This document shows, in pieces, positions 1-64,000 of a stretch of 64,000 nt of DNA (position 1 is the first letter of the stretch; each line of letters opens with the position of its first letter). The notes under the pieces were generated by a model, which worked only from the letters and a program-made list of their open reading frames with translations, searched no databases and had not been told where the DNA came from. Source of the stretch: Candidatus Eiseniibacteriota bacterium (GTDB lineage Bacteria > Eisenbacteria > RBG-16-71-46 > CAIMUX01 > VGJL01); NCBI GenBank assembly GCA_041946735.1, contig JBHGAY010000027.1:1-64000 (forward strand), read 5' to 3'. The position numbers and the translations under genes were made by a program.

Positions 1-545
1 GCCCGGTAGAGAATCGCCGCCTCCTGCAGCGCGCCGGCGACGGCCGGATCGCACGCGCCGGCCGCGAGGGCAAGGAGCGCTTCGGCCTGCTCGCGCATGC
101 GTGCCGTATCGTCCGGGCCGCTTCGCGCGAGGCGCGAGGCGATTTCGTCGAGCCCGTGCAGCATCGCTTCGCAGTCCGCGCCGCCGGCCTCGACCATCCC
201 TGCGGGCTGCGCATCGGCCCGCTTCTGCTTCCCGGCCTTCGCCGCCTTCGCCGCGGGCGTCGCCGCCCTCGTTTCCGCGGCCGCCGGACCCGCGCCGCCC
301 GCGCTCTTCGTCCGCTTCTCGATCGCGCAGCGCAGAGTGTCTCGCGCCTCCTCCGCCACCCTCTCCCGAGCCGGATCCTGCGCGCCATCCGCCAGTCCTC
401 GAGCGGCGCGCATGGCGTCGACGAGGCGCTGGAGCCACCGCTTGTCGGCCGGCTTCATCTCCTGGCGGACGATCGAAAGCGCTTCGAGGGAGAGGTCGAG
501 AAGCTGAGCGAGCAGCGTTGCCGGTTCGGGGCGTTCCTTCCTCAT
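1..545 (-). CDS. Partial gene running off the left edge; N-terminus of a probable chemotaxis protein (possibly CheA)
   Basis: ATG at 545 preceded by AGGAGG. Open to the window edge (MRKERPEPATLLAQLLDLSLEALSIV...), helical and Ala-rich. Lies downstream of cheY-cheX. Identity rests on context only. Confidence 0.5.
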   Translation of the reverse strand, partial: MRKERPEPATLLAQLLDLSLEALSIVRQEMKPADKRWLQRLVDAMRAARGLADGAQDPARERVAEEARDTLRCAIEKRTKSAGGAGPAAAETRAATPAAKAAKAGKQKRADAQPAGMVEAGGADCEAMLHGLDEIASRLARSGPDDTARMREQAEALLALAAGACDPAVAGALQEAAILYR

Positions 546-757
546 CGAACCCTCCTGGTCGGGAGCGGGCGCGACAGCACGAGGCTCGAGCGCATGAGGC
601 GGGCGACCCGCGGCGCGAAAGCTCCCCGGTGTAGGATCGGTCGGCCAGGAGAAGGACTTGAACGGAAGGGAAGGGGCGGAATGGACGGGCGGGACGGGAC
701 GGGTCGGAGCGGGGCGGCGCCGGAAACCTTCTGGGCGCCGCCCCGCCTCGATCTCAC
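542..757 (-). CDS. Putative 71-aa bridging mini-ORF between cheX and the next gene
   Basis: GTG 757-755 overlaps the cheX TGA (756-754). Its TGA 544-542 overlaps the next ATG (545-543). No homology recognised. Confidence 0.3.
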   Translation of the reverse strand: MRSRRGGAQKVSGAAPLRPVPSRPSIPPLPFRSSPSPGRPILHRGAFAPRVARLMRSSLVLSRPLPTRRVR

Positions 758-1251
758 TTCTTCGGTCTGGCCACCTGCAGCCCGAGCCACATCTCGCCTT
801 GAGGCAGGCGGAAGCGGTAGCGCGTCGAGCGGACGGCTCCAGGCGGGATCACGTTCATCTGGTTGCCGCGCGCGACGGTCGGCAGCGACATCTTCACCTT
901 CACACCGTTGCGATCGAGCTGCGCGACCAGGTCCCCGGCGAGCACGTTCGCCAACTCGCCGACGACGTCCCCCATGTCGGAGCTTTCGAACGGGATCTCG
1001 AAGCCGGCGAACTTGCACGCGAGCTGTTCCGCGGTCTGCTGCGGGAAGCCGAGCGTGACCGACCAGGACAGATCGCCCACGACCGCGATGATCCCAAGGA
1101 CGTTGGAGGCGCTCGCCGCCTCCGCCGACTCCCCGGCGAACACCGGCGACTCGCCGCAGATGGCTCCGAAGGTCGCCTCGACCGACTTCAGCAGCGCGTC
1201 TCGATGCGGGGAGGAGAGGCTCTCCTCCGGAATCACTTGCGTCTCGGCCAT
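754..1251 (-). CDS. cheX: Chemotaxis phosphatase CheX
   Basis: GIIAVVGD...VTLGFP, DVVGELANVLAG (E-x-x-N catalytic motif), MSLPTVARG. Adjacent to cheY. Confidence 0.85.
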   Translation of the reverse strand: MAETQVIPEESLSSPHRDALLKSVEATFGAICGESPVFAGESAEAASASNVLGIIAVVGDLSWSVTLGFPQQTAEQLACKFAGFEIPFESSDMGDVVGELANVLAGDLVAQLDRNGVKVKMSLPTVARGNQMNVIPPGAVRSTRYRFRLPQGEMWLGLQVARPKK

Positions 1252-1270
1252 CGTTCCCCCTCTTCCCGGC

Positions 1271-1708
1271 TCAGCCGCCGACCAGCTTGTTGAACAGCCC
1301 ACCGCCGGAACCCTTCTTTTGCTCCTCCAGCTCGTCGAAGACAGGCCCGAGCTTCTGGATCAGGTAGTCGACGGTGAACGGCTTTGAGATGAAGGCGTTC
1401 GCTCCCGCCTCGTCGAGCGCCTCCTCCATCTTGGCGATCGTCTTCTCGCTCGTGACCATGACGATCGGGATGTGGTCCGTCTTGTCCATCGCGCGGACTT
1501 CGCGGACGAAATCGACTCCGCTCATGTTGGGCATGTTCCAGTCGGCGAAGACGATGTCGATCTTCTTCGGATGGAACTTCCCGAGCGCGTCCTGTCCGTC
1601 TCCCGCCTCGGTGAAATCGAACTCGGCGAGGCCGGTCTTCTTCAACGACTCCATCACCATCGTCCGCATCACCTTCGAGTCGTCGATCACCATTGCCCGC
1701 AGCTTCAT
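1271..1708 (-). CDS. cheY: CheY-like single-domain response regulator with a C-terminal extension
   Basis: VIDDS..MR, FADWNMPNMSG, VMVTSE, FISKPF motifs. GGAGG RBS before ATG 1708. Confidence 0.85.
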   Translation of the reverse strand: MKLRAMVIDDSKVMRTMVMESLKKTGLAEFDFTEAGDGQDALGKFHPKKIDIVFADWNMPNMSGVDFVREVRAMDKTDHIPIVMVTSEKTIAKMEEALDEAGANAFISKPFTVDYLIQKLGPVFDELEEQKKGSGGGLFNKLVGG

Positions 1709-1908
1709 CGCTTCGCACCTCCCTGCGGCATCGCGGTCGGTTCCTGTCGGCGCCGGGCGCCGAATCGGTCGAGCGGCGGCCGGAGTCCCTCGAGCCCGCG
1801 CCGGCCGGCTTCCACGGATCCTTCGCTCGGCGCGTGCTCGATCTTGAGAGCAATTCGTCGCTCGAGCGGGGACGGATCGAAGGGGCGGCTCTCCTCGATG
1901 CGGGAAGC

Positions 1909-1936
1909 TAAAGCGATGCAACGGACAGGCCGATAG
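1909..1936 (+). promoter_or_regulatory. Sigma-28 (FliA/SigD)-type promoter for motAB
   Basis: TAAA (1909-1912)-N16-GCCGATAG (1929-1936), matching the TAAA-N15/16-GCCGATA(A/T) consensus, 85 nt upstream of motA. Confidence 0.7.
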
Positions 1937-2021
1937 GGACATGGGCGCCCGCCGGATTCCCCGGCGGCCGCGCGCCACCCCGCGAGTCGAAGGTTCGGGG
2001 ATCAAGGAACGGGAATCTCGC

Positions 2022-2936
2022 ATGGCTGCGATCATCGGCCTGCTCGTCGTCATCGGTTCCGTCCTCGGCGGTTTCACGATCGCCGGGGGGAAGATCCCTG
2101 CCCTCTTCCACATTTCCGAGTTCATCGTCGTCGGCGGGACGGCGTTCGGGACGATGTTCGTCTCCACTCCTCCCGCGGTCCTCAAGGTGCTCGGGAGCAA
2201 AGTGCTGTCACTCGCCGCCCCGTCCCCGTTCAACAAGAAGCTCTACCTCGAAGCGTTGAAGATGCTCTTCGAGCTGTTCCAGATCGCGCACCGCGACGGC
2301 CTGGTCGCGATCGAGAGTCACATCGAGAATCCCGGGAAGAGCGCGCTCTTCAAGAAGTACCCGATCGTGCTGCGCCACCCGCACGCGGTCACCTTCCTGT
2401 GCGACTCGCTGCGTCTCGTCCTGCTCGGGAGCGTTCCGCCCCACGATCTCGAGATGATGATGGACAACGAGATCGAGGTGCATCACGAGCAGGAACTGCG
2501 CCCGGCGGCCGCCCTCGCGAAGGTGAGCGACGCGCTCCCCGGCATCGGAATCGTCGCGGCGGTGCTCGGCATCGTCGTCACCATGAGCGCGATCAACGGG
2601 CCGATCGAGCAGATCGGAGAGCACGTCGCGGCCGCGCTGACCGGGACCTTCCTCGGCGTGCTGCTCGCCTACGGCTTCGTCGGACCGATCGCGACCGGCA
2701 TGGAGCATGCGAGCGCGGCGGAAGTGCGCTTCTACCATTTCATCAAGGCGAGCGTCGTCGCCGTGGCCAAGGGAGGGACGCCGATCGTCGCGGTCGAGTT
2801 CGCGCGCCGCTCGATCTTCAGCGGGGACCGACCGACGTTCCTCGAGATGGAAGCGGCCTGCAAGCGGCTGAAGGCGAAGCCGCAGAGCGGCGGAGCGACG
2901 GGCGCCGGGAGCGACGCGGCGCGGGCGGCGGCCTGA
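2022..2936 (+). CDS. motA: Flagellar stator protein MotA
   Basis: N-terminal TM hairpin, RDGLVAIESHIENP, DALPGIGIVAAVLGIVVTM, ALTGTFLGVLLAYGFVGP, AVEFARRSI. Confidence 0.95.
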   Translation: MAAIIGLLVVIGSVLGGFTIAGGKIPALFHISEFIVVGGTAFGTMFVSTPPAVLKVLGSKVLSLAAPSPFNKKLYLEALKMLFELFQIAHRDGLVAIESHIENPGKSALFKKYPIVLRHPHAVTFLCDSLRLVLLGSVPPHDLEMMMDNEIEVHHEQELRPAAALAKVSDALPGIGIVAAVLGIVVTMSAINGPIEQIGEHVAAALTGTFLGVLLAYGFVGPIATGMEHASAAEVRFYHFIKASVVAVAKGGTPIVAVEFARRSIFSGDRPTFLEMEAACKRLKAKPQSGGATGAGSDAARAAA

Positions 2937-3763
2937 TGAACAAGAGCCGGGAAGCCCCGATCCAGATCGTGGTGCGCAAGAAGCGCCACACCGGCGGGCA
3001 TCACGGCGGCGCGTGGAAGGTCGCGCTCGCCGACTTCATGACCGCCATGTTCTCGCTTTTCCTCGTCCTCTGGCTCGTCAACCAGTCGTCCGACGTGAAG
3101 GCGGCGATCGCCGGGTACTTCGCCGATCCGCTGGGGCGCAGCAACGAGTCGGGCAGCTCGATCGTCCCGGGAGAGGGGGCGCCGCTGAACCAGATGCGAA
3201 TGCGCAGCCAGTCGGACGTCCTGGACATGCAGCGCGACATGCTGCGGCAGAAGGGGCGCGAGCTGGAGAACCGCCTCGCCCAGGCTCCTGATCTCGAGTC
3301 GGTCCGCCCCTACGTGAAGATCGAGATGACGGAGGATGGTCTGAGGATCGAGCTGATGGAGAGCCCGGGAGGGATCTTCTTCGAGAGCGGGAACGCGGTC
3401 CCTTCGCCGCGGGGCGCCGAAGTGCTCGCTCTGCTCGGCTCAGAACTGGGGACCCTGCCGAACTCAGTCCGGATCGAAGGGCACACCGACGCCTACCCCT
3501 ACCGGGGCGACGGCAGCTACACGAACTGGGAGCTCTCGGCCGATCGCGCGAATACGGCCCGCCGGATCCTGACGGGCAACGGGATGCGGGAGGGGCAGGT
3601 GACGCAGGTCATCGGCCTCGCCGACCGCCAGCCGCGGGAAGGCGCCGATCCGTATGACGCGCTCAACCGCCGCATCACGATCACGATGCTGCTCGGAGGC
3701 GAGATCTCGCCACCCCAGAAGCCGGCCGATGTGCTGCGCCATTCGAGGACCAGCGCCGGATGA
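2936..3763 (+). CDS. motB: Flagellar stator protein MotB
   Basis: HHGGAWKVALADFMTAMFSLFLVLWL (essential Asp), OmpA-like EGHTD...NWELSADRAN...NRRI. TGATG overlap with motA. Confidence 0.95.
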   Translation: MNKSREAPIQIVVRKKRHTGGHHGGAWKVALADFMTAMFSLFLVLWLVNQSSDVKAAIAGYFADPLGRSNESGSSIVPGEGAPLNQMRMRSQSDVLDMQRDMLRQKGRELENRLAQAPDLESVRPYVKIEMTEDGLRIELMESPGGIFFESGNAVPSPRGAEVLALLGSELGTLPNSVRIEGHTDAYPYRGDGSYTNWELSADRANTARRILTGNGMREGQVTQVIGLADRQPREGADPYDALNRRITITMLLGGEISPPQKPADVLRHSRTSAG

Positions 3764-5004
3764 CCAGCCTGCCGGTCCTGCTGCTGATCGACGAGAGCGG
3801 CGGCTCGCTCGGGCGGTGCCGGCACCAGCTCGAGGAACGCGCGCGCATCCTGATGGCGGCAAGCTTCGAGGAGGGAATCCGGGCCGCCGCGCAGTTTCAT
3901 CCGCAGCTCATCGTCGCGGCGAGCGAAGGGGAAGAAGGGACGGAACAAGCGCTGCTCGGCTTCTGCCGGGACCTTCACGCCGACCCGCTCCTCCGCGACA
4001 TCCCGCTGGTCGTCGTCGCCCCGCCGATGGCGATCGAATTCAAGCAATGCGCGATGTCGCTGGGGGTCGACGACTTCCTCGCCCGGCCCGTGGCGCCACC
4101 CGACCTCTTGGCGAAGCTGCAGTTTGCCGTCCGGCTCGCGCGGCTTCAGGAGGAGCGTGACGCGGCGGTGGGCGAAGCGGGACTGCGGGGCCGCGAGTCG
4201 CTCCGCAGCGCCAAGCCGGTCCTCCAGCTCCTCGAGAAGATGCTGGAGATGCGGATTCCGGGCTCTTCGGCGCGCGCCCGCCGCGTCGCCGCCCTCGCCC
4301 GGCGGGTCGCATGGCGCTTCGAGGTCCCGGCCGAGTACCTGCCGGGGCTCGAGATCGGCGCACGGCTGCACGCTCTCGGCCACATCCTCGTTCCTCCCTC
4401 GGCGGCTGCGGCGAGCGGTCAGGACGACGAGGACGAAGACCAGGGCGGCCGCTTCGCTTCGGGCGGCTTCGAAAGCCGCCACAGCGGCGGATGGCAGCAC
4501 ATCCTGGCGTCCCGCTCCCTGCTGCGCGAGATCCCCGGCATGGAAGAGACGGCGGACATGATCGGGGCGATCTACGAGAACTGGGACGGCACGGGCGTTC
4601 CTTCACGGATGCTGCGCGGGCAGATCCCGCTGCGCTCGCGGATCCTTCGCGTGCTGATCGACCTCTTCGACCGCATGGACCGCCCGCCCTACCCTCGCTG
4701 CACGGACGCGCTCTCGCAGATCGTCGAGCAGTCGGGGACGCGCTACGACCCGATGGTGGTCGTGCACCTTCAGATGATTCTGCGCGATCCGGCTCATCGC
4801 CAGGAACGCCTCACGAAGGCGCGCGTGCACGTCACGCAGCTCGAGGAGGGAATGGTGCTCGCGGAGGATCTCGTCACGAACTCCGGCGTGAAGCTTCTCT
4901 CGCGCGGCGCCTGCCTCACTCAGGCCAGCATCAAGACGATCCTCGGGCGCCAGCGCTTCGACCCGATCGTGAGCGACGTGGTCGTCCATCGCCCCGCCGC
5001 CTGA
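3760..5004 (+). CDS. REC + HD-GYP-like protein, both domains degenerate
   Basis: REC fold (LLLIDE...DDFLARP). HD-GYP-like ARLHALGH, YENWDGTGVP, IPLRSRIL, SGTRYDP. C-terminal LEEGMVLAEDL module. ATGA overlap with motB. Confidence 0.8.
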   Translation: MTSLPVLLLIDESGGSLGRCRHQLEERARILMAASFEEGIRAAAQFHPQLIVAASEGEEGTEQALLGFCRDLHADPLLRDIPLVVVAPPMAIEFKQCAMSLGVDDFLARPVAPPDLLAKLQFAVRLARLQEERDAAVGEAGLRGRESLRSAKPVLQLLEKMLEMRIPGSSARARRVAALARRVAWRFEVPAEYLPGLEIGARLHALGHILVPPSAAAASGQDDEDEDQGGRFASGGFESRHSGGWQHILASRSLLREIPGMEETADMIGAIYENWDGTGVPSRMLRGQIPLRSRILRVLIDLFDRMDRPPYPRCTDALSQIVEQSGTRYDPMVVVHLQMILRDPAHRQERLTKARVHVTQLEEGMVLAEDLVTNSGVKLLSRGACLTQASIKTILGRQRFDPIVSDVVVHRPAA

Positions 5005-5163
5005 TCTTCCGCCCCGCTTGCGCTAAGGTTTCCGGCGCTTTCGACCGGCGGCGGGATGCGCCCGCGCCGCCGTGCCCCGTGCCACCATGCCCCATGCCGC
5101 GGTGCGTTCGTCCGTCCGTGCTTCCCGTTTCGTCATGAAGCGATTTCCATCCGCCTCGTCCTC

Positions 5164-5204
5164 AGAAAGAGATGGTGAATGCGAATTCATGGTCTTTTTT
5201 GTTT
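5164..5204 (+). terminator. Probable intrinsic terminator after the motAB operon
   Basis: AGAAAGAGAT-G-GTGAAT-GCGA-ATTCAT-G-GTCTTTTTTGTTT: GNRA-capped hairpin followed by a U-tract. Confidence 0.5.
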
Positions 5205-5235
5205 CATCCGTCCGTGACTGGGCTACGGTGGGGGC

Positions 5236-5360
5236 GTTGTGAATTCGGGAGCAAGCACGCATGGCAGCCCCCCTGTGCGAAACCGGAGGGGCGGACGGGC
5301 AGCAAGAGAAGAGCCTGCGTCCCTCCGGTACGCACGTTTCGGGGCCCCGGATTCACGGCA
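5236..5360 (+). ncRNA. Candidate structured RNA (long bulged hairpin), family not recognised
   Basis: GTGAATTCGGG (5239-49) pairs with CCCGGATTCAC (5346-56); GTGCG (5275-79) with CGCAC (5331-35); ACCGGAGGG (5282-90) with CCCTCCGGT (5321-29). G-U pairs favour the + strand. Confidence 0.3.
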
Positions 5361-5711
5361 GATTCGGTCCCGTTCCTTCGAAGCGCTGGTTGAGTGGCGG
5401 GAAGAAGCGAGTCGACCGGCGGTGTTTCGATCCAAGGGACGCCAGGGGCTCGAGCCGTTCGACAGACAACCCCGAAGAGGAGACGATGGCCAGGGGGTGT
5501 TCCGGTCAGACAGGCAGAGGAGGTGCTTGCATGAGCCGGCTCCCCGATGGCGCACGGTCCCTGGGAACGCGCCAGCCCGCCTGCGACCCTGTTCTCGATC
5601 GCTGATCGAACGCGGATAGCCCGCCCCTTTGTGAGCGGGTCTGCGCCTCCCGTGGCCTAGGTCACGATGGTGCGGACCCGCTCGAACTGTTTGCACAGTT
5701 CATCCAGTCCG

Positions 5712-6587
5712 CTACGGAAGCGAGACGAGTAGCAGGCCGGCGAACGCGAGGATCGCCGCCGCGATCTTCCTCCGCGTCGCTCTTTCTCCGAGTAGCAGGA
5801 TCGCGAAGAGCAGGATGAAGATCGTGGAGGACTGATTGAGGATCGCCGCCACGCTCGCCATCGTGTACTTCATCCCCGCGATCCAAAAGACGAGCGAGAG
5901 ATACGACCCGAGGACGGTCCCCGGGACGGTGTGCCGCCAGACGCGCGAGGGGCGGAACACCGACAGGATCCGGGCGCGGTCGCGCGACGCGAGCGCCGCC
6001 CCGAGCAGGAAAACGACCCCGGCCGCCTGTCTCACCAGCGCCACCCAGAAGACCGGCGAGCGATTCAAGACCGGCTTGACGATGACGATCCCGATCGCGA
6101 GGAGGACCAAGCCGGCGATACCGATCGCGATCCCCTCGATCAGCTGCGCGCGCGTCTGCCCCCGCGGCGGCGTCAGCGTCGCCGACAGGAGGATCGCCGC
6201 CATGATGAGGAGCATCCCGGCGATGTCGCGCACGCCCACCCGCTCCCCGAGCAGCAGAAACGCCAGCAGGACGGTGACCGGCGCGTAGAAGGTGTCGACG
6301 ATCGCCGTCACCCCGGCTCCGATCAGGTTCAGGCTCTTGTGGAACAGCGTGTCGGACAGAGCGATGCCGATGACGCCGCTGGCGATGAGGTAGGCGAAGT
6401 CCTGCGCCGGCGCATGCCGGAACGGATCGACGCCGGCGATGACGCAGGTGAGAAACAAGAGCGGCAGGCTGAACCCGACGCGGAAGAGGTTCAGCGCGAA
6501 CGGCGGCACGCTCTCCCCTGCCCGCTTGAGGAAGACGACGGCCAGGCCCCAGATGATCGCGCAGATCACTGCGTACAGCTCGCCCAA
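5712..6587 (-). CDS. EamA/DMT family inner-membrane transporter
   Basis: About 10 hydrophobic helices in two repeats (LLLGERV.../LLLGERAT...). TTG start after GGAGGAGG. Confidence 0.9.
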   Translation of the reverse strand: MGELYAVICAIIWGLAVVFLKRAGESVPPFALNLFRVGFSLPLLFLTCVIAGVDPFRHAPAQDFAYLIASGVIGIALSDTLFHKSLNLIGAGVTAIVDTFYAPVTVLLAFLLLGERVGVRDIAGMLLIMAAILLSATLTPPRGQTRAQLIEGIAIGIAGLVLLAIGIVIVKPVLNRSPVFWVALVRQAAGVVFLLGAALASRDRARILSVFRPSRVWRHTVPGTVLGSYLSLVFWIAGMKYTMASVAAILNQSSTIFILLFAILLLGERATRRKIAAAILAFAGLLLVSLP

Positions 6588-7027
6588 GCCCCGGCCTCCT
6601 CCCTCCCTGTCGATGCGACCGGCGCCGCCCGGCGCCGGGGCGCCCGCTCTGCGCTTGCGCCGCACAGGGGGATCGAGCCGGCGCGACGCGCCGCGTGCCA
6701 CTCTACGGGCGTGAAGCGGGCCCGGCAACGGTCCTAGGGTTCCTGCGGTATGCCTCAATGGCCCGGACCGCTTGCCGGAAGCCGCTTACGTCGCTCGGCT
6801 GCTACGGCCTGTTTGCCTTGGCCCGCTTGCGCCCCGGCTGCTCGCCGTGCGCGCGGCGGGCGCGCGGCGGGCGCGCGGCGGAGTAACAGTTGCGGAATGC
6901 GCCCGAAAAGCCGACCATGGATGCGGTGCTTCCAGGGGGGAGGCGCTGCATGCTTCCAGCGGGAGGCGCTGCACGGGGTGGCTGAGCCGATCGGTCCGCC
7001 GCGATCGATCCAGACCGGGAGGGGATC

Positions 7028-8260
7028 ATGAAAACCGGCCGCGAAGAAGCGCCGCAGAAGGTCGCAGAGATCGAATGGGAGCCTCGTCTCGCCAAGCGTG
7101 TCGCCGGGATGAAGAGCTCGGTGATCCGCGAGCTCTTGAAGCTCACCGAGCAGCCCGACATCATCTCGTTCGCCGGAGGTCTGCCCGCTCCCGAGTTCTT
7201 CCCGATCCGTGAGTTCGAGGAGGGAGCGATGCACGTGCTGCGCAGCGCGGGTCCGCGTGCGCTGCAGTACAGCACGACCGAAGGTTTTCCGCCGCTTCGC
7301 CAGTGGCTCGCCGAGGCGATGGCGAAGTACCACATCGAGGTCACTCCCGACAACATCCTGATGACGAACGGCTCGCAGCAGGCGCTCGACCTGATCGGCA
7401 AGCTGTTCGTCGAGCCGGGGAGCTGCGTCCTGACGAGCGCCCCGACCTACCTCGGCGCGCTCCAGGCGTGGAACTCCTACGAGGCGTGCTACGAGACGGT
7501 CGACCAGGATGACGACGGAATCCTGATCGACCGGCTCCGGGAGACGCTCAAGCGCGTCTCGAAGCCCCGGATGTTCTACGTCCTGCCGAACTTCCAGAAC
7601 CCTGGCGGCTCCACGATGCCCCTCGACCGGCGCGAGGAGCTGGTCCGGATCGCCCGCGAGTACGACCTGATCCTGATCGAGGACGATCCCTACGGGGAGC
7701 TGCGTTACGAAGGGGAGGACGTGACGCCGATCTACCGGCTCGCTCCCGAGCGGACGATCTACCTCAGCACCTTCTCCAAGACGCTCGCTCCCGGGATCCG
7801 GCTCGGATGGATCGTCGCGCCGCAGCCGATCATCCGCCGCTTCGTGCAGGCGAAGCAGGGGGCCGACCTCAACACGGGGATCCTGGTCCAGATGCTCGCC
7901 AACGACATCTGCCAGCGCGGGATCCTGAAGTCGCACGTCAAGAAGCTGCGCGGCGTCTACCGCGAGCGGCGCGACACAATGCTGGCGGCGCTCGAGGAAT
8001 ACTGGCCGTCGGGCTGCTCCTGGACGCGTCCGGCGGGCGGGCTGTTCCTCTGGGCAAAGGTGCCGGAGAAGATCGACACGAAGGATCTGCTCGTGCAGGC
8101 GGTCGAGAAGAAGGTCGCGTTCGTCCCCGGGATGGCGTTCTACCCGGGCGAGAGCGGCGGCCACAACGCGATGCGCCTGAACTTCTCCAACGCGACGGTC
8201 GAGCAGATCCGCGAGGGGATCCGCAGGCTGGGCGAAGCGATCCGCGTGTCGCTGCGCTGA
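7028..8260 (+). CDS. PLP-dependent aminotransferase class I/II (ARO8/LysN-like)
   Basis: ISFAGGLP, NGSQQALDL, PNFQNPGG, EDDPYGEL, STFSKTLAPGIRLGW, MRLNFS. Confidence 0.92.
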   Translation: MKTGREEAPQKVAEIEWEPRLAKRVAGMKSSVIRELLKLTEQPDIISFAGGLPAPEFFPIREFEEGAMHVLRSAGPRALQYSTTEGFPPLRQWLAEAMAKYHIEVTPDNILMTNGSQQALDLIGKLFVEPGSCVLTSAPTYLGALQAWNSYEACYETVDQDDDGILIDRLRETLKRVSKPRMFYVLPNFQNPGGSTMPLDRREELVRIAREYDLILIEDDPYGELRYEGEDVTPIYRLAPERTIYLSTFSKTLAPGIRLGWIVAPQPIIRRFVQAKQGADLNTGILVQMLANDICQRGILKSHVKKLRGVYRERRDTMLAALEEYWPSGCSWTRPAGGLFLWAKVPEKIDTKDLLVQAVEKKVAFVPGMAFYPGESGGHNAMRLNFSNATVEQIREGIRRLGEAIRVSLR

Positions 8261-8371
8261 CCTGGGCCGCCGCCACCCTTCCGTCTCGCTTTCCCGGCCG
8301 CCGGGCCTTCTTCGGAGGGTCCGGCGGCCTCGCGCATCTCAGCGGGGCAGTGTCTGAGCGGCGCCGTTACG

Positions 8372-10714
8372 TCAGCGCGGCCGCATCAGCACGATGGTGA
8401 TGTCGTCCGCCTGCGGCGTTCCCTCGGAGAAGTCCTGCACCCGCTCGACGATCCCTTGGAGGATGTCGGAGCAAGGAGTCCCGTCGGCGAGACGGAGGAA
8501 CTCGGCGAGCCGGTCGGAGCCGAAGAAGTCCCCGTCGACGTTGCGCGCCTCCGTTACGCCGTCGGTGAAGACGGCCAAGAGCGAGCCGCGCTCGAGGGTG
8601 GCCTCACCCTCCTCGTAGACGATCTGCGGGAGCATTCCGAGGATCAGGCCTCCCCCGGTCATCTCCACGATCTCGCCGGTGGTCTTTCGGACGAGCGGAG
8701 GATCGTGCCCGGCGTTCGCGTAGCGGATCCGCCCGGTGGCGGGATCGAGCAGCCCCAGGAAGGCGGTGATGAACTTACCCGGGTCGACGCTCTGGTGGAT
8801 GAAGCGATTCAGGCGGGCGAGCACTTCCGCCGGCCCAAGGCCCGCCAGGTCCTGCGTGCGCAGCGACGCTCGGAAGCTCGACATCAGGAGGGCGGCCGGG
8901 GCGCCCTTGCCGGAGACGTCGGCGACCGCGATCCCGACGAGTCCGTTGTCGAGGACGAGGTAGTCGAAGTAGTCGCCCCCCACCTCGCGCGCGGGCATGC
9001 TGATCCCCGCCAGCTCCACTCGCTCGAGGTCGGGCGGGCCGGACGGCAGCAGGCGGTTCTGGATCAGGCGGGCGAGCCGCAGCTCCTCCTCGAGCCGCTG
9101 CGACTCCCGCTCGATGTCGCGGCTCTTCTCGAGATCCTCGGCCATCTCGTTGAAGGAGCGGGCGACCGCCCACAGCTCGTCGTTGCCGTCGATCGGGATC
9201 CGGTGCTCGAAATGCCCGGCACGCAGAGCCTGCGTTCCGTCGGTCAGCGCGCGGACCGCGCCGGTGATCGACCGCGCCATGCCGATCACCATGACGACCG
9301 TCACCCAGATCGCGCCGAGCAACAGCACAGCAAGAAGCCCCAGGACGATCAGCGCCATCGTCGCGATCGGATTCTCCCGAGCGATCGGGATGAGCGCGAG
9401 CAGCGGCTCGGTGAAGTCGGCCGAGGAGGTGACCGGGATGCTCGAGAGCCTGAAGCCGTCTCCGGCGAGCCGCAGAGCGGGAATGATCGCGCCGCCGGGG
9501 AGCCGGCTCGAGTCGGTCTCGCGCGGGCCGACCGAGCGGCCGCGCTCCGGCCGGGTCGTCTTCGCATCGTCCTCTTCGCTGATCCGCACGCCTCCGCCCT
9601 CGCGCATCACGGTGACCTGGGGGCTCAGGCGGATCCGCGCCCCGACGATCTCGCTCACTCCCGACATCCAGAGCGAGTCGATCGGCGCGAGCGCCTCGGC
9701 GCGGATCCTCTGACCTTCGAGGACCGTGTCGATCCGGGCGCGGAGGAAGATCGTCCGCCCATCGAAGAGGAGCGGGTAGTCGCTCGAAGACGCTTCGACG
9801 GCGAGCAGCGAGTCGGGCGCGAAGGGGAGGGCGGGGCCGAGAGCGCGCGTGGCGCCGGCCGCGCGCAGGACGATTCTCTGTCCCGGAATATCGGGACCGA
9901 ACGCGCTGATCCGCTCGAGGTCGTCGCGCTCCAGCATGCGTGTCAGGCTCTCGCGCGCCTTCTCGGAGCGGCTCTCCAGCATCCGCGCCGCGATCGATCC
10001 GCGGTAGGTGGAGAGGAAGAGCGCGCCGGTCAGCAGGATGAAGATCATGGCGAGCGCAAGCGGGACCAGCCCGGCGAGGAGGTGCGAGCCGAGGAGGCGG
10101 GCGCCGATCCGCTTGATGGAGAGATGGAGGCGGCTCGCGGCCGCCGGCGTGCCGAGGAGCGAGTAGAAGAGCCCAAGGAGCCCGGCGCTCAGCCCGAAGC
10201 TGCTCAGGCCGCGCACTCCGTCCTGCTCGAGGCCGGGGCGGTTCCAGACGACGAGGCAGAGGACCAGCGAGATCAGCCCGGTGACGGAGGCCACGAACAG
10301 GCCGAGGGACCCGAGGTTGCGCCTCCAGCGGAAGGAGGCGAGCCAGGGGAAGGCGAGGACGAGCCAGCCCGGGGAGCGGCCGAACAGTCCCGACAGCAGG
10401 AACCCGAGGATGAAGGCGGCGCCGGCGATCTTCGTCCATCGAGTCGCGAAGGATCGTCCCCAGAGGCTGAGACCGAGAATCGCGCGCAGGAAGATCGCGG
10501 CCCCGATCCACTCCACGGCCGTGGCGAGGCGCATCGACGACGGTTCCGAGGCCCAGCTCCCGCTGGCCAGGCCGATCGCCGTCGGGCCGAGCCGGGTCAA
10601 GAGAAGCCCGGCCCACCAATAGAGAAGCAGCCGCCGCAGCGAGACGTTGCGCTCGGCGCGGACCCAGAGGGCCACGACGGCGGCCCCGATCGCATAGAGA
10701 ACGATGTTCGTCAA
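8372..10714 (-). CDS. Membrane PP2C/SpoIIE (RsbU-like) phosphatase with HAMP domain
   Basis: Multiple TMs, HAMP (DELWAVARSFNEM), VGGDYFD, ADVSGKG, NAGH, FTDGVTEA, DDITIV. Confidence 0.9.
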   Translation of the reverse strand: MTNIVLYAIGAAVVALWVRAERNVSLRRLLLYWWAGLLLTRLGPTAIGLASGSWASEPSSMRLATAVEWIGAAIFLRAILGLSLWGRSFATRWTKIAGAAFILGFLLSGLFGRSPGWLVLAFPWLASFRWRRNLGSLGLFVASVTGLISLVLCLVVWNRPGLEQDGVRGLSSFGLSAGLLGLFYSLLGTPAAASRLHLSIKRIGARLLGSHLLAGLVPLALAMIFILLTGALFLSTYRGSIAARMLESRSEKARESLTRMLERDDLERISAFGPDIPGQRIVLRAAGATRALGPALPFAPDSLLAVEASSSDYPLLFDGRTIFLRARIDTVLEGQRIRAEALAPIDSLWMSGVSEIVGARIRLSPQVTVMREGGGVRISEEDDAKTTRPERGRSVGPRETDSSRLPGGAIIPALRLAGDGFRLSSIPVTSSADFTEPLLALIPIARENPIATMALIVLGLLAVLLLGAIWVTVVMVIGMARSITGAVRALTDGTQALRAGHFEHRIPIDGNDELWAVARSFNEMAEDLEKSRDIERESQRLEEELRLARLIQNRLLPSGPPDLERVELAGISMPAREVGGDYFDYLVLDNGLVGIAVADVSGKGAPAALLMSSFRASLRTQDLAGLGPAEVLARLNRFIHQSVDPGKFITAFLGLLDPATGRIRYANAGHDPPLVRKTTGEIVEMTGGGLILGMLPQIVYEEGEATLERGSLLAVFTDGVTEARNVDGDFFGSDRLAEFLRLADGTPCSDILQGIVERVQDFSEGTPQADDITIVLMRPR

Positions 10715-10803
10715 GCGGCCTCCGGGCGGTCGATCGCGCGTCCCGCGGATGCCGGAACCCTCCCGGCGACCGCGCGACGGAGGGCGAGGCGGGGCGGGAT
10801 CAC
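10711..10803 (-). CDS. Putative 30-aa bridging mini-ORF, ispF to PP2C
   Basis: GTG 10803 overlaps the ispF TGA. Its TGA 10713-10711 overlaps the PP2C TTG at 10714. Confidence 0.35.
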   Translation of the reverse strand: MIPPRLALRRAVAGRVPASAGRAIDRPEAA

Positions 10804-11336
10804 GGGGCGATCCGCTCCCCGCTCGCCGGAACGAGCCTCACGATCGCCTGCGCGGCGATCGCCTCGCCCCGACCCGTCGCGTCGACTCCCTCGTTCGACT
10901 TCACCTTGACCGAGATCCGGGATGGATCGACCGAGAGCGCCGCCGCGATCCCCGAGGCCATCGCGGGGATCTGCGCCGCGAGCCGCGGGCGCTCGGCGAT
11001 CACCACCGAGTCGACGTTGCCGATCCGCATTCCGGCCTCCGAGGAGAGGAGGGCGGCGACGCGCGCCAGGAGATCGGCGCCCGTCAGTCCTTCCCACCGG
11101 GGATCGGAATCGGGAAAGAGCGAGCCGATCTCGCCCAGCCGCGCGGCGCCCAACAGCGCGTCGGCGATCGCGTGGCAGAGGACGTCGGCGTCGGAGTGGC
11201 CGGCGAGCCCCGCGTCGAAGGGGATCGCGACGGTGCCGATCCGCAGGGGACGGCCGGCGACGAGGCGATGGAGGTCGTAGCCGATGCCGACCCGGTCCTC
11301 GGCGGTAGGACCGGCGTGGCTCTTCCCGTCGTTCAC
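10800..11336 (-). CDS. ispF: 2-C-methyl-D-erythritol 2,4-cyclodiphosphate synthase
   Basis: RVGIGYDLHRL, GHSDADVLCHAIADALLGAA, FPDSDP, GRGEAIAAQA. Confidence 0.95.
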   Translation of the reverse strand: MNDGKSHAGPTAEDRVGIGYDLHRLVAGRPLRIGTVAIPFDAGLAGHSDADVLCHAIADALLGAARLGEIGSLFPDSDPRWEGLTGADLLARVAALLSSEAGMRIGNVDSVVIAERPRLAAQIPAMASGIAAALSVDPSRISVKVKSNEGVDATGRGEAIAAQAIVRLVPASGERIAP

Positions 11337-11460
11337 GCCTGCCCCCGCTCCCGGTCCTGCGCCCGGTGCTGCTCCCCGTCCTGCTCCTGCCCCCGCTCCC
11401 GGTCCTGCGCCCGCTCCCGTCCCCCGTCCTGACGATTCAACGCTTGCCTCCGCGGCTCAT
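11333..11460 (-). CDS. Two chained mini-ORFs (11460-11437, MSRGGKR; 11440-11333, 35 aa repeat-derived) linking ispD to ispF
   Basis: ATGA, TTGA and GTGA overlaps at 11460-57, 11440-37 and 11336-33. The second ORF is built on a degenerate tandem repeat (QDRERGQ). Confidence 0.35.
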
Positions 11461-12230
11461 CGCGTCTCCCGGTCGCGGAGCAGTCGCTCGACGAGGACGC
11501 GGTCCTCCGGATAGGTCACCTTGATGTTCTCCAGATCCCCCGGGACGACGCGCAAGACTGCGCCCGACGCCTCGAGGAGCGCCGCGTCGTCCGTCACGCC
11601 GCGCCCCTGCTTCGCCGCATGCTCGTGCGCCTGGAGCAGCGGGCCGAGGCGGAAGACCTGCGGCGTCTGCGCGGCCCACAGTCCCTCGCGCGGGACGGTC
11701 CCGCGGATCGTCGCCCCTTCGACCTGCTTCAGCGTCTCGCGGACGGGCAGGGCGGGAAGGGCGCCGGCCGCGTCGGGGTGCTCGGCCAGCTCGCGCAGGC
11801 AGCGGTGGATCAGGAAGGTGGTGACGAGCGGCCGCGCCGCGTCGTGGATCAGGACCAGGCTCTCCGGATCGCGCCGGACTTCTTCGGGCAGCGCCTCCAG
11901 GCCGCGACGCGACGAGTCCTGGCGCCGCTCGCCCCCGTCGGCGAGGAGGACCCGGTCCTCGAGGCCGAGAGGCGCGAGGATCTGCGTGCGGCACCGCTCG
12001 TGGGCCGTCCGGCCGGGGGCATGCACGACGACGATCGTCTCGATCGCGGGATCGTTCGCGAAGGTCTCGAGCGACCAGGACAGCAGAGGCCGGCCGAGGA
12101 TCGAGACGAACGCCTTCGCCGATCCGTCCTCGGTGGCGAGCCGCCGCCCCTGGCCTCCGGCCAGCAGGATCGCGTGGCCTCCCGCCATGCGCGGGCGGCC
12201 GCCCGTCCCGCCCGCTTCGCGCGCGCTCAT
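11457..12230 (-). CDS. ispD: 2-C-methyl-D-erythritol 4-phosphate cytidylyltransferase
   Basis: LAGGQGRRL, GGERRQDS, LIHDAARP, AQTPQVF, TDDA, NIKVTYPED. Confidence 0.95.
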   Translation of the reverse strand: MSAREAGGTGGRPRMAGGHAILLAGGQGRRLATEDGSAKAFVSILGRPLLSWSLETFANDPAIETIVVVHAPGRTAHERCRTQILAPLGLEDRVLLADGGERRQDSSRRGLEALPEEVRRDPESLVLIHDAARPLVTTFLIHRCLRELAEHPDAAGALPALPVRETLKQVEGATIRGTVPREGLWAAQTPQVFRLGPLLQAHEHAAKQGRGVTDDAALLEASGAVLRVVPGDLENIKVTYPEDRVLVERLLRDRETR

Positions 12231-13789
12231 CGGCGGATCCCCCTTTCGCGCGGCTCCGGTCCGCGCGCCTTCAGTCCGATGCCCAGCGCCTCGGCGACCG
12301 TACGCACGCCGAGCAGCTCCGGCCCGCCGCGCCGCTGCGCCAGGTCGGCGCGGTTCGCCTCGGGCAGCAGGATGCGATCGTACCCGAGACGCGCCGCCTC
12401 GCCGATCCTACGCTCCGGATGGGCGACGCGGCGCACCTCTCCGCCGAGCCCCACCTCCCCGATCACGACCAAATCGGGAGGGGGCGGGGCGTCGCGCATC
12501 GACGAGGCGATCGCCAGCAGGATCCCGAGATCGACTCCCGGCTCCTCGACCTTGAGCCCGCCCGCCACGTTGACGAAGACGTCGTTCGCTCCGGTCTCGA
12601 CGCCTCCCCTCTTCGCCAGGACGGCCAGCAACAGCGACAACCGGCGGCCGTCGTAGCCGGTCGCGACGCGCTGCGGGGTCGCCCACGCCGACTCGTGCAC
12701 GAGCGCCTGCACCTCCATGAGGAGCGCACGGCTGCCTTCCAGCGACGCGACGACGATCGAGCCGACGGCCCCCGCCGTCCTCTCGCTCAGGAAGACCTGG
12801 CTCGGATTGGGGACCTCACGCATCCCGTCGTCCCGCATGTCGAAGACGCCGATCTCGTGGACGCTCCCGAAGCGGTTCTTGACGCTGCGCAGGATCCGAT
12901 AGTGCTGGTAGCGCTCCCCTTCGAGATAGAGGACGGTGTCGACCATGTGCTCGAGCGTGCGAGGGCCCGCCAGCGTCCCCTCCTTCGTGACGTGGCCGAC
13001 GAGCACGACCGCCATGTTCCGGCCCTTGGCGAGCTGCATCAGAAAGAGGGCGCACTCGCGGACCTGCGCGAGCGAGCCGGGCGCCGATCCGATGCCGGGA
13101 AGGTAGACCGCCTGGATCGAATCGATGACGAGGAGCTTGGGCGACAACGCCGCGACCGCGTCGGCGACCTTCTCGAGGTCCGGCTCGGCGAGAAGCGGAA
13201 GCTCACCGGGGATGCCGGAGAGCCGCTCGGCGCGCAGGCGCGCCTGCCGCGCCGACTCCTCGCCCGAGACGTAGAGCGTCTCGTGCCCGGCGGCGGTCAG
13301 CGCGCCCGCCATCTGGAGCAGGAGGGTGGACTTTCCGATGCCGGGATCGCCGCCGACCAGGACGACCGAGCCGGGGACGATTCCGCCGCCGAGCGTGCGG
13401 TCCAGCTCGCCGATCGCGGTCTGCATGCGCGGGACCGCGTCCAGCGGGATCTGCGAGAGCCGCTGCACCGGCTCCGGCTGGCCGATTCCCAGCCCCGCCG
13501 CGCCCCGCCATGCTCCCGAGCCTGCGCCCGCAGCGCCGCCGCCGGTTGCTCCTCCGCGGGCCGAGCGCGCGCCTCCCAGCCCACCGGCCGGCTGCAGCGA
13601 GGGAGGCGTGTACGGCTGCATCTGGTTCCACTCCCCGCAGACCGGGCAGCGCCCGTACCACTGATGCTGCGTCTCGCCGCAAGCCTGGCAGAGGAAGACG
13701 GTCTTCTCCGCCCGCCTCGACCTGCCGCCGCGGCCGCTGCCGCCGCCGCTGCCACTGCCGCCGCCGCTGCCGCGTCCTCGTGCCTCCAT
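12227..13789 (-). CDS. radA: DNA repair protein RadA/Sms
   Basis: C4 zinc finger CQACG...CPVC, GDPGIGKST, KNRFG motif, Lon-like C-terminus. Gly-rich low-complexity insertions. Confidence 0.95.
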   Translation of the reverse strand: MEARGRGSGGGSGSGGGSGRGGRSRRAEKTVFLCQACGETQHQWYGRCPVCGEWNQMQPYTPPSLQPAGGLGGARSARGGATGGGAAGAGSGAWRGAAGLGIGQPEPVQRLSQIPLDAVPRMQTAIGELDRTLGGGIVPGSVVLVGGDPGIGKSTLLLQMAGALTAAGHETLYVSGEESARQARLRAERLSGIPGELPLLAEPDLEKVADAVAALSPKLLVIDSIQAVYLPGIGSAPGSLAQVRECALFLMQLAKGRNMAVVLVGHVTKEGTLAGPRTLEHMVDTVLYLEGERYQHYRILRSVKNRFGSVHEIGVFDMRDDGMREVPNPSQVFLSERTAGAVGSIVVASLEGSRALLMEVQALVHESAWATPQRVATGYDGRRLSLLLAVLAKRGGVETGANDVFVNVAGGLKVEEPGVDLGILLAIASSMRDAPPPPDLVVIGEVGLGGEVRRVAHPERRIGEAARLGYDRILLPEANRADLAQRRGGPELLGVRTVAEALGIGLKARGPEPRERGIRR

Positions 13790-13837
13790 CCGCCGCCCCT
13801 GGTCCTCCCTTCGCTCCCGCCCTGCCCCGGCTCTTCC

Positions 13838-15217
13838 CTACTCGGTGAAGTACCCGTCGTCGGGGATCTGCGCGAGCGACTCGAACCGGGTCAGCTCGGC
13901 GTTGAAGTGAAGCTTCACCGTCCCCGTCTCGCCGTTGCGGTGCTTGCCGATGATGATCTCGGCGATCCCCTGCACATCCTCCTGCTTGACCTTGCGGTAC
14001 ACCTCCTCCCGGAAGATGAAAACCACGATGTCGGCGTCCTGCTCGATCGCGCCCGACTCGCGCAGGTCGGCGAGCACCGGGCGCTTGTCTTCCCTTCCCT
14101 CCGGCGCGCGAGAGAGCTGCGACAAGGCGATCACCGGAATGTTCAGCTCCTTCGCGAGGGCCTTCAGCGATCGCGAGATCGAGCTGATCTCCTGCTGGCG
14201 GTTCTCGCTCCGCTCGAAGCCGCGCGCGAGCTGCAGGTAGTCGATGATCAGAAGCCCGAGACCCGCCTCGCTCTTCAGCCGCCGCGCCTTCGCCCGGATC
14301 TCCATGATCGAGGCGGCCGGGGTGTCGTCGAGGAAGATCGGCGCCTCGGTCAGGATCCCGGCGGCCGAGATCAGGTCCTCCCACTGCTGCTCGCTCAGGA
14401 ATCCCGTTCGCAACCGGTAGACCGGGATCCGGCTCCGCGAGGCGAGCAGTCGTTGCACGAGCTGGTCCCGCGACATCTCGAGCGAGAAGATGCCGACCGG
14501 GATCCGCTCACGAATCGCCGCGTACTCGGCGATGTTCAGGCAGAACGAGGTCTTCCCCATCGCCGGGCGGCCCGCCACGATGATCAGGTCCGAGTTCTGG
14601 AATCCGGCGGTCTTCTTGTCGAGGTCGACGTAGCCGCTCGGCACGCCGGTGACCGCCTTCTTGTTCTCGTGCACCTGTTCGATCAGGTGGATGACCCGCT
14701 CGAGCAGCCCGCGGATCGGCACGAAGCCCCGCTTCATTCGCGGATCGGTCACGGCGAAGATCATCTGCTCCGCCGCGTCGATCAGCTCCCCCGAGCTTCC
14801 CGCTCCCTCGTAGCCGCGCCGGACGATCTCCGTTCCGGCGTGGATCAGCTCGCGCATCACGTACTTTTCGAGGACGATCCGCGCGTGGTGCTCCACGTGC
14901 GCCGCCGTCGCCACCTGGTCGAGCAGCGACGCGAGGAATGCGGTCCCGCCGACGGCGTCGATCTGCCCGCGAGCCCGCAGCTCCTCGGCGACCGAGATCA
15001 GATCGGCGGAGATCCCCCGCTCGTAGCAGGAGCAGACCGCCTCGAAGACGCGGCGATGGTTCTCGCGATAGAAACATTCCGGACGGACGATCTCGACGGC
15101 GCGCCCCACGGCGTCCTTCTCGAGGAGCATCGCGCCGAGCACCGCCTGCTCCGCCTCGAGGCTCTGAGGCGGAATGCGGATGGCGGGATTTGGATCGATC
15201 GGCATTTCGCGCAGCAC
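13838..15217 (-). CDS. dnaB: Replicative DNA helicase
   Basis: PPQSLEAEQAVLG, AGRPAMGKT, FSLEM, IDYLQL, LSQLSR, DLRESGAIEQDAD, KHRNG. No intein visible. Confidence 0.97.
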   Translation of the reverse strand: MLREMPIDPNPAIRIPPQSLEAEQAVLGAMLLEKDAVGRAVEIVRPECFYRENHRRVFEAVCSCYERGISADLISVAEELRARGQIDAVGGTAFLASLLDQVATAAHVEHHARIVLEKYVMRELIHAGTEIVRRGYEGAGSSGELIDAAEQMIFAVTDPRMKRGFVPIRGLLERVIHLIEQVHENKKAVTGVPSGYVDLDKKTAGFQNSDLIIVAGRPAMGKTSFCLNIAEYAAIRERIPVGIFSLEMSRDQLVQRLLASRSRIPVYRLRTGFLSEQQWEDLISAAGILTEAPIFLDDTPAASIMEIRAKARRLKSEAGLGLLIIDYLQLARGFERSENRQQEISSISRSLKALAKELNIPVIALSQLSRAPEGREDKRPVLADLRESGAIEQDADIVVFIFREEVYRKVKQEDVQGIAEIIIGKHRNGETGTVKLHFNAELTRFESLAQIPDDGYFTE

Positions 15218-15279
15218 GGTCCTCTCCCTCTTTCTCTCTGTCGTTGTGCCGCTCTACCGGCTCGGACGCCACCCAGGGA

Positions 15280-16293
15280 TCAGGCGTCGAGCAAGGTGCG
15301 GACCTTTTGTACGTCTTCCCAGACCAGCGCCTTCAACGATGGGTTTCGCAGCAGCGCGGCCGGATGGTAGGTCGGGATCACCTTCATCCCCCGGTAGTCG
15401 AACACCCTCCCGCGCAGGTCCTTCATGGCGGAGAGCTGGCCGGTCAGGAAGAAGGTGGAATGACGGCCAAGCGAGCAGATCACCTTCGGCCGCAGGAGAT
15501 CGAGCTGCCGGACGAGGAACGGGGAGCACGAAGCCACCTCGTCGGGCAGCGGATCGCGGTTTCCGGGGGGACGGCACTTCAAGACGTTCGCGATGTAGAC
15601 CTGGTCTCGCGTGAGGCCGATCGCTTCGATGATGCGGGTCAACAGCTCGCCCGCCCGGCCGACGAACGGCAGACCCTGACGGTCCTCGTCCGCCCCCGGG
15701 GCTTCTCCGATGAAGACGAGCGGGACGGTCGATCTCCCCGTTCCGAAGACGACCGTCTTGCGCGTCTCGCACAGCTCGCAGCCGCGGCAACGCTTCGCTT
15801 CGGCCTCGATCGCCGCCAGCTTCTCCTCCCAGTCGGGCGCGCGCCCCTCGGCGGACGGAGGCGGCCCCCACGTGGGGCGGGCCGCCCGGGCGCGGGCCGA
15901 CCCGGAGGCCGGAGCCGCGGGCCCGACGGGCGAGGGATGCGATGCTGGCGAGGCAGGCGAGGCAGGCGAGGCAGGCGACCCGGCGGGCCGCGCCTGCCTG
16001 GCGGTCGCTTCGGGTTCGACAGAAGCGGCCCCGAAGCGGCGCGCGAACTCCGCAGCGCGGCTCATGGCCCCAGGCGCGCCCGCCGGCGGCCGGGCAGCGG
16101 ACGCCGCGGACGCCGCGGATGTCGTGGATGCCGCAGACCCTCGCGACCAGGCCGCCGCGGCGGTCGCGTCCCGCATCGCCGCCGCAAGATCCGGATCGCA
16201 CCAGTTGCGGACGCCGTGCCGCGCCTCCTGCTCGATCTGCAGCCGGAGCGCGGCGAGCAGCTTCTCGCGCGGCAGACCTGCCGGGCCGCTCAT
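15280..16293 (-). CDS. Uracil-DNA glycosylase family 4 (Fe-S)
   Basis: CRGCELC, GEAPGADED, PFVGRAG, NVLKCRPPGNRDP, YHPAALLR. Long Ala/Pro linker. ATGA overlap with coaBC. Confidence 0.93.
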   Translation of the reverse strand: MSGPAGLPREKLLAALRLQIEQEARHGVRNWCDPDLAAAMRDATAAAAWSRGSAASTTSAASAASAARPPAGAPGAMSRAAEFARRFGAASVEPEATARQARPAGSPASPASPASPASHPSPVGPAAPASGSARARAARPTWGPPPSAEGRAPDWEEKLAAIEAEAKRCRGCELCETRKTVVFGTGRSTVPLVFIGEAPGADEDRQGLPFVGRAGELLTRIIEAIGLTRDQVYIANVLKCRPPGNRDPLPDEVASCSPFLVRQLDLLRPKVICSLGRHSTFFLTGQLSAMKDLRGRVFDYRGMKVIPTYHPAALLRNPSLKALVWEDVQKVRTLLDA

Positions 16294-17558
16294 CGTCCCG
16301 GCTCGGTCGAAGAGGACGGAGCCAGCATCGCGAGCACGCGGCGCACCAGCTCGCGCGCAACCTCGCTCTTCTGCAGCAGCGGAAGCTTCTCCTCCCGCCC
16401 GTCCTTCCAAAGGAAGGTCACCTCGTTCGTGTCGCCGCCGAAGCCGCTCCCCGCGCGCGTCGGATCGTTCCAGACGATGAGATCACAGCCCTTGCGACGC
16501 ATCTTCGCGAGCGCGCGCTCACGGCCGTCCTCTCCCGTCTCGAGGGCGAACCCGACCGTGATCATGCCGAAGCGGCCGGGCGCGACGGAGGCGAGCAGGT
16601 CCGGGTTCTTCGCGAGCGCGAGGCGCAGGTCCTCCTGCCCCGACTCGATCTTGCCCTTCGCCGCTTGGGCGGCCCGGTAGTCGGCGACCGCGGCGGCCAT
16701 GATGAGGACCGGATGGCTCGGGGAGAGCCGTGCCAGCTCGCGCCCCATCTCGTCGGCTGCCGAAACGGCGACGCGCTCGATGCCGAGGGGCGGGGCGACC
16801 GAGACCGGACCGTGGAGCAGCGTGACCGGGAAGCCGGCGTCGCGCGCCGCTTCGGCGATCGCGAAGCCCATCCGTCCGCTCGAGCGGTTCGAAAGGTAGC
16901 GGACCGGATCGAGCGGCTCCTCGGTCCGTCCTGCGGTGACGAGCAAGGGCGGCAGGTCGGACCGGCCGGGACCGAGAAGGCGAAGCGCTTGATCGACGAT
17001 CCGAGCCGGCTCCGCCATCTTGCCGCGGCCGAACTCGCCGCACGCAAGATCCCCCTCCTCGGGGTCGACGAAGCGATAGCCGCGCTCGCGCAGGAGGCGG
17101 ACGTTCGCCTGCACCGCCTCGTTCTCCCACATGCGGGTGTTCATCGCAGGCGCGAAGAGGACCTGGACGCTGCTCGCCAGGATCGCGGTCGACAGCGGCT
17201 CGTCGGCGATGCCGTGCGCCACCTTGCCGAGGAGGTTGCCGGTCGCGGGAGCGATGACGATCAGCTCGGAAGAGCGGCTCGCCTGGATGTGCGCGATGCC
17301 CCCTCCCTCGCCTCCCCACTCCATATAGGGACCGCCCGCCTCGCCCTCGAACATGTCGGTCGTCACCGGATGCCCGGAAAGGGTGCCGAGGGTCATCGGC
17401 GTGATGAAGTGCCGGGCCGACGGAGTCATGACGACGTGCACCTCGACCCCCGCCTTGCGGAAAAGACGGATCACCTCCGCCGCCTTGTAGGCGGCGATCG
17501 ATCCGCTGACTCCCAGGACGACCCGCCTGGCTCTCGCCGCCGCTCCGACAGCCTCCAC
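16290..17558 (-). CDS. coaBC: Phosphopantothenoylcysteine decarboxylase/ligase
   Basis: GVSGSIAAYKA, PAMNTRMW, LACGEFGRGKM, DPVRYLSNRSSGRMG, AAAVADY, VGFALET. Start codon approximate. Confidence 0.95.
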   Translation of the reverse strand: MEAVGAAARARRVVLGVSGSIAAYKAAEVIRLFRKAGVEVHVVMTPSARHFITPMTLGTLSGHPVTTDMFEGEAGGPYMEWGGEGGGIAHIQASRSSELIVIAPATGNLLGKVAHGIADEPLSTAILASSVQVLFAPAMNTRMWENEAVQANVRLLRERGYRFVDPEEGDLACGEFGRGKMAEPARIVDQALRLLGPGRSDLPPLLVTAGRTEEPLDPVRYLSNRSSGRMGFAIAEAARDAGFPVTLLHGPVSVAPPLGIERVAVSAADEMGRELARLSPSHPVLIMAAAVADYRAAQAAKGKIESGQEDLRLALAKNPDLLASVAPGRFGMITVGFALETGEDGRERALAKMRRKGCDLIVWNDPTRAGSGFGGDTNEVTFLWKDGREEKLPLLQKSEVARELVRRVLAMLAPSSSTEPGR

Positions 17559-17643
17559 GGCCACATCCTCCTCTCGCACTTGCTCTCTGGCTCCGCGGTC
17601 CCTGCGCTCTTCACCGACCTTCGACGCGATCCCGGGCCGGCGA

Positions 17644-18276
17644 TCACGACGCCGGGGAAGCATCGGGCGGATACAGGCGCCTCGTCCGGCGCCGCTCCGC
17701 CCGCACGATCGCGTGCAGATCGGCCGCGCAGCGCTGGAGATCGTCGTTGACGACCACGTAGTCGTACGCGTGGATCGCTAGCAGCTCCTCGCGCGCCCGC
17801 TCGATCCGCCGCGCCGCGACCTCGGGGCTCTCCGTCCCGCGCCCGAGCAGCCGCCTCTCGAGATCGTCCCATGAAGGGGGCAGGACGAATACGAGAACCG
17901 CGTCGGCGTAGAGCGAGCGGATCTGCGCCCCTCCCTGGACTTCGATGTTCAGCACCACGACGCGTCCCGCCCGGAGGCTCTCCTCCATCACGCGACGCGG
18001 CGTACCGTACCAGAAGCCGCCGTAGATCGCGGACTCGGCCAGCTCCCCCTTCTCCCGCATTTGCAGGAACCGTTCCTCGTCGAGGAAGAAGTAGCTGTCG
18101 CAGTCCGATTCGCCGGCGCGCTGCGGCCGCGTGGTCACCGAGATCGATCGCACGCAGCGCTCGTCGATCTCCAGCAGATGCTGCACGAGACTCGTCTTAC
18201 CGACGCCGGAGGGGCCGGACACGACGAGAGGGAACCCGGGTTCGGGGACCGGCGAGGGCGGGATCGAGGGAAGCAT
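17644..18276 (-). CDS. gmk: Guanylate kinase
   Basis: SGPSGVGKT, SVTTRPQR, YGTP, IEVQGG, PPS...RL..RGTE, YDYVVVND. Confidence 0.95.
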   Translation of the reverse strand: MLPSIPPSPVPEPGFPLVVSGPSGVGKTSLVQHLLEIDERCVRSISVTTRPQRAGESDCDSYFFLDEERFLQMREKGELAESAIYGGFWYGTPRRVMEESLRAGRVVVLNIEVQGGAQIRSLYADAVLVFVLPPSWDDLERRLLGRGTESPEVAARRIERAREELLAIHAYDYVVVNDDLQRCAADLHAIVRAERRRTRRLYPPDASPAS

Positions 18277-18286
18277 CGAAGCCCCC

Positions 18287-19171
18287 CTACTCGATGTTCG
18301 CGACCTGCTCTCGCAGCCGCTCGGTCTCTTCCTTGATGATGATCACGGAGCGGGCGATCTCGATGTCGGCGTTCTTCGACCCGATCGTGTTCGCCTCGCG
18401 GTTCATCTCTTGAAGGAGGAAGGTGAGCTTGCGGCCCGCCGGCTCCGGCGCGCGGATCAGGTCCCGGAACTGCTGGCAGTGCGCGCGCAGGCGCACACAC
18501 TCCTCAGTCGAGTCGGTCCGATCGGCGAAGAGCACCACTTCCGCTTCGAGTCGCAGCTTCTGGTACTCGGTCTCGGAATCGGACAGGAGTTCCGCTAGCC
18601 GCTCCTGCAAGCGCTCCCGCACCCCCTGTAGGACGAGCGGGATCCGTGCCTCGATCCGGGCGAGGGTCGCGAGGATCGTGTCGATGCGGGCGAGCATGTC
18701 TTTGGAGAGCATCTCCCCCTCGCGCGACTTCATCCGGATCAGGTCGGCGATCGCCCCGTTCAGCGGCGCTTCGAGGAGACGCCAGCCGGCCTCCTCCTCG
18801 TAGTCGTTCTTCTCCCAGGTGATGACGTCGGGCAGTCCGATCAGCGTCGTCAGATCGACGTCGCCGCTGACGCCGATCTTGTCTTTCAGCTCCCGGAGCA
18901 GACTCACGTATCGGCGGGCCGCCGTCTCGTCGACCCGGAGGGTCCCCAACTCGTTCTCTTCGCCGTCGAGCGTGACCGAGAGGGTGATCTTGCCGCGGCT
19001 CAGCCGCGCCTGGACCGCCTCGCGGACCCGGTTCTCGAGGGAGGCGAGACTCTTCGGGAGCCGGATCGAGATCTCGGCGAAGCGATGATTGATCGAGCGG
19101 ATCTCGACGGCGAGGGAACGGCCTGCCTCGCGGGCCTCTGCGCGCCCGTAACCGGTCATGCTCAGCAGCAT
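18287..19171 (-). CDS. yicC: YicC/YloC family endoribonuclease
   Basis: SMTGYG, EIRSINHRF, EECVRLRAH, GRKLTFLLQEMNREANTIGSK, REQVANIE. Confidence 0.95.
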   Translation of the reverse strand: MLLSMTGYGRAEAREAGRSLAVEIRSINHRFAEISIRLPKSLASLENRVREAVQARLSRGKITLSVTLDGEENELGTLRVDETAARRYVSLLRELKDKIGVSGDVDLTTLIGLPDVITWEKNDYEEEAGWRLLEAPLNGAIADLIRMKSREGEMLSKDMLARIDTILATLARIEARIPLVLQGVRERLQERLAELLSDSETEYQKLRLEAEVVLFADRTDSTEECVRLRAHCQQFRDLIRAPEPAGRKLTFLLQEMNREANTIGSKNADIEIARSVIIIKEETERLREQVANIE

Positions 19172-19278
19172 CTATGCCTCCGGGGTTGGATGCCGAATGT
19201 ACCCGATCGGACTGCCCAACGGAAGCTCTGACGAGCCCGTCATGGAGCGCCCTACGCGGCGGTTCGATGCGCGCGCGC

Positions 19279-19505
19279 TGTGGAGAAACCGTGGAGAAAC
19301 CGTGGAGAAGCGATGGAGACGGCGTGGAGACGGTGTCGAGAAGGTGTCGAGAAACGATGACGAGCGAAGGTGGAAAAGCGGTGGAGAAGTGGTCCGGAAG
19401 TGGTCGACGGCGCGGGTGAACGATGGTGGAGAAGCGGTGGAGAAACCGTCGAGACGCGGTGGAAGGAATCCGGAGAGACGGCACGTGGAGAGTCGTCGAC
19501 AGGCG
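19279..19505. repeat. Tandem array of about 20 degenerate units, mostly 11-bp period, core (T/C/G)GTGGAGAA, DnaA-box-like
   Basis: Cores at 19279, 19290, 19301, 19312, 19323, 19334, 19345, 19369, 19380, 19425, 19436, 19447, 19458. The reverse complement TTCTCCACA is one mismatch from TTATCCACA. Confidence 0.8.
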
Positions 19506-19600
19506 GGAACGACGGGACGAAGGACCGCAGAAGACGTGGCAGAGAAGCGCAAGGGACGAGGCTCGAGAGGAGGGCGCGCAAGAGCCTGCGGGAAGGACCG

Positions 19601-19656
19601 GACGAGTTGTGCACCCGGCGGACGAGTTGTGCACATGGGCGGTCGAGTTGTGCACA
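19601..19656. repeat. Three CGAGTTGTGCAC repeats (DnaA-box-like TTGTGCACA) at 20-21 bp spacing
   Basis: TTGTGCACC 19607, TTGTGCACA 19627, TTGTGCACA 19648. Confidence 0.75.
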
Positions 19657-19920
19657 GAGGATGGATGGGGAGAGCGTGGAGAGCCCTCCGGTGTCACCAG
19701 GGACGGCCAGCCAGGCCGGGCCGGCCGTCCCCGGCCGGCCGGAGGCGCGGCGCTCCTCGGCCGGGTGGCCCGGCAGCCCTCGAACTTTTCTCGTTTTCTT
19801 CGGATGGTGCGTCGATCCCTGTCACCCCCCAGGCGTGACGATGCTCTTGGCCGTGCGGGGCGGCCGCGACTGTTCACGTTCCTCGACGCTGCCGACCTGG
19901 ACCAGGCTATCCGGAGCCGC

Positions 19921-19963
19921 CCCGCCAGCCCTCTGCCCGCCAGCCCTCTGCCCGCCAGCCCTC
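19921..19963. repeat. 15-bp tandem repeat, about 3 copies (CCCGCCAGCCCTCTG)
   Basis: Read directly from the sequence upstream of rqcH. Confidence 0.7.
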
Positions 19964-20042
19964 CGTCCTCGGCCTCCGCCGTTCTCTGGTACACTGCGGC
20001 GACGAGCGGACCGGCCGATCGCCCGGTCCGCTCGTCCATCCC

Positions 20043-22082
20043 ATGGAATCGCGAATCCTCGAAGCATCGCGCGCGGCGCTCCTCGCGCAGACGGGCTCGC
20101 GCGCGCAGATCATCGATGGCTCCCGGCCATCCCCCGACCGGCTGGAGCTGCTGCTCGAGCGCGGCGAGGGGGAGGGACGGGCGCGCCTCTCGATCGATCT
20201 CGCGCCGGCGCGCGCCTGCCTCTACCTGGCTCGGCCCGACGCGACGGTAGCCGCCGCCCCCGACGAGGCGATCCGCGCGCTGCTCGCGGGATGCTGGATC
20301 ACCGGCGCTACGACGGCACCCGAATCGCCGGTGCTGTTCCTCGATCTGGCCGAGCGCCCGGGGGAGGGCGCGGAGCCGGAGAAGTGTCTCGTCCTCGAGT
20401 GGCTGGGCGGGCGTCCCGGTGTCCTGCTCGTCCACTCCCGCTCGAGAGAGGTCGAGGCGGCCCTGCTGGGCGACGAGGGTCCGCAGGCGGCGCGGCGCGC
20501 GCGCGGGGTGCGCTACGAGCCGCCCGCCGTCGCCCGGCGTCCCGCATACGCGCACGCGACGGCTGAACTGGTCGCGCACGCGCTCGAGCGGGCGGGAGGT
20601 TCGGGCAACGACGGCGTCGTTGGGATTCCCGGCGGGCGCGGCCGCGGCCCTGGCCACGCGCACGACCGCCCCGACGCTCATACGCGCTCCCACACGCACG
20701 CCCACAAGCGCCACGACACGCACGCCCACACCCGCACCAAGGCTCAAGCCCTCTCGCGCGGCTTCGCCGACCTTCCCGTCTGGCTGGCATACGAGGCGAT
20801 CGCGGCGGCCGGCGCCGGCGATCCGGAGTCGATCGCGCACGCGCTGCAATGGCTCGCCGCGGCTCCTTTCGAGCCGACCCTCTACCGGGTCCGCGACGCC
20901 CGGCTCGCCCTGGAGCTTCCCGCCTCCTTCGTCAGTCCGGTGCCTCTCGCCTCGCTTGCCGAGCATCGAAGCGAGCGGCCCGGATCGCTCTTCGCCCTCC
21001 TCGAGCAGGCGCACCGGATCGTCCTGCGGGAAGAGGCGCATCGGAAGACGGCCGAGCGGCTCGAGCGTCTCATCGCGGCCGAAGAGCGGAGGCTCCTGCG
21101 CCTCCACGAGAAGCTGCGCGAGGAAGGGCGGGAGGCGGCGAATGCCTCGCTCGTCCGAAGGCAGGCTCAGGCGCTACTCATCGAGGGAGCGAGGGTGCCG
21201 CGGGGGGCGGCCGAGATCGTCTGCCCGGATCCGACGGACCCGGCGGCCATGCTGAAGATCCCTCTCGACCCGGCGAAAAGCGGCCCGGCCAACGCGGACC
21301 TTCTCTTTCGGCGGGCGCGGCGCCTCGAGCGCGGGCAGCCGGTCCGCGAGAAGCGGATTCGCACGATCGAGAAGGCGGCGGCGCGCCTGTCCGAGCTGCG
21401 CGAGCGTCTGCGGCGCGACCCGGCCGGGGTTGCCGCGAAGGGGGCCGAGCCGCTGCGCGAGGCGCTGGGGACGCTCGCCCGGAGCGAATCGATCGAAGCG
21501 TGGCGCGCGGCCGCCGGAGGGCGGCCCGCGGGCGCAGGAGCATCCTCCTCCTCGTCCTCAGGGTCCTCCTCGTCCCGGTCCTCAGCCTCGTCCCGGTCCT
21601 CGGCGTCGTCCTCGTCCTCGGTGCCGTCCTCGTCCGGAGCCGCGTCGTCGTCTCGTCCCCGCCGGCCCGAAGAGCGCTTCCACCCGCGTGTCTTCAAGAC
21701 GAGCGAGGGATGGACCGTCCTGGTCGGACGGTCGAACGAGGAGAACGACTACGTGACCCATCGCCTCGCCGCTCCGGAGGACTACTGGTTCCACGCCCAT
21801 GGCTGCCCGGGAAGCCACGTGGTCCTGAAGCGGGAGGGCCGGAAGGACAACCCGAGCGTCCGGACGATCGAGGAGGCGGCGTCGATCGCCGCCTACTACA
21901 GCAAGTCCCGCACGTCGAAGCGTGCGCCGGTGATTTATACTCTCAAGAAGTACGTTCGCAGGCCGCGCAAGGGACCGGCGGGGCTGGCTCTCGTGGTTCG
22001 TGAGAAGTCGATTCTCGTGGAGCCGCGGGCTCCGGCCGGATCCGACTCGATCCCTTGGGACGAGGAAGACTCGACAGCCTGA
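20043..22082 (+). CDS. rqcH: Rqc2/RqcH (NFACT/FbpA) ribosome quality control family protein
   Basis: IPLDPAKS...NA...F..ARRL coiled-coil region. NFACT-R: VGRSNEEND, DYWFHAHGCPGSHVVL, AASIAAYYSK, KKYVRRP. Divergent N-terminus. Confidence 0.85.
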   Translation: MESRILEASRAALLAQTGSRAQIIDGSRPSPDRLELLLERGEGEGRARLSIDLAPARACLYLARPDATVAAAPDEAIRALLAGCWITGATTAPESPVLFLDLAERPGEGAEPEKCLVLEWLGGRPGVLLVHSRSREVEAALLGDEGPQAARRARGVRYEPPAVARRPAYAHATAELVAHALERAGGSGNDGVVGIPGGRGRGPGHAHDRPDAHTRSHTHAHKRHDTHAHTRTKAQALSRGFADLPVWLAYEAIAAAGAGDPESIAHALQWLAAAPFEPTLYRVRDARLALELPASFVSPVPLASLAEHRSERPGSLFALLEQAHRIVLREEAHRKTAERLERLIAAEERRLLRLHEKLREEGREAANASLVRRQAQALLIEGARVPRGAAEIVCPDPTDPAAMLKIPLDPAKSGPANADLLFRRARRLERGQPVREKRIRTIEKAAARLSELRERLRRDPAGVAAKGAEPLREALGTLARSESIEAWRAAAGGRPAGAGASSSSSSGSSSSRSSASSRSSASSSSSVPSSSGAASSSRPRRPEERFHPRVFKTSEGWTVLVGRSNEENDYVTHRLAAPEDYWFHAHGCPGSHVVLKREGRKDNPSVRTIEEAASIAAYYSKSRTSKRAPVIYTLKKYVRRPRKGPAGLALVVREKSILVEPRAPAGSDSIPWDEEDSTA

Positions 22083-22107
22083 GATCCTGCATCTCGCGGA
22101 GGAGTCC

Positions 22108-23439
22108 ATGTCCCGCCGTGGCCTGCCGAAGGCGCACCAGCACCTTGCCCGCCGCCAGCCGCAGCCGCACCAGCACCTCGCCCGCCGCAGCGCGCCGTGG
22201 ACCCGTCTGCTCGGCGCCGTCCTGGCGGTCGCCGCTGCGTCGGCGACCCTCACTGCGCCGGCCCGCGCGGCCGACCGCGCCGTCATCGTCGTCCTCGACG
22301 GGCTGCGTTCGAGCGAGGGCTTCGACGATCCCGATCATCGGTTCATCCCTCGGATGGCGCTCGATCTCGCCCCGCAAGGGGCTCTCGCGCGCGTCTGCGC
22401 GAACCTCGGCTCGACCCACACGGTCGCCGGCCACAGCACGATCGGTTCCGGGCGCTACCAGACGCTCGCAGAGGACGGAACGGAACGGCCGCAGTATCCG
22501 CTGCTGTGGGAGTACTTCCGGCATCAGACGGGGCTCTCGGCGAATGCGACGGTCCTCGTCACGATGAAGTCGAAGATCAAGCCCCTCTCCTACAGCACCT
22601 ACCCGGGCTATGGCGCGCCCGACAGCGCCCGGGTCATCGGTCCGACGTGGAGCGACTTCCTGGTGCTCGACCAGTTCCTCACCGACATGGCGGCGCACCA
22701 TCCGATCGTCTCGTTCCTGAACCTCGGCGGAATCGACACCTTCGCGCATACCGGCGACTGGGCCCGCTATACCTGGGCGATCGGCATCGCCGACTCGCTC
22801 GTCTCCGTCCTCTGGGATCGGATCGAGGCGGACCCGTTCTATGCCGGGCGTACCGCGCTGATCGTCACCGGGGATCACGGTCGCCACGCGGACGGCTACG
22901 GAGACTGGAAAGACCACGGAGATGGATGTCCCGGCTGCAGGAGGATTCCGCTGCTCTGCCTCGGCCCGGACTTCCAGCCCGGCATCGAGTCCTGGACCCC
23001 CTGCGAGCAGATCGACATCTGCAAGACGCTCGGGAGCCTGCTCGGCGTGGCGACGCCGGTCGCCTCGGGCAGGATCCTGCAGGAGCTGCTCGCCGTGCCC
23101 GCCGCCGCGGGAGAGCCGGCCGGCGAAGGACAGACGGCGCTTTCGATCACGACCGACGGCCTCTGCGTGCGCTTCCGGCCGATCGGGGTCGACTTGCGCT
23201 CACTACGGATCTTCGACGTGAGCGGGCGGCAGATGGACAGTGCCGGCCGGCTCTCCGGTGGGGCCGCATGGTCGTGGACCGCCCCGGTCCGCGGCGTCTA
23301 CTACTACAAAGCCGAGGGCCGGGCCGAGCACGAGGGGGACGACCAAGGCGGGCGCCAGCCGGGGGGGCACGGCGCGGACCGGCAGCCGTCCGGGCCGCCG
23401 GTGGCGCCGAGCTGGACGGGCTCCGTGCCCCTGCGCTAG
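22108..23439 (+). CDS. Secreted alkaline-phosphatase-superfamily enzyme with a reduced FlgD/T9SS-like C-terminal domain
   Basis: Signal peptide (APARA-A), VVLDGLR, TVAGHSTI, DTFAH, GDHG. Tail IFDVSGRQ...GVYYYK. Confidence 0.75.
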   Translation: MSRRGLPKAHQHLARRQPQPHQHLARRSAPWTRLLGAVLAVAAASATLTAPARAADRAVIVVLDGLRSSEGFDDPDHRFIPRMALDLAPQGALARVCANLGSTHTVAGHSTIGSGRYQTLAEDGTERPQYPLLWEYFRHQTGLSANATVLVTMKSKIKPLSYSTYPGYGAPDSARVIGPTWSDFLVLDQFLTDMAAHHPIVSFLNLGGIDTFAHTGDWARYTWAIGIADSLVSVLWDRIEADPFYAGRTALIVTGDHGRHADGYGDWKDHGDGCPGCRRIPLLCLGPDFQPGIESWTPCEQIDICKTLGSLLGVATPVASGRILQELLAVPAAAGEPAGEGQTALSITTDGLCVRFRPIGVDLRSLRIFDVSGRQMDSAGRLSGGAAWSWTAPVRGVYYYKAEGRAEHEGDDQGGRQPGGHGADRQPSGPPVAPSWTGSVPLR

Positions 23440-23456
23440 GACAGGCCCGATCGAGA

Positions 23457-24086
23457 TCAGCGCAGCGTCCAGACCTCGACGCGCCGCTCGTACGCCTGCC
23501 GGATCTTCTCGAACTCCTTCGCTCTCGACGTCCGGTCGCCTGCGCTCGCCAGATTCAGATTCGATTCGGGGATTCCGAGGTCCACGAGCGCCTTGCCCGC
23601 CGCCTCCGCGCGGCGCATGCCCAGCGCCTCCGCGCCCGAATGCTCCTGCACGCTGTCGGCGAACCCCACGACCAGCAGCCGGGCCGTCTCGAGGCTCCCC
23701 GCGCTCCGCAGCTTCTCGATCGCCAGCTTCGCCGCCCCGCGGGCCTCGGGATCGAGCGACGCGGACCCCGCCTTGGGGAAGTTCCAGACGATGATGCGTT
23801 CTTGCGGGCTGCCCTGGACGCCGGGACCGAGGTCGATCTCGTAGCTCCAGGTCGCCGGCGCCACCTCCTCGGGCGATCCGGTGGCGATCGGCTCGTCGAT
23901 TGCGCCGGGCGCGCTCTGCGTCTTCTTCCCGCCGCAGCCGGCCGAGAGCGACAAGACGAGCGCGACTCCCAGGAGGAGCGCGAGAAGGAGGCTCGCGCCC
24001 CCGCTGGAACGCTGGATCCCGGAAAGAGACCTTGTGGAACGGCGATGCCCGGAACGCGAACCGAGGGAACGGGAATCGATGGTCAC
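23457..24086 (-). CDS. OmpA-family peptidoglycan-binding lipoprotein
   Basis: Lipobox LSAGC, VVGFAD, LGMRRAEA, RRVEV. Start approximate. Confidence 0.8.
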   Translation of the reverse strand: MTIDSRSLGSRSGHRRSTRSLSGIQRSSGGASLLLALLLGVALVLSLSAGCGGKKTQSAPGAIDEPIATGSPEEVAPATWSYEIDLGPGVQGSPQERIIVWNFPKAGSASLDPEARGAAKLAIEKLRSAGSLETARLLVVGFADSVQEHSGAEALGMRRAEAAGKALVDLGIPESNLNLASAGDRTSRAKEFEKIRQAYERRVEVWTLR

Positions 24087-24277
24087 GTCACACCCCCTTT
24101 GGACCGTGTGGCCGGGCACCATGCCGGCGCCCGACGACGAGGCACGGCGAGGATCCGCGTCCCCCGGGCTCTCGTCAAGGCAGCGTGCCGCACCCGCCCA
24201 ACGTTCTTGCGGGGCAGTATCTTGCCGCCTCCCGCCAGCGGGGGTATCGTCCGGCCCACAGGAGGTCCCCCCGAGAG

Positions 24278-25549
24278 ATGGATGCGATCGAGATCGTGGG
24301 CGGCAAAAGACTGTCCGGCGAGATACCGATCAGCGGCGCGAAGAACGCCGCGCTCCCGATGATGACCGCCTCGCTGCTGCTTTCGGGCGAGACGAGAATC
24401 CGCAACGTCCCTCATCTGCGCGACATCGTCACGATGCTCGAGCTGCTGCGCCTGCTCGGCGTCGAAGGCGGCTATGAGGACCATTCGCTCCGCCTCGACG
24501 CGACGAACATCGTGAGCACCGAGGCTCCGTATGATCTCGTGCGCCAGATGCGCGCCTCGATCTACGTGCTCGGGCCTCTCCTCGCCCGCTGCGGGCGCGC
24601 GCGCGTCTCGCTTCCTGGGGGCTGCGCCTGGGGCCCGCGCCCCGTCGACCTTCACATCAAAGGGATGGAGGCGCTCGGCGCGACGGTCAACCTGGAGCAC
24701 GGCTACATCATGGCGACCTGCGAGGGCCGCCTCCGCGGCAATAGGATCGCCTTCGACATTTCGAGCGTCGGCGCGACCGGCAATGTGATGATGGCCGCCA
24801 CTCTCGCTCGCGGCACGACGCGGATCGAGAACGCCGCTTGCGAGCCGGACATCGTCGCCCTCGCCGACTTCCTCATCGCGGCCGGCGCAAAGATCCGCGG
24901 ACACGGAACGAAGACGATCGAGATCGAGGGGGTCGACTCCCTCCATCCGGTCGCCTTCACGAACATTCCGGACCGGATTGAGACCGGCACCTACCTCGCG
25001 GCCGGCGCGATCACCGGCGGCGAAATCATCGCGACAGGGGCGCGGCCGGAGCACGTCGAGATCGTCCTCGCCCGCTTGCAGGAGATGGGCTGCGCGATCC
25101 ACTGCGAGGGGGACCGCATTTCGCTTCGCCGCGACGGACCGCTGCGCGCCGTCAGCCTCCGCACGGAGGTCTACCCCGGCTTCCCGACCGACCTGCAGGC
25201 GCAGTTCATGGCGTTGCTCTGCGTCGCCGAAGGCACGGGGGTAATCACCGAGACGATCTACTTCGATCGCTTCACGCACGTCCCGGAGCTGACCCGGTTC
25301 GGCGCCAACATCTCGCTGCAGGGCAACGTCGCGACCGTCCGCGGGGTCGGGCAGCTCCAGGGCGCGAGGGTGATGTCGACCGACATCCGCGCCTCCTCCG
25401 CCCTGCTCCTCGCGGGGCTCGTCGCGGGAGGCACGACGACCGTCTCGCGCATCTACCACATCGATCGCGGCTACGAGGCGATCGAGCGGAAGCTCGCCGG
25501 CGCGGGCGCGTCGATCCGGCGGATCCAGCTGGACGATCCCCTCGGGTGA
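24278..25549 (+). CDS. murA: UDP-N-acetylglucosamine 1-carboxyvinyltransferase
   Basis: ISGAKNAALP, MRAS, LPGGCAWGPRPVDLH (catalytic Cys), PDRIETGT, YPGFPTDLQ, IDRGYE. Confidence 0.97.
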   Translation: MDAIEIVGGKRLSGEIPISGAKNAALPMMTASLLLSGETRIRNVPHLRDIVTMLELLRLLGVEGGYEDHSLRLDATNIVSTEAPYDLVRQMRASIYVLGPLLARCGRARVSLPGGCAWGPRPVDLHIKGMEALGATVNLEHGYIMATCEGRLRGNRIAFDISSVGATGNVMMAATLARGTTRIENAACEPDIVALADFLIAAGAKIRGHGTKTIEIEGVDSLHPVAFTNIPDRIETGTYLAAGAITGGEIIATGARPEHVEIVLARLQEMGCAIHCEGDRISLRRDGPLRAVSLRTEVYPGFPTDLQAQFMALLCVAEGTGVITETIYFDRFTHVPELTRFGANISLQGNVATVRGVGQLQGARVMSTDIRASSALLLAGLVAGGTTTVSRIYHIDRGYEAIERKLAGAGASIRRIQLDDPLG

Positions 25550-25569
25550 TCGGGATCGTGCCCGGATGA
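25546..25569 (+). CDS. Putative 7-aa bridging mini-ORF (MIGIVPG), murA to selB
   Basis: GTG 25546 overlaps the murA TGA (25547-49). Its TGA 25567-69 overlaps the selB ATG at 25566. Confidence 0.35.
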   Translation: MIGIVPG

Positions 25570-27494
25570 CCCAGCGACGTCCCTGCATCATCGGCACCGC
25601 CGGCCATATCGATCACGGCAAGACGCTCCTGATCCGGATGCTCACCGGGATCGACACCGACCGTCTCAAGGAAGAGCGGGAGCGGGGCATCTCGATCGAA
25701 TTGGGTTTCGCCTCCCTGACGACTCCCTCGGGAGTCCGCTGCGGCGTGATCGACGTGCCGGGACACGAGCGCTTCATCCGCAACATGCTCGCAGGCGCGG
25801 GAGGGATCGACGTCATCCTGCTCGTCATTGCGGCGGACGAGGGGGTGATGCCGCAGACCCGCGAGCATCTCGACATCGTCGATCTCCTCGGCGCGCACAC
25901 CGGTGTCGTCGCCTTGACGAAGATCGACATGGTCGATCCCGAATGGCGTGAACTGGTCCTGGAGGACGTCCGCTCCTATCTGCAGAGCACCTGCCTTGCG
26001 AGCGCGCCGATCGTCCCGGTTTCCGCGGTGACCGGCGAAGGGAAGGAGGATCTGCTCGCGGCGCTCGATCGTGTCGTCGCCACGGCGGACCTCTCCCCGC
26101 GCGGCAAGTTCACCCGGCTGCCGGTCGATCGCGTCTTCACCATGCAGGGTTTCGGGACTGTCGTCACCGGGACCCTGTGGGCCGGGAAGCTCCGCGAAGG
26201 CGACAAGCTGCGGATCCTCCCCGGCGACGAGGAGACACGGATCAAGTCGCTCGAGGTGCACAACGAACGGGTGAGCGAGGCGATGGCAGGCCAACGGGTC
26301 GCCGTCTCGCTCCATGCCATTCCCCGCGAGGAGATTTCGCGCGGCGACTGGCTCGTCGCCGGCAAAGCCCCACCGCTGGTCGATCTCCTGCAGGCGCGCG
26401 CCCGCTGCGTGCGGAACAGTCCCTATCCGATCAAGAACCGGATGCGCATCCGCTTCTACCTCGGCGCGAGCGAGGTGCTCGGCCGCGTGACCCCGCTGGA
26501 GACGGAGGAGATCCTCCCCGGGCAGGAAGGGCTCGTGCAGATCCGCTTCGAGTCGCCGGTTCTTGCCGAGAGAGGGGACCGCTTCGTGCTCCGCTCCTAC
26601 TCGCCGATGCACACGATCGCCGGCGGCGACGTGCTCGACGTGTCCGGCCAGCGCCGCCGTCGCTTCCATGAGGCCGATCTGGCGGCGCTCCATCTCGCGG
26701 AGTTGGGCAGCCTCGACGAGAGGATCGCGGGCGCGGTCGAGGCGGCCGGAGCGATGGGCCTCCCGGAGGCCGATCTCGCCGGAAAGCTCGGGCAGCCTCC
26801 CGCCGAGGTCGCGGCGGCGACCGCCCAGGTTCTCGAGAGCGGCGCGATCGAGCGGATCGGCCGCGGCATCCTGGTTTCGCGCGCAGCGATCGAGCAGGCC
26901 GGAGGGAAGATGGCCGCCCTCCTGCTCGAGCACCAGAAGAAAAACCCGCTGCGCTGGGGACTGTCGAAAAGCGAGCTGAAGAGCCGGCTGGAGAAGCAGG
27001 TCCATCCCGATCTCATCGAATCGTTGATCTCCCGTGAAGAGCGAGCCGGCGTGTTGCACATCCGCGGCGACCGCTTGCGCCACGGCGAGGCCGAGCTTCG
27101 CTTGCCTCCGAAGATGGCGCAGGCGCGAGAGAGGATTCTGAAGGAGCTGGAGACGCGCGCGTTCGCCGCGCCGTCGATGAAGGAGCTGCTCGAGTCGGCC
27201 GGTTCTCCGCCCGACGGGGAGGATCTGCTCAATCTGCTCATTCAGAATGGCGAGGTGGCGAAGATCCCACCCGATTTGCTCTTCGCCGCCGGGAGAATCG
27301 AGGAGATGCGATCGCTGCTCCAGAACTTCTTCGAAAAGAGCGAGGAGCTGGGGGTCGCGGCTCTGAAGGAGATCCTCGGCGTGTCGCGCAAGCAGGCGGT
27401 CCCGCTTCTCGAGTGGCTCGATCGCAACCGGTGGACCGAACGGCACGGGGACGTCCGGACGGAGGGGCCGAAGCTCCGCACGCCCGCACCCTGA
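25566..27494 (+). CDS. selB: Selenocysteine-specific elongation factor
   Basis: GTAGHIDHGKT, DRLKEERERGISIELGF, DVPGHERF, TKID, winged-helix C-terminus SRKQAVPLLEWLD...R.GDVR. Confidence 0.95.
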   Translation: MTQRRPCIIGTAGHIDHGKTLLIRMLTGIDTDRLKEERERGISIELGFASLTTPSGVRCGVIDVPGHERFIRNMLAGAGGIDVILLVIAADEGVMPQTREHLDIVDLLGAHTGVVALTKIDMVDPEWRELVLEDVRSYLQSTCLASAPIVPVSAVTGEGKEDLLAALDRVVATADLSPRGKFTRLPVDRVFTMQGFGTVVTGTLWAGKLREGDKLRILPGDEETRIKSLEVHNERVSEAMAGQRVAVSLHAIPREEISRGDWLVAGKAPPLVDLLQARARCVRNSPYPIKNRMRIRFYLGASEVLGRVTPLETEEILPGQEGLVQIRFESPVLAERGDRFVLRSYSPMHTIAGGDVLDVSGQRRRRFHEADLAALHLAELGSLDERIAGAVEAAGAMGLPEADLAGKLGQPPAEVAAATAQVLESGAIERIGRGILVSRAAIEQAGGKMAALLLEHQKKNPLRWGLSKSELKSRLEKQVHPDLIESLISREERAGVLHIRGDRLRHGEAELRLPPKMAQARERILKELETRAFAAPSMKELLESAGSPPDGEDLLNLLIQNGEVAKIPPDLLFAAGRIEEMRSLLQNFFEKSEELGVAALKEILGVSRKQAVPLLEWLDRNRWTERHGDVRTEGPKLRTPAP

Positions 27495-27710
27495 GCCTAC
27501 CCGCCTGCCCGGCTGCCACCCACCTGCCCTCGAGCCCGTGCCCGTCCCCCGTCCCCCATCCCGTCACGCGCCCACCTGCTCGTACCGGAAATCCTCCCAT
27601 TTTCTTGGAAAAGCCCTGCCGGATCGTCCTTGCGGGGTGTAGAATTGCCGCCACGAAGCAGACCGTGGCCGGACTGCGAGCTAGCGAGCCCTTTGGAATG
27701 AGCCGGAGGA

Positions 27711-29939
27711 ATGCACGTGCTCCAGTCGACTCCTCGGCAGTTCGTTCGCCGTACAATCGCGCGTCGCCACCCGGCAGCGTCTCCCCTCGCTCGCCGCGCC
27801 GCGCTCGCCTGCCTGCTCCTGCTCGCTTCGCTGGCGTGCCTGACGCCCGTCGCAAAGGCACAGCAGCAGTACAGGCTCGGCCTCGAGATTCGAGACGATC
27901 AGGGCGAGGTCTCGCCCGCCCGCGTTCGGATCTACGGCGCCGACCAGCACTGCCATCCCGAAAGCCTCGACGCCGATCGGATGACACACGCCGGACAGGC
28001 CGGCTACTACTTCTACGCGAACGGCAGCGCCTGGGTGAACGTTCCGGGCGGCCCGACGCGCATCACGGTCGGTCGCGGGTTCGAATACAAGGCGGTCGAC
28101 ACGTTCCTGTACGTGAATCGTGACACGACGCTGCAGGTCACGCTCTCTCGCTGGGTCGATCTCGGAGCCGAGGGCTGGTTCTCCTCCGACCTGCACGCAC
28201 ACACACAGCATCCTCCTGTCGACTACGAGATCGACCCCGCCGTGGCGAAGTGGGTGACGCGCGCCGAGGGCATTTCGATCCTTCATTCGCTGGACAATTC
28301 CTATCAGTTCACCGGCGCCCCGCATCCGCTCTCCGACACGGAGACGATCCTCTACTACACCGTCGAGTACCGGAATCAGTCCTACGGGCACGTACCGATC
28401 CCCGGACTGCGGCAATACATTTTCCCGGACTGCTGCCTTCCGCCGGAGCCGGCCTATCCGATGATCCTCGACATACGCAATCAGGTCGTTCCCGGCTTGG
28501 CTCCGATGATCGTTCTGACCCACCCCCATTCCACCGACGACTACTTCTACGACGAGGGCTGGCCTGGGGCGGGACTCGGCCGGGAGTTGCCGGTCCTCGC
28601 GGCGCTCGGCGGGCTCGATGCGCTCGACGTCGTCTCCTATGGCAACAATCCGTTCGAGGACTGGAAGGATTGGTATGACGTCCTCTCGTGCGGGATCTTC
28701 TGCCCTCCCTCCGCGGGCACCGACGCGCGGCCGCAGAGCTACACAATGCCGCCGATCGGAGGCTGGCGCGTCTACTCGCGCGTCCCGCCGGGGACCGGCC
28801 TCGACTACAACGCGTGGATCGAGGCGTACAAGGCGGGGCGGAGCTTCGTCACGAACTATCCCCTGATTCCCGAATTCACGATCGACGGCATCGCCCCGGG
28901 CGATTCCGCCATCCGTGTCGACGCCGAGTCTTTTCAGCCGACCGTTCGCGTGCGCGCCCTCTGCCCGATCGGTCTCACGCGGATCATCCTCCAGGCCGAC
29001 GGCCAGCCGGTGTGGACCGGCAATGTCGCGTCGCTGCCGGTGCGGACCGTCGTCGACACGACCTTCACCGTCGAGCTGCCGACGCCGGGATGGATGAACG
29101 TGGTCGTCTTCGGGCGTGCGGGGAATCCGCACGCCGCGCTCGGTACGCCCCAGGCGCAGACCTCCGCGGTGATGATCCATAAGAACGGCGTCCCGAAGAT
29201 GTCGACCGCCGCCGCCGGCCGCTTCCTCGACGACCTGACGAACCTCCGCACCTTCGTCATCGATCGCGGAGGCTGGCACGCAATGTGGGAACGCGACACG
29301 GTCCTGGCGCGGATCTCGCGCTCGGAGCGCTTCTACCGCCGCGCCTTCGTGATCCCGCCCGGTCCATTCGCGCTGCTCGAGCCCGGCGAAGGGGACACGC
29401 TCTACGTCGGAGATGCCGTCCTCACATGGGAAGCGGCGACCGACCCGGAGCCGGGCGACACGATCAGCTACACCGTGACCTTCGCTCAGGACTCGCTCTT
29501 CACGCATCCGATCTTCCGCAAAGTGCCGTCGACCTCGATCGACATCGGCCCGCTTCTGATGCCCGGCACCTACTTCTGGTACGTGGCAGCGGTCGATCGC
29601 AACGGAAACACGACGATTTCCGATCCCCCGCGATCGCGCTTCGTACTCTTGATGCCCAACTCGGCGATCGGCGACGGCTCCGGCCTCGCCGCGGCCCGCC
29701 CGCGCGCGTGGCCGAACCCGAGCCTCGGCGCGGTACACCTCGCGGGCTTCCCGGCGGATCGAGCGGCGATCTTCGACGTCACGGGGCGACGCGTCGCATG
29801 GCTCGGGCGCGGGATCCGGCGCAACGGCCTCAATCTGCTCTGGGATGGCACGATCGAGGGAGGCCACCGCGCACCGCCCGGAATCTACTGGGCGCGCGGC
29901 CGCGGCGATCGGCCGCTCCGTCTGATTCAGCTGCGCTGA
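27711..29939 (+). CDS. Secreted CehA/McbA-like PHP-fold metallohydrolase with FlgD/T9SS-like CTD
   Basis: Signal peptide, RGFEY, DLHAHT, THPH, AGTD, GRSFVTN. Tail WPNPS...FDVTGRRV...WDG...PGIYW. Confidence 0.75.
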   Translation: MHVLQSTPRQFVRRTIARRHPAASPLARRAALACLLLLASLACLTPVAKAQQQYRLGLEIRDDQGEVSPARVRIYGADQHCHPESLDADRMTHAGQAGYYFYANGSAWVNVPGGPTRITVGRGFEYKAVDTFLYVNRDTTLQVTLSRWVDLGAEGWFSSDLHAHTQHPPVDYEIDPAVAKWVTRAEGISILHSLDNSYQFTGAPHPLSDTETILYYTVEYRNQSYGHVPIPGLRQYIFPDCCLPPEPAYPMILDIRNQVVPGLAPMIVLTHPHSTDDYFYDEGWPGAGLGRELPVLAALGGLDALDVVSYGNNPFEDWKDWYDVLSCGIFCPPSAGTDARPQSYTMPPIGGWRVYSRVPPGTGLDYNAWIEAYKAGRSFVTNYPLIPEFTIDGIAPGDSAIRVDAESFQPTVRVRALCPIGLTRIILQADGQPVWTGNVASLPVRTVVDTTFTVELPTPGWMNVVVFGRAGNPHAALGTPQAQTSAVMIHKNGVPKMSTAAAGRFLDDLTNLRTFVIDRGGWHAMWERDTVLARISRSERFYRRAFVIPPGPFALLEPGEGDTLYVGDAVLTWEAATDPEPGDTISYTVTFAQDSLFTHPIFRKVPSTSIDIGPLLMPGTYFWYVAAVDRNGNTTISDPPRSRFVLLMPNSAIGDGSGLAAARPRAWPNPSLGAVHLAGFPADRAAIFDVTGRRVAWLGRGIRRNGLNLLWDGTIEGGHRAPPGIYWARGRGDRPLRLIQLR

Positions 29940-30088
29940 TCGCAGAGCGATCCCCGTTTCCCCTTCCCTCACGATTCTGACCTGCGGCGCGCGACGGCAC
30001 CAGGCGACCGGCCGGTCTTTCTTCGCTCCTCGGCGATCGTCGGACTGGAACCGTCCCGACCGATCCGCCATCATCTGCCCAGGAGGAA

Positions 30089-31255
30089 ATGGCGATGGTC
30101 GATTCCGGCGAGGATCTCGCCGCGAGGATCGAGAGCATGCGATCGGCGTGCGATCGCGATCCCGTGAATCCGGAGAACTGGGCAGAGCTGGGCGCGCTCC
30201 ACATGGAAGCGGGGGAGAACGACAGGGCCAGAGAGGCGTTCGAGCGTTTGAAGTCGCTGCGCCCGGATGCCGCCACGTTCGGGCTGATCGGCGATCTCGC
30301 TCTGGAGCGGCAGGACCCGCGCGGCGCGATCGAGGCGTACGAGCAGGCGCATCGACTGGACCGGACGGACGCTTCGATCGCGGGAGCGCTGGCCGAGGCG
30401 TACATGGAGGCCGGGCGAACGGACGACGCGAGGCGGATGCTGGAGCTGGCCTCGAAGCTCGCCCCGGAGGATGGCCAATACCTCCATGCCCTCGCCGGGC
30501 TCGCGCTCGAGCGCTGTGACTACGCGGATCTGCTCGAGTTGGGAATCCGCCTGCGCGAAGTCGATCCCGAGGACGAGGTATCCCCTGCCTACCTCGAGGC
30601 GGAAGCGATGATGGGCCTCGGAGAGGTGGAGACCGCGGCGCGGATGTACCGGAACATCGCCGAAATGGAGCCGGACCTGATGCCGGTCCGGCTGAGCCTC
30701 GCTCAGGCCTATCTGGTGATGGACGACCTGGCGGCTGCCGAGCGCGAGTTGGTCGAGGCGTCGAAGATCTGGCCCGAAAGCGCCGAGATCCACGGCAGTC
30801 TCGGCCGCATCTACCTCTTGGAGGAGGACTCAGAGCGGGCGAAGGACTGCTTCGCGGAATCGATCCGTCTCGGTCCTCCGTCCCCGTGGATCTACAGCCT
30901 GCTCGCAGGCTGCCATCTCGATGCGGGCGAGATGGACCGCGCGCGCGAGGTGGCGCAGCAGGGGCTGCAGCGCTTCCCGGATCATTCGGCGTGCTCGGTC
31001 ATCCTATCGAAGATCGAGATCGAGGCGGGCAATCCCGCGGCCGCCGCGGAGCACGCGAACCGGGCGATCGCTGCGAACCCGAAAGACCACCATGCGCATC
31101 TCTCGCTGGCCGCGGCGCAGATCGATCTGGAGTCGGATCCGCAGACGGTGCTGGGGACGCTCGACCGCGCCGTCTCGCTCGTCGAAGACGAAGAAGAGCG
31201 CGAGCAGGTCCTGCGTCTGCGCCAGCACTATCTCGACGTGATCGGAGAGCGGTAG
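30089..31255 (+). CDS. Tetratricopeptide repeat protein
   Basis: Repeated TPR helices (W..LG..., A...YE.A..LD.). AGGAGG RBS. Confidence 0.85.
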   Translation: MAMVDSGEDLAARIESMRSACDRDPVNPENWAELGALHMEAGENDRAREAFERLKSLRPDAATFGLIGDLALERQDPRGAIEAYEQAHRLDRTDASIAGALAEAYMEAGRTDDARRMLELASKLAPEDGQYLHALAGLALERCDYADLLELGIRLREVDPEDEVSPAYLEAEAMMGLGEVETAARMYRNIAEMEPDLMPVRLSLAQAYLVMDDLAAAERELVEASKIWPESAEIHGSLGRIYLLEEDSERAKDCFAESIRLGPPSPWIYSLLAGCHLDAGEMDRAREVAQQGLQRFPDHSACSVILSKIEIEAGNPAAAAEHANRAIAANPKDHHAHLSLAAAQIDLESDPQTVLGTLDRAVSLVEDEEEREQVLRLRQHYLDVIGER

Positions 31256-31266
31256 CAGCCCGGGCG

Positions 31267-34008
31267 CTACGGCGAGACGACCGTGAGCACCGCGGTCGCA
31301 GTCCGTCCCACCGGTCCCGCCTCGCGAACACGCGCGTAGTACGCGCCGGCCGCCACCCGATTCCCTGACTCATCGCGCAGATTCCAGGTCGGTAGCTGCC
31401 CCGTGCCTACGGGCGCTTCGCCCCGCCATACGCGGCGTCCGGAAACGGTGAACACCTCGACCACGCCTCCACTCTGCGATCCGGCCGCGCCCGTCCACGC
31501 GAATGCGACGCGATCGCTCGCCGGATTCGGCGAGAGGCGGAGCTGAAGCGCGCCGGCGCCTGCGCCTGCGCCGCCACCCGCCAGGGTCTCCGGGACAGCC
31601 GAAGGCTGATCGACGTCGTAGGAGAAGAAGCTCCGGCCGTACGTGCCGGCCACGAGCACGCGCTCGACCGCCTCGAAGGCGAGGCAGGTCACGACGACGT
31701 TGGGAAGGTCCCCGCCGAGCATCACCCAGTTCGCCCCGCCATCGAGAGTCTCGAAGACGCCGACGTCGGTCGCGACGAAGAGGCGCTGCGGATCGGCCGG
31801 ATCGACCACGAGGTCGTTCGCCGGCGCCTCGGGCAGGTTCGAGGCGATCGGGCTCCAGTTCGCTCCGAGGTCGGTCGTCCGGAAGACGTGCGGGAGCGGC
31901 TCGTTCCAGCGGAAACCGGAGATCGTCACGTAGGCCGTATCGCGAGCGTGCGGGCTCGTGCGGACCGAGGTGATCCAGCGATCGGGCAGCGCGCCCGAGA
32001 CGTCGGTCCACGCGCCGCCGCCGTTGGTCGTGACGCTCACGTGGCCATCATCGCTTCCCGCCCAGACGACGTTGCCATCGAGCGGCGAGCTTTCGATCGT
32101 CGTCACCGTCCCGTAGACATTGCCCTGGCTGCCACCGCCGGCGCCGCCGGTCAGATCGCCGCTGATCGCGGTCCAGCTCGTGCCGTTCGTCGAGCGATAG
32201 ACTTTCTGCGTCCCGTAGAACATGCGATTCGGGTCGCTGCGATCGAAGGCGACCGGCGTGTTCCAGTTGTGGCGGTCGTTGTAGGAGATCCCGTTCGTGG
32301 CGCCGACCCAATAGCCGCCGCCGTTGGAGGAGTAGCTGAGAGAGCCGTACTGGTATTGCGCCCAGATACGGTTGCCGTTCTGCGGGTGGACAAGCGGTTG
32401 GAAGCCGTCCCCGCCGTAGATCATCTGCCAGTCGTTCAGGCCGCCGCTCAGCGTGCGGAGCGTCCCGTTGTCCTGCGCCCCTGCATAGAGCGCGCCGGGA
32501 TGGCTCGGATCGAGCGCCACGCGGTAGATCTGCGTGATCGGCTGATCGGGCAGCAGCGTCCAGGCGGATCCCCCGTTCGTCGAGCGATAGACGCCGCCGT
32601 CGTTCCCTTCGTAGATCACCGGATTGGGGACGGGGCCGAAGGCGAGGGCATGATGGTCGACGTGCATCCCGCCGCTCGTCTCCGACCAGGAGGTGCCGCC
32701 GTTCGTCGAGCGGTAAAAGTCGAGTCCGAGGACGAAGATCTTGTTCGGATCGGCCGGGTCGATCCGGACGTTGCCGAACCACCAGCCATAGGAAGCGAAC
32801 ACGCCGGAGAGCGCGCCGTCATTGGCGCGAGTCCAGGTCGCGCCTCCGTCCGTGGTGCGGTAGAGGCCGTCGTAGTAGCCGGTCTTGTCCGCGTAGACGG
32901 CGCACATCACGTTGGGCTGGGACTCGCAGATCGCGAGGCCGATCCGGCCGCGATTCGTGGACGGGGCCGGGAGACCGCCGGAAACCGGCGCCCACGTATC
33001 TCCGCCGTCGGTCGAGCGGTACACGCCGCAGGTGATCCCACCATAGTGGTACGCGCGAGGACGGCGGATCCGCTCCCACATCGCCGCGAAGATCGTGCGC
33101 GGCTGATCCGGACGGAGGATCAGGTCGACGGCGCCGGTCGAGTCCGAGACGAAGAGCACCCTCTCCCAGGTCGTCCCCCCGTCTGTCGTGCGGAAGACGC
33201 CGCGCTCCTCGCTCGTGGACCACAGGTTGCCCATCGCCGCGACATACATCCGGCGGGGATCGGTCGGATCGATCCGGATTCTCCCGATCGATCCCGACCC
33301 CTCGAGGCCGATCCCCTGCCAGGTGTCGCCGGAATCCGTGGACCGGAAGATGCCCGAACCGCCATAGGCGACGCTGCCGCCGCCCGGGTTGACCTCGCCC
33401 GTTCCCGCATAGACCGTCGCCGGTGTCAGCGGATCGAGGGCGACTGCGCCGACGGAGATGCAGGACTCCTCATCGAAGAGCGGGGTCCAGTGCTGGCCCG
33501 AGTCGGTCGTGCGCAACACGCCTCCCTCGGCCGCGCCCATGTAGACGATCGCCGGATTCGACGGATGGACCGCGAGATCGGTGACGCGTCCCGCGATGTT
33601 CGTCGGACCGCGGAAGGTCCAGGTCCCGCGATCCTTCCCGAACGCCCGCGCCTCGTCACGCAGGCGCCGCGCCTCGATCTGCGCTTCGACCCAGACGTCG
33701 TGCGGGATCCGGCCGAACGGATACGCGCGCTCGAGGAAGAACCACGGGTTCGGCGACTTCGGCGCGAGCGCATCGCCCGCGCGCTGGGAGATCGGCTTGC
33801 TGCGCGCCGCGCTCGGGACGCCGCTCTGCTCCTGTCCCTCGGAGGAACCCGGCACCTCGGGCCGGGTCCCGGCTGCCACGTCCGGTCGTGACGCTGGAGG
33901 CGGTGCAGCCTGCCGGTGAGAAGGAACGAGAAGCACTGCGAGGAGAAGCAGAGCGACGAAGCCGGCGGCGAGCCCGGCTCTGAGGAGCGCGGATCGAGAG
34001 AGATTCAT
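31267..34008 (-). CDS. Secreted BNR/VPS10-like beta-propeller protein with FlgD/T9SS-like CTD
   Basis: Many S/T-x-D/N-GG-x-W Asp-boxes, GPTNIAGRV, HVDHH, GAQDNG, GGDG, GTYGRS. Tail SPNP...VSGRRV...AGAYYARV. Confidence 0.85.
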   Translation of the reverse strand: MNLSRSALLRAGLAAGFVALLLLAVLLVPSHRQAAPPPASRPDVAAGTRPEVPGSSEGQEQSGVPSAARSKPISQRAGDALAPKSPNPWFFLERAYPFGRIPHDVWVEAQIEARRLRDEARAFGKDRGTWTFRGPTNIAGRVTDLAVHPSNPAIVYMGAAEGGVLRTTDSGQHWTPLFDEESCISVGAVALDPLTPATVYAGTGEVNPGGGSVAYGGSGIFRSTDSGDTWQGIGLEGSGSIGRIRIDPTDPRRMYVAAMGNLWSTSEERGVFRTTDGGTTWERVLFVSDSTGAVDLILRPDQPRTIFAAMWERIRRPRAYHYGGITCGVYRSTDGGDTWAPVSGGLPAPSTNRGRIGLAICESQPNVMCAVYADKTGYYDGLYRTTDGGATWTRANDGALSGVFASYGWWFGNVRIDPADPNKIFVLGLDFYRSTNGGTSWSETSGGMHVDHHALAFGPVPNPVIYEGNDGGVYRSTNGGSAWTLLPDQPITQIYRVALDPSHPGALYAGAQDNGTLRTLSGGLNDWQMIYGGDGFQPLVHPQNGNRIWAQYQYGSLSYSSNGGGYWVGATNGISYNDRHNWNTPVAFDRSDPNRMFYGTQKVYRSTNGTSWTAISGDLTGGAGGGSQGNVYGTVTTIESSPLDGNVVWAGSDDGHVSVTTNGGGAWTDVSGALPDRWITSVRTSPHARDTAYVTISGFRWNEPLPHVFRTTDLGANWSPIASNLPEAPANDLVVDPADPQRLFVATDVGVFETLDGGANWVMLGGDLPNVVVTCLAFEAVERVLVAGTYGRSFFSYDVDQPSAVPETLAGGGAGAGAGALQLRLSPNPASDRVAFAWTGAAGSQSGGVVEVFTVSGRRVWRGEAPVGTGQLPTWNLRDESGNRVAAGAYYARVREAGPVGRTATAVLTVVSP

Positions 34009-34187
34009 GCGACCGGCCTCCGAGGATTGTGGTCCCGTGGATCCATATCGTCGTGCGGTTGCGCCGCCCGGCGGTCGTCGATCCACGCACGAGGATCGAC
34101 GTCGCGAGGGAGACGTCGCGAGGGAATTGTAGGGAGTCGCGCTCGCATCGGCAAGCGCGCGAGCATGCGCGCGAACGCCAAGGCGCG

Positions 34188-36110
34188 CTAGCGCGTCAGC
34201 ACCAACCGCCGCTCCGCGCCCCTGCCGCCCGCCTCCAGCCTGGCGAGGTAGACCCCCGATCCGACCCGACGGCCTCGATCGTCACGGCCGTCCCAGAAGG
34301 CGACATGCTCTCCGGCAGGCGCGTAGGCGCGGGATTCGATCCGCCGGACGAGGCGTCCCGAAACCGAGTAGATCGCCAGTTCGACGGGAGCGGCCGAATC
34401 CAGGAAGTACCGGAGCGTGGTCTCCCCGGAGAACGGGTTCGGGCGCGCGGGCAGGATCCGCGCGATCGGCCGCGCCGCCGCCTGCTCCTCCTCTGCGCCC
34501 GAGGACGCGCGAATCCAGCCGAGGGCGGCCTCCACGACCGTGTCCACACCTCGCGCGGCGTCGTCGCGGGTCAGCCACACCTCCTCGTCGATCGGGAACT
34601 CGTCGTGCGTCAAGTGATGGGAGATCTCCCCGACCGGATATCCCTCGTATCGCGCATAGCGCATGTACCAGGGCGCGGGCGGCGGGGGATCGGTCGAGAA
34701 GGGAAGGTTGAACGCCGAGCACGACGGGCGTCCGAAGACGCGAACCTTCGGGTGGAAGGTGAGCATGTACGGGCCGACGTCTCCCGCGCTCACCGCTCCC
34801 GGTCCGGTGAGCACGGCGATCGGCTTGCGGTATCCCCGGTCCGGATCTCCGTGGATCCGCATCCGTTCCGGCCCGTAGGCGGAGGCGGGGCAAATCGGCT
34901 CGTGATCCTCGGGGCTACATCGTGCTCCGAAGGCGATCGTGTAGACGTCCTCGTAGAAGAGGCGCTCGAAGGCGGGAAGGTAGAAGTCGAGCGTCCCCCC
35001 GTAGTTCAGGCGGAAGTCGAGGATCAAGCCGCTCGTGTCATAGAACGTCATCAGCGAGTCGACGGCGTTGTAGAACTGCTGCTCGAAGTCGTAGCGCAGC
35101 TTGTACAAGTAGATGTAACCGACGTCGGTCCCTTCGACGATCCCCCAGCTCACCGTGTCGTTCGTTTCGAGGTCGGGCTTCGACACCCCGGGGACGTCGA
35201 GCTGCTCCGAGCAGAAGAGGCTCATCTGCCGTCCGATCAGGGGGTCGACCGAAAGGTGCAGCGTGTCGTTCGTCGCGTACTTCACGACATCGATCGTGTC
35301 GAAGAGGTGCCAGTTCATGCCCGCGCTCATCATCCAGCAGTGCCGGATCGCCGAAGGAGAGCTGCCCGACCGCCCGTAGGCGATCGGCAGCTGCGCCTCG
35401 ACGAGCTGCGGGTAGATCCGTCCCCAGGGGATTCCGTCGTATCCGAGAACGAGATCGCCCGGCACGAGGCCCAGAGGATGGTCCGGGACCGCCGAGTAGA
35501 CGAGCAGAGAGCTGTCGGGAAGCGGGGTCAGTCCGGCGCCAAAGTGACCGTTCTCCCCGTAGGTCCCGGTGAGCAGCAGCGGGACGCCGGGGAGAAGAGG
35601 CGTGGACTGGTTCAGTTCCGAGTCGAACGCCATCGTGTGCGATTCCTGCAAGGCGAGCGAGAGGTGGTTCAGGATCGCCGCGAAGCGCCCGCGACTCACG
35701 TCGCCCGCGATCTCCGGAAGGTAGCGATCGTGCAGCGCCTGCCAGTCGACGTCGATCCCCTCGAAGCAGGCGAACCTGCGATCGACCTCCGACCAGAACG
35801 ACTCGAAGAGCGCGATCCGCTCCGCCGGCGTCATCGGGCTCTCTCCCCAGGTGGAATCGATCACCGCCGCCCAGTCCACTCGCCGGAAGTCGCCTCGTCG
35901 CCGCGCCTCGATCCCTTGGATCGGCTGCAGAAGATCCCGATTCGAGGGGTCGAAGCGGGAAGGAGGCCCGTCGAGCGTGAACGGCTCCGGCCGATGGTCC
36001 GTGGAGACCGATGTCGAGAGGGGAGGGAAAGCGGCGGCGCGGGGGGCGGGGATCAGCAGCAGCAGCACCAAGAACAGCAGGACGGAGAGCAGTAGACGTC
36101 GTGAAGTCAT
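34188..36110 (-). CDS. Secreted S41-family peptidase with FlgD/T9SS-like CTD
   Basis: Signal peptide, VGYIYL, LILDFRLNYGG, IAVLTGPGAVSAGD. Tail PNPFSGETTLRY...WDGRDDRGRRVGSGVYLARL. Confidence 0.85.
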   Translation of the reverse strand: MTSRRLLLSVLLFLVLLLLIPAPRAAAFPPLSTSVSTDHRPEPFTLDGPPSRFDPSNRDLLQPIQGIEARRRGDFRRVDWAAVIDSTWGESPMTPAERIALFESFWSEVDRRFACFEGIDVDWQALHDRYLPEIAGDVSRGRFAAILNHLSLALQESHTMAFDSELNQSTPLLPGVPLLLTGTYGENGHFGAGLTPLPDSSLLVYSAVPDHPLGLVPGDLVLGYDGIPWGRIYPQLVEAQLPIAYGRSGSSPSAIRHCWMMSAGMNWHLFDTIDVVKYATNDTLHLSVDPLIGRQMSLFCSEQLDVPGVSKPDLETNDTVSWGIVEGTDVGYIYLYKLRYDFEQQFYNAVDSLMTFYDTSGLILDFRLNYGGTLDFYLPAFERLFYEDVYTIAFGARCSPEDHEPICPASAYGPERMRIHGDPDRGYRKPIAVLTGPGAVSAGDVGPYMLTFHPKVRVFGRPSCSAFNLPFSTDPPPPAPWYMRYARYEGYPVGEISHHLTHDEFPIDEEVWLTRDDAARGVDTVVEAALGWIRASSGAEEEQAAARPIARILPARPNPFSGETTLRYFLDSAAPVELAIYSVSGRLVRRIESRAYAPAGEHVAFWDGRDDRGRRVGSGVYLARLEAGGRGAERRLVLTR

Positions 36111-36297
36111 CTCGATCCTCCGGCCCGCAATTGTAGCATCGTAGAAAGGCGGCGCGCACCTCGGGCTCGCGGCCTGCAGCTCGGCGGCCGCTCGATCCTT
36201 CCCGCCGCGCCCCGCGCCTTTCCCCGTGCAGCGGGCACCGGTCCTCGTGTACCATGGCCGCCCGGGATCCGACGAGGGCTTCCGGAGGCCCGATCGC

Positions 36298-38751
36298 ATG
36301 GTGTTGCAGGACGGAACCATGCTCTCCCACTACCGCCTCCTTGCCAAGATCGGCGAAGGCGGCATGGGCGTCGTATGGAAGGCGGAAGACACCATCCTCC
36401 GCAGGATCGTCGCGATCAAGCTCCTCCCCAGTGAGCGGTCCATGGATCGACAGCGCCGCCGGATGTTCCTCGAAGAAGCCCGCATCGCCGCCTCAGTGGT
36501 CCATTCCCACATCGTGCAGGTGTACGAGCTGGGGCGGGAGGACGCGGTCGACTTCATTGTCATGGAGTATGTGGACGGCGCTCCCCTGAGCCGCATCCTC
36601 GACGGCGCGCCGATGTCGCCGGACCGGGTGGTCGATCTCTCGACGCAGATCGCGCAAGGGCTGGTCCGCGCCCATCAGGTGGGGCTCATCCATCGCGACT
36701 TGAAGCCGGCAAACATCATGATCACCGCCGAAGGGGACGCGAAGATCGTCGACTTCGGCCTCGCGACCTACATCGAGGCAGTGCAGGCAACCACCATGTC
36801 GTTCGGCGCGTCGACGCCGCTGACCCTCGACGAGCGCCTTGCTTCGCGCCCGCTCGCCGGCACGTTGCCCTATATGTCTCCCGAGCAGGTGCGAGGAGAG
36901 AAGCTCGACGCACGGAGCGACATCTTCTCCTTCGGCTCGGTGATGTACGAGATGACGACCGGGGTCCGGCCGTTTCAAGGGATCACGCCAAGCGATCTCG
37001 CCGCCCGGATCGTCAGCGCAGAACCGCCGCCGGTGCACGACTGCGTCCCGGCGGTGCCGCTGGATCTGGAACGGATCATCGGCAAGACGCTCGCGAAGAA
37101 GCCGGCCGACCGGTATCAGGTGGTCGCCGACCTCGCTGTCGATCTCAAGCACTTGCGCAAGGACCTCGACTCGGGCGTCTCCGTCTCCTACCGGCAACTG
37201 CGTAAGCAGTCCGAGGACCGCGCGAAGCGGATCAAGCGCTGGATCGTCTCGGCATGCGTCTCGGCCGCTGTCACGCTCGGCGGCTTGGGCGTGTGGTGGC
37301 AGGCGAGGCACCAGCCGGAGCCGGCCGGGGCAGGCGCCGGGGCAGGGGCGAATGCCGTGAGCCGCACCGTCCTGGTCATCCCGATGGACGTCGTCGGGCA
37401 GGCGGAGGGAGCGGAGATCGTCGGCCGCGCATTCGCCGAGGCGATCGCGATCAACCTCGCCGAGACGGCGAACCTGGCCGTGCTGCCGGTTCCTTCCGTC
37501 TCCGAGATTCCCCGGGCGACGGGCAGGTCCCTCGCCCGCGCTGCGCGCAAGCTCGGAGCGGAGATCGTGCTCTCCGGATCGCTCCTCCGAGAGGGCCGGA
37601 CGGTCAAGGCGACGATCACGGCGGTCGACACGAAGCGTAATCGTGTGCTCTGCGGGACGCAGGGAACCGACAACGAAGGCGATCTCGCTCGGGTCGCATC
37701 ATCGACGGCCAGCACGCTTCTGGGGCAGCTCGGGATCGTCCGGCCGAAGCAGTACGACTACTTTCGCTACCTCACGTGGACGCCCGCGATGGCGTCTCTG
37801 CCGGACTTCCCTTCCGCTGTTCTGGCGCTGAGGCAGCACGACGTTCCCAAGGGCTTGGCGTATACGAGAGAGATCGTCGATGCGTTCCCGCAGCAGTACG
37901 AAGCCCACATGATGCGAGCCGTCGCGCTGTGCGACGCTGAGAACGTGGATCCCTCGGAAAGGACGCTCCAGGCTTTCCACGAGGAGCTTGACACTCTTCA
38001 CCGGATCGATCCGATGTCTCCGGTCGTCGACCTCTTCCGAGCACAGCTCTATAGAGAGACCGAACCCTCTCGGGGGCTGCGGATGCTGAACCAGCTGCTC
38101 GTGCGCAGAGACCTGACTCCGTCCTTCCGCTCGCATGTGCTTCGAGAGCGCTCGGGCTACCAGGAAACGATGGACAGCAGCAGCGCGGCGCGCCGGAGCC
38201 TGGAGGAGGCGGTGCGCCTCGACCCCGCCAATACTTTCAACTATCACTACTTCGGATCGTGGCTGATCGAGCACCAAAGGTATGCGGAAGCCGCCGAGAA
38301 CGCCCAGCACGCCCTTGCCTTGGATCCGTTCTACGCGGGAACCTACACGCTCCTCGGCAAGGCAGAGGAGGGCCTGGGGCAGGTCGAAGAAGCGCTGAAG
38401 GCGTATCGAACCGCGTGCGATGTCTGGCCCGTTCAGAGCACGTGGGCCTCCTACGCGCTGGCCCTCCAACGCATGGGACGGGCCCAGGAGTCGACCGAAG
38501 CGGCGGTGACGGCCGCATCAGAATCGGAGACGGGAGCCGGTTCGTACGGCTTGGCGGCATTCTGGGCAATGCACGGCGATCGAGATCGGGCGCTGCGCTT
38601 CCTTCGCCGCAGCATGGAGCTCGGCAGGATTCCCTCCGACGCTCAGGAGGACGAGCGGTTCCGGTCTCTGCTGGCGGATGCCGAGTTTCGGAAGATCGTG
38701 CTTGAGGCTCAGCGCTTGCAGCAACTCACGGATGAAAACACCCGCCGGTGA
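36298..38751 (+). CDS. Hanks-type Ser/Thr kinase with TM, TolB-N-like and TPR regions
   Basis: IGEGGMGVV, VAIK, HRDLKPAN, DFGLA, GTLPYMSPEQ, DIFSFG. TM segment followed by TPRs. Confidence 0.92.
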   Translation: MVLQDGTMLSHYRLLAKIGEGGMGVVWKAEDTILRRIVAIKLLPSERSMDRQRRRMFLEEARIAASVVHSHIVQVYELGREDAVDFIVMEYVDGAPLSRILDGAPMSPDRVVDLSTQIAQGLVRAHQVGLIHRDLKPANIMITAEGDAKIVDFGLATYIEAVQATTMSFGASTPLTLDERLASRPLAGTLPYMSPEQVRGEKLDARSDIFSFGSVMYEMTTGVRPFQGITPSDLAARIVSAEPPPVHDCVPAVPLDLERIIGKTLAKKPADRYQVVADLAVDLKHLRKDLDSGVSVSYRQLRKQSEDRAKRIKRWIVSACVSAAVTLGGLGVWWQARHQPEPAGAGAGAGANAVSRTVLVIPMDVVGQAEGAEIVGRAFAEAIAINLAETANLAVLPVPSVSEIPRATGRSLARAARKLGAEIVLSGSLLREGRTVKATITAVDTKRNRVLCGTQGTDNEGDLARVASSTASTLLGQLGIVRPKQYDYFRYLTWTPAMASLPDFPSAVLALRQHDVPKGLAYTREIVDAFPQQYEAHMMRAVALCDAENVDPSERTLQAFHEELDTLHRIDPMSPVVDLFRAQLYRETEPSRGLRMLNQLLVRRDLTPSFRSHVLRERSGYQETMDSSSAARRSLEEAVRLDPANTFNYHYFGSWLIEHQRYAEAAENAQHALALDPFYAGTYTLLGKAEEGLGQVEEALKAYRTACDVWPVQSTWASYALALQRMGRAQESTEAAVTAASESETGAGSYGLAAFWAMHGDRDRALRFLRRSMELGRIPSDAQEDERFRSLLADAEFRKIVLEAQRLQQLTDENTRR

Positions 38752-38759
38752 TCAGGGAC

Positions 38760-40037
38760 CTACCGCGGCCGCTCCCCGCGCGCGCAGGCGGCTGCCCGGC
38801 TGAGCAGTAGCGCTCGCTCCCGCATGTTGCCGGTCATCGACGCTGCCCGGACGAACTGTTCGCGCGCCTCCTCCAGGCGCCCGAGCTTCGCGAGCAGGTC
38901 GCCGTGGACGCTCGGCAGCAAGTGATAGTTGCGCAGCGCGGGTTCCGCTGTCAGCCGCTCCACGACTTCGAGCGCCGCCGCCGGGCCGAACGCCATCGAG
39001 AGCGCTACAGCCCGGTTCAGATCGACGATCGGCGACGGCGCGAGCTGCGCGAGCGCGTCGTAGAGCGCCGCGATGCGCGCCCAGTCGGTCTCCTCGGCCT
39101 TGATTGCGCGTGCATGGCAGGCGGCGATCGCAGCCTGGAGCGTGTAGGGACCGAAGGCGCCGCCGAGCTTCCCGGCGCGCTCGAGCGCCGCCAGCCCCCG
39201 CCGAATCCGCAAGCGGTCCCAACGCGTACGGTCCTGATCGAGCAGGAGGATCGGCTCGCCGTCGGGTCCGACCCGCGCAGTCGCGCGCGAGGCCTGGATC
39301 TCCATCAAAGCGAGGAGTCCGTGGACCTCGGGCTCGTTGGGCATCAGCTCGGCGAGGGTGCGGCCGAGCCGCAGAGCATCCTGGCAGAGGGCCGGCCGCA
39401 TCCAATCGTCCCCCGCCGTCGCGGAGTAGCCCTCGTTGAAGATCAGATAGATGACTTCGAGCACCGACGAAAGCCGGCCGGCAAGGTCGGCGCCGCGCGG
39501 GACTTCGAACGGCACCCGCGCTTCCGAAAGCGTCCGCTTCGCGCGGACGATCCTTTGCGCGATCGTCGCTTCCGCGGCGAGATACGCGCGCGCGATCTCG
39601 ACCGTCGTCAGGCCGCCGAGAAGCCGCAGGGTGAGAGCCACCCGGGCGTCGGTCGACAGCACCGGGTGGCATGCAATGAAGACGAGGCGGAGGAGATCGT
39701 CCCCCACCGGATCGTCGGCCGTCTCGTCGAACTCGGGCATCACGCGGTCCCGCCCGCTCGCCTCGACGTCGCGGCCGATCTCCTCGTGCTTCTCCTGGAT
39801 CCGCTTCTCGCGGCGGCGCAGGTCGATCGCCCGATTCCTCGCCGTCGTCATCAGCCACGCTCCCGGATTGTCCGGGATGCCGGTCTCCGGCCAGCGTTCG
39901 AGCGCGGCGACCAGCGCGTCCTGCGCGAGATCCTCGGCGATCCCGACGTCGCGGACGATCCGCGTGATCCCGGCGATCAGCTTGGCGGACTCGATCCGCC
40001 AGACGGCTTCGATCGTGCGATGCGTGTCGGCGCTCAT
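38760..40037 (-). CDS. ECF sigma factor with long C-terminal extension (ECF42-like)
   Basis: AEDLAQDA, WPETGIPDNPGAWL, DDLLRLVFIACHP, YLIFNEGY, DQDRTRWD, YTLQAAIAACH. Downstream of a DGPF protein. Confidence 0.9.
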   Translation of the reverse strand: MSADTHRTIEAVWRIESAKLIAGITRIVRDVGIAEDLAQDALVAALERWPETGIPDNPGAWLMTTARNRAIDLRRREKRIQEKHEEIGRDVEASGRDRVMPEFDETADDPVGDDLLRLVFIACHPVLSTDARVALTLRLLGGLTTVEIARAYLAAEATIAQRIVRAKRTLSEARVPFEVPRGADLAGRLSSVLEVIYLIFNEGYSATAGDDWMRPALCQDALRLGRTLAELMPNEPEVHGLLALMEIQASRATARVGPDGEPILLLDQDRTRWDRLRIRRGLAALERAGKLGGAFGPYTLQAAIAACHARAIKAEETDWARIAALYDALAQLAPSPIVDLNRAVALSMAFGPAAALEVVERLTAEPALRNYHLLPSVHGDLLAKLGRLEEAREQFVRAASMTGNMRERALLLSRAAACARGERPR

Positions 40038-40174
40038 GAGGGAGATTCCGAGGCATCGTCCAAGGCATCGTCCGAGACATCGTCCAAGACATCATCGGAG
40101 GCATCCCCCGAGTCGATGCGCACGGTTTGCGAGCGTTCGACTTCCGTCATCGCACGATCGAGCCGTTCCATCAC
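40034..40174 (-). CDS. Putative 46-aa acidic bridging mini-ORF, DGPF protein to ECF sigma
   Basis: GTG 40174 shares one base with the upstream TAG (an in-frame ATG follows at 40171). Encodes a 12-bp repeat (DDVLDDVSDDALDDAS). Its TGA overlaps the sigma ATG at 40037. Confidence 0.35.
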   Translation of the reverse strand: MMERLDRAMTEVERSQTVRIDSGDASDDVLDDVSDDALDDASESPS

Positions 40175-40623
40175 TACGACTGCGCGACCCGTCCGGCGCT
40201 CGCCCGACGCGTCATCTCCGCGCGCAGCGCCTCCTCGTGCGCTGCTTGCTCGGGCGGGAAGATGTCCGGCGAGAAGTCGGCCGGATCGAAGATCTGACGG
40301 ATCTCGCACTCCCCTTCGCCGAGGACGCTCAGGAAGCGCTTCGTCCACTCGATCGCCTCTTCCTTCGACTTCACCTCGAAGAGGGCGTAGGAGGCGACCA
40401 GCTCCTTCGACTCGGTGAAAGGACCGTCGACGACGGAGAATTTGCCGTCCTCGAGCTTCACCCGGGCCCCCCTGGAACTTGGATGCAGGCCGTCGGTGGC
40501 GAGCAGCACTCCGGCGCGGGTGATCTCCTCGATGAACTGTCCCATCTTCTCCATCAGTTCACGGCTCGGCGGCGTCCCCGCCTCCGAATGTTCGTCCGCC
40601 CTCAGCATTCCCAGAAAACGCAT
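40174..40623 (-). CDS. YciI/DGPF(AETKE) family protein
   Basis: GVLLATDGLHPSSRGARV, DGPFTESKELVAS, EAIEWTKRF, EIRQ. Confidence 0.9.
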   Translation of the reverse strand: MRFLGMLRADEHSEAGTPPSRELMEKMGQFIEEITRAGVLLATDGLHPSSRGARVKLEDGKFSVVDGPFTESKELVASYALFEVKSKEEAIEWTKRFLSVLGEGECEIRQIFDPADFSPDIFPPEQAAHEEALRAEMTRRASAGRVAQS

Positions 40624-40772
40624 CGGTACTGCTCCTTCCTTTCGATTCTAGCCAACGTCCGTCTTCTATCGTTCCGCTTCATCTCTTCAGGACGTGGGAC
40701 AAGGAGGATTGCCGAACAGCGGTTTCGTTCCGCGCTCCTCGCGCGACCTCCGGATCCCGCGTTCACCATCAC

Positions 40773-40799
40773 GACGAATGCGATCGTCTCGGATCGACA
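40773..40799 (-). promoter_or_regulatory. Probable ECF42-type autoregulatory promoter
   Basis: TGTCGA (40799-40794)-N17-CGTC (40776-40773), upstream of the DGPF-ECF operon. Resembles the TGTCGA/CG(A/T)C motif I recall for ECF42. Confidence 0.55.
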
Positions 40800-40919
40800 C
40801 GATCGAGGACTTCTTTTCCGCTTGGTAGCCGTTTCTCCGACCCGCAATCATCGCCGGTCGAGCGCCGGTCGCGGGAACGAGTGGATGCGAGAACGGATCG
40901 GCCGATGGAGGAAGATCGG

Positions 40920-41714
40920 ATGGGGAGCGCAGAGGTTCACGGGTCCCTATGGGGAGCGAAAGCGCGCGACTACGCGGAGACCGTCGAAGCGAAGTTCGCG
41001 CCCGTGTACGAGAGGATCCTAGGCGAGACGAGCGTCGGTCCTGGGACGACCTACCTGGACGTCGGTTGCGGGCCGGGATTGGCCGCGCATCTCGCCACCC
41101 GGCGTGGGGCGCGAGTGGCCGGATTGGATGCAGCCGCGACATCGATCGCGATCGCCCGGGAGCGGACTGCCGCGGGCGACTTCCGCGTAGGAGAGATGGA
41201 GGAGCTTCCCTGGGACGATGGCTCGTTCGGGGTGGTGACCGGCTTCAACTCGTTTCAGTTCGCCTCGGACTTCCCTCACGCGGTGCGGGAGGGGAACCGC
41301 GTGCTGGAGCCTGGTGGCCGCATGGCGATCGTCGTCTGGGGGCCCGACAAGGACGTTGCGATCGCCAAGATGATGTCCGCGATTCGCAACCTGCTGCCCC
41401 CAACGCCTCCGAATCCGCAACCGCCATTCTCGACGCCCGGTCGGATCGAAGCGGTGATGGAGCAGGCCGGCATGGCACCGAGGACCAGCGGAGACATGGA
41501 ATGGGTGTGCGAGTTTCCCGATCTGCCGTCGGCACTACGCTCCTTCTTCTCGACCGGAGGAATCGTCTCGGCGGTCCAGCAGGTGGGAGCCAAAGCGGTG
41601 AGTCGCGCGATCACGGAATCGCTCGCGCAATTCCGGACACGTGAAGGCGGATACCGGCTGCGCAACGTTTTGCGCTACGTCATCGGGGAGAAGGCGCCGG
41701 GATCGCGAACGTGA
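40920..41714 (+). CDS. Class I SAM-dependent methyltransferase
   Basis: YLDVGCGPG, GEMEELPW, RVLEPGG. GGAGG RBS before 40920. Confidence 0.88.
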   Translation: MGSAEVHGSLWGAKARDYAETVEAKFAPVYERILGETSVGPGTTYLDVGCGPGLAAHLATRRGARVAGLDAAATSIAIARERTAAGDFRVGEMEELPWDDGSFGVVTGFNSFQFASDFPHAVREGNRVLEPGGRMAIVVWGPDKDVAIAKMMSAIRNLLPPTPPNPQPPFSTPGRIEAVMEQAGMAPRTSGDMEWVCEFPDLPSALRSFFSTGGIVSAVQQVGAKAVSRAITESLAQFRTREGGYRLRNVLRYVIGEKAPGSRT

Positions 41715-41812
41715 CCGCGGGTGGAAGACGGAAGCGCTTGTGGTCAAGCGGAAGGCCGCCGAGCAGAGAAACGCCCGGCGGCCTTCCCTTCTGGGCAGAT
41801 CCCCGGCTGGTC

Positions 41813-42715
41813 CTATTTCCCTGCCGGCTCAGGCTGCTCGGTTGGACTGCCGGCCTCGGAAGGCTTCGATCCAGCCGCCGCGCCCCCTGCCGCCTCCTTC
41901 TCCACCAGCGCCTGGATCTCCGCCGGCAGATCGAAGGTGCCCGGCGGGATCTCGACGTTCTGCTCGACCTTGTCGAGCACGATGAGCATCTCCTGCATTC
42001 CGCCCATCAGCACCTGGTCGGTCTTGAACGCGATCCGCAGCCCGTCCACCTCACGGAAGTCGGAATAGCGCGTATCGACCGCAATGTCTCCCATTGGCGA
42101 CTTTCTCTTCGTCGACGTCGCGACCAGGTCGTTCGTCTCCTTGTCGATCAGCCACGTCTCCGGGAACCCGACCTGCGGGGTCAGGAGCACCTTCCAGACC
42201 GGGCGTTGATCGACCGAGTCGCTGCCGGCCAGCTCCACCTTGCCGTAGTACTTCTTCCAGTTCGCGATCCCGTCGAAGTCCGCGTCCCGCAGGGCGACGA
42301 TCTTCTCCTCGCCGCTCTTCAACGACGGGCCCGACATGGCGTTCGACTCCCAGGCGACATCGCCGGTCGATCCGGACTCGATCTTGCCGGTGGCGTCGGA
42401 CTCGACGAGGACGTAGTTCTTAGCGGGTCTCGCCGAGTAGGAGACGAGGGTCCCGGTGATGCCGGCGGCCGGGATCTGCAACGTGCCGGTCGCCTTGCGG
42501 TTCTGGATCTTCGCAAGCGCCTCGCGCCCGCCCATCCCGTCGACCGCCTTCTCGAGAATCGCTTCCGCTGCGGGCGCGTCCTCCGCTCGCGAAAGCGAAA
42601 ACAGGCCGACCCCGAACACGGCGAGCGCGGTAGCTGCCGCGACGAGAAGAAGCGTGACGCCGCCGCGCGCGCGATGCTGGCTTGATCCGAAAACCGATGG
42701 GAACGTGCGATTCAT
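41813..42715 (-). CDS. Exported protein, LolA/outer-membrane-sorting-like beta-sheet family
   Basis: Signal peptide, ILEKAVDGMGGREAL, YSDFREVDGLRIAF, N.EIP..TFDLP. Confidence 0.6.
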   Translation of the reverse strand: MNRTFPSVFGSSQHRARGGVTLLLVAAATALAVFGVGLFSLSRAEDAPAAEAILEKAVDGMGGREALAKIQNRKATGTLQIPAAGITGTLVSYSARPAKNYVLVESDATGKIESGSTGDVAWESNAMSGPSLKSGEEKIVALRDADFDGIANWKKYYGKVELAGSDSVDQRPVWKVLLTPQVGFPETWLIDKETNDLVATSTKRKSPMGDIAVDTRYSDFREVDGLRIAFKTDQVLMGGMQEMLIVLDKVEQNVEIPPGTFDLPAEIQALVEKEAAGGAAAGSKPSEAGSPTEQPEPAGK

Positions 42716-42765
42716 CACCTCATCCTCCTCCGTCCATCTACCGCTTCCATCCGACGCAGCTTCAC
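42715..42765 (-). CDS. Putative 16-aa bridging mini-ORF (MKLRRMEAVDGRRRMR)
   Basis: GTG 42765 overlaps the S41 TGA (42764-62). Its TGA 42717-15 overlaps GTG 42718/ATG 42715 of the next gene. Confidence 0.35.
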   Translation of the reverse strand: MKLRRMEAVDGRRRMR

Positions 42766-44159
42766 TCGCGGCTGCGTCGAATCCATGCAACCGCCGCGTC
42801 GAGCACCGGGTCCCTTCCGGAGAGGAGCGAGGCTCGATCGGCGACGACCTTTTCGTCCGGCTCGACCCCGCGCCCTTCGAGCACCGCCCCACCCGTCGAC
42901 GTGTAGTTGGCGAACGCGTATTGGAAACCGTCGCCGTTCGGGAGTTTCTCGATTGTCGAAGGGAGGGCGGCCCCGGCGGTGCGGGTTCCGAAGACGCGCG
43001 CCCTCCCGAGATCCTGCAGGCCCGCTACGAGGACTTCCGAGCTCGACGCCGACAGGCCATCTACCAGCAAAGCGACCGGCCCGCCGTAGGTGCGCGCCCG
43101 GGGCGAGATCGAGAACTTCAGCCGGGATCCGCGTGTCTGCATCACACCCAGCTCACGGTCGGATCCTTCGACGAGCCAGCCGGCGACACCCATCGCCATC
43201 GCTCCGATCCCTCCCGGATTGCCGCGAAGATCGAGGATCAGGCCGGGCGCGTCGAGGTTGCTTTCGATCGCTTCGCCGAAGGCGGTCATGATCCTTCCGG
43301 GATCGAAGAAGACGGAAATCTTCGTGTAGAGGATGCCGCCCTCGAGCTCACGCGAGTCGAAGTAGGCATACATCGGCGGAATATTGCCGAACGAAACGCG
43401 GTTGCCGCGCGGCGCGACCAGCGGGACGTCGAGGTCGACGCGGCGATCGCCGCCGTCGAGGAATCGTACCGCCACGATTTCCCCGATGGAGCCGGAGAGG
43501 CGCGCAAGGACGGCGTTCGTGAGAACCAGATCGCGCAGCGTCTTGCCTTCGAATTGCGGCGAGAGCTTGTCGAGGACGGCTGCGACGTCCTGATCCCGCA
43601 CTCGCGAGATCACCCAACCCGGGCGGACCCCGAGGCTCTCGGCCGGCGAGCCGGGCTCGACGGAGACGACGAGAGCCTGCTCGTCGACGACGCGAAGATC
43701 GAACCCTGGCCGCCCCTCCCCCCTCGGCCCGGCGTCCAGGTCCTGGTAGATCGTGTTCGGGATGATCCCAAAGTGCGACTGCCCGAGTCGGTCGATCAGA
43801 TGCGTCATCGCGGCCAGCGACTGCTCGCGCGTGACGGCGCTCTCGACCTTCGGCCGCAGGGAATCCCGCGCCGCCTCCCAGTCCGCGCCGACCTTGGTCG
43901 AATCCCAGTGCTTGTCGCGGATCGTCGTCCAGACCTGGTCGAAGGAAGCGACCTCCAGCTCGCGCTGCGAGGGGGTCAGGGGGATCCCGGGCGGACTCTT
44001 CGGCCGGTGCGCGCACGCAGCGGTCAGCATGACGGCGATGATGGCGGTAGCGGCCAACAGCGCGAGGAGCACACCCGCGCGGGCGGCCTTCGGCAATTCG
44101 TCCGTCTCGCTCGTCTGGGCCCTCTCGGTTCTCGCGGTTCTCTCGGTCGTCTGGATCAT
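42762..44159 (-). CDS. S41 family (C-terminal processing-like) peptidase lipoprotein with PDZ
   Basis: Lipobox TAAC, PGSPAE, LILDLRGNPGG, SASSSE, LEGRGVEPD. Confidence 0.88.
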   Translation of the reverse strand: MIQTTERTARTERAQTSETDELPKAARAGVLLALLAATAIIAVMLTAACAHRPKSPPGIPLTPSQRELEVASFDQVWTTIRDKHWDSTKVGADWEAARDSLRPKVESAVTREQSLAAMTHLIDRLGQSHFGIIPNTIYQDLDAGPRGEGRPGFDLRVVDEQALVVSVEPGSPAESLGVRPGWVISRVRDQDVAAVLDKLSPQFEGKTLRDLVLTNAVLARLSGSIGEIVAVRFLDGGDRRVDLDVPLVAPRGNRVSFGNIPPMYAYFDSRELEGGILYTKISVFFDPGRIMTAFGEAIESNLDAPGLILDLRGNPGGIGAMAMGVAGWLVEGSDRELGVMQTRGSRLKFSISPRARTYGGPVALLVDGLSASSSEVLVAGLQDLGRARVFGTRTAGAALPSTIEKLPNGDGFQYAFANYTSTGGAVLEGRGVEPDEKVVADRASLLSGRDPVLDAAVAWIRRSRE

Positions 44160-44280
44160 CTGATCATCTCGGTCTTCGTTCCTCCCCGCCGCCCCGGCGC
44201 GGCGGCGCCCGGACTCCCGCGGATTCTACTCGCGCCGCGTGCAGCGGGCACCCGTCAATGCGGGTTCGATTCACCGACGG

Positions 44281-45627
44281 TCAATCTCGGAGGTTCGCGC
44301 GGGGAGCCGGGCCGGCCGAGCCTGGCCCCCGGCCGAACGTCGAAGCGGACTCGATCGGCGGGAGCGCCTCGCGCGCGATCGCTTCGCCGATCGACCGGCC
44401 GATCTCCGTCCCGACTTCCTGTGAGGAGCGGAAGTGGACGCCGCTCCAGATGCGCGCTTCCTGAGCCTCGTGGGCGAGGCTCGAAAAGCTGGCGAAGGAG
44501 CGCGTGACGCCGACCTCGGGATTCGTGATCCGTAAGGAAGCGCGATCGTCGCCGAGCAAGATCGTGAGGACTCTGGCTGCCGCAGCGGAGGAGACGGCAT
44601 GGCCGGACACGTAGCACGGGAACGGAGGAGTCTCGATCACCGGCGTCCACGTCGTGTCCGGATCGGTCGCGCGATTGCCGTCGTCGCCGGCTTCGCGAAT
44701 CGCCGTGATCGGACGCCACCGCGCGTACTCGTACTTCGCCAGCCAGGCGGCCGAGAGGGCATCGGCGATCGCGGCGCTCATCATTGCGAAGACGCGCGCC
44801 CTCTCTACGAGCGAGAGGTCCGGCCGCGCCGCCACCGCCTGTCGCGCCGCGCTGCTCCAGATCTGCGGGGCATACCAGGTCCAGAACACGCACGCCTCGG
44901 TCTGATCGGCGGTGCGCGTCGCGCTGTCGCGCCCGCCGATCTCGCAGACCTCCGCCAGTTCCTTGGCGTACCGCTCGCTCTCCAGCGGGGGAGGCGGCGG
45001 CGGAAGACGACCGTGACCACCACCAAGCAGGAAAGGAGCGACCGTGCCCCAGTGAGGAGCGAAAGCCGGGGCGAACGCGGGCGGGGTCGGTCTCCAATCG
45101 CCGGGCTTCTGCGGCAGACCGTGTTCCGCCATTGCGCCGGACCGGTCCCGCGCCCGCCAGGCGACCACCTCGCCCCCCACGCGCCGCCCGAACGCGACGG
45201 CCGAGTCCCGATGGGCCGAGGCAGGGAGGAGCGCGAGCGACCCGGCGAGCGCCGCATCGAGAGTCGCGCGCTTCTGTGGATACAGCTCGAGCAGGACGGT
45301 GTGCGCCGCAGCGGCAACCGCCGCCACCGCCGGCGTGCCCTCCTCGGCCAGATCGGCGACGACGTAGGGGGCGAATCTCCGGTCCACCCCGTTCGCCGCG
45401 TCGTACATCGCCGCATGCGCCATCGCAAGCGCCCGGCTCTGCATGAGGCTCGTCGCATCGCGGCCGGCTTCGAGCGCGATCACGTTCCAGCGAAGGACCT
45501 CGTCCGGCTCCGACATGTCCGCGCTGGCGGTCGGCCACGCGTCCCCGGCCGCCGCCGGAGCGGCGGCCAGGGCGGCGGCCAGCGGGAGCAGCAGGGCGGC
45601 CACTCGTCCGAAGCGTGTGATATCCAT
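44281..45627 (-). CDS. Secreted vanadium-dependent haloperoxidase / PAP2-superfamily protein
   Basis: KYEYARWRP (K-x6-RP), PCYVSGHA, RIWSGVHF. Signal peptide. Alternative coupled start at 45660/45663. Confidence 0.85.
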   Translation of the reverse strand: MDITRFGRVAALLLPLAAALAAAPAAAGDAWPTASADMSEPDEVLRWNVIALEAGRDATSLMQSRALAMAHAAMYDAANGVDRRFAPYVVADLAEEGTPAVAAVAAAAHTVLLELYPQKRATLDAALAGSLALLPASAHRDSAVAFGRRVGGEVVAWRARDRSGAMAEHGLPQKPGDWRPTPPAFAPAFAPHWGTVAPFLLGGGHGRLPPPPPPLESERYAKELAEVCEIGGRDSATRTADQTEACVFWTWYAPQIWSSAARQAVAARPDLSLVERARVFAMMSAAIADALSAAWLAKYEYARWRPITAIREAGDDGNRATDPDTTWTPVIETPPFPCYVSGHAVSSAAAARVLTILLGDDRASLRITNPEVGVTRSFASFSSLAHEAQEARIWSGVHFRSSQEVGTEIGRSIGEAIAREALPPIESASTFGRGPGSAGPAPRANLRD

Positions 45628-45659
45628 GGAACGCCTCCTTGCTCCTTCTCCGCCGGCCA

Positions 45660-46550
45660 TCACTTCGTGATGACGGCCTCGAGATAATCGCCCGGGATGC
45701 TCAAGACGTCGCCGCCGCGATTCCACTCGCGCAAGAACCGCGCGAGATCCTCGTGCAGCGCACGCTGCCCTTCCTCATCGAGCGCTGCGAACGCCTTGTT
45801 TGCCGGTCCGTAGAACGTCCGGAAGACGTAGATCCAGTGCTCCGCCGACTGGAAGCGGAAGACATACGCTTTGCGCGTGGTGCGGATGTCGCGGGCGTGC
45901 GGTCCGAAGAGCTCCACCAGACGCGTCTCCGTCCCCCACTCGAGGGGAGAGCGGAGTCCGGCAGGCGGCGGAACGTGCGCGGTCATCAACCGGAAGAAGG
46001 CGCCGATGAAGCCGTCCGGTGTCCAGCTCGCCAGACCGATCTTCCCGCCCGGCTTCGCGACCCGCAGCATCTCCGACGCCACTCGTTCCTGGTTGGGCGC
46101 GAACATCACTCCGAACGTCGACAGCACGACGTCGAACGTCTCGTCCTCGAATGGCAGGGCTTCGGCGTCGGCCACCCGAAACTCGATCGGCAGGCGAGCC
46201 GCGCGAGCGCGTCCCTGCTCGAGCAGCTCCGGAACGTAGTCGGTCGAGGTGACTTCCGCGAAGTGGCGCGCGGCCGCGAGCGAGGCGTTGCCGTTTCCGG
46301 CCGCCACGTCGAGCACCTTGTCGGTCGCGCGTAGATCGACCGCCTGGCAGAGCGTCTCGCCGACGATCTGCAGCTGGACTCCGATCCTGCCGTAGTCGCC
46401 CGAGGCCCAGGTGCTCCGCTGCCGGGCCTTGATCGCGTCGAGATCGGGAAGCTTGGCTGTCTGCGCGGCGTTGATCGCATGAATCGATCGGGCGGACGTG
46501 GCGGCCGAGGCGTCTATCGTGCGGCTCGTCGTGGACGTGGTGCGCTGCAT
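45660..46550 (-). CDS. Class I SAM-dependent methyltransferase (UbiE-like)
   Basis: WASGDY, VLDVAAGNG, DAEALPF, STFGVMFAP, FRTFYGP. Confidence 0.9.
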   Translation of the reverse strand: MQRTTSTTSRTIDASAATSARSIHAINAAQTAKLPDLDAIKARQRSTWASGDYGRIGVQLQIVGETLCQAVDLRATDKVLDVAAGNGNASLAAARHFAEVTSTDYVPELLEQGRARAARLPIEFRVADAEALPFEDETFDVVLSTFGVMFAPNQERVASEMLRVAKPGGKIGLASWTPDGFIGAFFRLMTAHVPPPAGLRSPLEWGTETRLVELFGPHARDIRTTRKAYVFRFQSAEHWIYVFRTFYGPANKAFAALDEEGQRALHEDLARFLREWNRGGDVLSIPGDYLEAVITK

Positions 46551-46813
46551 CTTTCTCTCCTCTTTTTCATGTCCTTCCGTGTCCTTCTCTATGCGGCCCC
46601 TTCGTGGAACCGCTCTCACGTGGGATACAATCGCAAGGCGGAGCGGCGGGAGTCTGGCCGTGCGTCGCCAACGCTTGACCGAGCGTCCGGAAGCGCCCTC
46701 GTCGTATACCGGACGTCCAGCGATCCTTGCCGAGCGTCCGCCGGCTTTGCGAAGGTCGAGAAAATCCGGGAGAAAAGGCCGACAAACCACCACCGGCCGC
46801 GGTGAGGGGATTC

Positions 46814-47857
46814 GTGAGCGCTGACACTCTGTCCGACCTGTTGCGAGCGGTGCGGTTCCGGGGAGCGATCTTCTACTACATCGAGGGCGCTTCACCCTGG
46901 GTGGCGGAGGCCCCGCCGGCCCGCGAGATCCTGCCGGCGATTCTTCCCGGCTCGGAGCACATGATCGAGTTCCATGGGATCGCGGAAGGCTCCTGCTGGG
47001 CAGCGATCACCGGGGAGTCGCCAATGCGTCTCGAGCGGGACGACGTGATTCTCTTTCCCCAAGGCGACTCGCACGTGCTGTCGAGCGCGCCCGGCATGCG
47101 CGCTCCGACGCCGGACAAGGACTTCTACTTCTCGCCGCGCCCTCCTCAGCTTCCTTTCGTCCTCAGCATGAAGGAGACCTCGGTTACGACCGCGCGTCTC
47201 GACGGCGGCGGGCGGGATCGCACGACCATCGTCTGCGGCTTCCTGGGTCTCGACGCGCGCCCGTTCAACCCGCTGATCGCGGCGCTCCCCCGCGTCCTGC
47301 GCATCCCTGGCAGCGCTCTCGGCCCCGACTCGTGGGTGTCGTCCTTCTTGCGGACGGTCGTCGTCGAGTCGAATCAGAGGCGCCCCGGCGGCGAGGCGGT
47401 GCTGGAGCGGATGAGTGAGATGCTCTTCGTGGAGGTCCTGCGGCGTCACATCGACTCGCTGCCCGACGAGCAGACGGGATGGCTCGCGGGGATGCGCGAT
47501 CCGCTCGTCGGCCGCGCGCTGGCGCTCCTGCACTCGCGACCGGCGGACCCGTGGTCGCTCGAGAAGCTGAGCAAGGACGTCGGCCTCTCACGCTCGGCGC
47601 TCCACGAACGCTTCGTGCACTTCATCGGGCAGGCGCCGATGCAGTATCTGATGCGCTGGCGGATGCAGATCGCGGCCGGCCTCCTGCGCGACACGAACGC
47701 GAAGCTCGTCGAGATCGCGCTCGATGCCGGCTACGAGAGCGAAGCCGCCTTCTGTCGCGCCTTCAAGCGGGAAGTCGGCGTCTCCCCGGGCGCCTGGCGG
47801 CGGGGCCGGAGAGAGCCGGCGCCTCCGGCCGGCGAGCGGCCGGAGGCGGTCCGATGA
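46814..47857 (+). CDS. AraC family regulator with Cupin_6 domain (RclR-like)
   Basis: DTLSDLL, GSCW, IVCGFL, GWLAGMRDP, WSLEKL, SRSALHERF, YESEAAFCRAFKR. Confidence 0.9.
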   Translation: MSADTLSDLLRAVRFRGAIFYYIEGASPWVAEAPPAREILPAILPGSEHMIEFHGIAEGSCWAAITGESPMRLERDDVILFPQGDSHVLSSAPGMRAPTPDKDFYFSPRPPQLPFVLSMKETSVTTARLDGGGRDRTTIVCGFLGLDARPFNPLIAALPRVLRIPGSALGPDSWVSSFLRTVVVESNQRRPGGEAVLERMSEMLFVEVLRRHIDSLPDEQTGWLAGMRDPLVGRALALLHSRPADPWSLEKLSKDVGLSRSALHERFVHFIGQAPMQYLMRWRMQIAAGLLRDTNAKLVEIALDAGYESEAAFCRAFKREVGVSPGAWRRGRREPAPPAGERPEAVR

Positions 47858-47867
47858 GGGGCGTGGT

Positions 47868-49259
47868 TCAGGGCTTCTCGGCGCGGAACGACCAGCGCAT
47901 CGCGCCCCAGGAGAGGCTCTTCGTCCGGACGACGTTGCAGGAGGCGCCGAGCGCGCCGATCGTGCCGCAGCCGCCCGTATTGGCCGCCTCGCACGGACTC
48001 TCGTAGGCGATCCGGAAGTCCCCGCTCGGCTCCGAGCAGAACATGGGGTCCGCGGAGATGTTGTCGCGCACCTCGAAGCCCGGGATGCCGTTTTCGAGCG
48101 CTCCCTTCCAAATGTCGTTGCAGGCGGCGTCCCCGGGTCCCTGCTGGGCGAGGACGACGTTGCCTCGCGCGACGATGTTGTTCTCGAAGACGAGGCCCCC
48201 GCTGCGCGAATCGAAGCCGCATCGGACGAACGTGTTCCCGCGCACTTGCACGTCGCCCACCGTGTAGTTCAGCTCGACGACCGGCGCCGCGGCGCTGTCC
48301 GCTCCCATCGCATGATGGAACAGGTTTCCTTCGAGGCGGACCTGCTCAGAAGGTCCGGGGCCCTGGAGGCGCAGGCGCGTCGCGAGCGGGACGCTTCCTT
48401 CGTCCAGGAAACGGTTGTTGCGGATCGCGACGACGGGGCCGGAGACGATCAGGATCCCGATCGGGTCGGCGGTCCCGGCGTCGCAGCTCGAGCGGAAGGT
48501 GCAGTCGTGAATGCTCGTCTGCTGCATGTCGACGTATAGGAACGAACCGAAGTGGATGCCGTGCGAGGACTCGAACTCGCAGCCTTCGAGGATGACCGCA
48601 TCCTCCCCTTCGACGAGAAGCGCCCCGCCGTAGGCCTCGGTCAGGTTGCCGGTGAAGCGGGTGCCGGAGATCTCCACGCGCCCGATCGGGCTGGCCCAGA
48701 TCGCTCCGCCGCCGACCGCGAGGACGTTCCCCTCGCCCGTCGAGTTCTCCTCGAAGACGCAGTCGGAGATCTCGAGCCACGTGCCGGCGGCATCTCCCGA
48801 CCAATGAATCGCTCCTCCGGCGACGCCATCGAAACCGAGCTGCGTTCCCGATCCCTTCCGCAAGGTCAGCCCGTGGATCGTGAGGCCGGCGGGATCGTCG
48901 GTCGTCCGGTAGAAGATGCTCCCCGCCCGCCCCGCGATCGCGCGGCTCCCGTCGAGGATCGTCGATTCCGCTCCCGAGGTGCCGAGGAACACGAGCGACT
49001 TGCCATCGAGAGCGACATGCTCGTAGTACGTCCCGGGCGCGATCCGCACGGTGTCGCCGCTCGAGGCCTGGGCCACGACCGCTCCGACGCGATCTTCCGG
49101 CTGGGACGGATCGGGCGTGACATCCCATGTCGCGGCGCGGGCGGCGCCCGCCTCGATGCCGAGGGCGAGGCCGAGGCCGAGGCCAATCACGGCGCCACGA
49201 ACGACGGTGCCGGCGATGCTGCGGGCGATGGCGGGCGGTGCGATCCGGGTGCGATTCAT
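47868..49259 (-). CDS. Secreted right-handed beta-helix protein with C-terminal SWG tail
   Basis: Signal peptide, GDTVRIAPGTYYE, repeated GGAI...F..N, NISADPMFC, SPC...CGTIGALG. Ends TKSLSWGAMRWSFRAEKP. Confidence 0.8.
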   Translation of the reverse strand: MNRTRIAPPAIARSIAGTVVRGAVIGLGLGLALGIEAGAARAATWDVTPDPSQPEDRVGAVVAQASSGDTVRIAPGTYYEHVALDGKSLVFLGTSGAESTILDGSRAIAGRAGSIFYRTTDDPAGLTIHGLTLRKGSGTQLGFDGVAGGAIHWSGDAAGTWLEISDCVFEENSTGEGNVLAVGGGAIWASPIGRVEISGTRFTGNLTEAYGGALLVEGEDAVILEGCEFESSHGIHFGSFLYVDMQQTSIHDCTFRSSCDAGTADPIGILIVSGPVVAIRNNRFLDEGSVPLATRLRLQGPGPSEQVRLEGNLFHHAMGADSAAAPVVELNYTVGDVQVRGNTFVRCGFDSRSGGLVFENNIVARGNVVLAQQGPGDAACNDIWKGALENGIPGFEVRDNISADPMFCSEPSGDFRIAYESPCEAANTGGCGTIGALGASCNVVRTKSLSWGAMRWSFRAEKP

Positions 49260-49563
49260 TTCCTCCTCCGGGGGAATTGGGGCGAACGATGCCGGAGGGG
49301 ATGGGGGATCGCCGGCACCGGCCCGGCGCGCGAAGCGCGGTCGCGCAAGGGCGGCCATGGCCGCCGCCATTCGCATTCGCCGAACGCGGCAGGATGCCGC
49401 GGGCCGCTTCCCGGCCCGATGACTAAAGACATTCGCCGGGAAGAAAGTCAGGCACGGCCGAACCGACAGCGACGATCGTTCGGCGAGCTCCGGAGCGGCC
49501 GCGCCTTTCTCCGGCCAGCTCCGGGAGCCGCCAGCCGGGACCCGGGGCCCGGCCGCGGCGCGG

Positions 49564-50115
49564 CTAGACGGCGAGCCGCTTGACGAAGGGCTCGAACGTC
49601 ATGAAGTCCGCGTGATGGACGATGTACGCCTCCACCGACCGCGTGACGAGGTTCCCCTCTCCGGCGTGCGTGGCGACGATGTGCGTGACGGCGTCCGGCA
49701 GACCGCACTCCATGGCGACGGCGACCCCGGTGAACGGGTGGCGCAGGTACTTCCCACGCGCGCTCTGCCGCGACTTCCCTTCCGCGTCTTTCTCGTACTC
49801 GAGGAGCTTGCCGACGTCGGCGAGGATCGCGCCCGCGAGCAGCACGTCCATGTCGATCGGAAGGCTGGCGCCGAAGAACTCCTGCATCCTCTCGCCAGCC
49901 GATCGCGACACGTGCACGACGAGCCGCTTGTGGGCGAGGAAGCTGACCGGGCAATCGGGGACGAGCAACGTGAAAGGGATCCTGTCGAGATCGGAGGGCT
50001 GGAGCGGGGACAGCTCGAACGCGCGCACCCAGCAGTCCAGCACCTTCTCCCGCAGTCCCGCATCGGAGATCCAGTCGATCTCGGGCCAGATCTTCTTCAC
50101 GTCGTCTCGCAACAT
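49564..50115 (-). CDS. HD/HDIG-superfamily protein
   Basis: H..LV, GAILADVGKLLEY, RHPF, HHAD. The HD dyad reads AD. Confidence 0.8.
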   Translation of the reverse strand: MLRDDVKKIWPEIDWISDAGLREKVLDCWVRAFELSPLQPSDLDRIPFTLLVPDCPVSFLAHKRLVVHVSRSAGERMQEFFGASLPIDMDVLLAGAILADVGKLLEYEKDAEGKSRQSARGKYLRHPFTGVAVAMECGLPDAVTHIVATHAGEGNLVTRSVEAYIVHHADFMTFEPFVKRLAV

Positions 50116-50367
50116 CGCAGCCTCCCTCGTTCTCCCCCGCCCCCGGGCGGTCGTTGCCTCCATCGTTCGCCGGGCCGGGGCGCGCCTTCCGCCCCGTCCC
50201 GCTTTCCCGGCGCGGCGGCATCCTCCGGCCGCGCTCGGGAGCGCCGATTCTCGCATCCCCTTCCGGACGGTTCAACCGCGCCGCCGGTCCGCCGTATGAG
50301 CACGCGGCGGGAAGTCCAGGCCCGCGGCCGCGGCCAAACCGGCCCGACGCGGCCCAAAGCCCGCCGT

Positions 50368-50396
50368 TCGACCGCGCCGCCCCGCTTCGCTATAGT
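50368..50396 (+). promoter_or_regulatory. Possible sigma70-type promoter for the S9 peptidase
   Basis: TCGACC-N17-TATAGT. Confidence 0.4.
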
Positions 50397-50511
50397 TCCC
50401 ACGGCTCGCCGCTGCCGCCTGGGCAGGCGGCGCCCCGGATCCGGCTCCCGGATTCGGAGTCCGACTCCTCGGACGGCCGTCCGGGGAAGGAATAAGGAAG
50501 TGAGGTCGCAC

Positions 50512-52440
50512 ATGTCTTCGCTCTCGATTCCCGGCTGCGTGGCAATGGCCGGCCTGGCCGTCGCGCTGCTCGCCTCGGTCCTCCCCGTCACCCCCGCGTA
50601 CGGCGACGGCTTGCCGCCCCTGATCCCGATGCGGGACTTCTTCCGCAACCCGGAGAAGGTCGCGTACGAGCTCTCTCCGAACGGGGAATATCTGGCCTTC
50701 CTCGCTCCATGGGAGTCGCGCCTCAACGTTCACGTGCAGAAGATCGGCGAGGAGACGGTGACGCGCGTTACTTCGGCCAAGGAGCGCGACATCCTCGGAT
50801 ACATCTGGAAAGGGAACGGCCGGATCCTCTACGTCCAGGACACCGCGGGCGACGAGAACTATCGCGCGTACGCGGTCGGGATCGACGGGAGCAACCTCAA
50901 AGAGCTGACCCCCTTCGAGAAGGTGCAGGTCCGCTTCGTCGACGAGCTGAAGGACGACGACGCGCACATGCTGATCTCCATGAACAAGCGCGATCCGCGG
51001 CTCTTCGACGTCTACCGGATCGACGTGAACACCGGCGAGATGGAAATGATCGCCGAGAATCCGGGCAACATCGCGGGCTGGGTCACCGACAACGCCGGGA
51101 AGCTTCGCTGCGCGGTGACCTCCGACGGCGTGCAGACGAGCCTCCTCTATCGCGCCACCGAGGCGGACTCCTTCCGCACGGTCCTGACGACGAGCTTCAA
51201 GGAGACGCTCTCTCCGCTCTACTTCACGTTCGACGACAAGATGCTCTACGTCACGTCGAACCTCGGCCGCGACAAGCGCGCGATCTACACCTACGATCCC
51301 GAAACCGCGAAGCTCGGCGACCTGATCTACGAGAATCCGGACGTCGACGTCGACAACCTCCTGCGGTCCGAGAAGCGGAAGGTGATCACCGGAGTCTCCT
51401 ATGTGACCGACAAGCAGCATTACCATTTCCTCGACGACCAGCGCCGCGCCATGCAGGAGGACCTCGAAAAGCAGCTTCCGAACCGTAACGTCGTGCTCGC
51501 CGGAATGAGCCGCGACGAGACGAAGTTCCTCGTTGTGACCTACGGCGACAAGTCGCTCGGCTCGTACTACTTCTACGATCTGTCCTCGAAGAAGTTGTCG
51601 AAGCTCGCGGACATCAGCCCCTGGATCGACGAGCAGCAGATGGCGGACATGAAGCCGGTCTCGTACAAGTCGCGCGACGGCCTCACGATTCACGGCTATC
51701 TCACGCTCCCCCGCGGTGTGGAAGCGAAGAACCTCCCGGTCGTGGTCAATCCGCATGGCGGGCCGTGGTATCGGGATCAGTGGGGATGGAATCCGGAAGT
51801 GCAGTTCCTCGCGAACCGCGGCTATGCCGTCCTGCAAATGAACTTCCGCGGGTCGACCGGATACGGCAAGGAGTTCTGGCAGGCTTCCTTCAAGGAGTGG
51901 GGGAAGAAGATGCAGGACGACATCACCGACGGCGCGCAGTGGCTGATCGACCAGGGGATCGCCGACCCGAAGCGGATCGCGATCTACGGCGGCTCCTACG
52001 GCGGCTACGCGACGCTGGCCGGCATGACGTTCACGCCGGATCTCTATGCCTGCGGCGTCGACTATGTCGGCGTCTCGAACCTTTTCACGTTCCTGAACTC
52101 GATTCCGCCCTACTGGGAGCTGATGCGGCAGATGTTCTTCGAGATGATCGGCGATCCCGAGAGCGACAAGGCACTCCTGGAGGAGGCTTCGCCGTTCTTC
52201 CACGCCGATCACATCAAGGCTCCGCTGATGGTTGCCCAGGGCCTGAACGATCCGCGAGTGAAGAAGGCGGAATCGGATCAGATCGTCGATGCGTTGAAGG
52301 CTCGGGGCATCGACGTCCCGTACATGGTGAAGGAGAACGAGGGACACGGGTTCCTGCTCGAGGAGAACCGCTTCGACTTCTATCGAGCGATGGAGCAGTT
52401 CCTCGGCCGCCATATCGGCGGGCGGGTGGAGAAGGTGTAG
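50512..52440 (+). CDS. Exported S9 family peptidase (acylaminoacyl/dipeptidyl peptidase-like)
   Basis: Signal peptide, propeller, HGGPW, NFRGSTGYG, GGSYGG, NDPRV, EGHGF. Confidence 0.95.
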   Translation: MSSLSIPGCVAMAGLAVALLASVLPVTPAYGDGLPPLIPMRDFFRNPEKVAYELSPNGEYLAFLAPWESRLNVHVQKIGEETVTRVTSAKERDILGYIWKGNGRILYVQDTAGDENYRAYAVGIDGSNLKELTPFEKVQVRFVDELKDDDAHMLISMNKRDPRLFDVYRIDVNTGEMEMIAENPGNIAGWVTDNAGKLRCAVTSDGVQTSLLYRATEADSFRTVLTTSFKETLSPLYFTFDDKMLYVTSNLGRDKRAIYTYDPETAKLGDLIYENPDVDVDNLLRSEKRKVITGVSYVTDKQHYHFLDDQRRAMQEDLEKQLPNRNVVLAGMSRDETKFLVVTYGDKSLGSYYFYDLSSKKLSKLADISPWIDEQQMADMKPVSYKSRDGLTIHGYLTLPRGVEAKNLPVVVNPHGGPWYRDQWGWNPEVQFLANRGYAVLQMNFRGSTGYGKEFWQASFKEWGKKMQDDITDGAQWLIDQGIADPKRIAIYGGSYGGYATLAGMTFTPDLYACGVDYVGVSNLFTFLNSIPPYWELMRQMFFEMIGDPESDKALLEEASPFFHADHIKAPLMVAQGLNDPRVKKAESDQIVDALKARGIDVPYMVKENEGHGFLLEENRFDFYRAMEQFLGRHIGGRVEKV

Positions 52441-52550
52441 CCGTAGCGACAGCGCGATCGATGGCGCGAGGGAGCGAGCCGGAACTCTCCGGCCCGCTCT
52501 CTTCGCCTGAAGCGATCGAGGAAAAGCGATCGAGGAGAGGAGATCCGGCG

Positions 52551-53381
52551 ATGTCGACAGCGATTCCCGCGCCGATGCCTTCACCCACGCCGCCGCCCGC
52601 ACCCGTCCGCATGCCTGCGCTCTTCCTCGGACACGGCAACCCCATGAACGCGATCGAGGACAATGTCTATTCCCGCGCCTGGCGAAGCGTCGCGGCGAGC
52701 CTCCCGCGACCCCGGTCGATCCTCTGCGTCTCGGCCCACTGGTACCTGCCCGGCTCGCGCGTCACGGCGGGCGGCCACCCTCGAACCATCCACGACTTCG
52801 GCGGCTTCCCGCGACCCTTGTACGAAGTGCGCTACTCGGCGCCCGGCTCCGACGGTCTCGCCGCCCGGGTGCGCCAGCTTCTCGCGCCCGCTCCGGCCGT
52901 CCCGGACGGGACCTGGGGGCTCGATCACGGCGCCTGGTCGCTGCTGGTCCATCTCTTCCCCGAAGCGGACGTCCCGGTCGTCCAGCTTTCGATCGACGAA
53001 ACGCGAACCGGCCCCGAGCATCTCGAGATCGCTCGCCGGCTCCGCCCCCTGCGTGACGAAGGGGTGCTGATCCTCGGCTCGGGCAACGCCGTCCACAATC
53101 TGCACAGTTACGCCTGGGGATCGCCGAGGCGCGATGCATATCCATGGGCCGCACGGTTCGAGGCATGGCTGCGGGAGCGCATCGAGGCTCGGGACTTCAC
53201 GACGATCGCCGCCTACGAGACGACGGGAGGCGAGGACGCCGATCTTGCTGCTCCAACCCCGGAGCACTTCCTGCCGCTGCTCTACGTGCTGGCGCAGGCG
53301 GGCGCGGGCGAGGCGATCGGCTTCCCCGTCGAAGGCTTCGATGGGGGGTCGGTCTCGATGTTGGGCGTCCGGGTCGGCTGA
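52551..53381 (+). CDS. ygiD: 4,5-DOPA extradiol dioxygenase (LigB family)
   Basis: LFLGHGNPMN, SAHW, TIHDFGGFP, WGLDHGAW, GSGNAVHNL, PTPEHFLPL. Confidence 0.9.
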   Translation: MSTAIPAPMPSPTPPPAPVRMPALFLGHGNPMNAIEDNVYSRAWRSVAASLPRPRSILCVSAHWYLPGSRVTAGGHPRTIHDFGGFPRPLYEVRYSAPGSDGLAARVRQLLAPAPAVPDGTWGLDHGAWSLLVHLFPEADVPVVQLSIDETRTGPEHLEIARRLRPLRDEGVLILGSGNAVHNLHSYAWGSPRRDAYPWAARFEAWLRERIEARDFTTIAAYETTGGEDADLAAPTPEHFLPLLYVLAQAGAGEAIGFPVEGFDGGSVSMLGVRVG

Positions 53382-53545
53382 GCGCACGAACCCACTCAGC
53401 CTCCGTCTGCTCACGGTGACAGCCTGGCGTGGGAGAACCATCGCCGTCCCTTGACGCTCCCCCCGCGCCGCCGCTACTGTCCCTTCGTCTCGAAGCGATG
53501 GCCGCTTCGATCTCGAGCGACGTCCGACAAGGACCGGAGCGATCG

Positions 53546-55180
53546 ATGCTCTACCCTCGCCGCAGCACCGAGCGCGCATGCAGCCCCCAATGCCCATGCA
53601 GCCCCGAGCGCGCATGCAGCCCCGCACGCTTCCTGGCCGCTCAGTTCTCGGTCCTGTTCTCGGTCCTGTTCGCGGCCCTTCTCTTCGCATCCTGCGCGGA
53701 AGACTCGCCCGACGTCCGCCCGTGCGAGTACTACGACGTGGGCGCCATCGCCGGCCAGTTGCGGCCCGGCGGACTCGGCGCCGTCTTCGAGGTCGCGGCG
53801 TATCACGCTCCGGGAACGCCGTCGGGGCCGCCCTCCTTCTCGACCCGATCCGACTCCACCGGAAGCTTCCACCTGGAACTCCCCTCCGGGGTCTACCAGA
53901 TCCTGATCGCGGAGAAGATCCGCTCCGGCACGAGCGATCCCCCTATCCACATCGATTCACTGCACGTGGGCCTCGGGATCCGAACGCTGCATCTCGACGC
54001 GGGACGTCTGGAGATCCGGCTCCGCGATCTCCCGCAGTCGATGCACGGAAGCAGCATCGCCCTCGTCGCGAGGCAGGCCAACGTCGATCCGCGCCTCCAA
54101 TACTCCGAGAGACGCAATGCCACGATCCGCGGCCCCGAGCTGAACGTTCTCTTCCCGATCCTTCCTGCGGGGAGGTACCGGATCGAGATCTCGCTCCGAA
54201 GCGGGCCGACCCTCTGGATGCCGGGAGTTTCGGACCCGGCACTGGCGGACGAGGTCCCGGTCTCCAACGACGAGCCGGCGGTCTATGCGGTGAGCTACGC
54301 CTCGGCGGCCCAGCTTCGCGGCACGATCCACCTTCCGCCGGAGATCGCCGATCTCGCATGGCCCTACCTCTACGCGTTCGACGCGGACTCGGCGCGCGTG
54401 GCGGAGCTGGCCGTGCCGCCGGAGGAGCCGTTCGTCGTCGACCTCCTCACGGCGACTCCGGTCCGGCTCCTTCTGGACCACCGGAGGACGACTCGATGGG
54501 TCGGTGGCGATTCCTACGAAGACGCGACGGTGTTCGAGCCGCCGCCCGGCGGCTCGATCGAGGGGATCGACATCTACGAGGCAGGAATCTACTGCGAGCT
54601 GCAAGGTCCTGGCGACTTCTCGGACGACATGAACGTGCGGCTGATCCGAGCGGACGGAGAGGAGATCCCGATCCCGCTCCCGCTGAGCAGTTCTCCGCTG
54701 GTCCTCGCGAACCTCGCTCCCGGGACCTACTTCCTGCAGCTGCGGCACGGCTGCTCGCAGCCGTGGGCGCCCTGCTGGTATGCCGATTCGCCATCGCTCG
54801 AGAACGCGACGCCGATCGTGATCACCGGCGAGCAGGAGCTGGCGCGGATCGAAATGTCTCTCGTCGCCGGGGGAGCGATCTCGGGGACTCTGATCGCCGG
54901 CGACTGCGGCTCCGTCGGGTACCGGTATCTGCTGCTGATCGAGGAGAGCGGCCGGAGCGTCTGCTCCCGGAATGCCGATCGAGCGGGGGCGTTCGTCTTC
55001 CAGGGCCTCGCCGACGGCCTCTATCGCATCTCCCTCGAGGACTGCTCGACCGAGTGGTGGTATCCGGGCACCGCCGATCCGGATTCGGCCGCGACGATCG
55101 CCATCGTCGATCACTCGACCCACTCCGGGCTGCTGTGGCCGCTCTCCTTCCGGGACGCGGCCGCGCGGGGGACGCGATGA
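53546..55180 (+). CDS. Lipoprotein with repeated beta-sandwich (carboxypeptidase-regulatory-like) modules
   Basis: Lipobox FASC. Repeats L..G.Y followed by W(Y)xG/D...A. Paralog of the next gene. Start approximate. Confidence 0.7.
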   Translation: MLYPRRSTERACSPQCPCSPERACSPARFLAAQFSVLFSVLFAALLFASCAEDSPDVRPCEYYDVGAIAGQLRPGGLGAVFEVAAYHAPGTPSGPPSFSTRSDSTGSFHLELPSGVYQILIAEKIRSGTSDPPIHIDSLHVGLGIRTLHLDAGRLEIRLRDLPQSMHGSSIALVARQANVDPRLQYSERRNATIRGPELNVLFPILPAGRYRIEISLRSGPTLWMPGVSDPALADEVPVSNDEPAVYAVSYASAAQLRGTIHLPPEIADLAWPYLYAFDADSARVAELAVPPEEPFVVDLLTATPVRLLLDHRRTTRWVGGDSYEDATVFEPPPGGSIEGIDIYEAGIYCELQGPGDFSDDMNVRLIRADGEEIPIPLPLSSSPLVLANLAPGTYFLQLRHGCSQPWAPCWYADSPSLENATPIVITGEQELARIEMSLVAGGAISGTLIAGDCGSVGYRYLLLIEESGRSVCSRNADRAGAFVFQGLADGLYRISLEDCSTEWWYPGTADPDSAATIAIVDHSTHSGLLWPLSFRDAAARGTR

Positions 55181-56904
55181 GATCTCGCCCCATCGTCCTC
55201 GCTCTCGGCGTCGCGCGTCGGCTCGGGTTCCGGCTCGCGCTCCGGCTCGGGCTCGGCCTCGGCGTCGGCCTTGCACTCTGTCTCGCGCTCTGCCTCCCCT
55301 TCCTGCCCGGCTGTTCAGAAGAAGATGGGACCGAAAGCCCATGCGCGCCGCCCGTGCCGGGGGGACGCATCGAAGGGGAGGTCCGCCTGGGGGATAAAGC
55401 CTCCGGCGTCACGATCACGGCGACGCGAGTGCCGGAGCGTCCCGGCGACGTCTTCGTCCTCGACCGCTCCACGGAGGCCGACGGAACCTTCGGGTTCGAC
55501 GTTCCGGCCGGGCGCTACATCGTCTCGTGCTTCTCCTACGGCTATGCCGAGGACGGGCTGCGCGAGGGGGCGGCTTCCGGCGAGACGCTCGTCGTCGAAC
55601 CGCTCACGTCCCCGGTGCGCGTCCGGTTCGATCTTGCGACGCTCAGCGTGGCGCTCGCCGTGCCCCCTTTCCTGGATGGTGAGACGGCGGCGATCCGCCT
55701 CGATCGAGAGACCGACCCGAACCCCGACGGCAATGCATCGAGCTACGTGAGGAAAGCCTCGATGCAGGTCGCGGGCGGGCAGGCGAACATCGTTCTCCGC
55801 GGCGTCCTCCCCGGCCGGTACCGCCTCCGCGTGGAGCTCGGCCTGCGCGTCTATTCCTGCATCGGCTGCGTGCACGCCGGCGAGTTCGTGTGGTACCCCT
55901 CGGTACGCGCTCCGGCCGAAGCGGAGTGGCTGGACTTTCCGCCGGACGGCCGCCTCGATCTCTCCATGGATCTCTCCGCTCAAGCCTCACGGATGACGGG
56001 CACGGTCGGCGGAGCGTGGAGGGAGATGCAAACGGGCCCGCCGGACATCCGCGTCTTCGACCTCGACGGCCACCTCCTCCTCGGCCCGCGAACGATCGAG
56101 GACGACGGCACCGCCGCGATCGACATGCTCTACCACGGCCCCGTGAAGGTCCTCATCGAGCACAACGGAATCGGGGCGTGGGTCGGCGGAATGGGCTTCG
56201 ACGAAGCTCTGGAGATACCGCTCGAGCCCGGCACGACCGCCACCTTCGACCACGAGGAGAGCGGCATCCTCGTGGAGACCGAGTCGTCCGAGTACCTCTG
56301 GTCCTTCGAGCCTCTCCGTGTCTTCCGAGCGGACGGGACTGAGGTCGGCCTCCTCCACACCCACATGGCGCCGGTTCCCTTCCCCATCGCCATTCCCAAT
56401 CTCGGTCCCGGCGAGTACCGGATCCGAATCGAGGGAGAGATGGGAAGCGATCCCTGGATCCCGCAGTGGTTCGACGGAGCCCTGCGGACCGAGGACGCGA
56501 CGACGATCCCGGTTTCTCGCGCCGGTGAGACGGTGCGTCGCACGATCCACTTGATCCGGGGCGCGACCATCTCAGGGACGATCCGCACCGATACCGGTCC
56601 GGACTACCGCCGCTACACGGTGTTTCTCACGTCCGCAGACGATCCGGCGATCCTCGCCTACGACTGGTCGGCGACTGCGACGGGACGGTTCGAGATGATC
56701 GGCGTGCCCGATGGCTCGTGGAAGCTCGGGATCCGAGCGACGGAGGACGATGGCGGGGACTATGCCGGCGGCGATGCCGGCGGCGCCCCGCATACGATCT
56801 GGTTCCCCGGCACGTCCGATTGGGCGGCGTCGCAGCCGATCGTGATCGCAGACCTCGAGGACGTCACCGCCGACTTCCTGGTGTCCGGCAGGCGCCCGCG
56901 CTAG
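55177..56904 (+). CDS. Paralogous lipoprotein with repeated beta-sandwich modules
   Basis: Lipobox LPGC, WYPS, WVGG, WFDG, WFPGT motifs collinear with the previous gene. ATGA overlap. Confidence 0.7.
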   Translation: MRSRPIVLALGVARRLGFRLALRLGLGLGVGLALCLALCLPFLPGCSEEDGTESPCAPPVPGGRIEGEVRLGDKASGVTITATRVPERPGDVFVLDRSTEADGTFGFDVPAGRYIVSCFSYGYAEDGLREGAASGETLVVEPLTSPVRVRFDLATLSVALAVPPFLDGETAAIRLDRETDPNPDGNASSYVRKASMQVAGGQANIVLRGVLPGRYRLRVELGLRVYSCIGCVHAGEFVWYPSVRAPAEAEWLDFPPDGRLDLSMDLSAQASRMTGTVGGAWREMQTGPPDIRVFDLDGHLLLGPRTIEDDGTAAIDMLYHGPVKVLIEHNGIGAWVGGMGFDEALEIPLEPGTTATFDHEESGILVETESSEYLWSFEPLRVFRADGTEVGLLHTHMAPVPFPIAIPNLGPGEYRIRIEGEMGSDPWIPQWFDGALRTEDATTIPVSRAGETVRRTIHLIRGATISGTIRTDTGPDYRRYTVFLTSADDPAILAYDWSATATGRFEMIGVPDGSWKLGIRATEDDGGDYAGGDAGGAPHTIWFPGTSDWAASQPIVIADLEDVTADFLVSGRRPR

Positions 56905-56960
56905 CGGACCTCGGCCCGCGCTAGCGGACGTCGGCCCGCGCTAGCGGACGTCGGCCCGCG
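56894..56960. repeat. 20-bp tandem repeat, 3.3 copies, between convergent genes
   Basis: GCCCGCGCTAGCGGAC(C/G)TCG at 56894, 56914, 56934. Confidence 0.9.
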
Positions 56961-58128
56961 CCGCGCGGAACCCGGGCAGCGCCCGCTCCACCATCCCGTC
57001 CGAGGCGGTGAGGCTCACGCGGAACCACCCGGGCACTTCGACGAAGGTCCCCGGAAGCACGAGGATCTTCTGCCGGGCGAGCACCTCCAGGAACTTCTGG
57101 TCGTCGTCGATCGGCGAGCGGACCATCACGTAGAACGTCCCCTCCGGCATCGTCGTCTCGTATCCGATCTCCCGGAGAGCGGGAACCAGGCGGTCGCGCC
57201 GCCGCTCCAGCGCTCCGACGTCGATCGAGAGCGTCTCCAGGTCCTCGATCGCGTGCTGGAGCAGGGCGTTGGGAAAGGCGTACCCGGTCGCGAGCTGCTC
57301 GATCATCAGCGACTCGCGAAACGATTCACGGTCCGGGAACGACGGCGGAACGGCGATGTAGCCGATGCGCATGCCCGGGGCCAGGAGCGTCTTGCCGTAG
57401 GAATAGGTCACGACGGTCTTGGGGATCACCTCGGCGGGACTGTGAAAGCTCCTGCCATCGAACAGGATTCGATTGTACGGCTCGTCGGAGATCAGCGTGA
57501 TCGACCGCCCGGTCCGCGCCGCGCTTCGCCGCAGCACCTCGGCCAGTTCCGTCCACGTGTCGAGCGTGTGCACCCGGCCGGACGGATTGTGAGGGCTGTT
57601 GACGATCAGCGCCGCGGTGCGCGGAGTGATCGCGCGTTCGATCGCTTCGAAGTCGATGTCGAACCTCGGCGGGGCCAGCCGAACGCGCACCGGCTCCGCC
57701 CCCGCGGCGAGAATCAGCTCCTCGTAGAAGAACCAGGGGGGAGAAAGGAAGATGACCTCCTCGCCCGGCTCGACGCTCGCCCGGATGGCAACGGCCAGAG
57801 CAGCGAAACCGCCGTTCGTCATCGCCACGTCGGCCGGATCCCACGCGAGCGCGGTCCGCCGCGCTAGTCCGCGCGCCACCGCCTCCTGGGAACGAGGCTC
57901 CGATAGCTTGTAGGCGAACCAGTCCTTGTCCTGCGGCACGATGTGCTTCTGCAAGGCCTGGACGTAGCCGGCCAGCGGCATCTCCTGCGGATTGCCCACG
58001 GCGAAGTTCGCCACCTCCGGGTCCCGGTTCAGCTCCTCGAACGGGCCCGTGAAGAAAGCCATGAAAGGAGCGATGCTCTGCCGGAGCCTCTCGCGGCGGG
58101 ACATGCCTGCGTGCGTCTTCGTTTCCAT
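56941..58128 (-). CDS. PLP-dependent aminotransferase class I/II (aspartate aminotransferase-like)
   Basis: NSPHNPSG, SDEPY, SYGKTLLAPGMRIGY, PEGTFY, FRVSL. Confidence 0.9.
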   Translation of the reverse strand: METKTHAGMSRRERLRQSIAPFMAFFTGPFEELNRDPEVANFAVGNPQEMPLAGYVQALQKHIVPQDKDWFAYKLSEPRSQEAVARGLARRTALAWDPADVAMTNGGFAALAVAIRASVEPGEEVIFLSPPWFFYEELILAAGAEPVRVRLAPPRFDIDFEAIERAITPRTAALIVNSPHNPSGRVHTLDTWTELAEVLRRSAARTGRSITLISDEPYNRILFDGRSFHSPAEVIPKTVVTYSYGKTLLAPGMRIGYIAVPPSFPDRESFRESLMIEQLATGYAFPNALLQHAIEDLETLSIDVGALERRRDRLVPALREIGYETTMPEGTFYVMVRSPIDDDQKFLEVLARQKILVLPGTFVEVPGWFRVSLTASDGMVERALPGFRAARADVR

Positions 58129-58340
58129 CTTGGGTCGCCTCCTGATTGGCCCCTGTCGGTTCGCTCCCGGGCTGGAGCGGCCGCCCTGCGGATGGCGCTG
58201 CGTCGCCGCCGCCGGGGACCGGGGATCGTAGCTTGCCCCGACCGACAAGAGAACCGGCAACTCTCCTTTACGAACGATCCACGGGTGCGCTGCGGCTGCG
58301 CCAGCCATCACGAGGACGGCATGCCCGGCGCTCGAACTCC

Positions 58341-58369
58341 TTGATCGAAGCGGGACCGGGGACTATTCT
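58341..58369 (+). promoter_or_regulatory. Possible sigma70-type promoter
   Basis: TTGATC-N17-TATTCT, upstream of the AGGAGG RBS of the 58423 gene. Confidence 0.4.
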
Positions 58370-58422
58370 ATACGCGCCGCAATGTACTCGGGTGCCGCAG
58401 GCAACACACGAAGGAGGCCCTC

Positions 58423-58983
58423 ATGAATTCATGGCGATTGTTGGTCTGCATCGTTGCCGCGATCGGTCTGCTCGGCGTCACGGGACTCGCACGCGCCGAG
58501 ACGGTCACGTTCGATGAGTACGGGTCCGGGACTCCGATCACCGATCAATATCTGCCGCAAGGAGTCGTGTTCAGCGGGTACGGCGCCGATCCCCCACCGC
58601 AGATCTACGACTATGTCGGCTACATCGGTCGCGTGCTGATCAGCTACGACTGGTACTCGGCGATGGTCATCCGGTTCGTCGAGCCATCCGACCCCGGCAC
58701 GTATCGACCGGTTTCGGAGATCGCCTTCGACAATCCGATCGACTCCGAAGTCGACTACATCGTCGCGCGCGTGTACGACGCGAACGACAACCTGATCTAC
58801 GAGTACACGAGCTCGAGTCCGGAGCGGGTGGAGATTCAGCTCGGCTCCGCCGAGGGCGCCTACATGATCCTCGACGATGACCAGAACACCGCGTACGTGA
58901 TCGACAATCTCTACTTCCTGCCAGGCGCTCCCACGGCGGTCGAGAGCGCGTCGTGGGGCAAGGTGAAGAACCTCTTCCGATAG
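58423..58983 (+). CDS. Small secreted beta-rich protein with C-terminal SWG tail
   Basis: Signal peptide (LARA-E), TVTFDE...ITDQY...GVVFS, IDNL. Ends PTAVESASWGKVKNLFR. Confidence 0.85.
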   Translation: MNSWRLLVCIVAAIGLLGVTGLARAETVTFDEYGSGTPITDQYLPQGVVFSGYGADPPPQIYDYVGYIGRVLISYDWYSAMVIRFVEPSDPGTYRPVSEIAFDNPIDSEVDYIVARVYDANDNLIYEYTSSSPERVEIQLGSAEGAYMILDDDQNTAYVIDNLYFLPGAPTAVESASWGKVKNLFR

Positions 58984-59086
58984 GACCGGGAAGGCGGAGG
59001 AGGCGGCCGCCCGGGGCCGCACACGCTGCACACGATGATCGGCGCGATCGGCGCTCGCGGCTACGGAGCCGCGGGCGCCGATCAGC

Positions 59087-60736
59087 TTACGCCCCGCGGC
59101 TCGCCAGACCGGACAGATCGTCCATCACGGCGACCAGGTTCTCGATTGAGACGGGCTTGACCAGGTGCGCGAGGAAGCCGGCCTTCCGGCTTCGCTCGAT
59201 GTCGGCATCCATCCCGTAGCCGCTCAGGACGATTGCTGGGATCGGGCACTTCTGCCGCACCTTTTCGATCAGGTCGATGCCGCTGCCGTCCGGGAGCCCG
59301 AGGTCGCTGATGAGGAGATCGAACGGGGCATCGGCCGCGGCGGCCTCCGCCGCCTCGTCGAACGCCTGCTGCACCGTCCCGGCCACCGTCACACGATGCC
59401 CGAGGGCTTCCAGCAGCCGCGACAGCATCTCCGCGCTGTCCTCGTGATCCTCTACCAGCAGGATCGTCATCGGACGAGGGGACTTTCGCCTCGCCTCCCC
59501 CTCGCGCCCCTCGAGGCCCACCGCCGCCGGGACCTCGATCGTCCTCATCGTGATGGTGAAGCTTGCGCCCTTTCCGCGTCCCTCGCTCCAAGCCCGGATC
59601 TCGCCTCCGTGGAGTTCGACGAGCGCCTTGCAGATGCTCAGGCCGAGGCCGAGCCCGCCTGCCGACGCGGGGCGGCCTTCGGCCTGCTGGAACGGCTGGA
59701 AGATTCGCGGAAGGAAGCTCGCCTCGAATCCGATCCCGGTGTCGCGGATCTCGATCTCGATCGATTCCGCGCCGTCTTCCACGCGGTTGCCGCTCCGGAC
59801 GTGGACCTTCCCGCGGTCCGGAGTGAACTTCACCGCATTCTTGAGCAGATTCCACAAGACCTGCTCCAGGCGCCCGGGATCCGCCTCGAGGAGGGTGTGC
59901 CTCGCCATCAGATCGAATTCGATGAGAAGCTGCTTCGCCTGGATCTCGGGATGGATCTTCTCGAACGCGTGGCGGATCACCTCGTGCGCGTCCACGACGC
60001 GAGGCTCGAGCATGATCTTTCCTCGCACGATTCGCGTGAGGTCGAGCATGTCGTCGATCAGTCTCGCCTCCAGCTCGACGTTGCGCCGCAGCAGCGCGAG
60101 CATGTCCCGGAGACCGCTCGGAAAGCGACTGTCGCGCTCGAGCAGGTCGATCGCCATCAGCACGGGAGTGAGCGGCGTGCGCAGCTCGTGCGAGAGCATC
60201 GCAAGGAATTCGTCCTTCGCGCGCGTCGCGTCTTCCGCAGCTTCCTTCGCAGCAGCGAGCCGGTCGCGCGTCTCCTCGAGGAGCGCGACGCTGCGCTCGC
60301 GCTCGAGCATGTGATCCCGGATCTGGTATTGCCGCTCGCGGGCCGCCAGCGCCGACCGAACGGCGGCACAGAGTGTCGCCAGATGCACGGGCCTCTCGAG
60401 CGGCACGAGGTTCGGGATCCGTTCCGTCGCCAGCCGGAAGATCGCTGATTCCGCGCCCCCGTGCGCGACGAGGATCACCGGGAGGTCCGACCACTCGGGC
60501 TGATGCGCGAGATGAGACGCTATCCTCTCCAACCGATCGCCGGCGAGCGCCTCCTCGGTCAGAAGGACGAGACCGGCGCCCGCTTGCAGCTCGGAGGCGA
60601 CCTGGTCGATCCCGGCGCAACGGAACACGGCGAAACCGGCCCGCGAAAGCCAGTCCTCGCCGAGCTCCGCATCGCGAGCGGTGGGTGCCAGGATCAGGAC
60701 CCTCAATTCCTCAGGGAGGCGGGCCGTCTCGCTCAC
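59087..60736 (-). CDS. Hybrid histidine kinase (pseudo-REC, HisKA, HATPase, REC)
   Basis: LSHELRTPL, NLLKNAVKFT, DTGIG, GLGLGL, LLVEDH, SDLGLPDGSG. GTGA overlap with kaiC. Confidence 0.93.
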   Translation of the reverse strand: MSETARLPEELRVLILAPTARDAELGEDWLSRAGFAVFRCAGIDQVASELQAGAGLVLLTEEALAGDRLERIASHLAHQPEWSDLPVILVAHGGAESAIFRLATERIPNLVPLERPVHLATLCAAVRSALAARERQYQIRDHMLERERSVALLEETRDRLAAAKEAAEDATRAKDEFLAMLSHELRTPLTPVLMAIDLLERDSRFPSGLRDMLALLRRNVELEARLIDDMLDLTRIVRGKIMLEPRVVDAHEVIRHAFEKIHPEIQAKQLLIEFDLMARHTLLEADPGRLEQVLWNLLKNAVKFTPDRGKVHVRSGNRVEDGAESIEIEIRDTGIGFEASFLPRIFQPFQQAEGRPASAGGLGLGLSICKALVELHGGEIRAWSEGRGKGASFTITMRTIEVPAAVGLEGREGEARRKSPRPMTILLVEDHEDSAEMLSRLLEALGHRVTVAGTVQQAFDEAAEAAAADAPFDLLISDLGLPDGSGIDLIEKVRQKCPIPAIVLSGYGMDADIERSRKAGFLAHLVKPVSIENLVAVMDDLSGLASRGA

Positions 60737-62256
60737 CCCCTCTTCGCCGCCCGATCATCGGAACCCGCGCGGCGCGCGCCGACGATCGACGGCACTCCGG
60801 TCAACACTCCCTGCATGTCGCGCAGCGGCGGTCCGACCGTGATTCCGCGTTCGCCCATACGCAGCTCGCGAATCGTCCTCTCGTGCGGACCACCTCGTTT
60901 CTTGATCACCGAGACCGCCTGACGCATCTCCCCCCTCACCTCGAAGAACCGGATCAAGATCACGTTGTCGGCGAGATAGCTCGCCTCCACGCTCTCCTCC
61001 TTTTCGCCAAACAAGCCGTGCTGAGCGGAGATGAGTAAGGTGAGCACGTCGCGGTGGTTGAGATACGTGAACAGCTCATGCAGATGGACGGCGAGGAAGC
61101 GCTCCGCGGGCATCGAGTGCATGTAGCCGTTCAGGCTGTCGATGACCACGATCTTCGCCTGGTGTTCGTCCACGGCGGCCATCACCGCATGGGCCAGCTC
61201 ACCGGGGGACAGCTCGGCAGGATCGACCGGCTGGAACATCAGCTTCCCGCTGTTCAGATAGGGCTCGAGGTCCATTCCCATCGATCGCGTGCGCATCAGC
61301 AGGATCTGCGGCGTTTCCTCGAACGCGAACACCGCGGCCGTCTGCCCCTGCTGCAGCGCATGGTGAACGTAATGCATCGACAGGGTGGTCTTCCCGCTGC
61401 CGGAGGGCCCAACGACCAGAGTGTTCGAGCCCGACGGCAGCCCGCCCCCCGTCAGCGCATCCAGCTCCGCGATGCCGCTCGTCATGACGCTCGACGAACG
61501 GACGGCCCGATGCTCGGCCGCCACGAGGCGCGGGAAGACTTCGAGCCCGCCGGTCCGGATCGCGAGGTCGTGGAAACCTCCGCTGTAACGAAGGCCCCTC
61601 ATCTTGACGACTTTCATCCGGCGCCGTTGCGCTCCGAAGGCGGGCCAGAACTGCTCGAGCGACAAGACGCCATGGACGAGACTCGCCACCGTCATCTCGT
61701 CCTCCTCCTTGCCGTGATCGAGGAGGAGCACGGTCGCGTCCCGCGAACCGAAGAAATGCTTGATCGCGAGGATCTGATGGCGGAAACGCAGCGTGGTCTG
61801 CGCGAGCAAGCGCATTTCGGACAGCGAATCGATCACGACCCGGACCGGGTTTCTTGTCTCGACCGCCTGCAGGATCGCCTTCGTCGTCTCTCCCAGCTCC
61901 ACCTCGGAGGGATGGAACATCGTGTACTCGGCATCCGCGTCGATCGCCGCGCGCGCCGAAGCGAGGTCGAGGATCTCGAGCCCCTCGAGATTCCACCGAT
62001 GCGAGGCCGCCACCGCCTCCAGCTCGTCCCGCGTCTCGGAGAGCGTGATGTAGAGGCATCGTTCGCCGCGACGAACACCGGCGAGCACAAAGGTCATGCC
62101 GAGAGTCGTCTTCCCCGAACCGGTGTCCCCCTGGATCAGATAGACGCGGCCCGGTGGAAATCCCCCCTGGAGAACCAAGTCGAGACCGGGGATCGACGTA
62201 GGGATGGGCGGCTCGACGCGAGTCGAGTCCGGCTCGAACGGCCCGAAGGAACTCAT
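60733..62256 (-). CDS. kaiC: KaiC-like double-domain RecA ATPase
   Basis: Two Walker A motifs (GDTGSGKT, GPSGSGKT), VIDSL x2, KMRG/KKRG, ASYLADN. RBS before 62256. The frame is open up to an ATG at 62523. Confidence 0.85.
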   Translation of the reverse strand: MSSFGPFEPDSTRVEPPIPTSIPGLDLVLQGGFPPGRVYLIQGDTGSGKTTLGMTFVLAGVRRGERCLYITLSETRDELEAVAASHRWNLEGLEILDLASARAAIDADAEYTMFHPSEVELGETTKAILQAVETRNPVRVVIDSLSEMRLLAQTTLRFRHQILAIKHFFGSRDATVLLLDHGKEEDEMTVASLVHGVLSLEQFWPAFGAQRRRMKVVKMRGLRYSGGFHDLAIRTGGLEVFPRLVAAEHRAVRSSSVMTSGIAELDALTGGGLPSGSNTLVVGPSGSGKTTLSMHYVHHALQQGQTAAVFAFEETPQILLMRTRSMGMDLEPYLNSGKLMFQPVDPAELSPGELAHAVMAAVDEHQAKIVVIDSLNGYMHSMPAERFLAVHLHELFTYLNHRDVLTLLISAQHGLFGEKEESVEASYLADNVILIRFFEVRGEMRQAVSVIKKRGGPHERTIRELRMGERGITVGPPLRDMQGVLTGVPSIVGARRAGSDDRAAKRG

Positions 62257-62519
62257 CGCAGCCTCCGTGAGCGGAGCGTGAAAGCGGACGGCTCTCATCG
62301 TTGTGGGTAGTGGGTAAAGGTTAGGGCGCCGGGCGACTTCCGACAAGGTCGCAGGACCCGGCCTGGCGAAAGGATGGCCGGGGTGGAGCAGGTGCCGGCG
62401 CCGCGGCGGACTGGATGCAGTCGGGCTGGGTGCGAAGGAAGGCGCGGCGCTGCGGCTTGCGGGTAACACGCCGGTATAGCGGCAATCGGCCTTCGCGATC
62501 TCCCCTGGTTCTCGATCTT

Positions 62520-62549
62520 TCATCGTACTTCCTGCCCCTTCTTCATCAT
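62520..62549 (-). CDS. Putative 9-aa bridging mini-ORF (MMKKGQEVR)
   Basis: ATG 62549 overlaps the upstream TGA (62548-46). Its TGA 62522-20 overlaps ATG 62523, which is in frame with kaiC. Confidence 0.3.
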   Translation of the reverse strand: MMKKGQEVR

Positions 62550-63769
62550 TCCTCTAAACGGAAGTGATGGAGACGGTAGCCGTCGCGGTTGAAGCCACAG
62601 AACACGTGACGGCCGAAGCGCGCCAGGTGAGCGATGCCGCGGGCCGGCCCACGATCGATCCGCGCCGTACCGATCCGCGCGCCATTGGACGACCAGGCGG
62701 CGAGGAGTCCGGGGCGCAAGAGGCAGAGGAGCGAAGCGTCGCCTCCGGGTGGGGCAAGGACGAACGGCACGCCACCGTTGCCCCAGGCAGGCGAGGCGTC
62801 AACGAAGAAGCGCTGCAGCCGGACCGTCCCGTCGAGATCCACGCGCGCGAAGCCTCCACCTTCGAGCCGGTCCCATTCGCCGGCGGCCGCGGCGGCGGCG
62901 GAAGCGGGCTCGGGCCCGGCTGCCCAGCAGGCGGTGCCGCCATCCGAGAAGCAGCACCATGTCGGCGCGAAGCCGAGGCGCCGCTCCCAGAGCGGGCGTC
63001 CGATGGCGAGATTGAGGGGGGGCCCGGCCCCCGAGCGGACCAAAGGGACGATGAGCAAGCGATCTCCAGCGCCGATCGCAAGGAGCGAGGCATCGGACGA
63101 AACGGCGAGCGTAGAGATGAGACCGAGGTCGGTGAGATAGATCTCGCGAGGAAGTTCGGGCGCGTCGGGGGAGGCGGCGCCGGGCAGAGGAGCGTCGTGC
63201 CGAGGCACGCGAGGCGGAGTAGAGGCGGGGCGCGCGCCCGGCCGGGGAAGGGCGGCCAGCGCGCCCGAAACGAGGATGCCGGGGGTCGGAGCGTCGGGCA
63301 CGTGATAGCCCGCCGAGCCGGCGGAGACGAGCCTGTCGCCGGCGAGCGCGGCGCACGCGACGTCGCCCGCCCAGCGAGCGGCGAAGGCCGGCACGACATC
63401 TTCCGCCCCTTCGGTCCATGCAGCTGCCGCCTCGAGCAACCGCACCTTCCCGAAATGGTTCAGGAACAGCACGCGGTCGCGGGCGCCGTCGCCCGTCACA
63501 TCGTCACGCGCTCGTTCCCAGAGGAGGGCGTGCGCGTCCAGATCGAACTCCGAGGCTTCTTCGTCCTCGGGAAAGTCCGTTGCGGCGAACCGTCCCCGCC
63601 ACACGATGCGCCCGCCACCGTCGATCACGCCGAAGGAGACATTCTTCCCGAGATTGTTGCAGGCGATCCGGTCGCCGGAGACGGCGAGACGTCCGATTCC
63701 CGGCGCCTGGCGATTCTCGACCGGGCTCGTCGGGTCGGTCGCGATCGTGCCCGCGTAAGCGATCTTCAC
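62546..63769 (-). CDS. Hypothetical protein, probably beta-propeller (WD40-like)
   Basis: Blade-like segments (ISTLAVSSDASLLAIG, CCFSDGG). GTG start approximate. Confidence 0.55.
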   Translation of the reverse strand: MKIAYAGTIATDPTSPVENRQAPGIGRLAVSGDRIACNNLGKNVSFGVIDGGGRIVWRGRFAATDFPEDEEASEFDLDAHALLWERARDDVTGDGARDRVLFLNHFGKVRLLEAAAAWTEGAEDVVPAFAARWAGDVACAALAGDRLVSAGSAGYHVPDAPTPGILVSGALAALPRPGARPASTPPRVPRHDAPLPGAASPDAPELPREIYLTDLGLISTLAVSSDASLLAIGAGDRLLIVPLVRSGAGPPLNLAIGRPLWERRLGFAPTWCCFSDGGTACWAAGPEPASAAAAAAGEWDRLEGGGFARVDLDGTVRLQRFFVDASPAWGNGGVPFVLAPPGGDASLLCLLRPGLLAAWSSNGARIGTARIDRGPARGIAHLARFGRHVFCGFNRDGYRLHHFRLEE

Positions 63770-63798
63770 ACCGTCACACCCGCCTCCCCGGCCTTCAC
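63766..63798 (-). CDS. Putative 10-aa bridging mini-ORF (MKAGEAGVTV)
   Basis: GTG 63798 overlaps the upstream TGA (63797-95). Its TGA 63768-66 overlaps GTG 63769. Confidence 0.3.
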   Translation of the reverse strand: MKAGEAGVTV

Positions 63799-64000
63799 CA
63801 GAGATCGAGATCGTGGAGAGCGTCGAGCACCTGCGCGACCGTGATCCCCGCCATGCAGCGCTCCTCCTCCAGGCGCTCACAGCGCCAGACGGACGCCGGC
63901 GGCTCGTCGGGCGCAAGCCCGTCGCCGGGCGACGCCGGCTCCACTTCCCGCCCCCGCGCCGCCCGAGCGAAGTCCCGGGAGAGGCAGGCAGGATCGCACG
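63795..64000 (-). CDS. Partial gene (C-terminus), probably glycosyltransferase family 9
   Basis: CDPAC...C...ERCMAGITVAQVLDAL resembles the GT9/heptosyltransferase C-terminal motif. Confidence 0.45.
   Translation of the reverse strand, partial: CDPACLSRDFARAARGREVEPASPGDGLAPDEPPASVWRCERLEEERCMAGITVAQVLDALHDLDLW

Follow-up and report, generated by a model that had tools for sequence, protein, structure and literature searches.

Introduction

In termination-reinitiation, a ribosome that has terminated at a TGA can initiate again when a start codon overlaps this stop (NTGA or TGATG). Coupling of genes by this route at NTGA and TGATG overlaps has been described by Huber et al. (2019, PMC6728339; 2023, PMC10666635), overlaps or very short gaps being given as a requirement in the later account, and it consists of a single hand-over between two protein genes. 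The bridges described here, defined as mini-ORFs whose start codon overlaps the upstream stop and whose stop codon overlaps the called downstream start on the same strand, resemble this coupling in that each end is a 4-nt or 1-nt same-strand stop/start overlap, with the same proposed mechanism, but they put a non-coding mini-ORF and a 4-136 nt spacer between the genes, and would involve two serial hand-overs.

The tandem units of MIRUs (mycobacterial interspersed repetitive units) measure roughly 40-100 bp. MIRU ORFs, in which the inserted DNA carries an ORF with a -4 nt coupling to the neighbouring gene, are described in a 2025 review (PMC12548453). The same -4 nt coupling of a spacer ORF to the adjacent gene was found in the bridges of our window, where the ispD-ispF and YCII-sigma spacers likewise contain minisatellites; however, the repeat units are of 12/24/48 and 14 nt, and the bridges form no dispersed repeat family. 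The review also describes the delivery of ribosomes by short upstream or leader ORFs (citing Shell 2015), a subject treated by Korolev et al. (2016, PMC4833913) as well. Like those ORFs, the bridges are short and non-conserved, have an irrelevant product, end on or close to the start codon of a genuine gene and are proposed to supply that gene with ribosomes, but the former initiate independently (leaderless or from an SD) at the transcript 5' end, whereas a bridge opens on the stop codon of the gene before it, mostly without an initiation signal of its own (SD in 25%). Finally, an enrichment of adenine at the fourth coding position, which creates a +1 TGA behind the start codon, was reported by Abrahams and Hurst (2017, PMC5850271), who discuss this TGA as a stop for misplaced ribosomes, mention termination after translation of the upstream gene, and report evidence against an upstream read-through model. 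The closing half of a bridge is the same ATGA context; in contrast to that report, the A was here enriched specifically where an in-frame start codon lay on the upstream stop (50% vs 31%). The concept is thus not new, its precedents being MIRU ORFs, uORF ribosome delivery and termination-reinitiation.

Results

Bridges in the window

Genes were called with a purpose-built, self-trained caller that uses dicodon log-odds, SD class and start type and is blind to bridges, and every statistic reported here depends on the gene ends that it placed. A set of 3707 genes (87.5% coding) was obtained for the genome of the window (G000). The window, i.e. the whole 64,000-nt stretch analysed (Candidatus Eiseniibacteriota bacterium, contig JBHGAY010000027.1), contained 24 gapped and four directly overlapping same-strand junctions, compared with about 21 and six in an earlier note on this DNA. 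That note had listed eight junctions as exactly spanned by small ORFs; all of these ORFs were found at their coordinates, and seven of the junctions were indeed bridged (7/24 gapped junctions), six by single ORFs and ispD-ispF by a chain, the exception being the kaiC case, with its doubtful start codon. Overlaps of 4 nt (NTGA) or 1 nt (TGATG, TAGTG) were present at both ends of six bridges and at all three ispD-ispF joints. Pfam matches confirmed CheX, IspF (YgbB), IspD, SpoIIE/PP2C, the MurA family, SelB, sigma-70 with DUF6596, YCII, S41, KaiC and GT9, and no Pfam match was obtained for the products termed "propeller" and "LolA-like" or for the gene after cheX.

A 71-codon bridge on the minus strand (542..757) spans the 208-nt gap between cheX and the next gene, running from the GTGA (757-754) at the cheX stop to the TGA of an ATGA (545-542) at the ATG of the next gene. 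Its dicodon score was non-coding-like (-51), a 14-bp GC hairpin lies immediately after the cheX stop, and a period-14 repeat (663-725) is located inside it; this bridge is most likely a chance product, because gaps longer than 150 nt showed no genome-wide excess. The bridge from ispF (YgbB) to the SpoIIE/HAMP (PP2C-type) gene (10711..10803, minus strand, 30 codons, GTGA to TTGA) spans 85 nt, and the TTG start of the downstream gene is supported by its ortholog in the genome G004, since the alignment begins at residue 1. The 120-nt ispD-ispF gap is spanned by a two-ORF chain (11333..11460, minus strand), from the ATGA (11460) at the ispD stop through 7 codons to a TTGA (11440) and through 35 codons to the GTGA (11336) of the ispF start, with a minisatellite of period 12/24/48 at 11336-11431. 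No terminator-like sites were found by a pattern scan inside the three spacers within positions 1-12500.

A plus-strand bridge joins murA to selB (25546..25569, 7 codons, GTGA to ATGA) across a gap of 16 nt. Between the YCII-domain gene and the sigma-70/DUF6596 gene, 136 nt are crossed by a 46-codon bridge (40034..40174, minus strand) that begins with a GTG sharing one base with the TAG stop (TAGTG) and ends with a TGA overlapping the sigma-70/DUF6596 ATG; the spacer contains a period-12/24 repeat (40047-40105). With a dicodon score of -8.9 (the two alternative frames scoring -36 and -46) and a GC2 of 0.43, it is the sole bridge in the window that might encode a small acidic peptide. The 16-codon bridge after the S41 peptidase gene (42715..42765, minus strand, gap 46 nt) runs from the GTGA at the S41 stop to a TGA whose last base is also the first base of the downstream ATG (42715; TGATG); the downstream gene has a strong SD (class 7) and encodes a protein without Pfam match. 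The 10-codon bridge after the GT9 gene (63766..63798, minus strand, GTGA to GTGA, gap 25 nt) leads to a GTG (63769) without SD (class 0), the least certain downstream start among the seven.

A 9-codon candidate upstream of kaiC (62520..62549, minus strand), which links the ATGA closing the 62546-63769 gene with the ATGA at 62523, is doubtful: it is a bridge only if KaiC begins at 62523, where the long frame has its first ATG. The caller placed this start at 62256 (GGAGG SD, class 7), leaving a gap of 289 nt; the 89 extra residues of the long frame look non-coding, and the Pfam KaiC match starts at residue 107.

Frequency of bridges genome-wide

Same-strand gaps of 1-300 nt were screened in G000, and 92 of 1692 were bridged, compared with 41.8 ± 6.3 and 35.1 ± 6.0 under two nulls that redraw the junction bases (z 8.0-9.5); exact stop-to-start mini-ORFs are about twice as common as chance predicts in this GC-rich genome. 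Chains of at least two ORFs numbered 12, where about 5 ± 2.2 were expected, and in G004, which belongs to another genus, 27/515 gaps were bridged against 14.8 ± 3.6 expected. The comparison with shuffled sequence that the earlier note had proposed gave a divided answer, since dinucleotide shuffles restricted to the spacer interior left 87.2 ± 3.8 of the 92 bridges, indicating that the excess derives from the frame and from the NTGA context at either end, and not from openness. Spacer interiors were no more open than their own dinucleotide shuffles, i.e. stops were not purged beyond chance. The earlier note had cautioned that high GC and TGA-rich stops inflate such matches; roughly 40% of the bridges are expected by chance. 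The excess was equally strong at gaps of 1-30 nt, and the frame-specific association described below held in gap bins up to 150 nt, with neither association nor excess at 151-300 nt. The window itself was an outlier (single-ORF bridges in 6/24 gapped junctions vs 5.4% genome-wide; binomial p = 0.0015).

Frame specificity and fate of the opened frame

Overlap of the upstream stop by a start codon was associated with overlap of the downstream start by a stop codon only when the gap was 1 mod 3, as would be predicted by selection on the ORF end point. Odds ratios in this bridge-compatible frame were 2.27 in G000 (p = 2e-6), 3.3 in G004 (p = 2e-4) and 2.07 in G009 (p = 0.10), and the Mantel-Haenszel estimate over the three genomes, which are kin, so that p-values overstate independence, was 2.41 (p = 5.6e-10); the remaining frames gave 1.17 and 0.99. 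When only ATG starts with a strong SD were considered, 37 bridge junctions were counted against a naive expectation of 18.8. The bridge fraction in the compatible frame (G000 and G004 pooled) followed a dose response, with 58% for ATGA, 45% for GTGA, 42% for TTGA, 28% for CTGA and 22% for TAG.

Where an overlapping start was present (three genomes pooled), the frame opened at the upstream stop ended on the next start in 123 cases, within the gap in 46 and by overrun in 83; where it was absent, the corresponding counts were 121, 113 and 255. An overlapping start thus favoured bridges over in-gap ends (OR 2.5, p = 2e-5) and over overruns (OR 3.1, p = 2e-10), and the depletion of overruns was also seen in G009. 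At gaps of 0 mod 3, where a bridge is impossible, in-gap stops increased instead (OR 3.3, p = 5e-8).

The open run after the stop was shortened by an overlapping start in the opened frame only, with medians of 31 vs 50 codons at convergent ends, and of 24 vs 93 and 15 vs 25 codons in further comparisons. For the other two frames, no difference was seen at convergent ends or at gaps of 1 mod 3 (p = 0.2-0.5), the exception to this control being frame F0 in the gap-0-mod-3 class (196 vs 255 codons, p = 0.004). When GTGA was compared with CTGA alone, the opened frame at convergent ends measured 27 vs 51 codons (p = 1e-5), and neither of the remaining frames differed significantly in any class (p = 0.1-0.8). 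At convergent gene ends, G preceded TGA in 20% and TAG in 52%. The shortening at ends where no following gene could receive ribosomes goes beyond the hand-on proposed in the earlier note, and points to a broader reading, that of containment, with hand-on as a special case.

Sequence character of the bridges

That the peptides share no sequence was borne out, the bridge products appearing both non-coding and mutually unrelated. Negative dicodon scores were obtained for 36/37 bridges of at least 20 codons, GC by codon position was flat (0.71/0.69/0.71 vs 0.69/0.48/0.89 in genes), and 48/92 bridges had only 3-15 codons; a 33-codon bridge on contig C50 has a coding-like score and resembles a membrane helix. 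An SD of at least 4 bases preceded the bridge starts (n = 92) at the frequency given above, compared with 17% where an NTGA lies at a convergent end and 68% where the overlap is a true -4, and 70% of the genes downstream of bridges had their own SD, vs 62% of other genes. No repeat family was detected in an all-against-all blastn of the bridge spacers of at least 25 nt, in which 1/64 had a 20-nt match to another; 56/64 were single-copy in the genome, and tandem repeats were no commoner in bridge gaps (13/55) than in other gaps (351/1189). One bridge seems, by eye, to cross a tRNA gene.

Ancestry of the bridged junctions

The murA-selB junction was a direct ATGA overlap in 3/5 family relatives; in G002 the genes are 22 nt apart and joined by a 9-codon bridge whose sequence differs, and in G004 they are 7 nt apart, the frame being the same and the ATGA retained, but CTGA standing at the stop. 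For ispD-ispF, 3/4 family relatives had overlaps (GTGATG in G002, TTGA in G003 and ATGA in G005) and the fourth, G004, a 1-nt gap. Both junctions therefore expanded in G000. The first ispD-ispF mini-ORF (MSRGGKR) is likely a relic of the old overlapped start, because it resembles the ispF N-terminus of G005 (MSRAAR). At the ispF/PP2C junction the genes abut in G009 (gap 0), and another gene lies between them in G004. Three clear junction duplications were found, all in the bridge frame. The origin of bridges from expanded overlaps, as formerly suggested, was in this way upheld for two junctions, but none of the 16 non-bridge counterparts in the G000/G004 comparison was a -4 or -1 overlap.

Bridges look evolutionarily labile: only 2/10 of those with conserved gene order in G004 were still bridges there, a weak difference from the background of 6/149, and both differed in length and sequence (gaps of 31 to 10 nt and 55 to 16 nt). 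Called starts agreed within 3 residues in 37% of 658 reciprocal-best orthologs of G000 and G004, and in 47% of pairs with at least 60% identity; part of this disagreement is real N-terminal divergence.

Discussion

These sequence statistics, together with the ancestry of two junctions, constitute the demonstrated part of this work, and suggest that the spacers have been moulded by ribosomes that restart at gene ends. The best explanation in our judgement, held with about as much belief as doubt, is the containment of reinitiating ribosomes, spacer-bridging included. In this genome and its relatives, a frame opened by a start overlapping a stop would be kept from running out of frame over the following sequence and, given a suitable spacer length, would be closed by a TGA overlapping the start of the next gene, which may halt the stray ribosome and also set it on that start codon. 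Bridging mini-ORFs would then be non-coding translation paths, not genes, many of them formed when a former overlap was expanded by insertion, minisatellite or junction duplication and the old start was left on the upstream stop. Such a filter or selection would be reflected in about half to 60% of the bridges, with the remainder arising by chance from the 68% GC and frequent TGA. That the mini-ORFs are translated, and that downstream genes gain anything from it, is inference.

More tentatively, reinitiation at any TGA-overlapping start may be routine in this lineage, leaving a genome-wide footprint and a sequence-independent relay, invisible to gene callers, that lets overlaps expand with ribosome hand-over preserved. 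Frames would be closed early everywhere, even at convergent ends, with GTGA avoided where nothing follows, and in operons closure would fall preferentially exactly on the next start codon.

A dedicated relay, in which the downstream gene needs ribosomes handed on through the mini-ORF, restoring a coupling lost on expansion of the junction, is unlikely. It would fit the requirement of reinitiation for overlaps or very short gaps (PMC10666635), under which an expanded junction would lose coupling, the position of the extra terminations at the following start codon instead of further upstream in the gap, the two bridges kept in G004 with changed length and sequence, and the different murA-selB bridge of G002. 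Yet downstream genes retain their own SD at the usual rate, and so have no need of hand-on; SDs are rare at bridge starts, spacer interiors are no poorer in stops than chance predicts, and 8/10 bridges were lost in another genus. Selection for ribosome hand-on, as the earlier note had it, is favoured by the frame-specific excess and weakened by the SDs and the poor persistence. The relay is further weakened because convergent ends, where it is impossible, show the same frame-specific shortening; containment of stray reinitiation accounts for much of the signal without it.

Pure chance, with high GC keeping frames open, TGA as the commonest stop and the window picked as an extreme, is improbable as a full account. 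The retention of bridges in interior shuffles, the long gaps without excess, the bridge seemingly crossing a tRNA gene and the outlying window, suggestive of a winner's curse, are in its favour, but it is already strained by the excess over the junction-redraw nulls, the frame-specific association, the replication in G004 with overrun depletion in G009 as well, and the other two frames, which (F0 at gaps of 0 mod 3 apart) differ little or not at all, and not for GTGA vs CTGA. We give equally little credence to an artefact of start calling, in which wrong downstream starts would produce apparent bridges. Start agreement between orthologs was only moderate, the start at 63769 lacks an SD, and the kaiC case hinges on start choice; nevertheless, the base preceding the upstream stop is not seen by the caller, so that a dependence on it cannot have been created by calling, the frame class of a gap is unaffected by start choice within an ORF, the convergent-end result is independent of start calls, the signal survives with strong genes only and for ATG starts with a strong SD, and the selB, ispF and PP2C starts match orthologs. 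That bridges are unannotated small protein genes with -4 overlaps at both sides is very improbable, since, the C50 bridge and the 40174-40034 ORF (low GC2, own frame scoring best) notwithstanding, they lack a coding signature in their frame, as judged from dicodon scores and flat codon-position GC, are often of 3-15 codons, and are in equal excess at gaps of 1-30 nt.

If the footprint of containment is real, operon spacers would not be free to vary, because ribosomes restart at gene ends: selection would act on spacer length mod 3 and on the individual bases next to stop and start codons. The footprint would account for the absorption of insertions by tightly overlapped junctions, and point out non-coding frames that are translated and are misread in annotation pipelines and in small-protein screens. 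Concrete predictions follow for ribosome profiling and single-base reporter mutations and, if real, the footprint would provide a cheap, sequence-only readout of reinitiation frequency in uncultured bacteria.

Gene calls and junctions in the window

The draft genome of the Candidatus Eiseniibacteriota bacterium (G000, GCA_041946735.1) spans 4,889,888 bases, has a GC content of 68.4% and is split into 72 contigs. ORFs of 100 aa or more number 246 in the window, and long ones occur in all six frames, so that reading ORFs by eye needs an independent gene model. A self-trained, purpose-written gene caller was used, based on dicodon log-odds, Shine-Dalgarno (SD) class and start-codon type, and blind to overlapping small ORFs. 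It called 3707 genes (87.5% coding), whose starts were ATG (69%), GTG (20%) and TTG (11%), with a strong SD at 35% of the genes.

An earlier note had described eight junctions in the window at which a mini-ORF, here called a bridge, runs exactly from a start codon on the upstream stop to a stop codon on the start of the next gene. All eight ORFs exist, and exact bridging held for seven: six single ORFs (cheX, ispF-PP2C, murA-selB, YCII-sigma, S41 and GT9), both ends of which matched independently called genes (start on the upstream stop, stop on the downstream start), and ispD-ispF, a two-ORF chain with the joints ATGA, TTGA and GTGA. It is doubtful at kaiC, where the ORF ends at ATG 62523 of the long KaiC frame; the called KaiC start is 62256, behind GGAGG, and the extra 89 residues of the long frame have a non-coding look. 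Most of the gene names proposed were confirmed with Pfam, "propeller" and "LolA-like" being those without Pfam support. The same-strand junctions of the window comprised 24 gapped ones, 7 of them relays (a bridge or chain that would hand ribosomes on), and 4 direct overlaps.

Repeats were also observed in the window. Positions 19172-20042 (871 nt, between divergent neighbours) are free of genes and dense in short tandem repeats with periods of 11, 15 and 21-23, and 3.4 copies of a 20-nt unit, 97% identical, lie at 56894-56961, spanning the stop of the 55354-56904 gene into its convergent neighbour.

Bridge frequency against chance

The 2661 same-strand neighbour pairs of G000 included 650 overlapping (470 at -4 and 49 at -1) and 1692 separated by 1-300 nt. 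Single-ORF bridges spanned 92 of these 1692 gaps (5.4%), and chains a further 12. Three nulls of 300 replicates each were computed. A dinucleotide shuffle of the spacer interior only gave 87.2 +/- 3.8 expected bridges (z 1.2); the interior shuffle with the base before the stop redrawn from convergent ends and the bases after the start redrawn from divergent starts gave 41.8 +/- 6.3 (z 8.0); and the interior shuffle with redrawn junction bases and spacer-length jitter gave 35.1 +/- 6.0 (z 9.5). As shuffling the interior kept the count and redrawing the junctions cut it, the excess resides in the frame and in the contexts of both junctions. Genome-wide, bridges outnumbered the expectation with redrawn junctions, with a class excess of about 2.2-2.6 times chance. 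Spacer openness is no greater than GC-rich DNA gives, and purging of stops within bridges was rejected (z 1.2 against interior shuffles).

About 40% of the bridges taken singly would be expected by chance, and the 208-nt cheX bridge is most likely one of them. A 14-bp GC-rich hairpin without a T-run lies directly 3' of the cheX stop (700-745, minus strand); the stability of the whole 221-nt spacer was not above that of its shuffles (z 0.71). Another bridge, in a 166-nt gap of contig C67, apparently runs through a tRNA gene, as judged by eye, and illustrates a bridge due to chance; its spacer has 4 genome copies, unique among bridge spacers.

Frame specificity and replication in relatives

A start codon lay on the upstream stop in 30% of the gaps, and a stop codon on the downstream start in 33%. 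In G000 the association between the two was limited to gaps of 1 mod 3, the sole frame permitting a bridge (odds ratio, OR, 2.27, p 2e-6), against 1.40 (not significant) at 0 mod 3 and 1.02 at 2 mod 3. It was present in each gap bin up to 150 nt and absent at 151-300 nt. ATG starts with a strong SD (n = 565) gave 37 junctions against 18.8 expected naively.

For replication, 1.59 Mb of G004, from another genus of the family (mean identity of reciprocal-best proteins 58%), and 1.2 Mb of G009, from another family of the same order, were used. Bridges spanned 27 of 515 gaps in G004, with ORs of 3.3 (p 2e-4), 0.77 and 1.25 at 1, 0 and 2 mod 3, and 13 of 426 gaps in G009, with 2.07 (p 0.10), 1.24 and 0.70, respectively. 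In the compatible frame the Mantel-Haenszel OR for the three genomes was 2.41 (p 5.6e-10), against 1.17 and 0.99 for the other two frames; the p-values overstate independence because the genomes are kin.

The lengths of same-strand gaps of 1-300 nt in G000 were uneven (645 at 1 mod 3, 564 at 2 and 483 at 0). The 2-mod-3 class showed raised TGA use and raised NTG before TGA; a possible reason is that some true starts are overlapping NTG codons missed by the caller.

Where the opened frame ends

The first stop of F2, the frame opened by the stop-overlapping start codon, was located for gaps of 1-150 nt in G000. F2 overran the next start in 36% of the 1-mod-3 gaps with an overlapping start against 57% without (p 1e-5), and in 55% against 82% at 0 mod 3 (p 6e-6); at 2 mod 3, where F2 is the next gene's own frame, the values were 86% and 78%. 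The result was unchanged for GTGA against CTGA alone. In the three genomes pooled, the extra stops of the compatible frame fell at the next start in preference to sites within the spacer (OR 2.5 for bridge against in-gap stops, p 2e-5), and where a bridge is impossible in-gap stops rose (OR 3.3, p 5e-8). The bridge fraction in G000 and G004 pooled tracked start-codon strength: ATGA 58%, GTGA 45%, TTGA 42%, CTGA 28% and TAG 22%.

The shortening was confined essentially to the frame opened by the overlapping start: with such a start, the median open run was 31 codons at convergent ends, 24 at 0 mod 3 and 15 at 1 mod 3, and without one it was 50, 93 and 25, respectively. The other two frames did not differ in the convergent and 1-mod-3 classes (p 0.2-0.5), nor in any class for GTGA against CTGA alone (p 0.1-0.8), the exception being F0 in the 0-mod-3 class (196 against 255 codons, p 0.004). 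Spacer composition was excluded as an explanation, since neither of the other frames showed a comparable difference and spacer GC was similar with and without an overlapping start. Spurious small gene calls removing junctions were likewise rejected: a start at a -4 overlap was called for only 3 genes no longer than 80 aa, and the shortening survived a filter to genes scoring at least 40 and of at least 120 aa.

The convergent-end result is independent of start calls, and shows that the shortening needs no downstream gene receiving ribosomes. Among convergent ends in G000, the 509 genes ending in TGA had G before the stop in 20% and C in 61%; for the 412 ending in TAG, the shares were 52% G and 34% C. 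GTGA seems to be avoided at gene ends without a co-oriented gene behind them. A rival explanation of the scarce G before TGA is a termination-context effect.

Conservation and origin of bridges

According to the earlier note, bridges are kept to hand ribosomes to the downstream gene after an overlapped junction has expanded. The idea of such a dedicated relay was weakened by three observations: an SD preceded 25% of bridge starts, against a baseline of 17% and 68% at true -4 starts; 70% of the genes downstream of bridges keep their own SD; and among 224 same-strand pairs conserved between G000 and G004, only 2 of the 10 G000 bridges were also bridges in G004 (background 6/149), which rejects strong conservation. 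The two common bridges differ in length and sequence. Ancestral direct overlap was rejected as a general rule, as none of 16 non-bridge counterparts between these genomes overlapped at -4 or -1; ortholog start calls agreed within 3 residues in only 37-47%, a caveat for individual junctions.

The claimed expansion is right for murA-selB and ispD-ispF, given the direct overlaps in relatives. At murA-selB, 3 of 5 family relatives have an ATGA overlap; the relative G002 spans a 22-nt spacer by a bridge of 9 codons whose sequence differs, in G004 the spacer is 7 nt long and in the same frame, with ATGA kept and CTGA at the stop, and more distant relatives are variable. In G004 (contig C3, ~1167205-1168468) the murA ortholog matches in two pieces with few bases overlapping, which suggests a frameshift or assembly error; owing to this split the junction is absent from the ortholog table. 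At ispD-ispF, three relatives (G002, G003 and G005) have a direct overlap and G004 a 1-nt gap; in G000 a minisatellite (period 12/24/48) fills the 120-nt spacer, and the beginning of the first mini-ORF resembles ispF of G005. Junctions orthologous to those of cheX, YCII-sigma, S41 and GT9 were not found in the relatives' DNA examined.

Recent duplication of NTGA junctions was rejected as the main source of bridges, since among 104 bridge-frame junctions it was clear in only 3 and, with a looser cut-off, seen in 6 (2.7 expected); none were found in the 0-mod-3 frame. One duplication, of 26 nt on contig C40, falls within what appears to be an ABC-transporter operon, its translations resembling, by eye, a solute-binding protein and a permease. 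Tandem repeats were not enriched in bridge gaps (13/55 against 351/1189 other gaps, p 0.45), and periods divisible by three were a trend only (9/13 against 169/351). A dispersed repeat or mobile element family was rejected as the source.

Coding statistics rejected nearly all bridges as small proteins: GC by codon position, 0.69/0.48/0.89 in genes, was flat in bridges of 31-100 codons (0.71/0.69/0.71), and a negative coding score was obtained for 36 of the 37 bridges with 20 or more codons. The coding status of the 46-codon acidic ORF of the window is ambiguous. One bridge of 33 codons (VSPSAWLPLQLAIELVILAATVRHLWRWRGEIL), in a 94-nt gap of contig C50, has a GC3 of 0.85 and a positive coding score; it looks to be a genuine small membrane protein that the caller missed.

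Relation to known coupling mechanisms

Termination-reinitiation is established and requires overlaps or very short gaps, according to Huber 2019 (PMC6728339) and 2023 (PMC10666635). A 2025 review (PMC12548453) states that a short ORF may serve solely to bring the ribosome to a coupled downstream gene, and that MIRUs insert at start codons, giving an internal ORF coupled at -4 nt. Korolev 2016 (PMC4833913) argues for reinitiation after leader ORFs, and Abrahams and Hurst 2017 (PMC5850271) describe enrichment of ATGA at gene starts. In searches of an open-access library, we found no genome-wide study of double-anchored bridging ORFs and no report of frame-specific shortening after stop-overlapping start codons. 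Our best reading is containment of reinitiating ribosomes, the operon form of which is hand-on at the next start; this is a variant of known coupling mechanisms and not a new kind.
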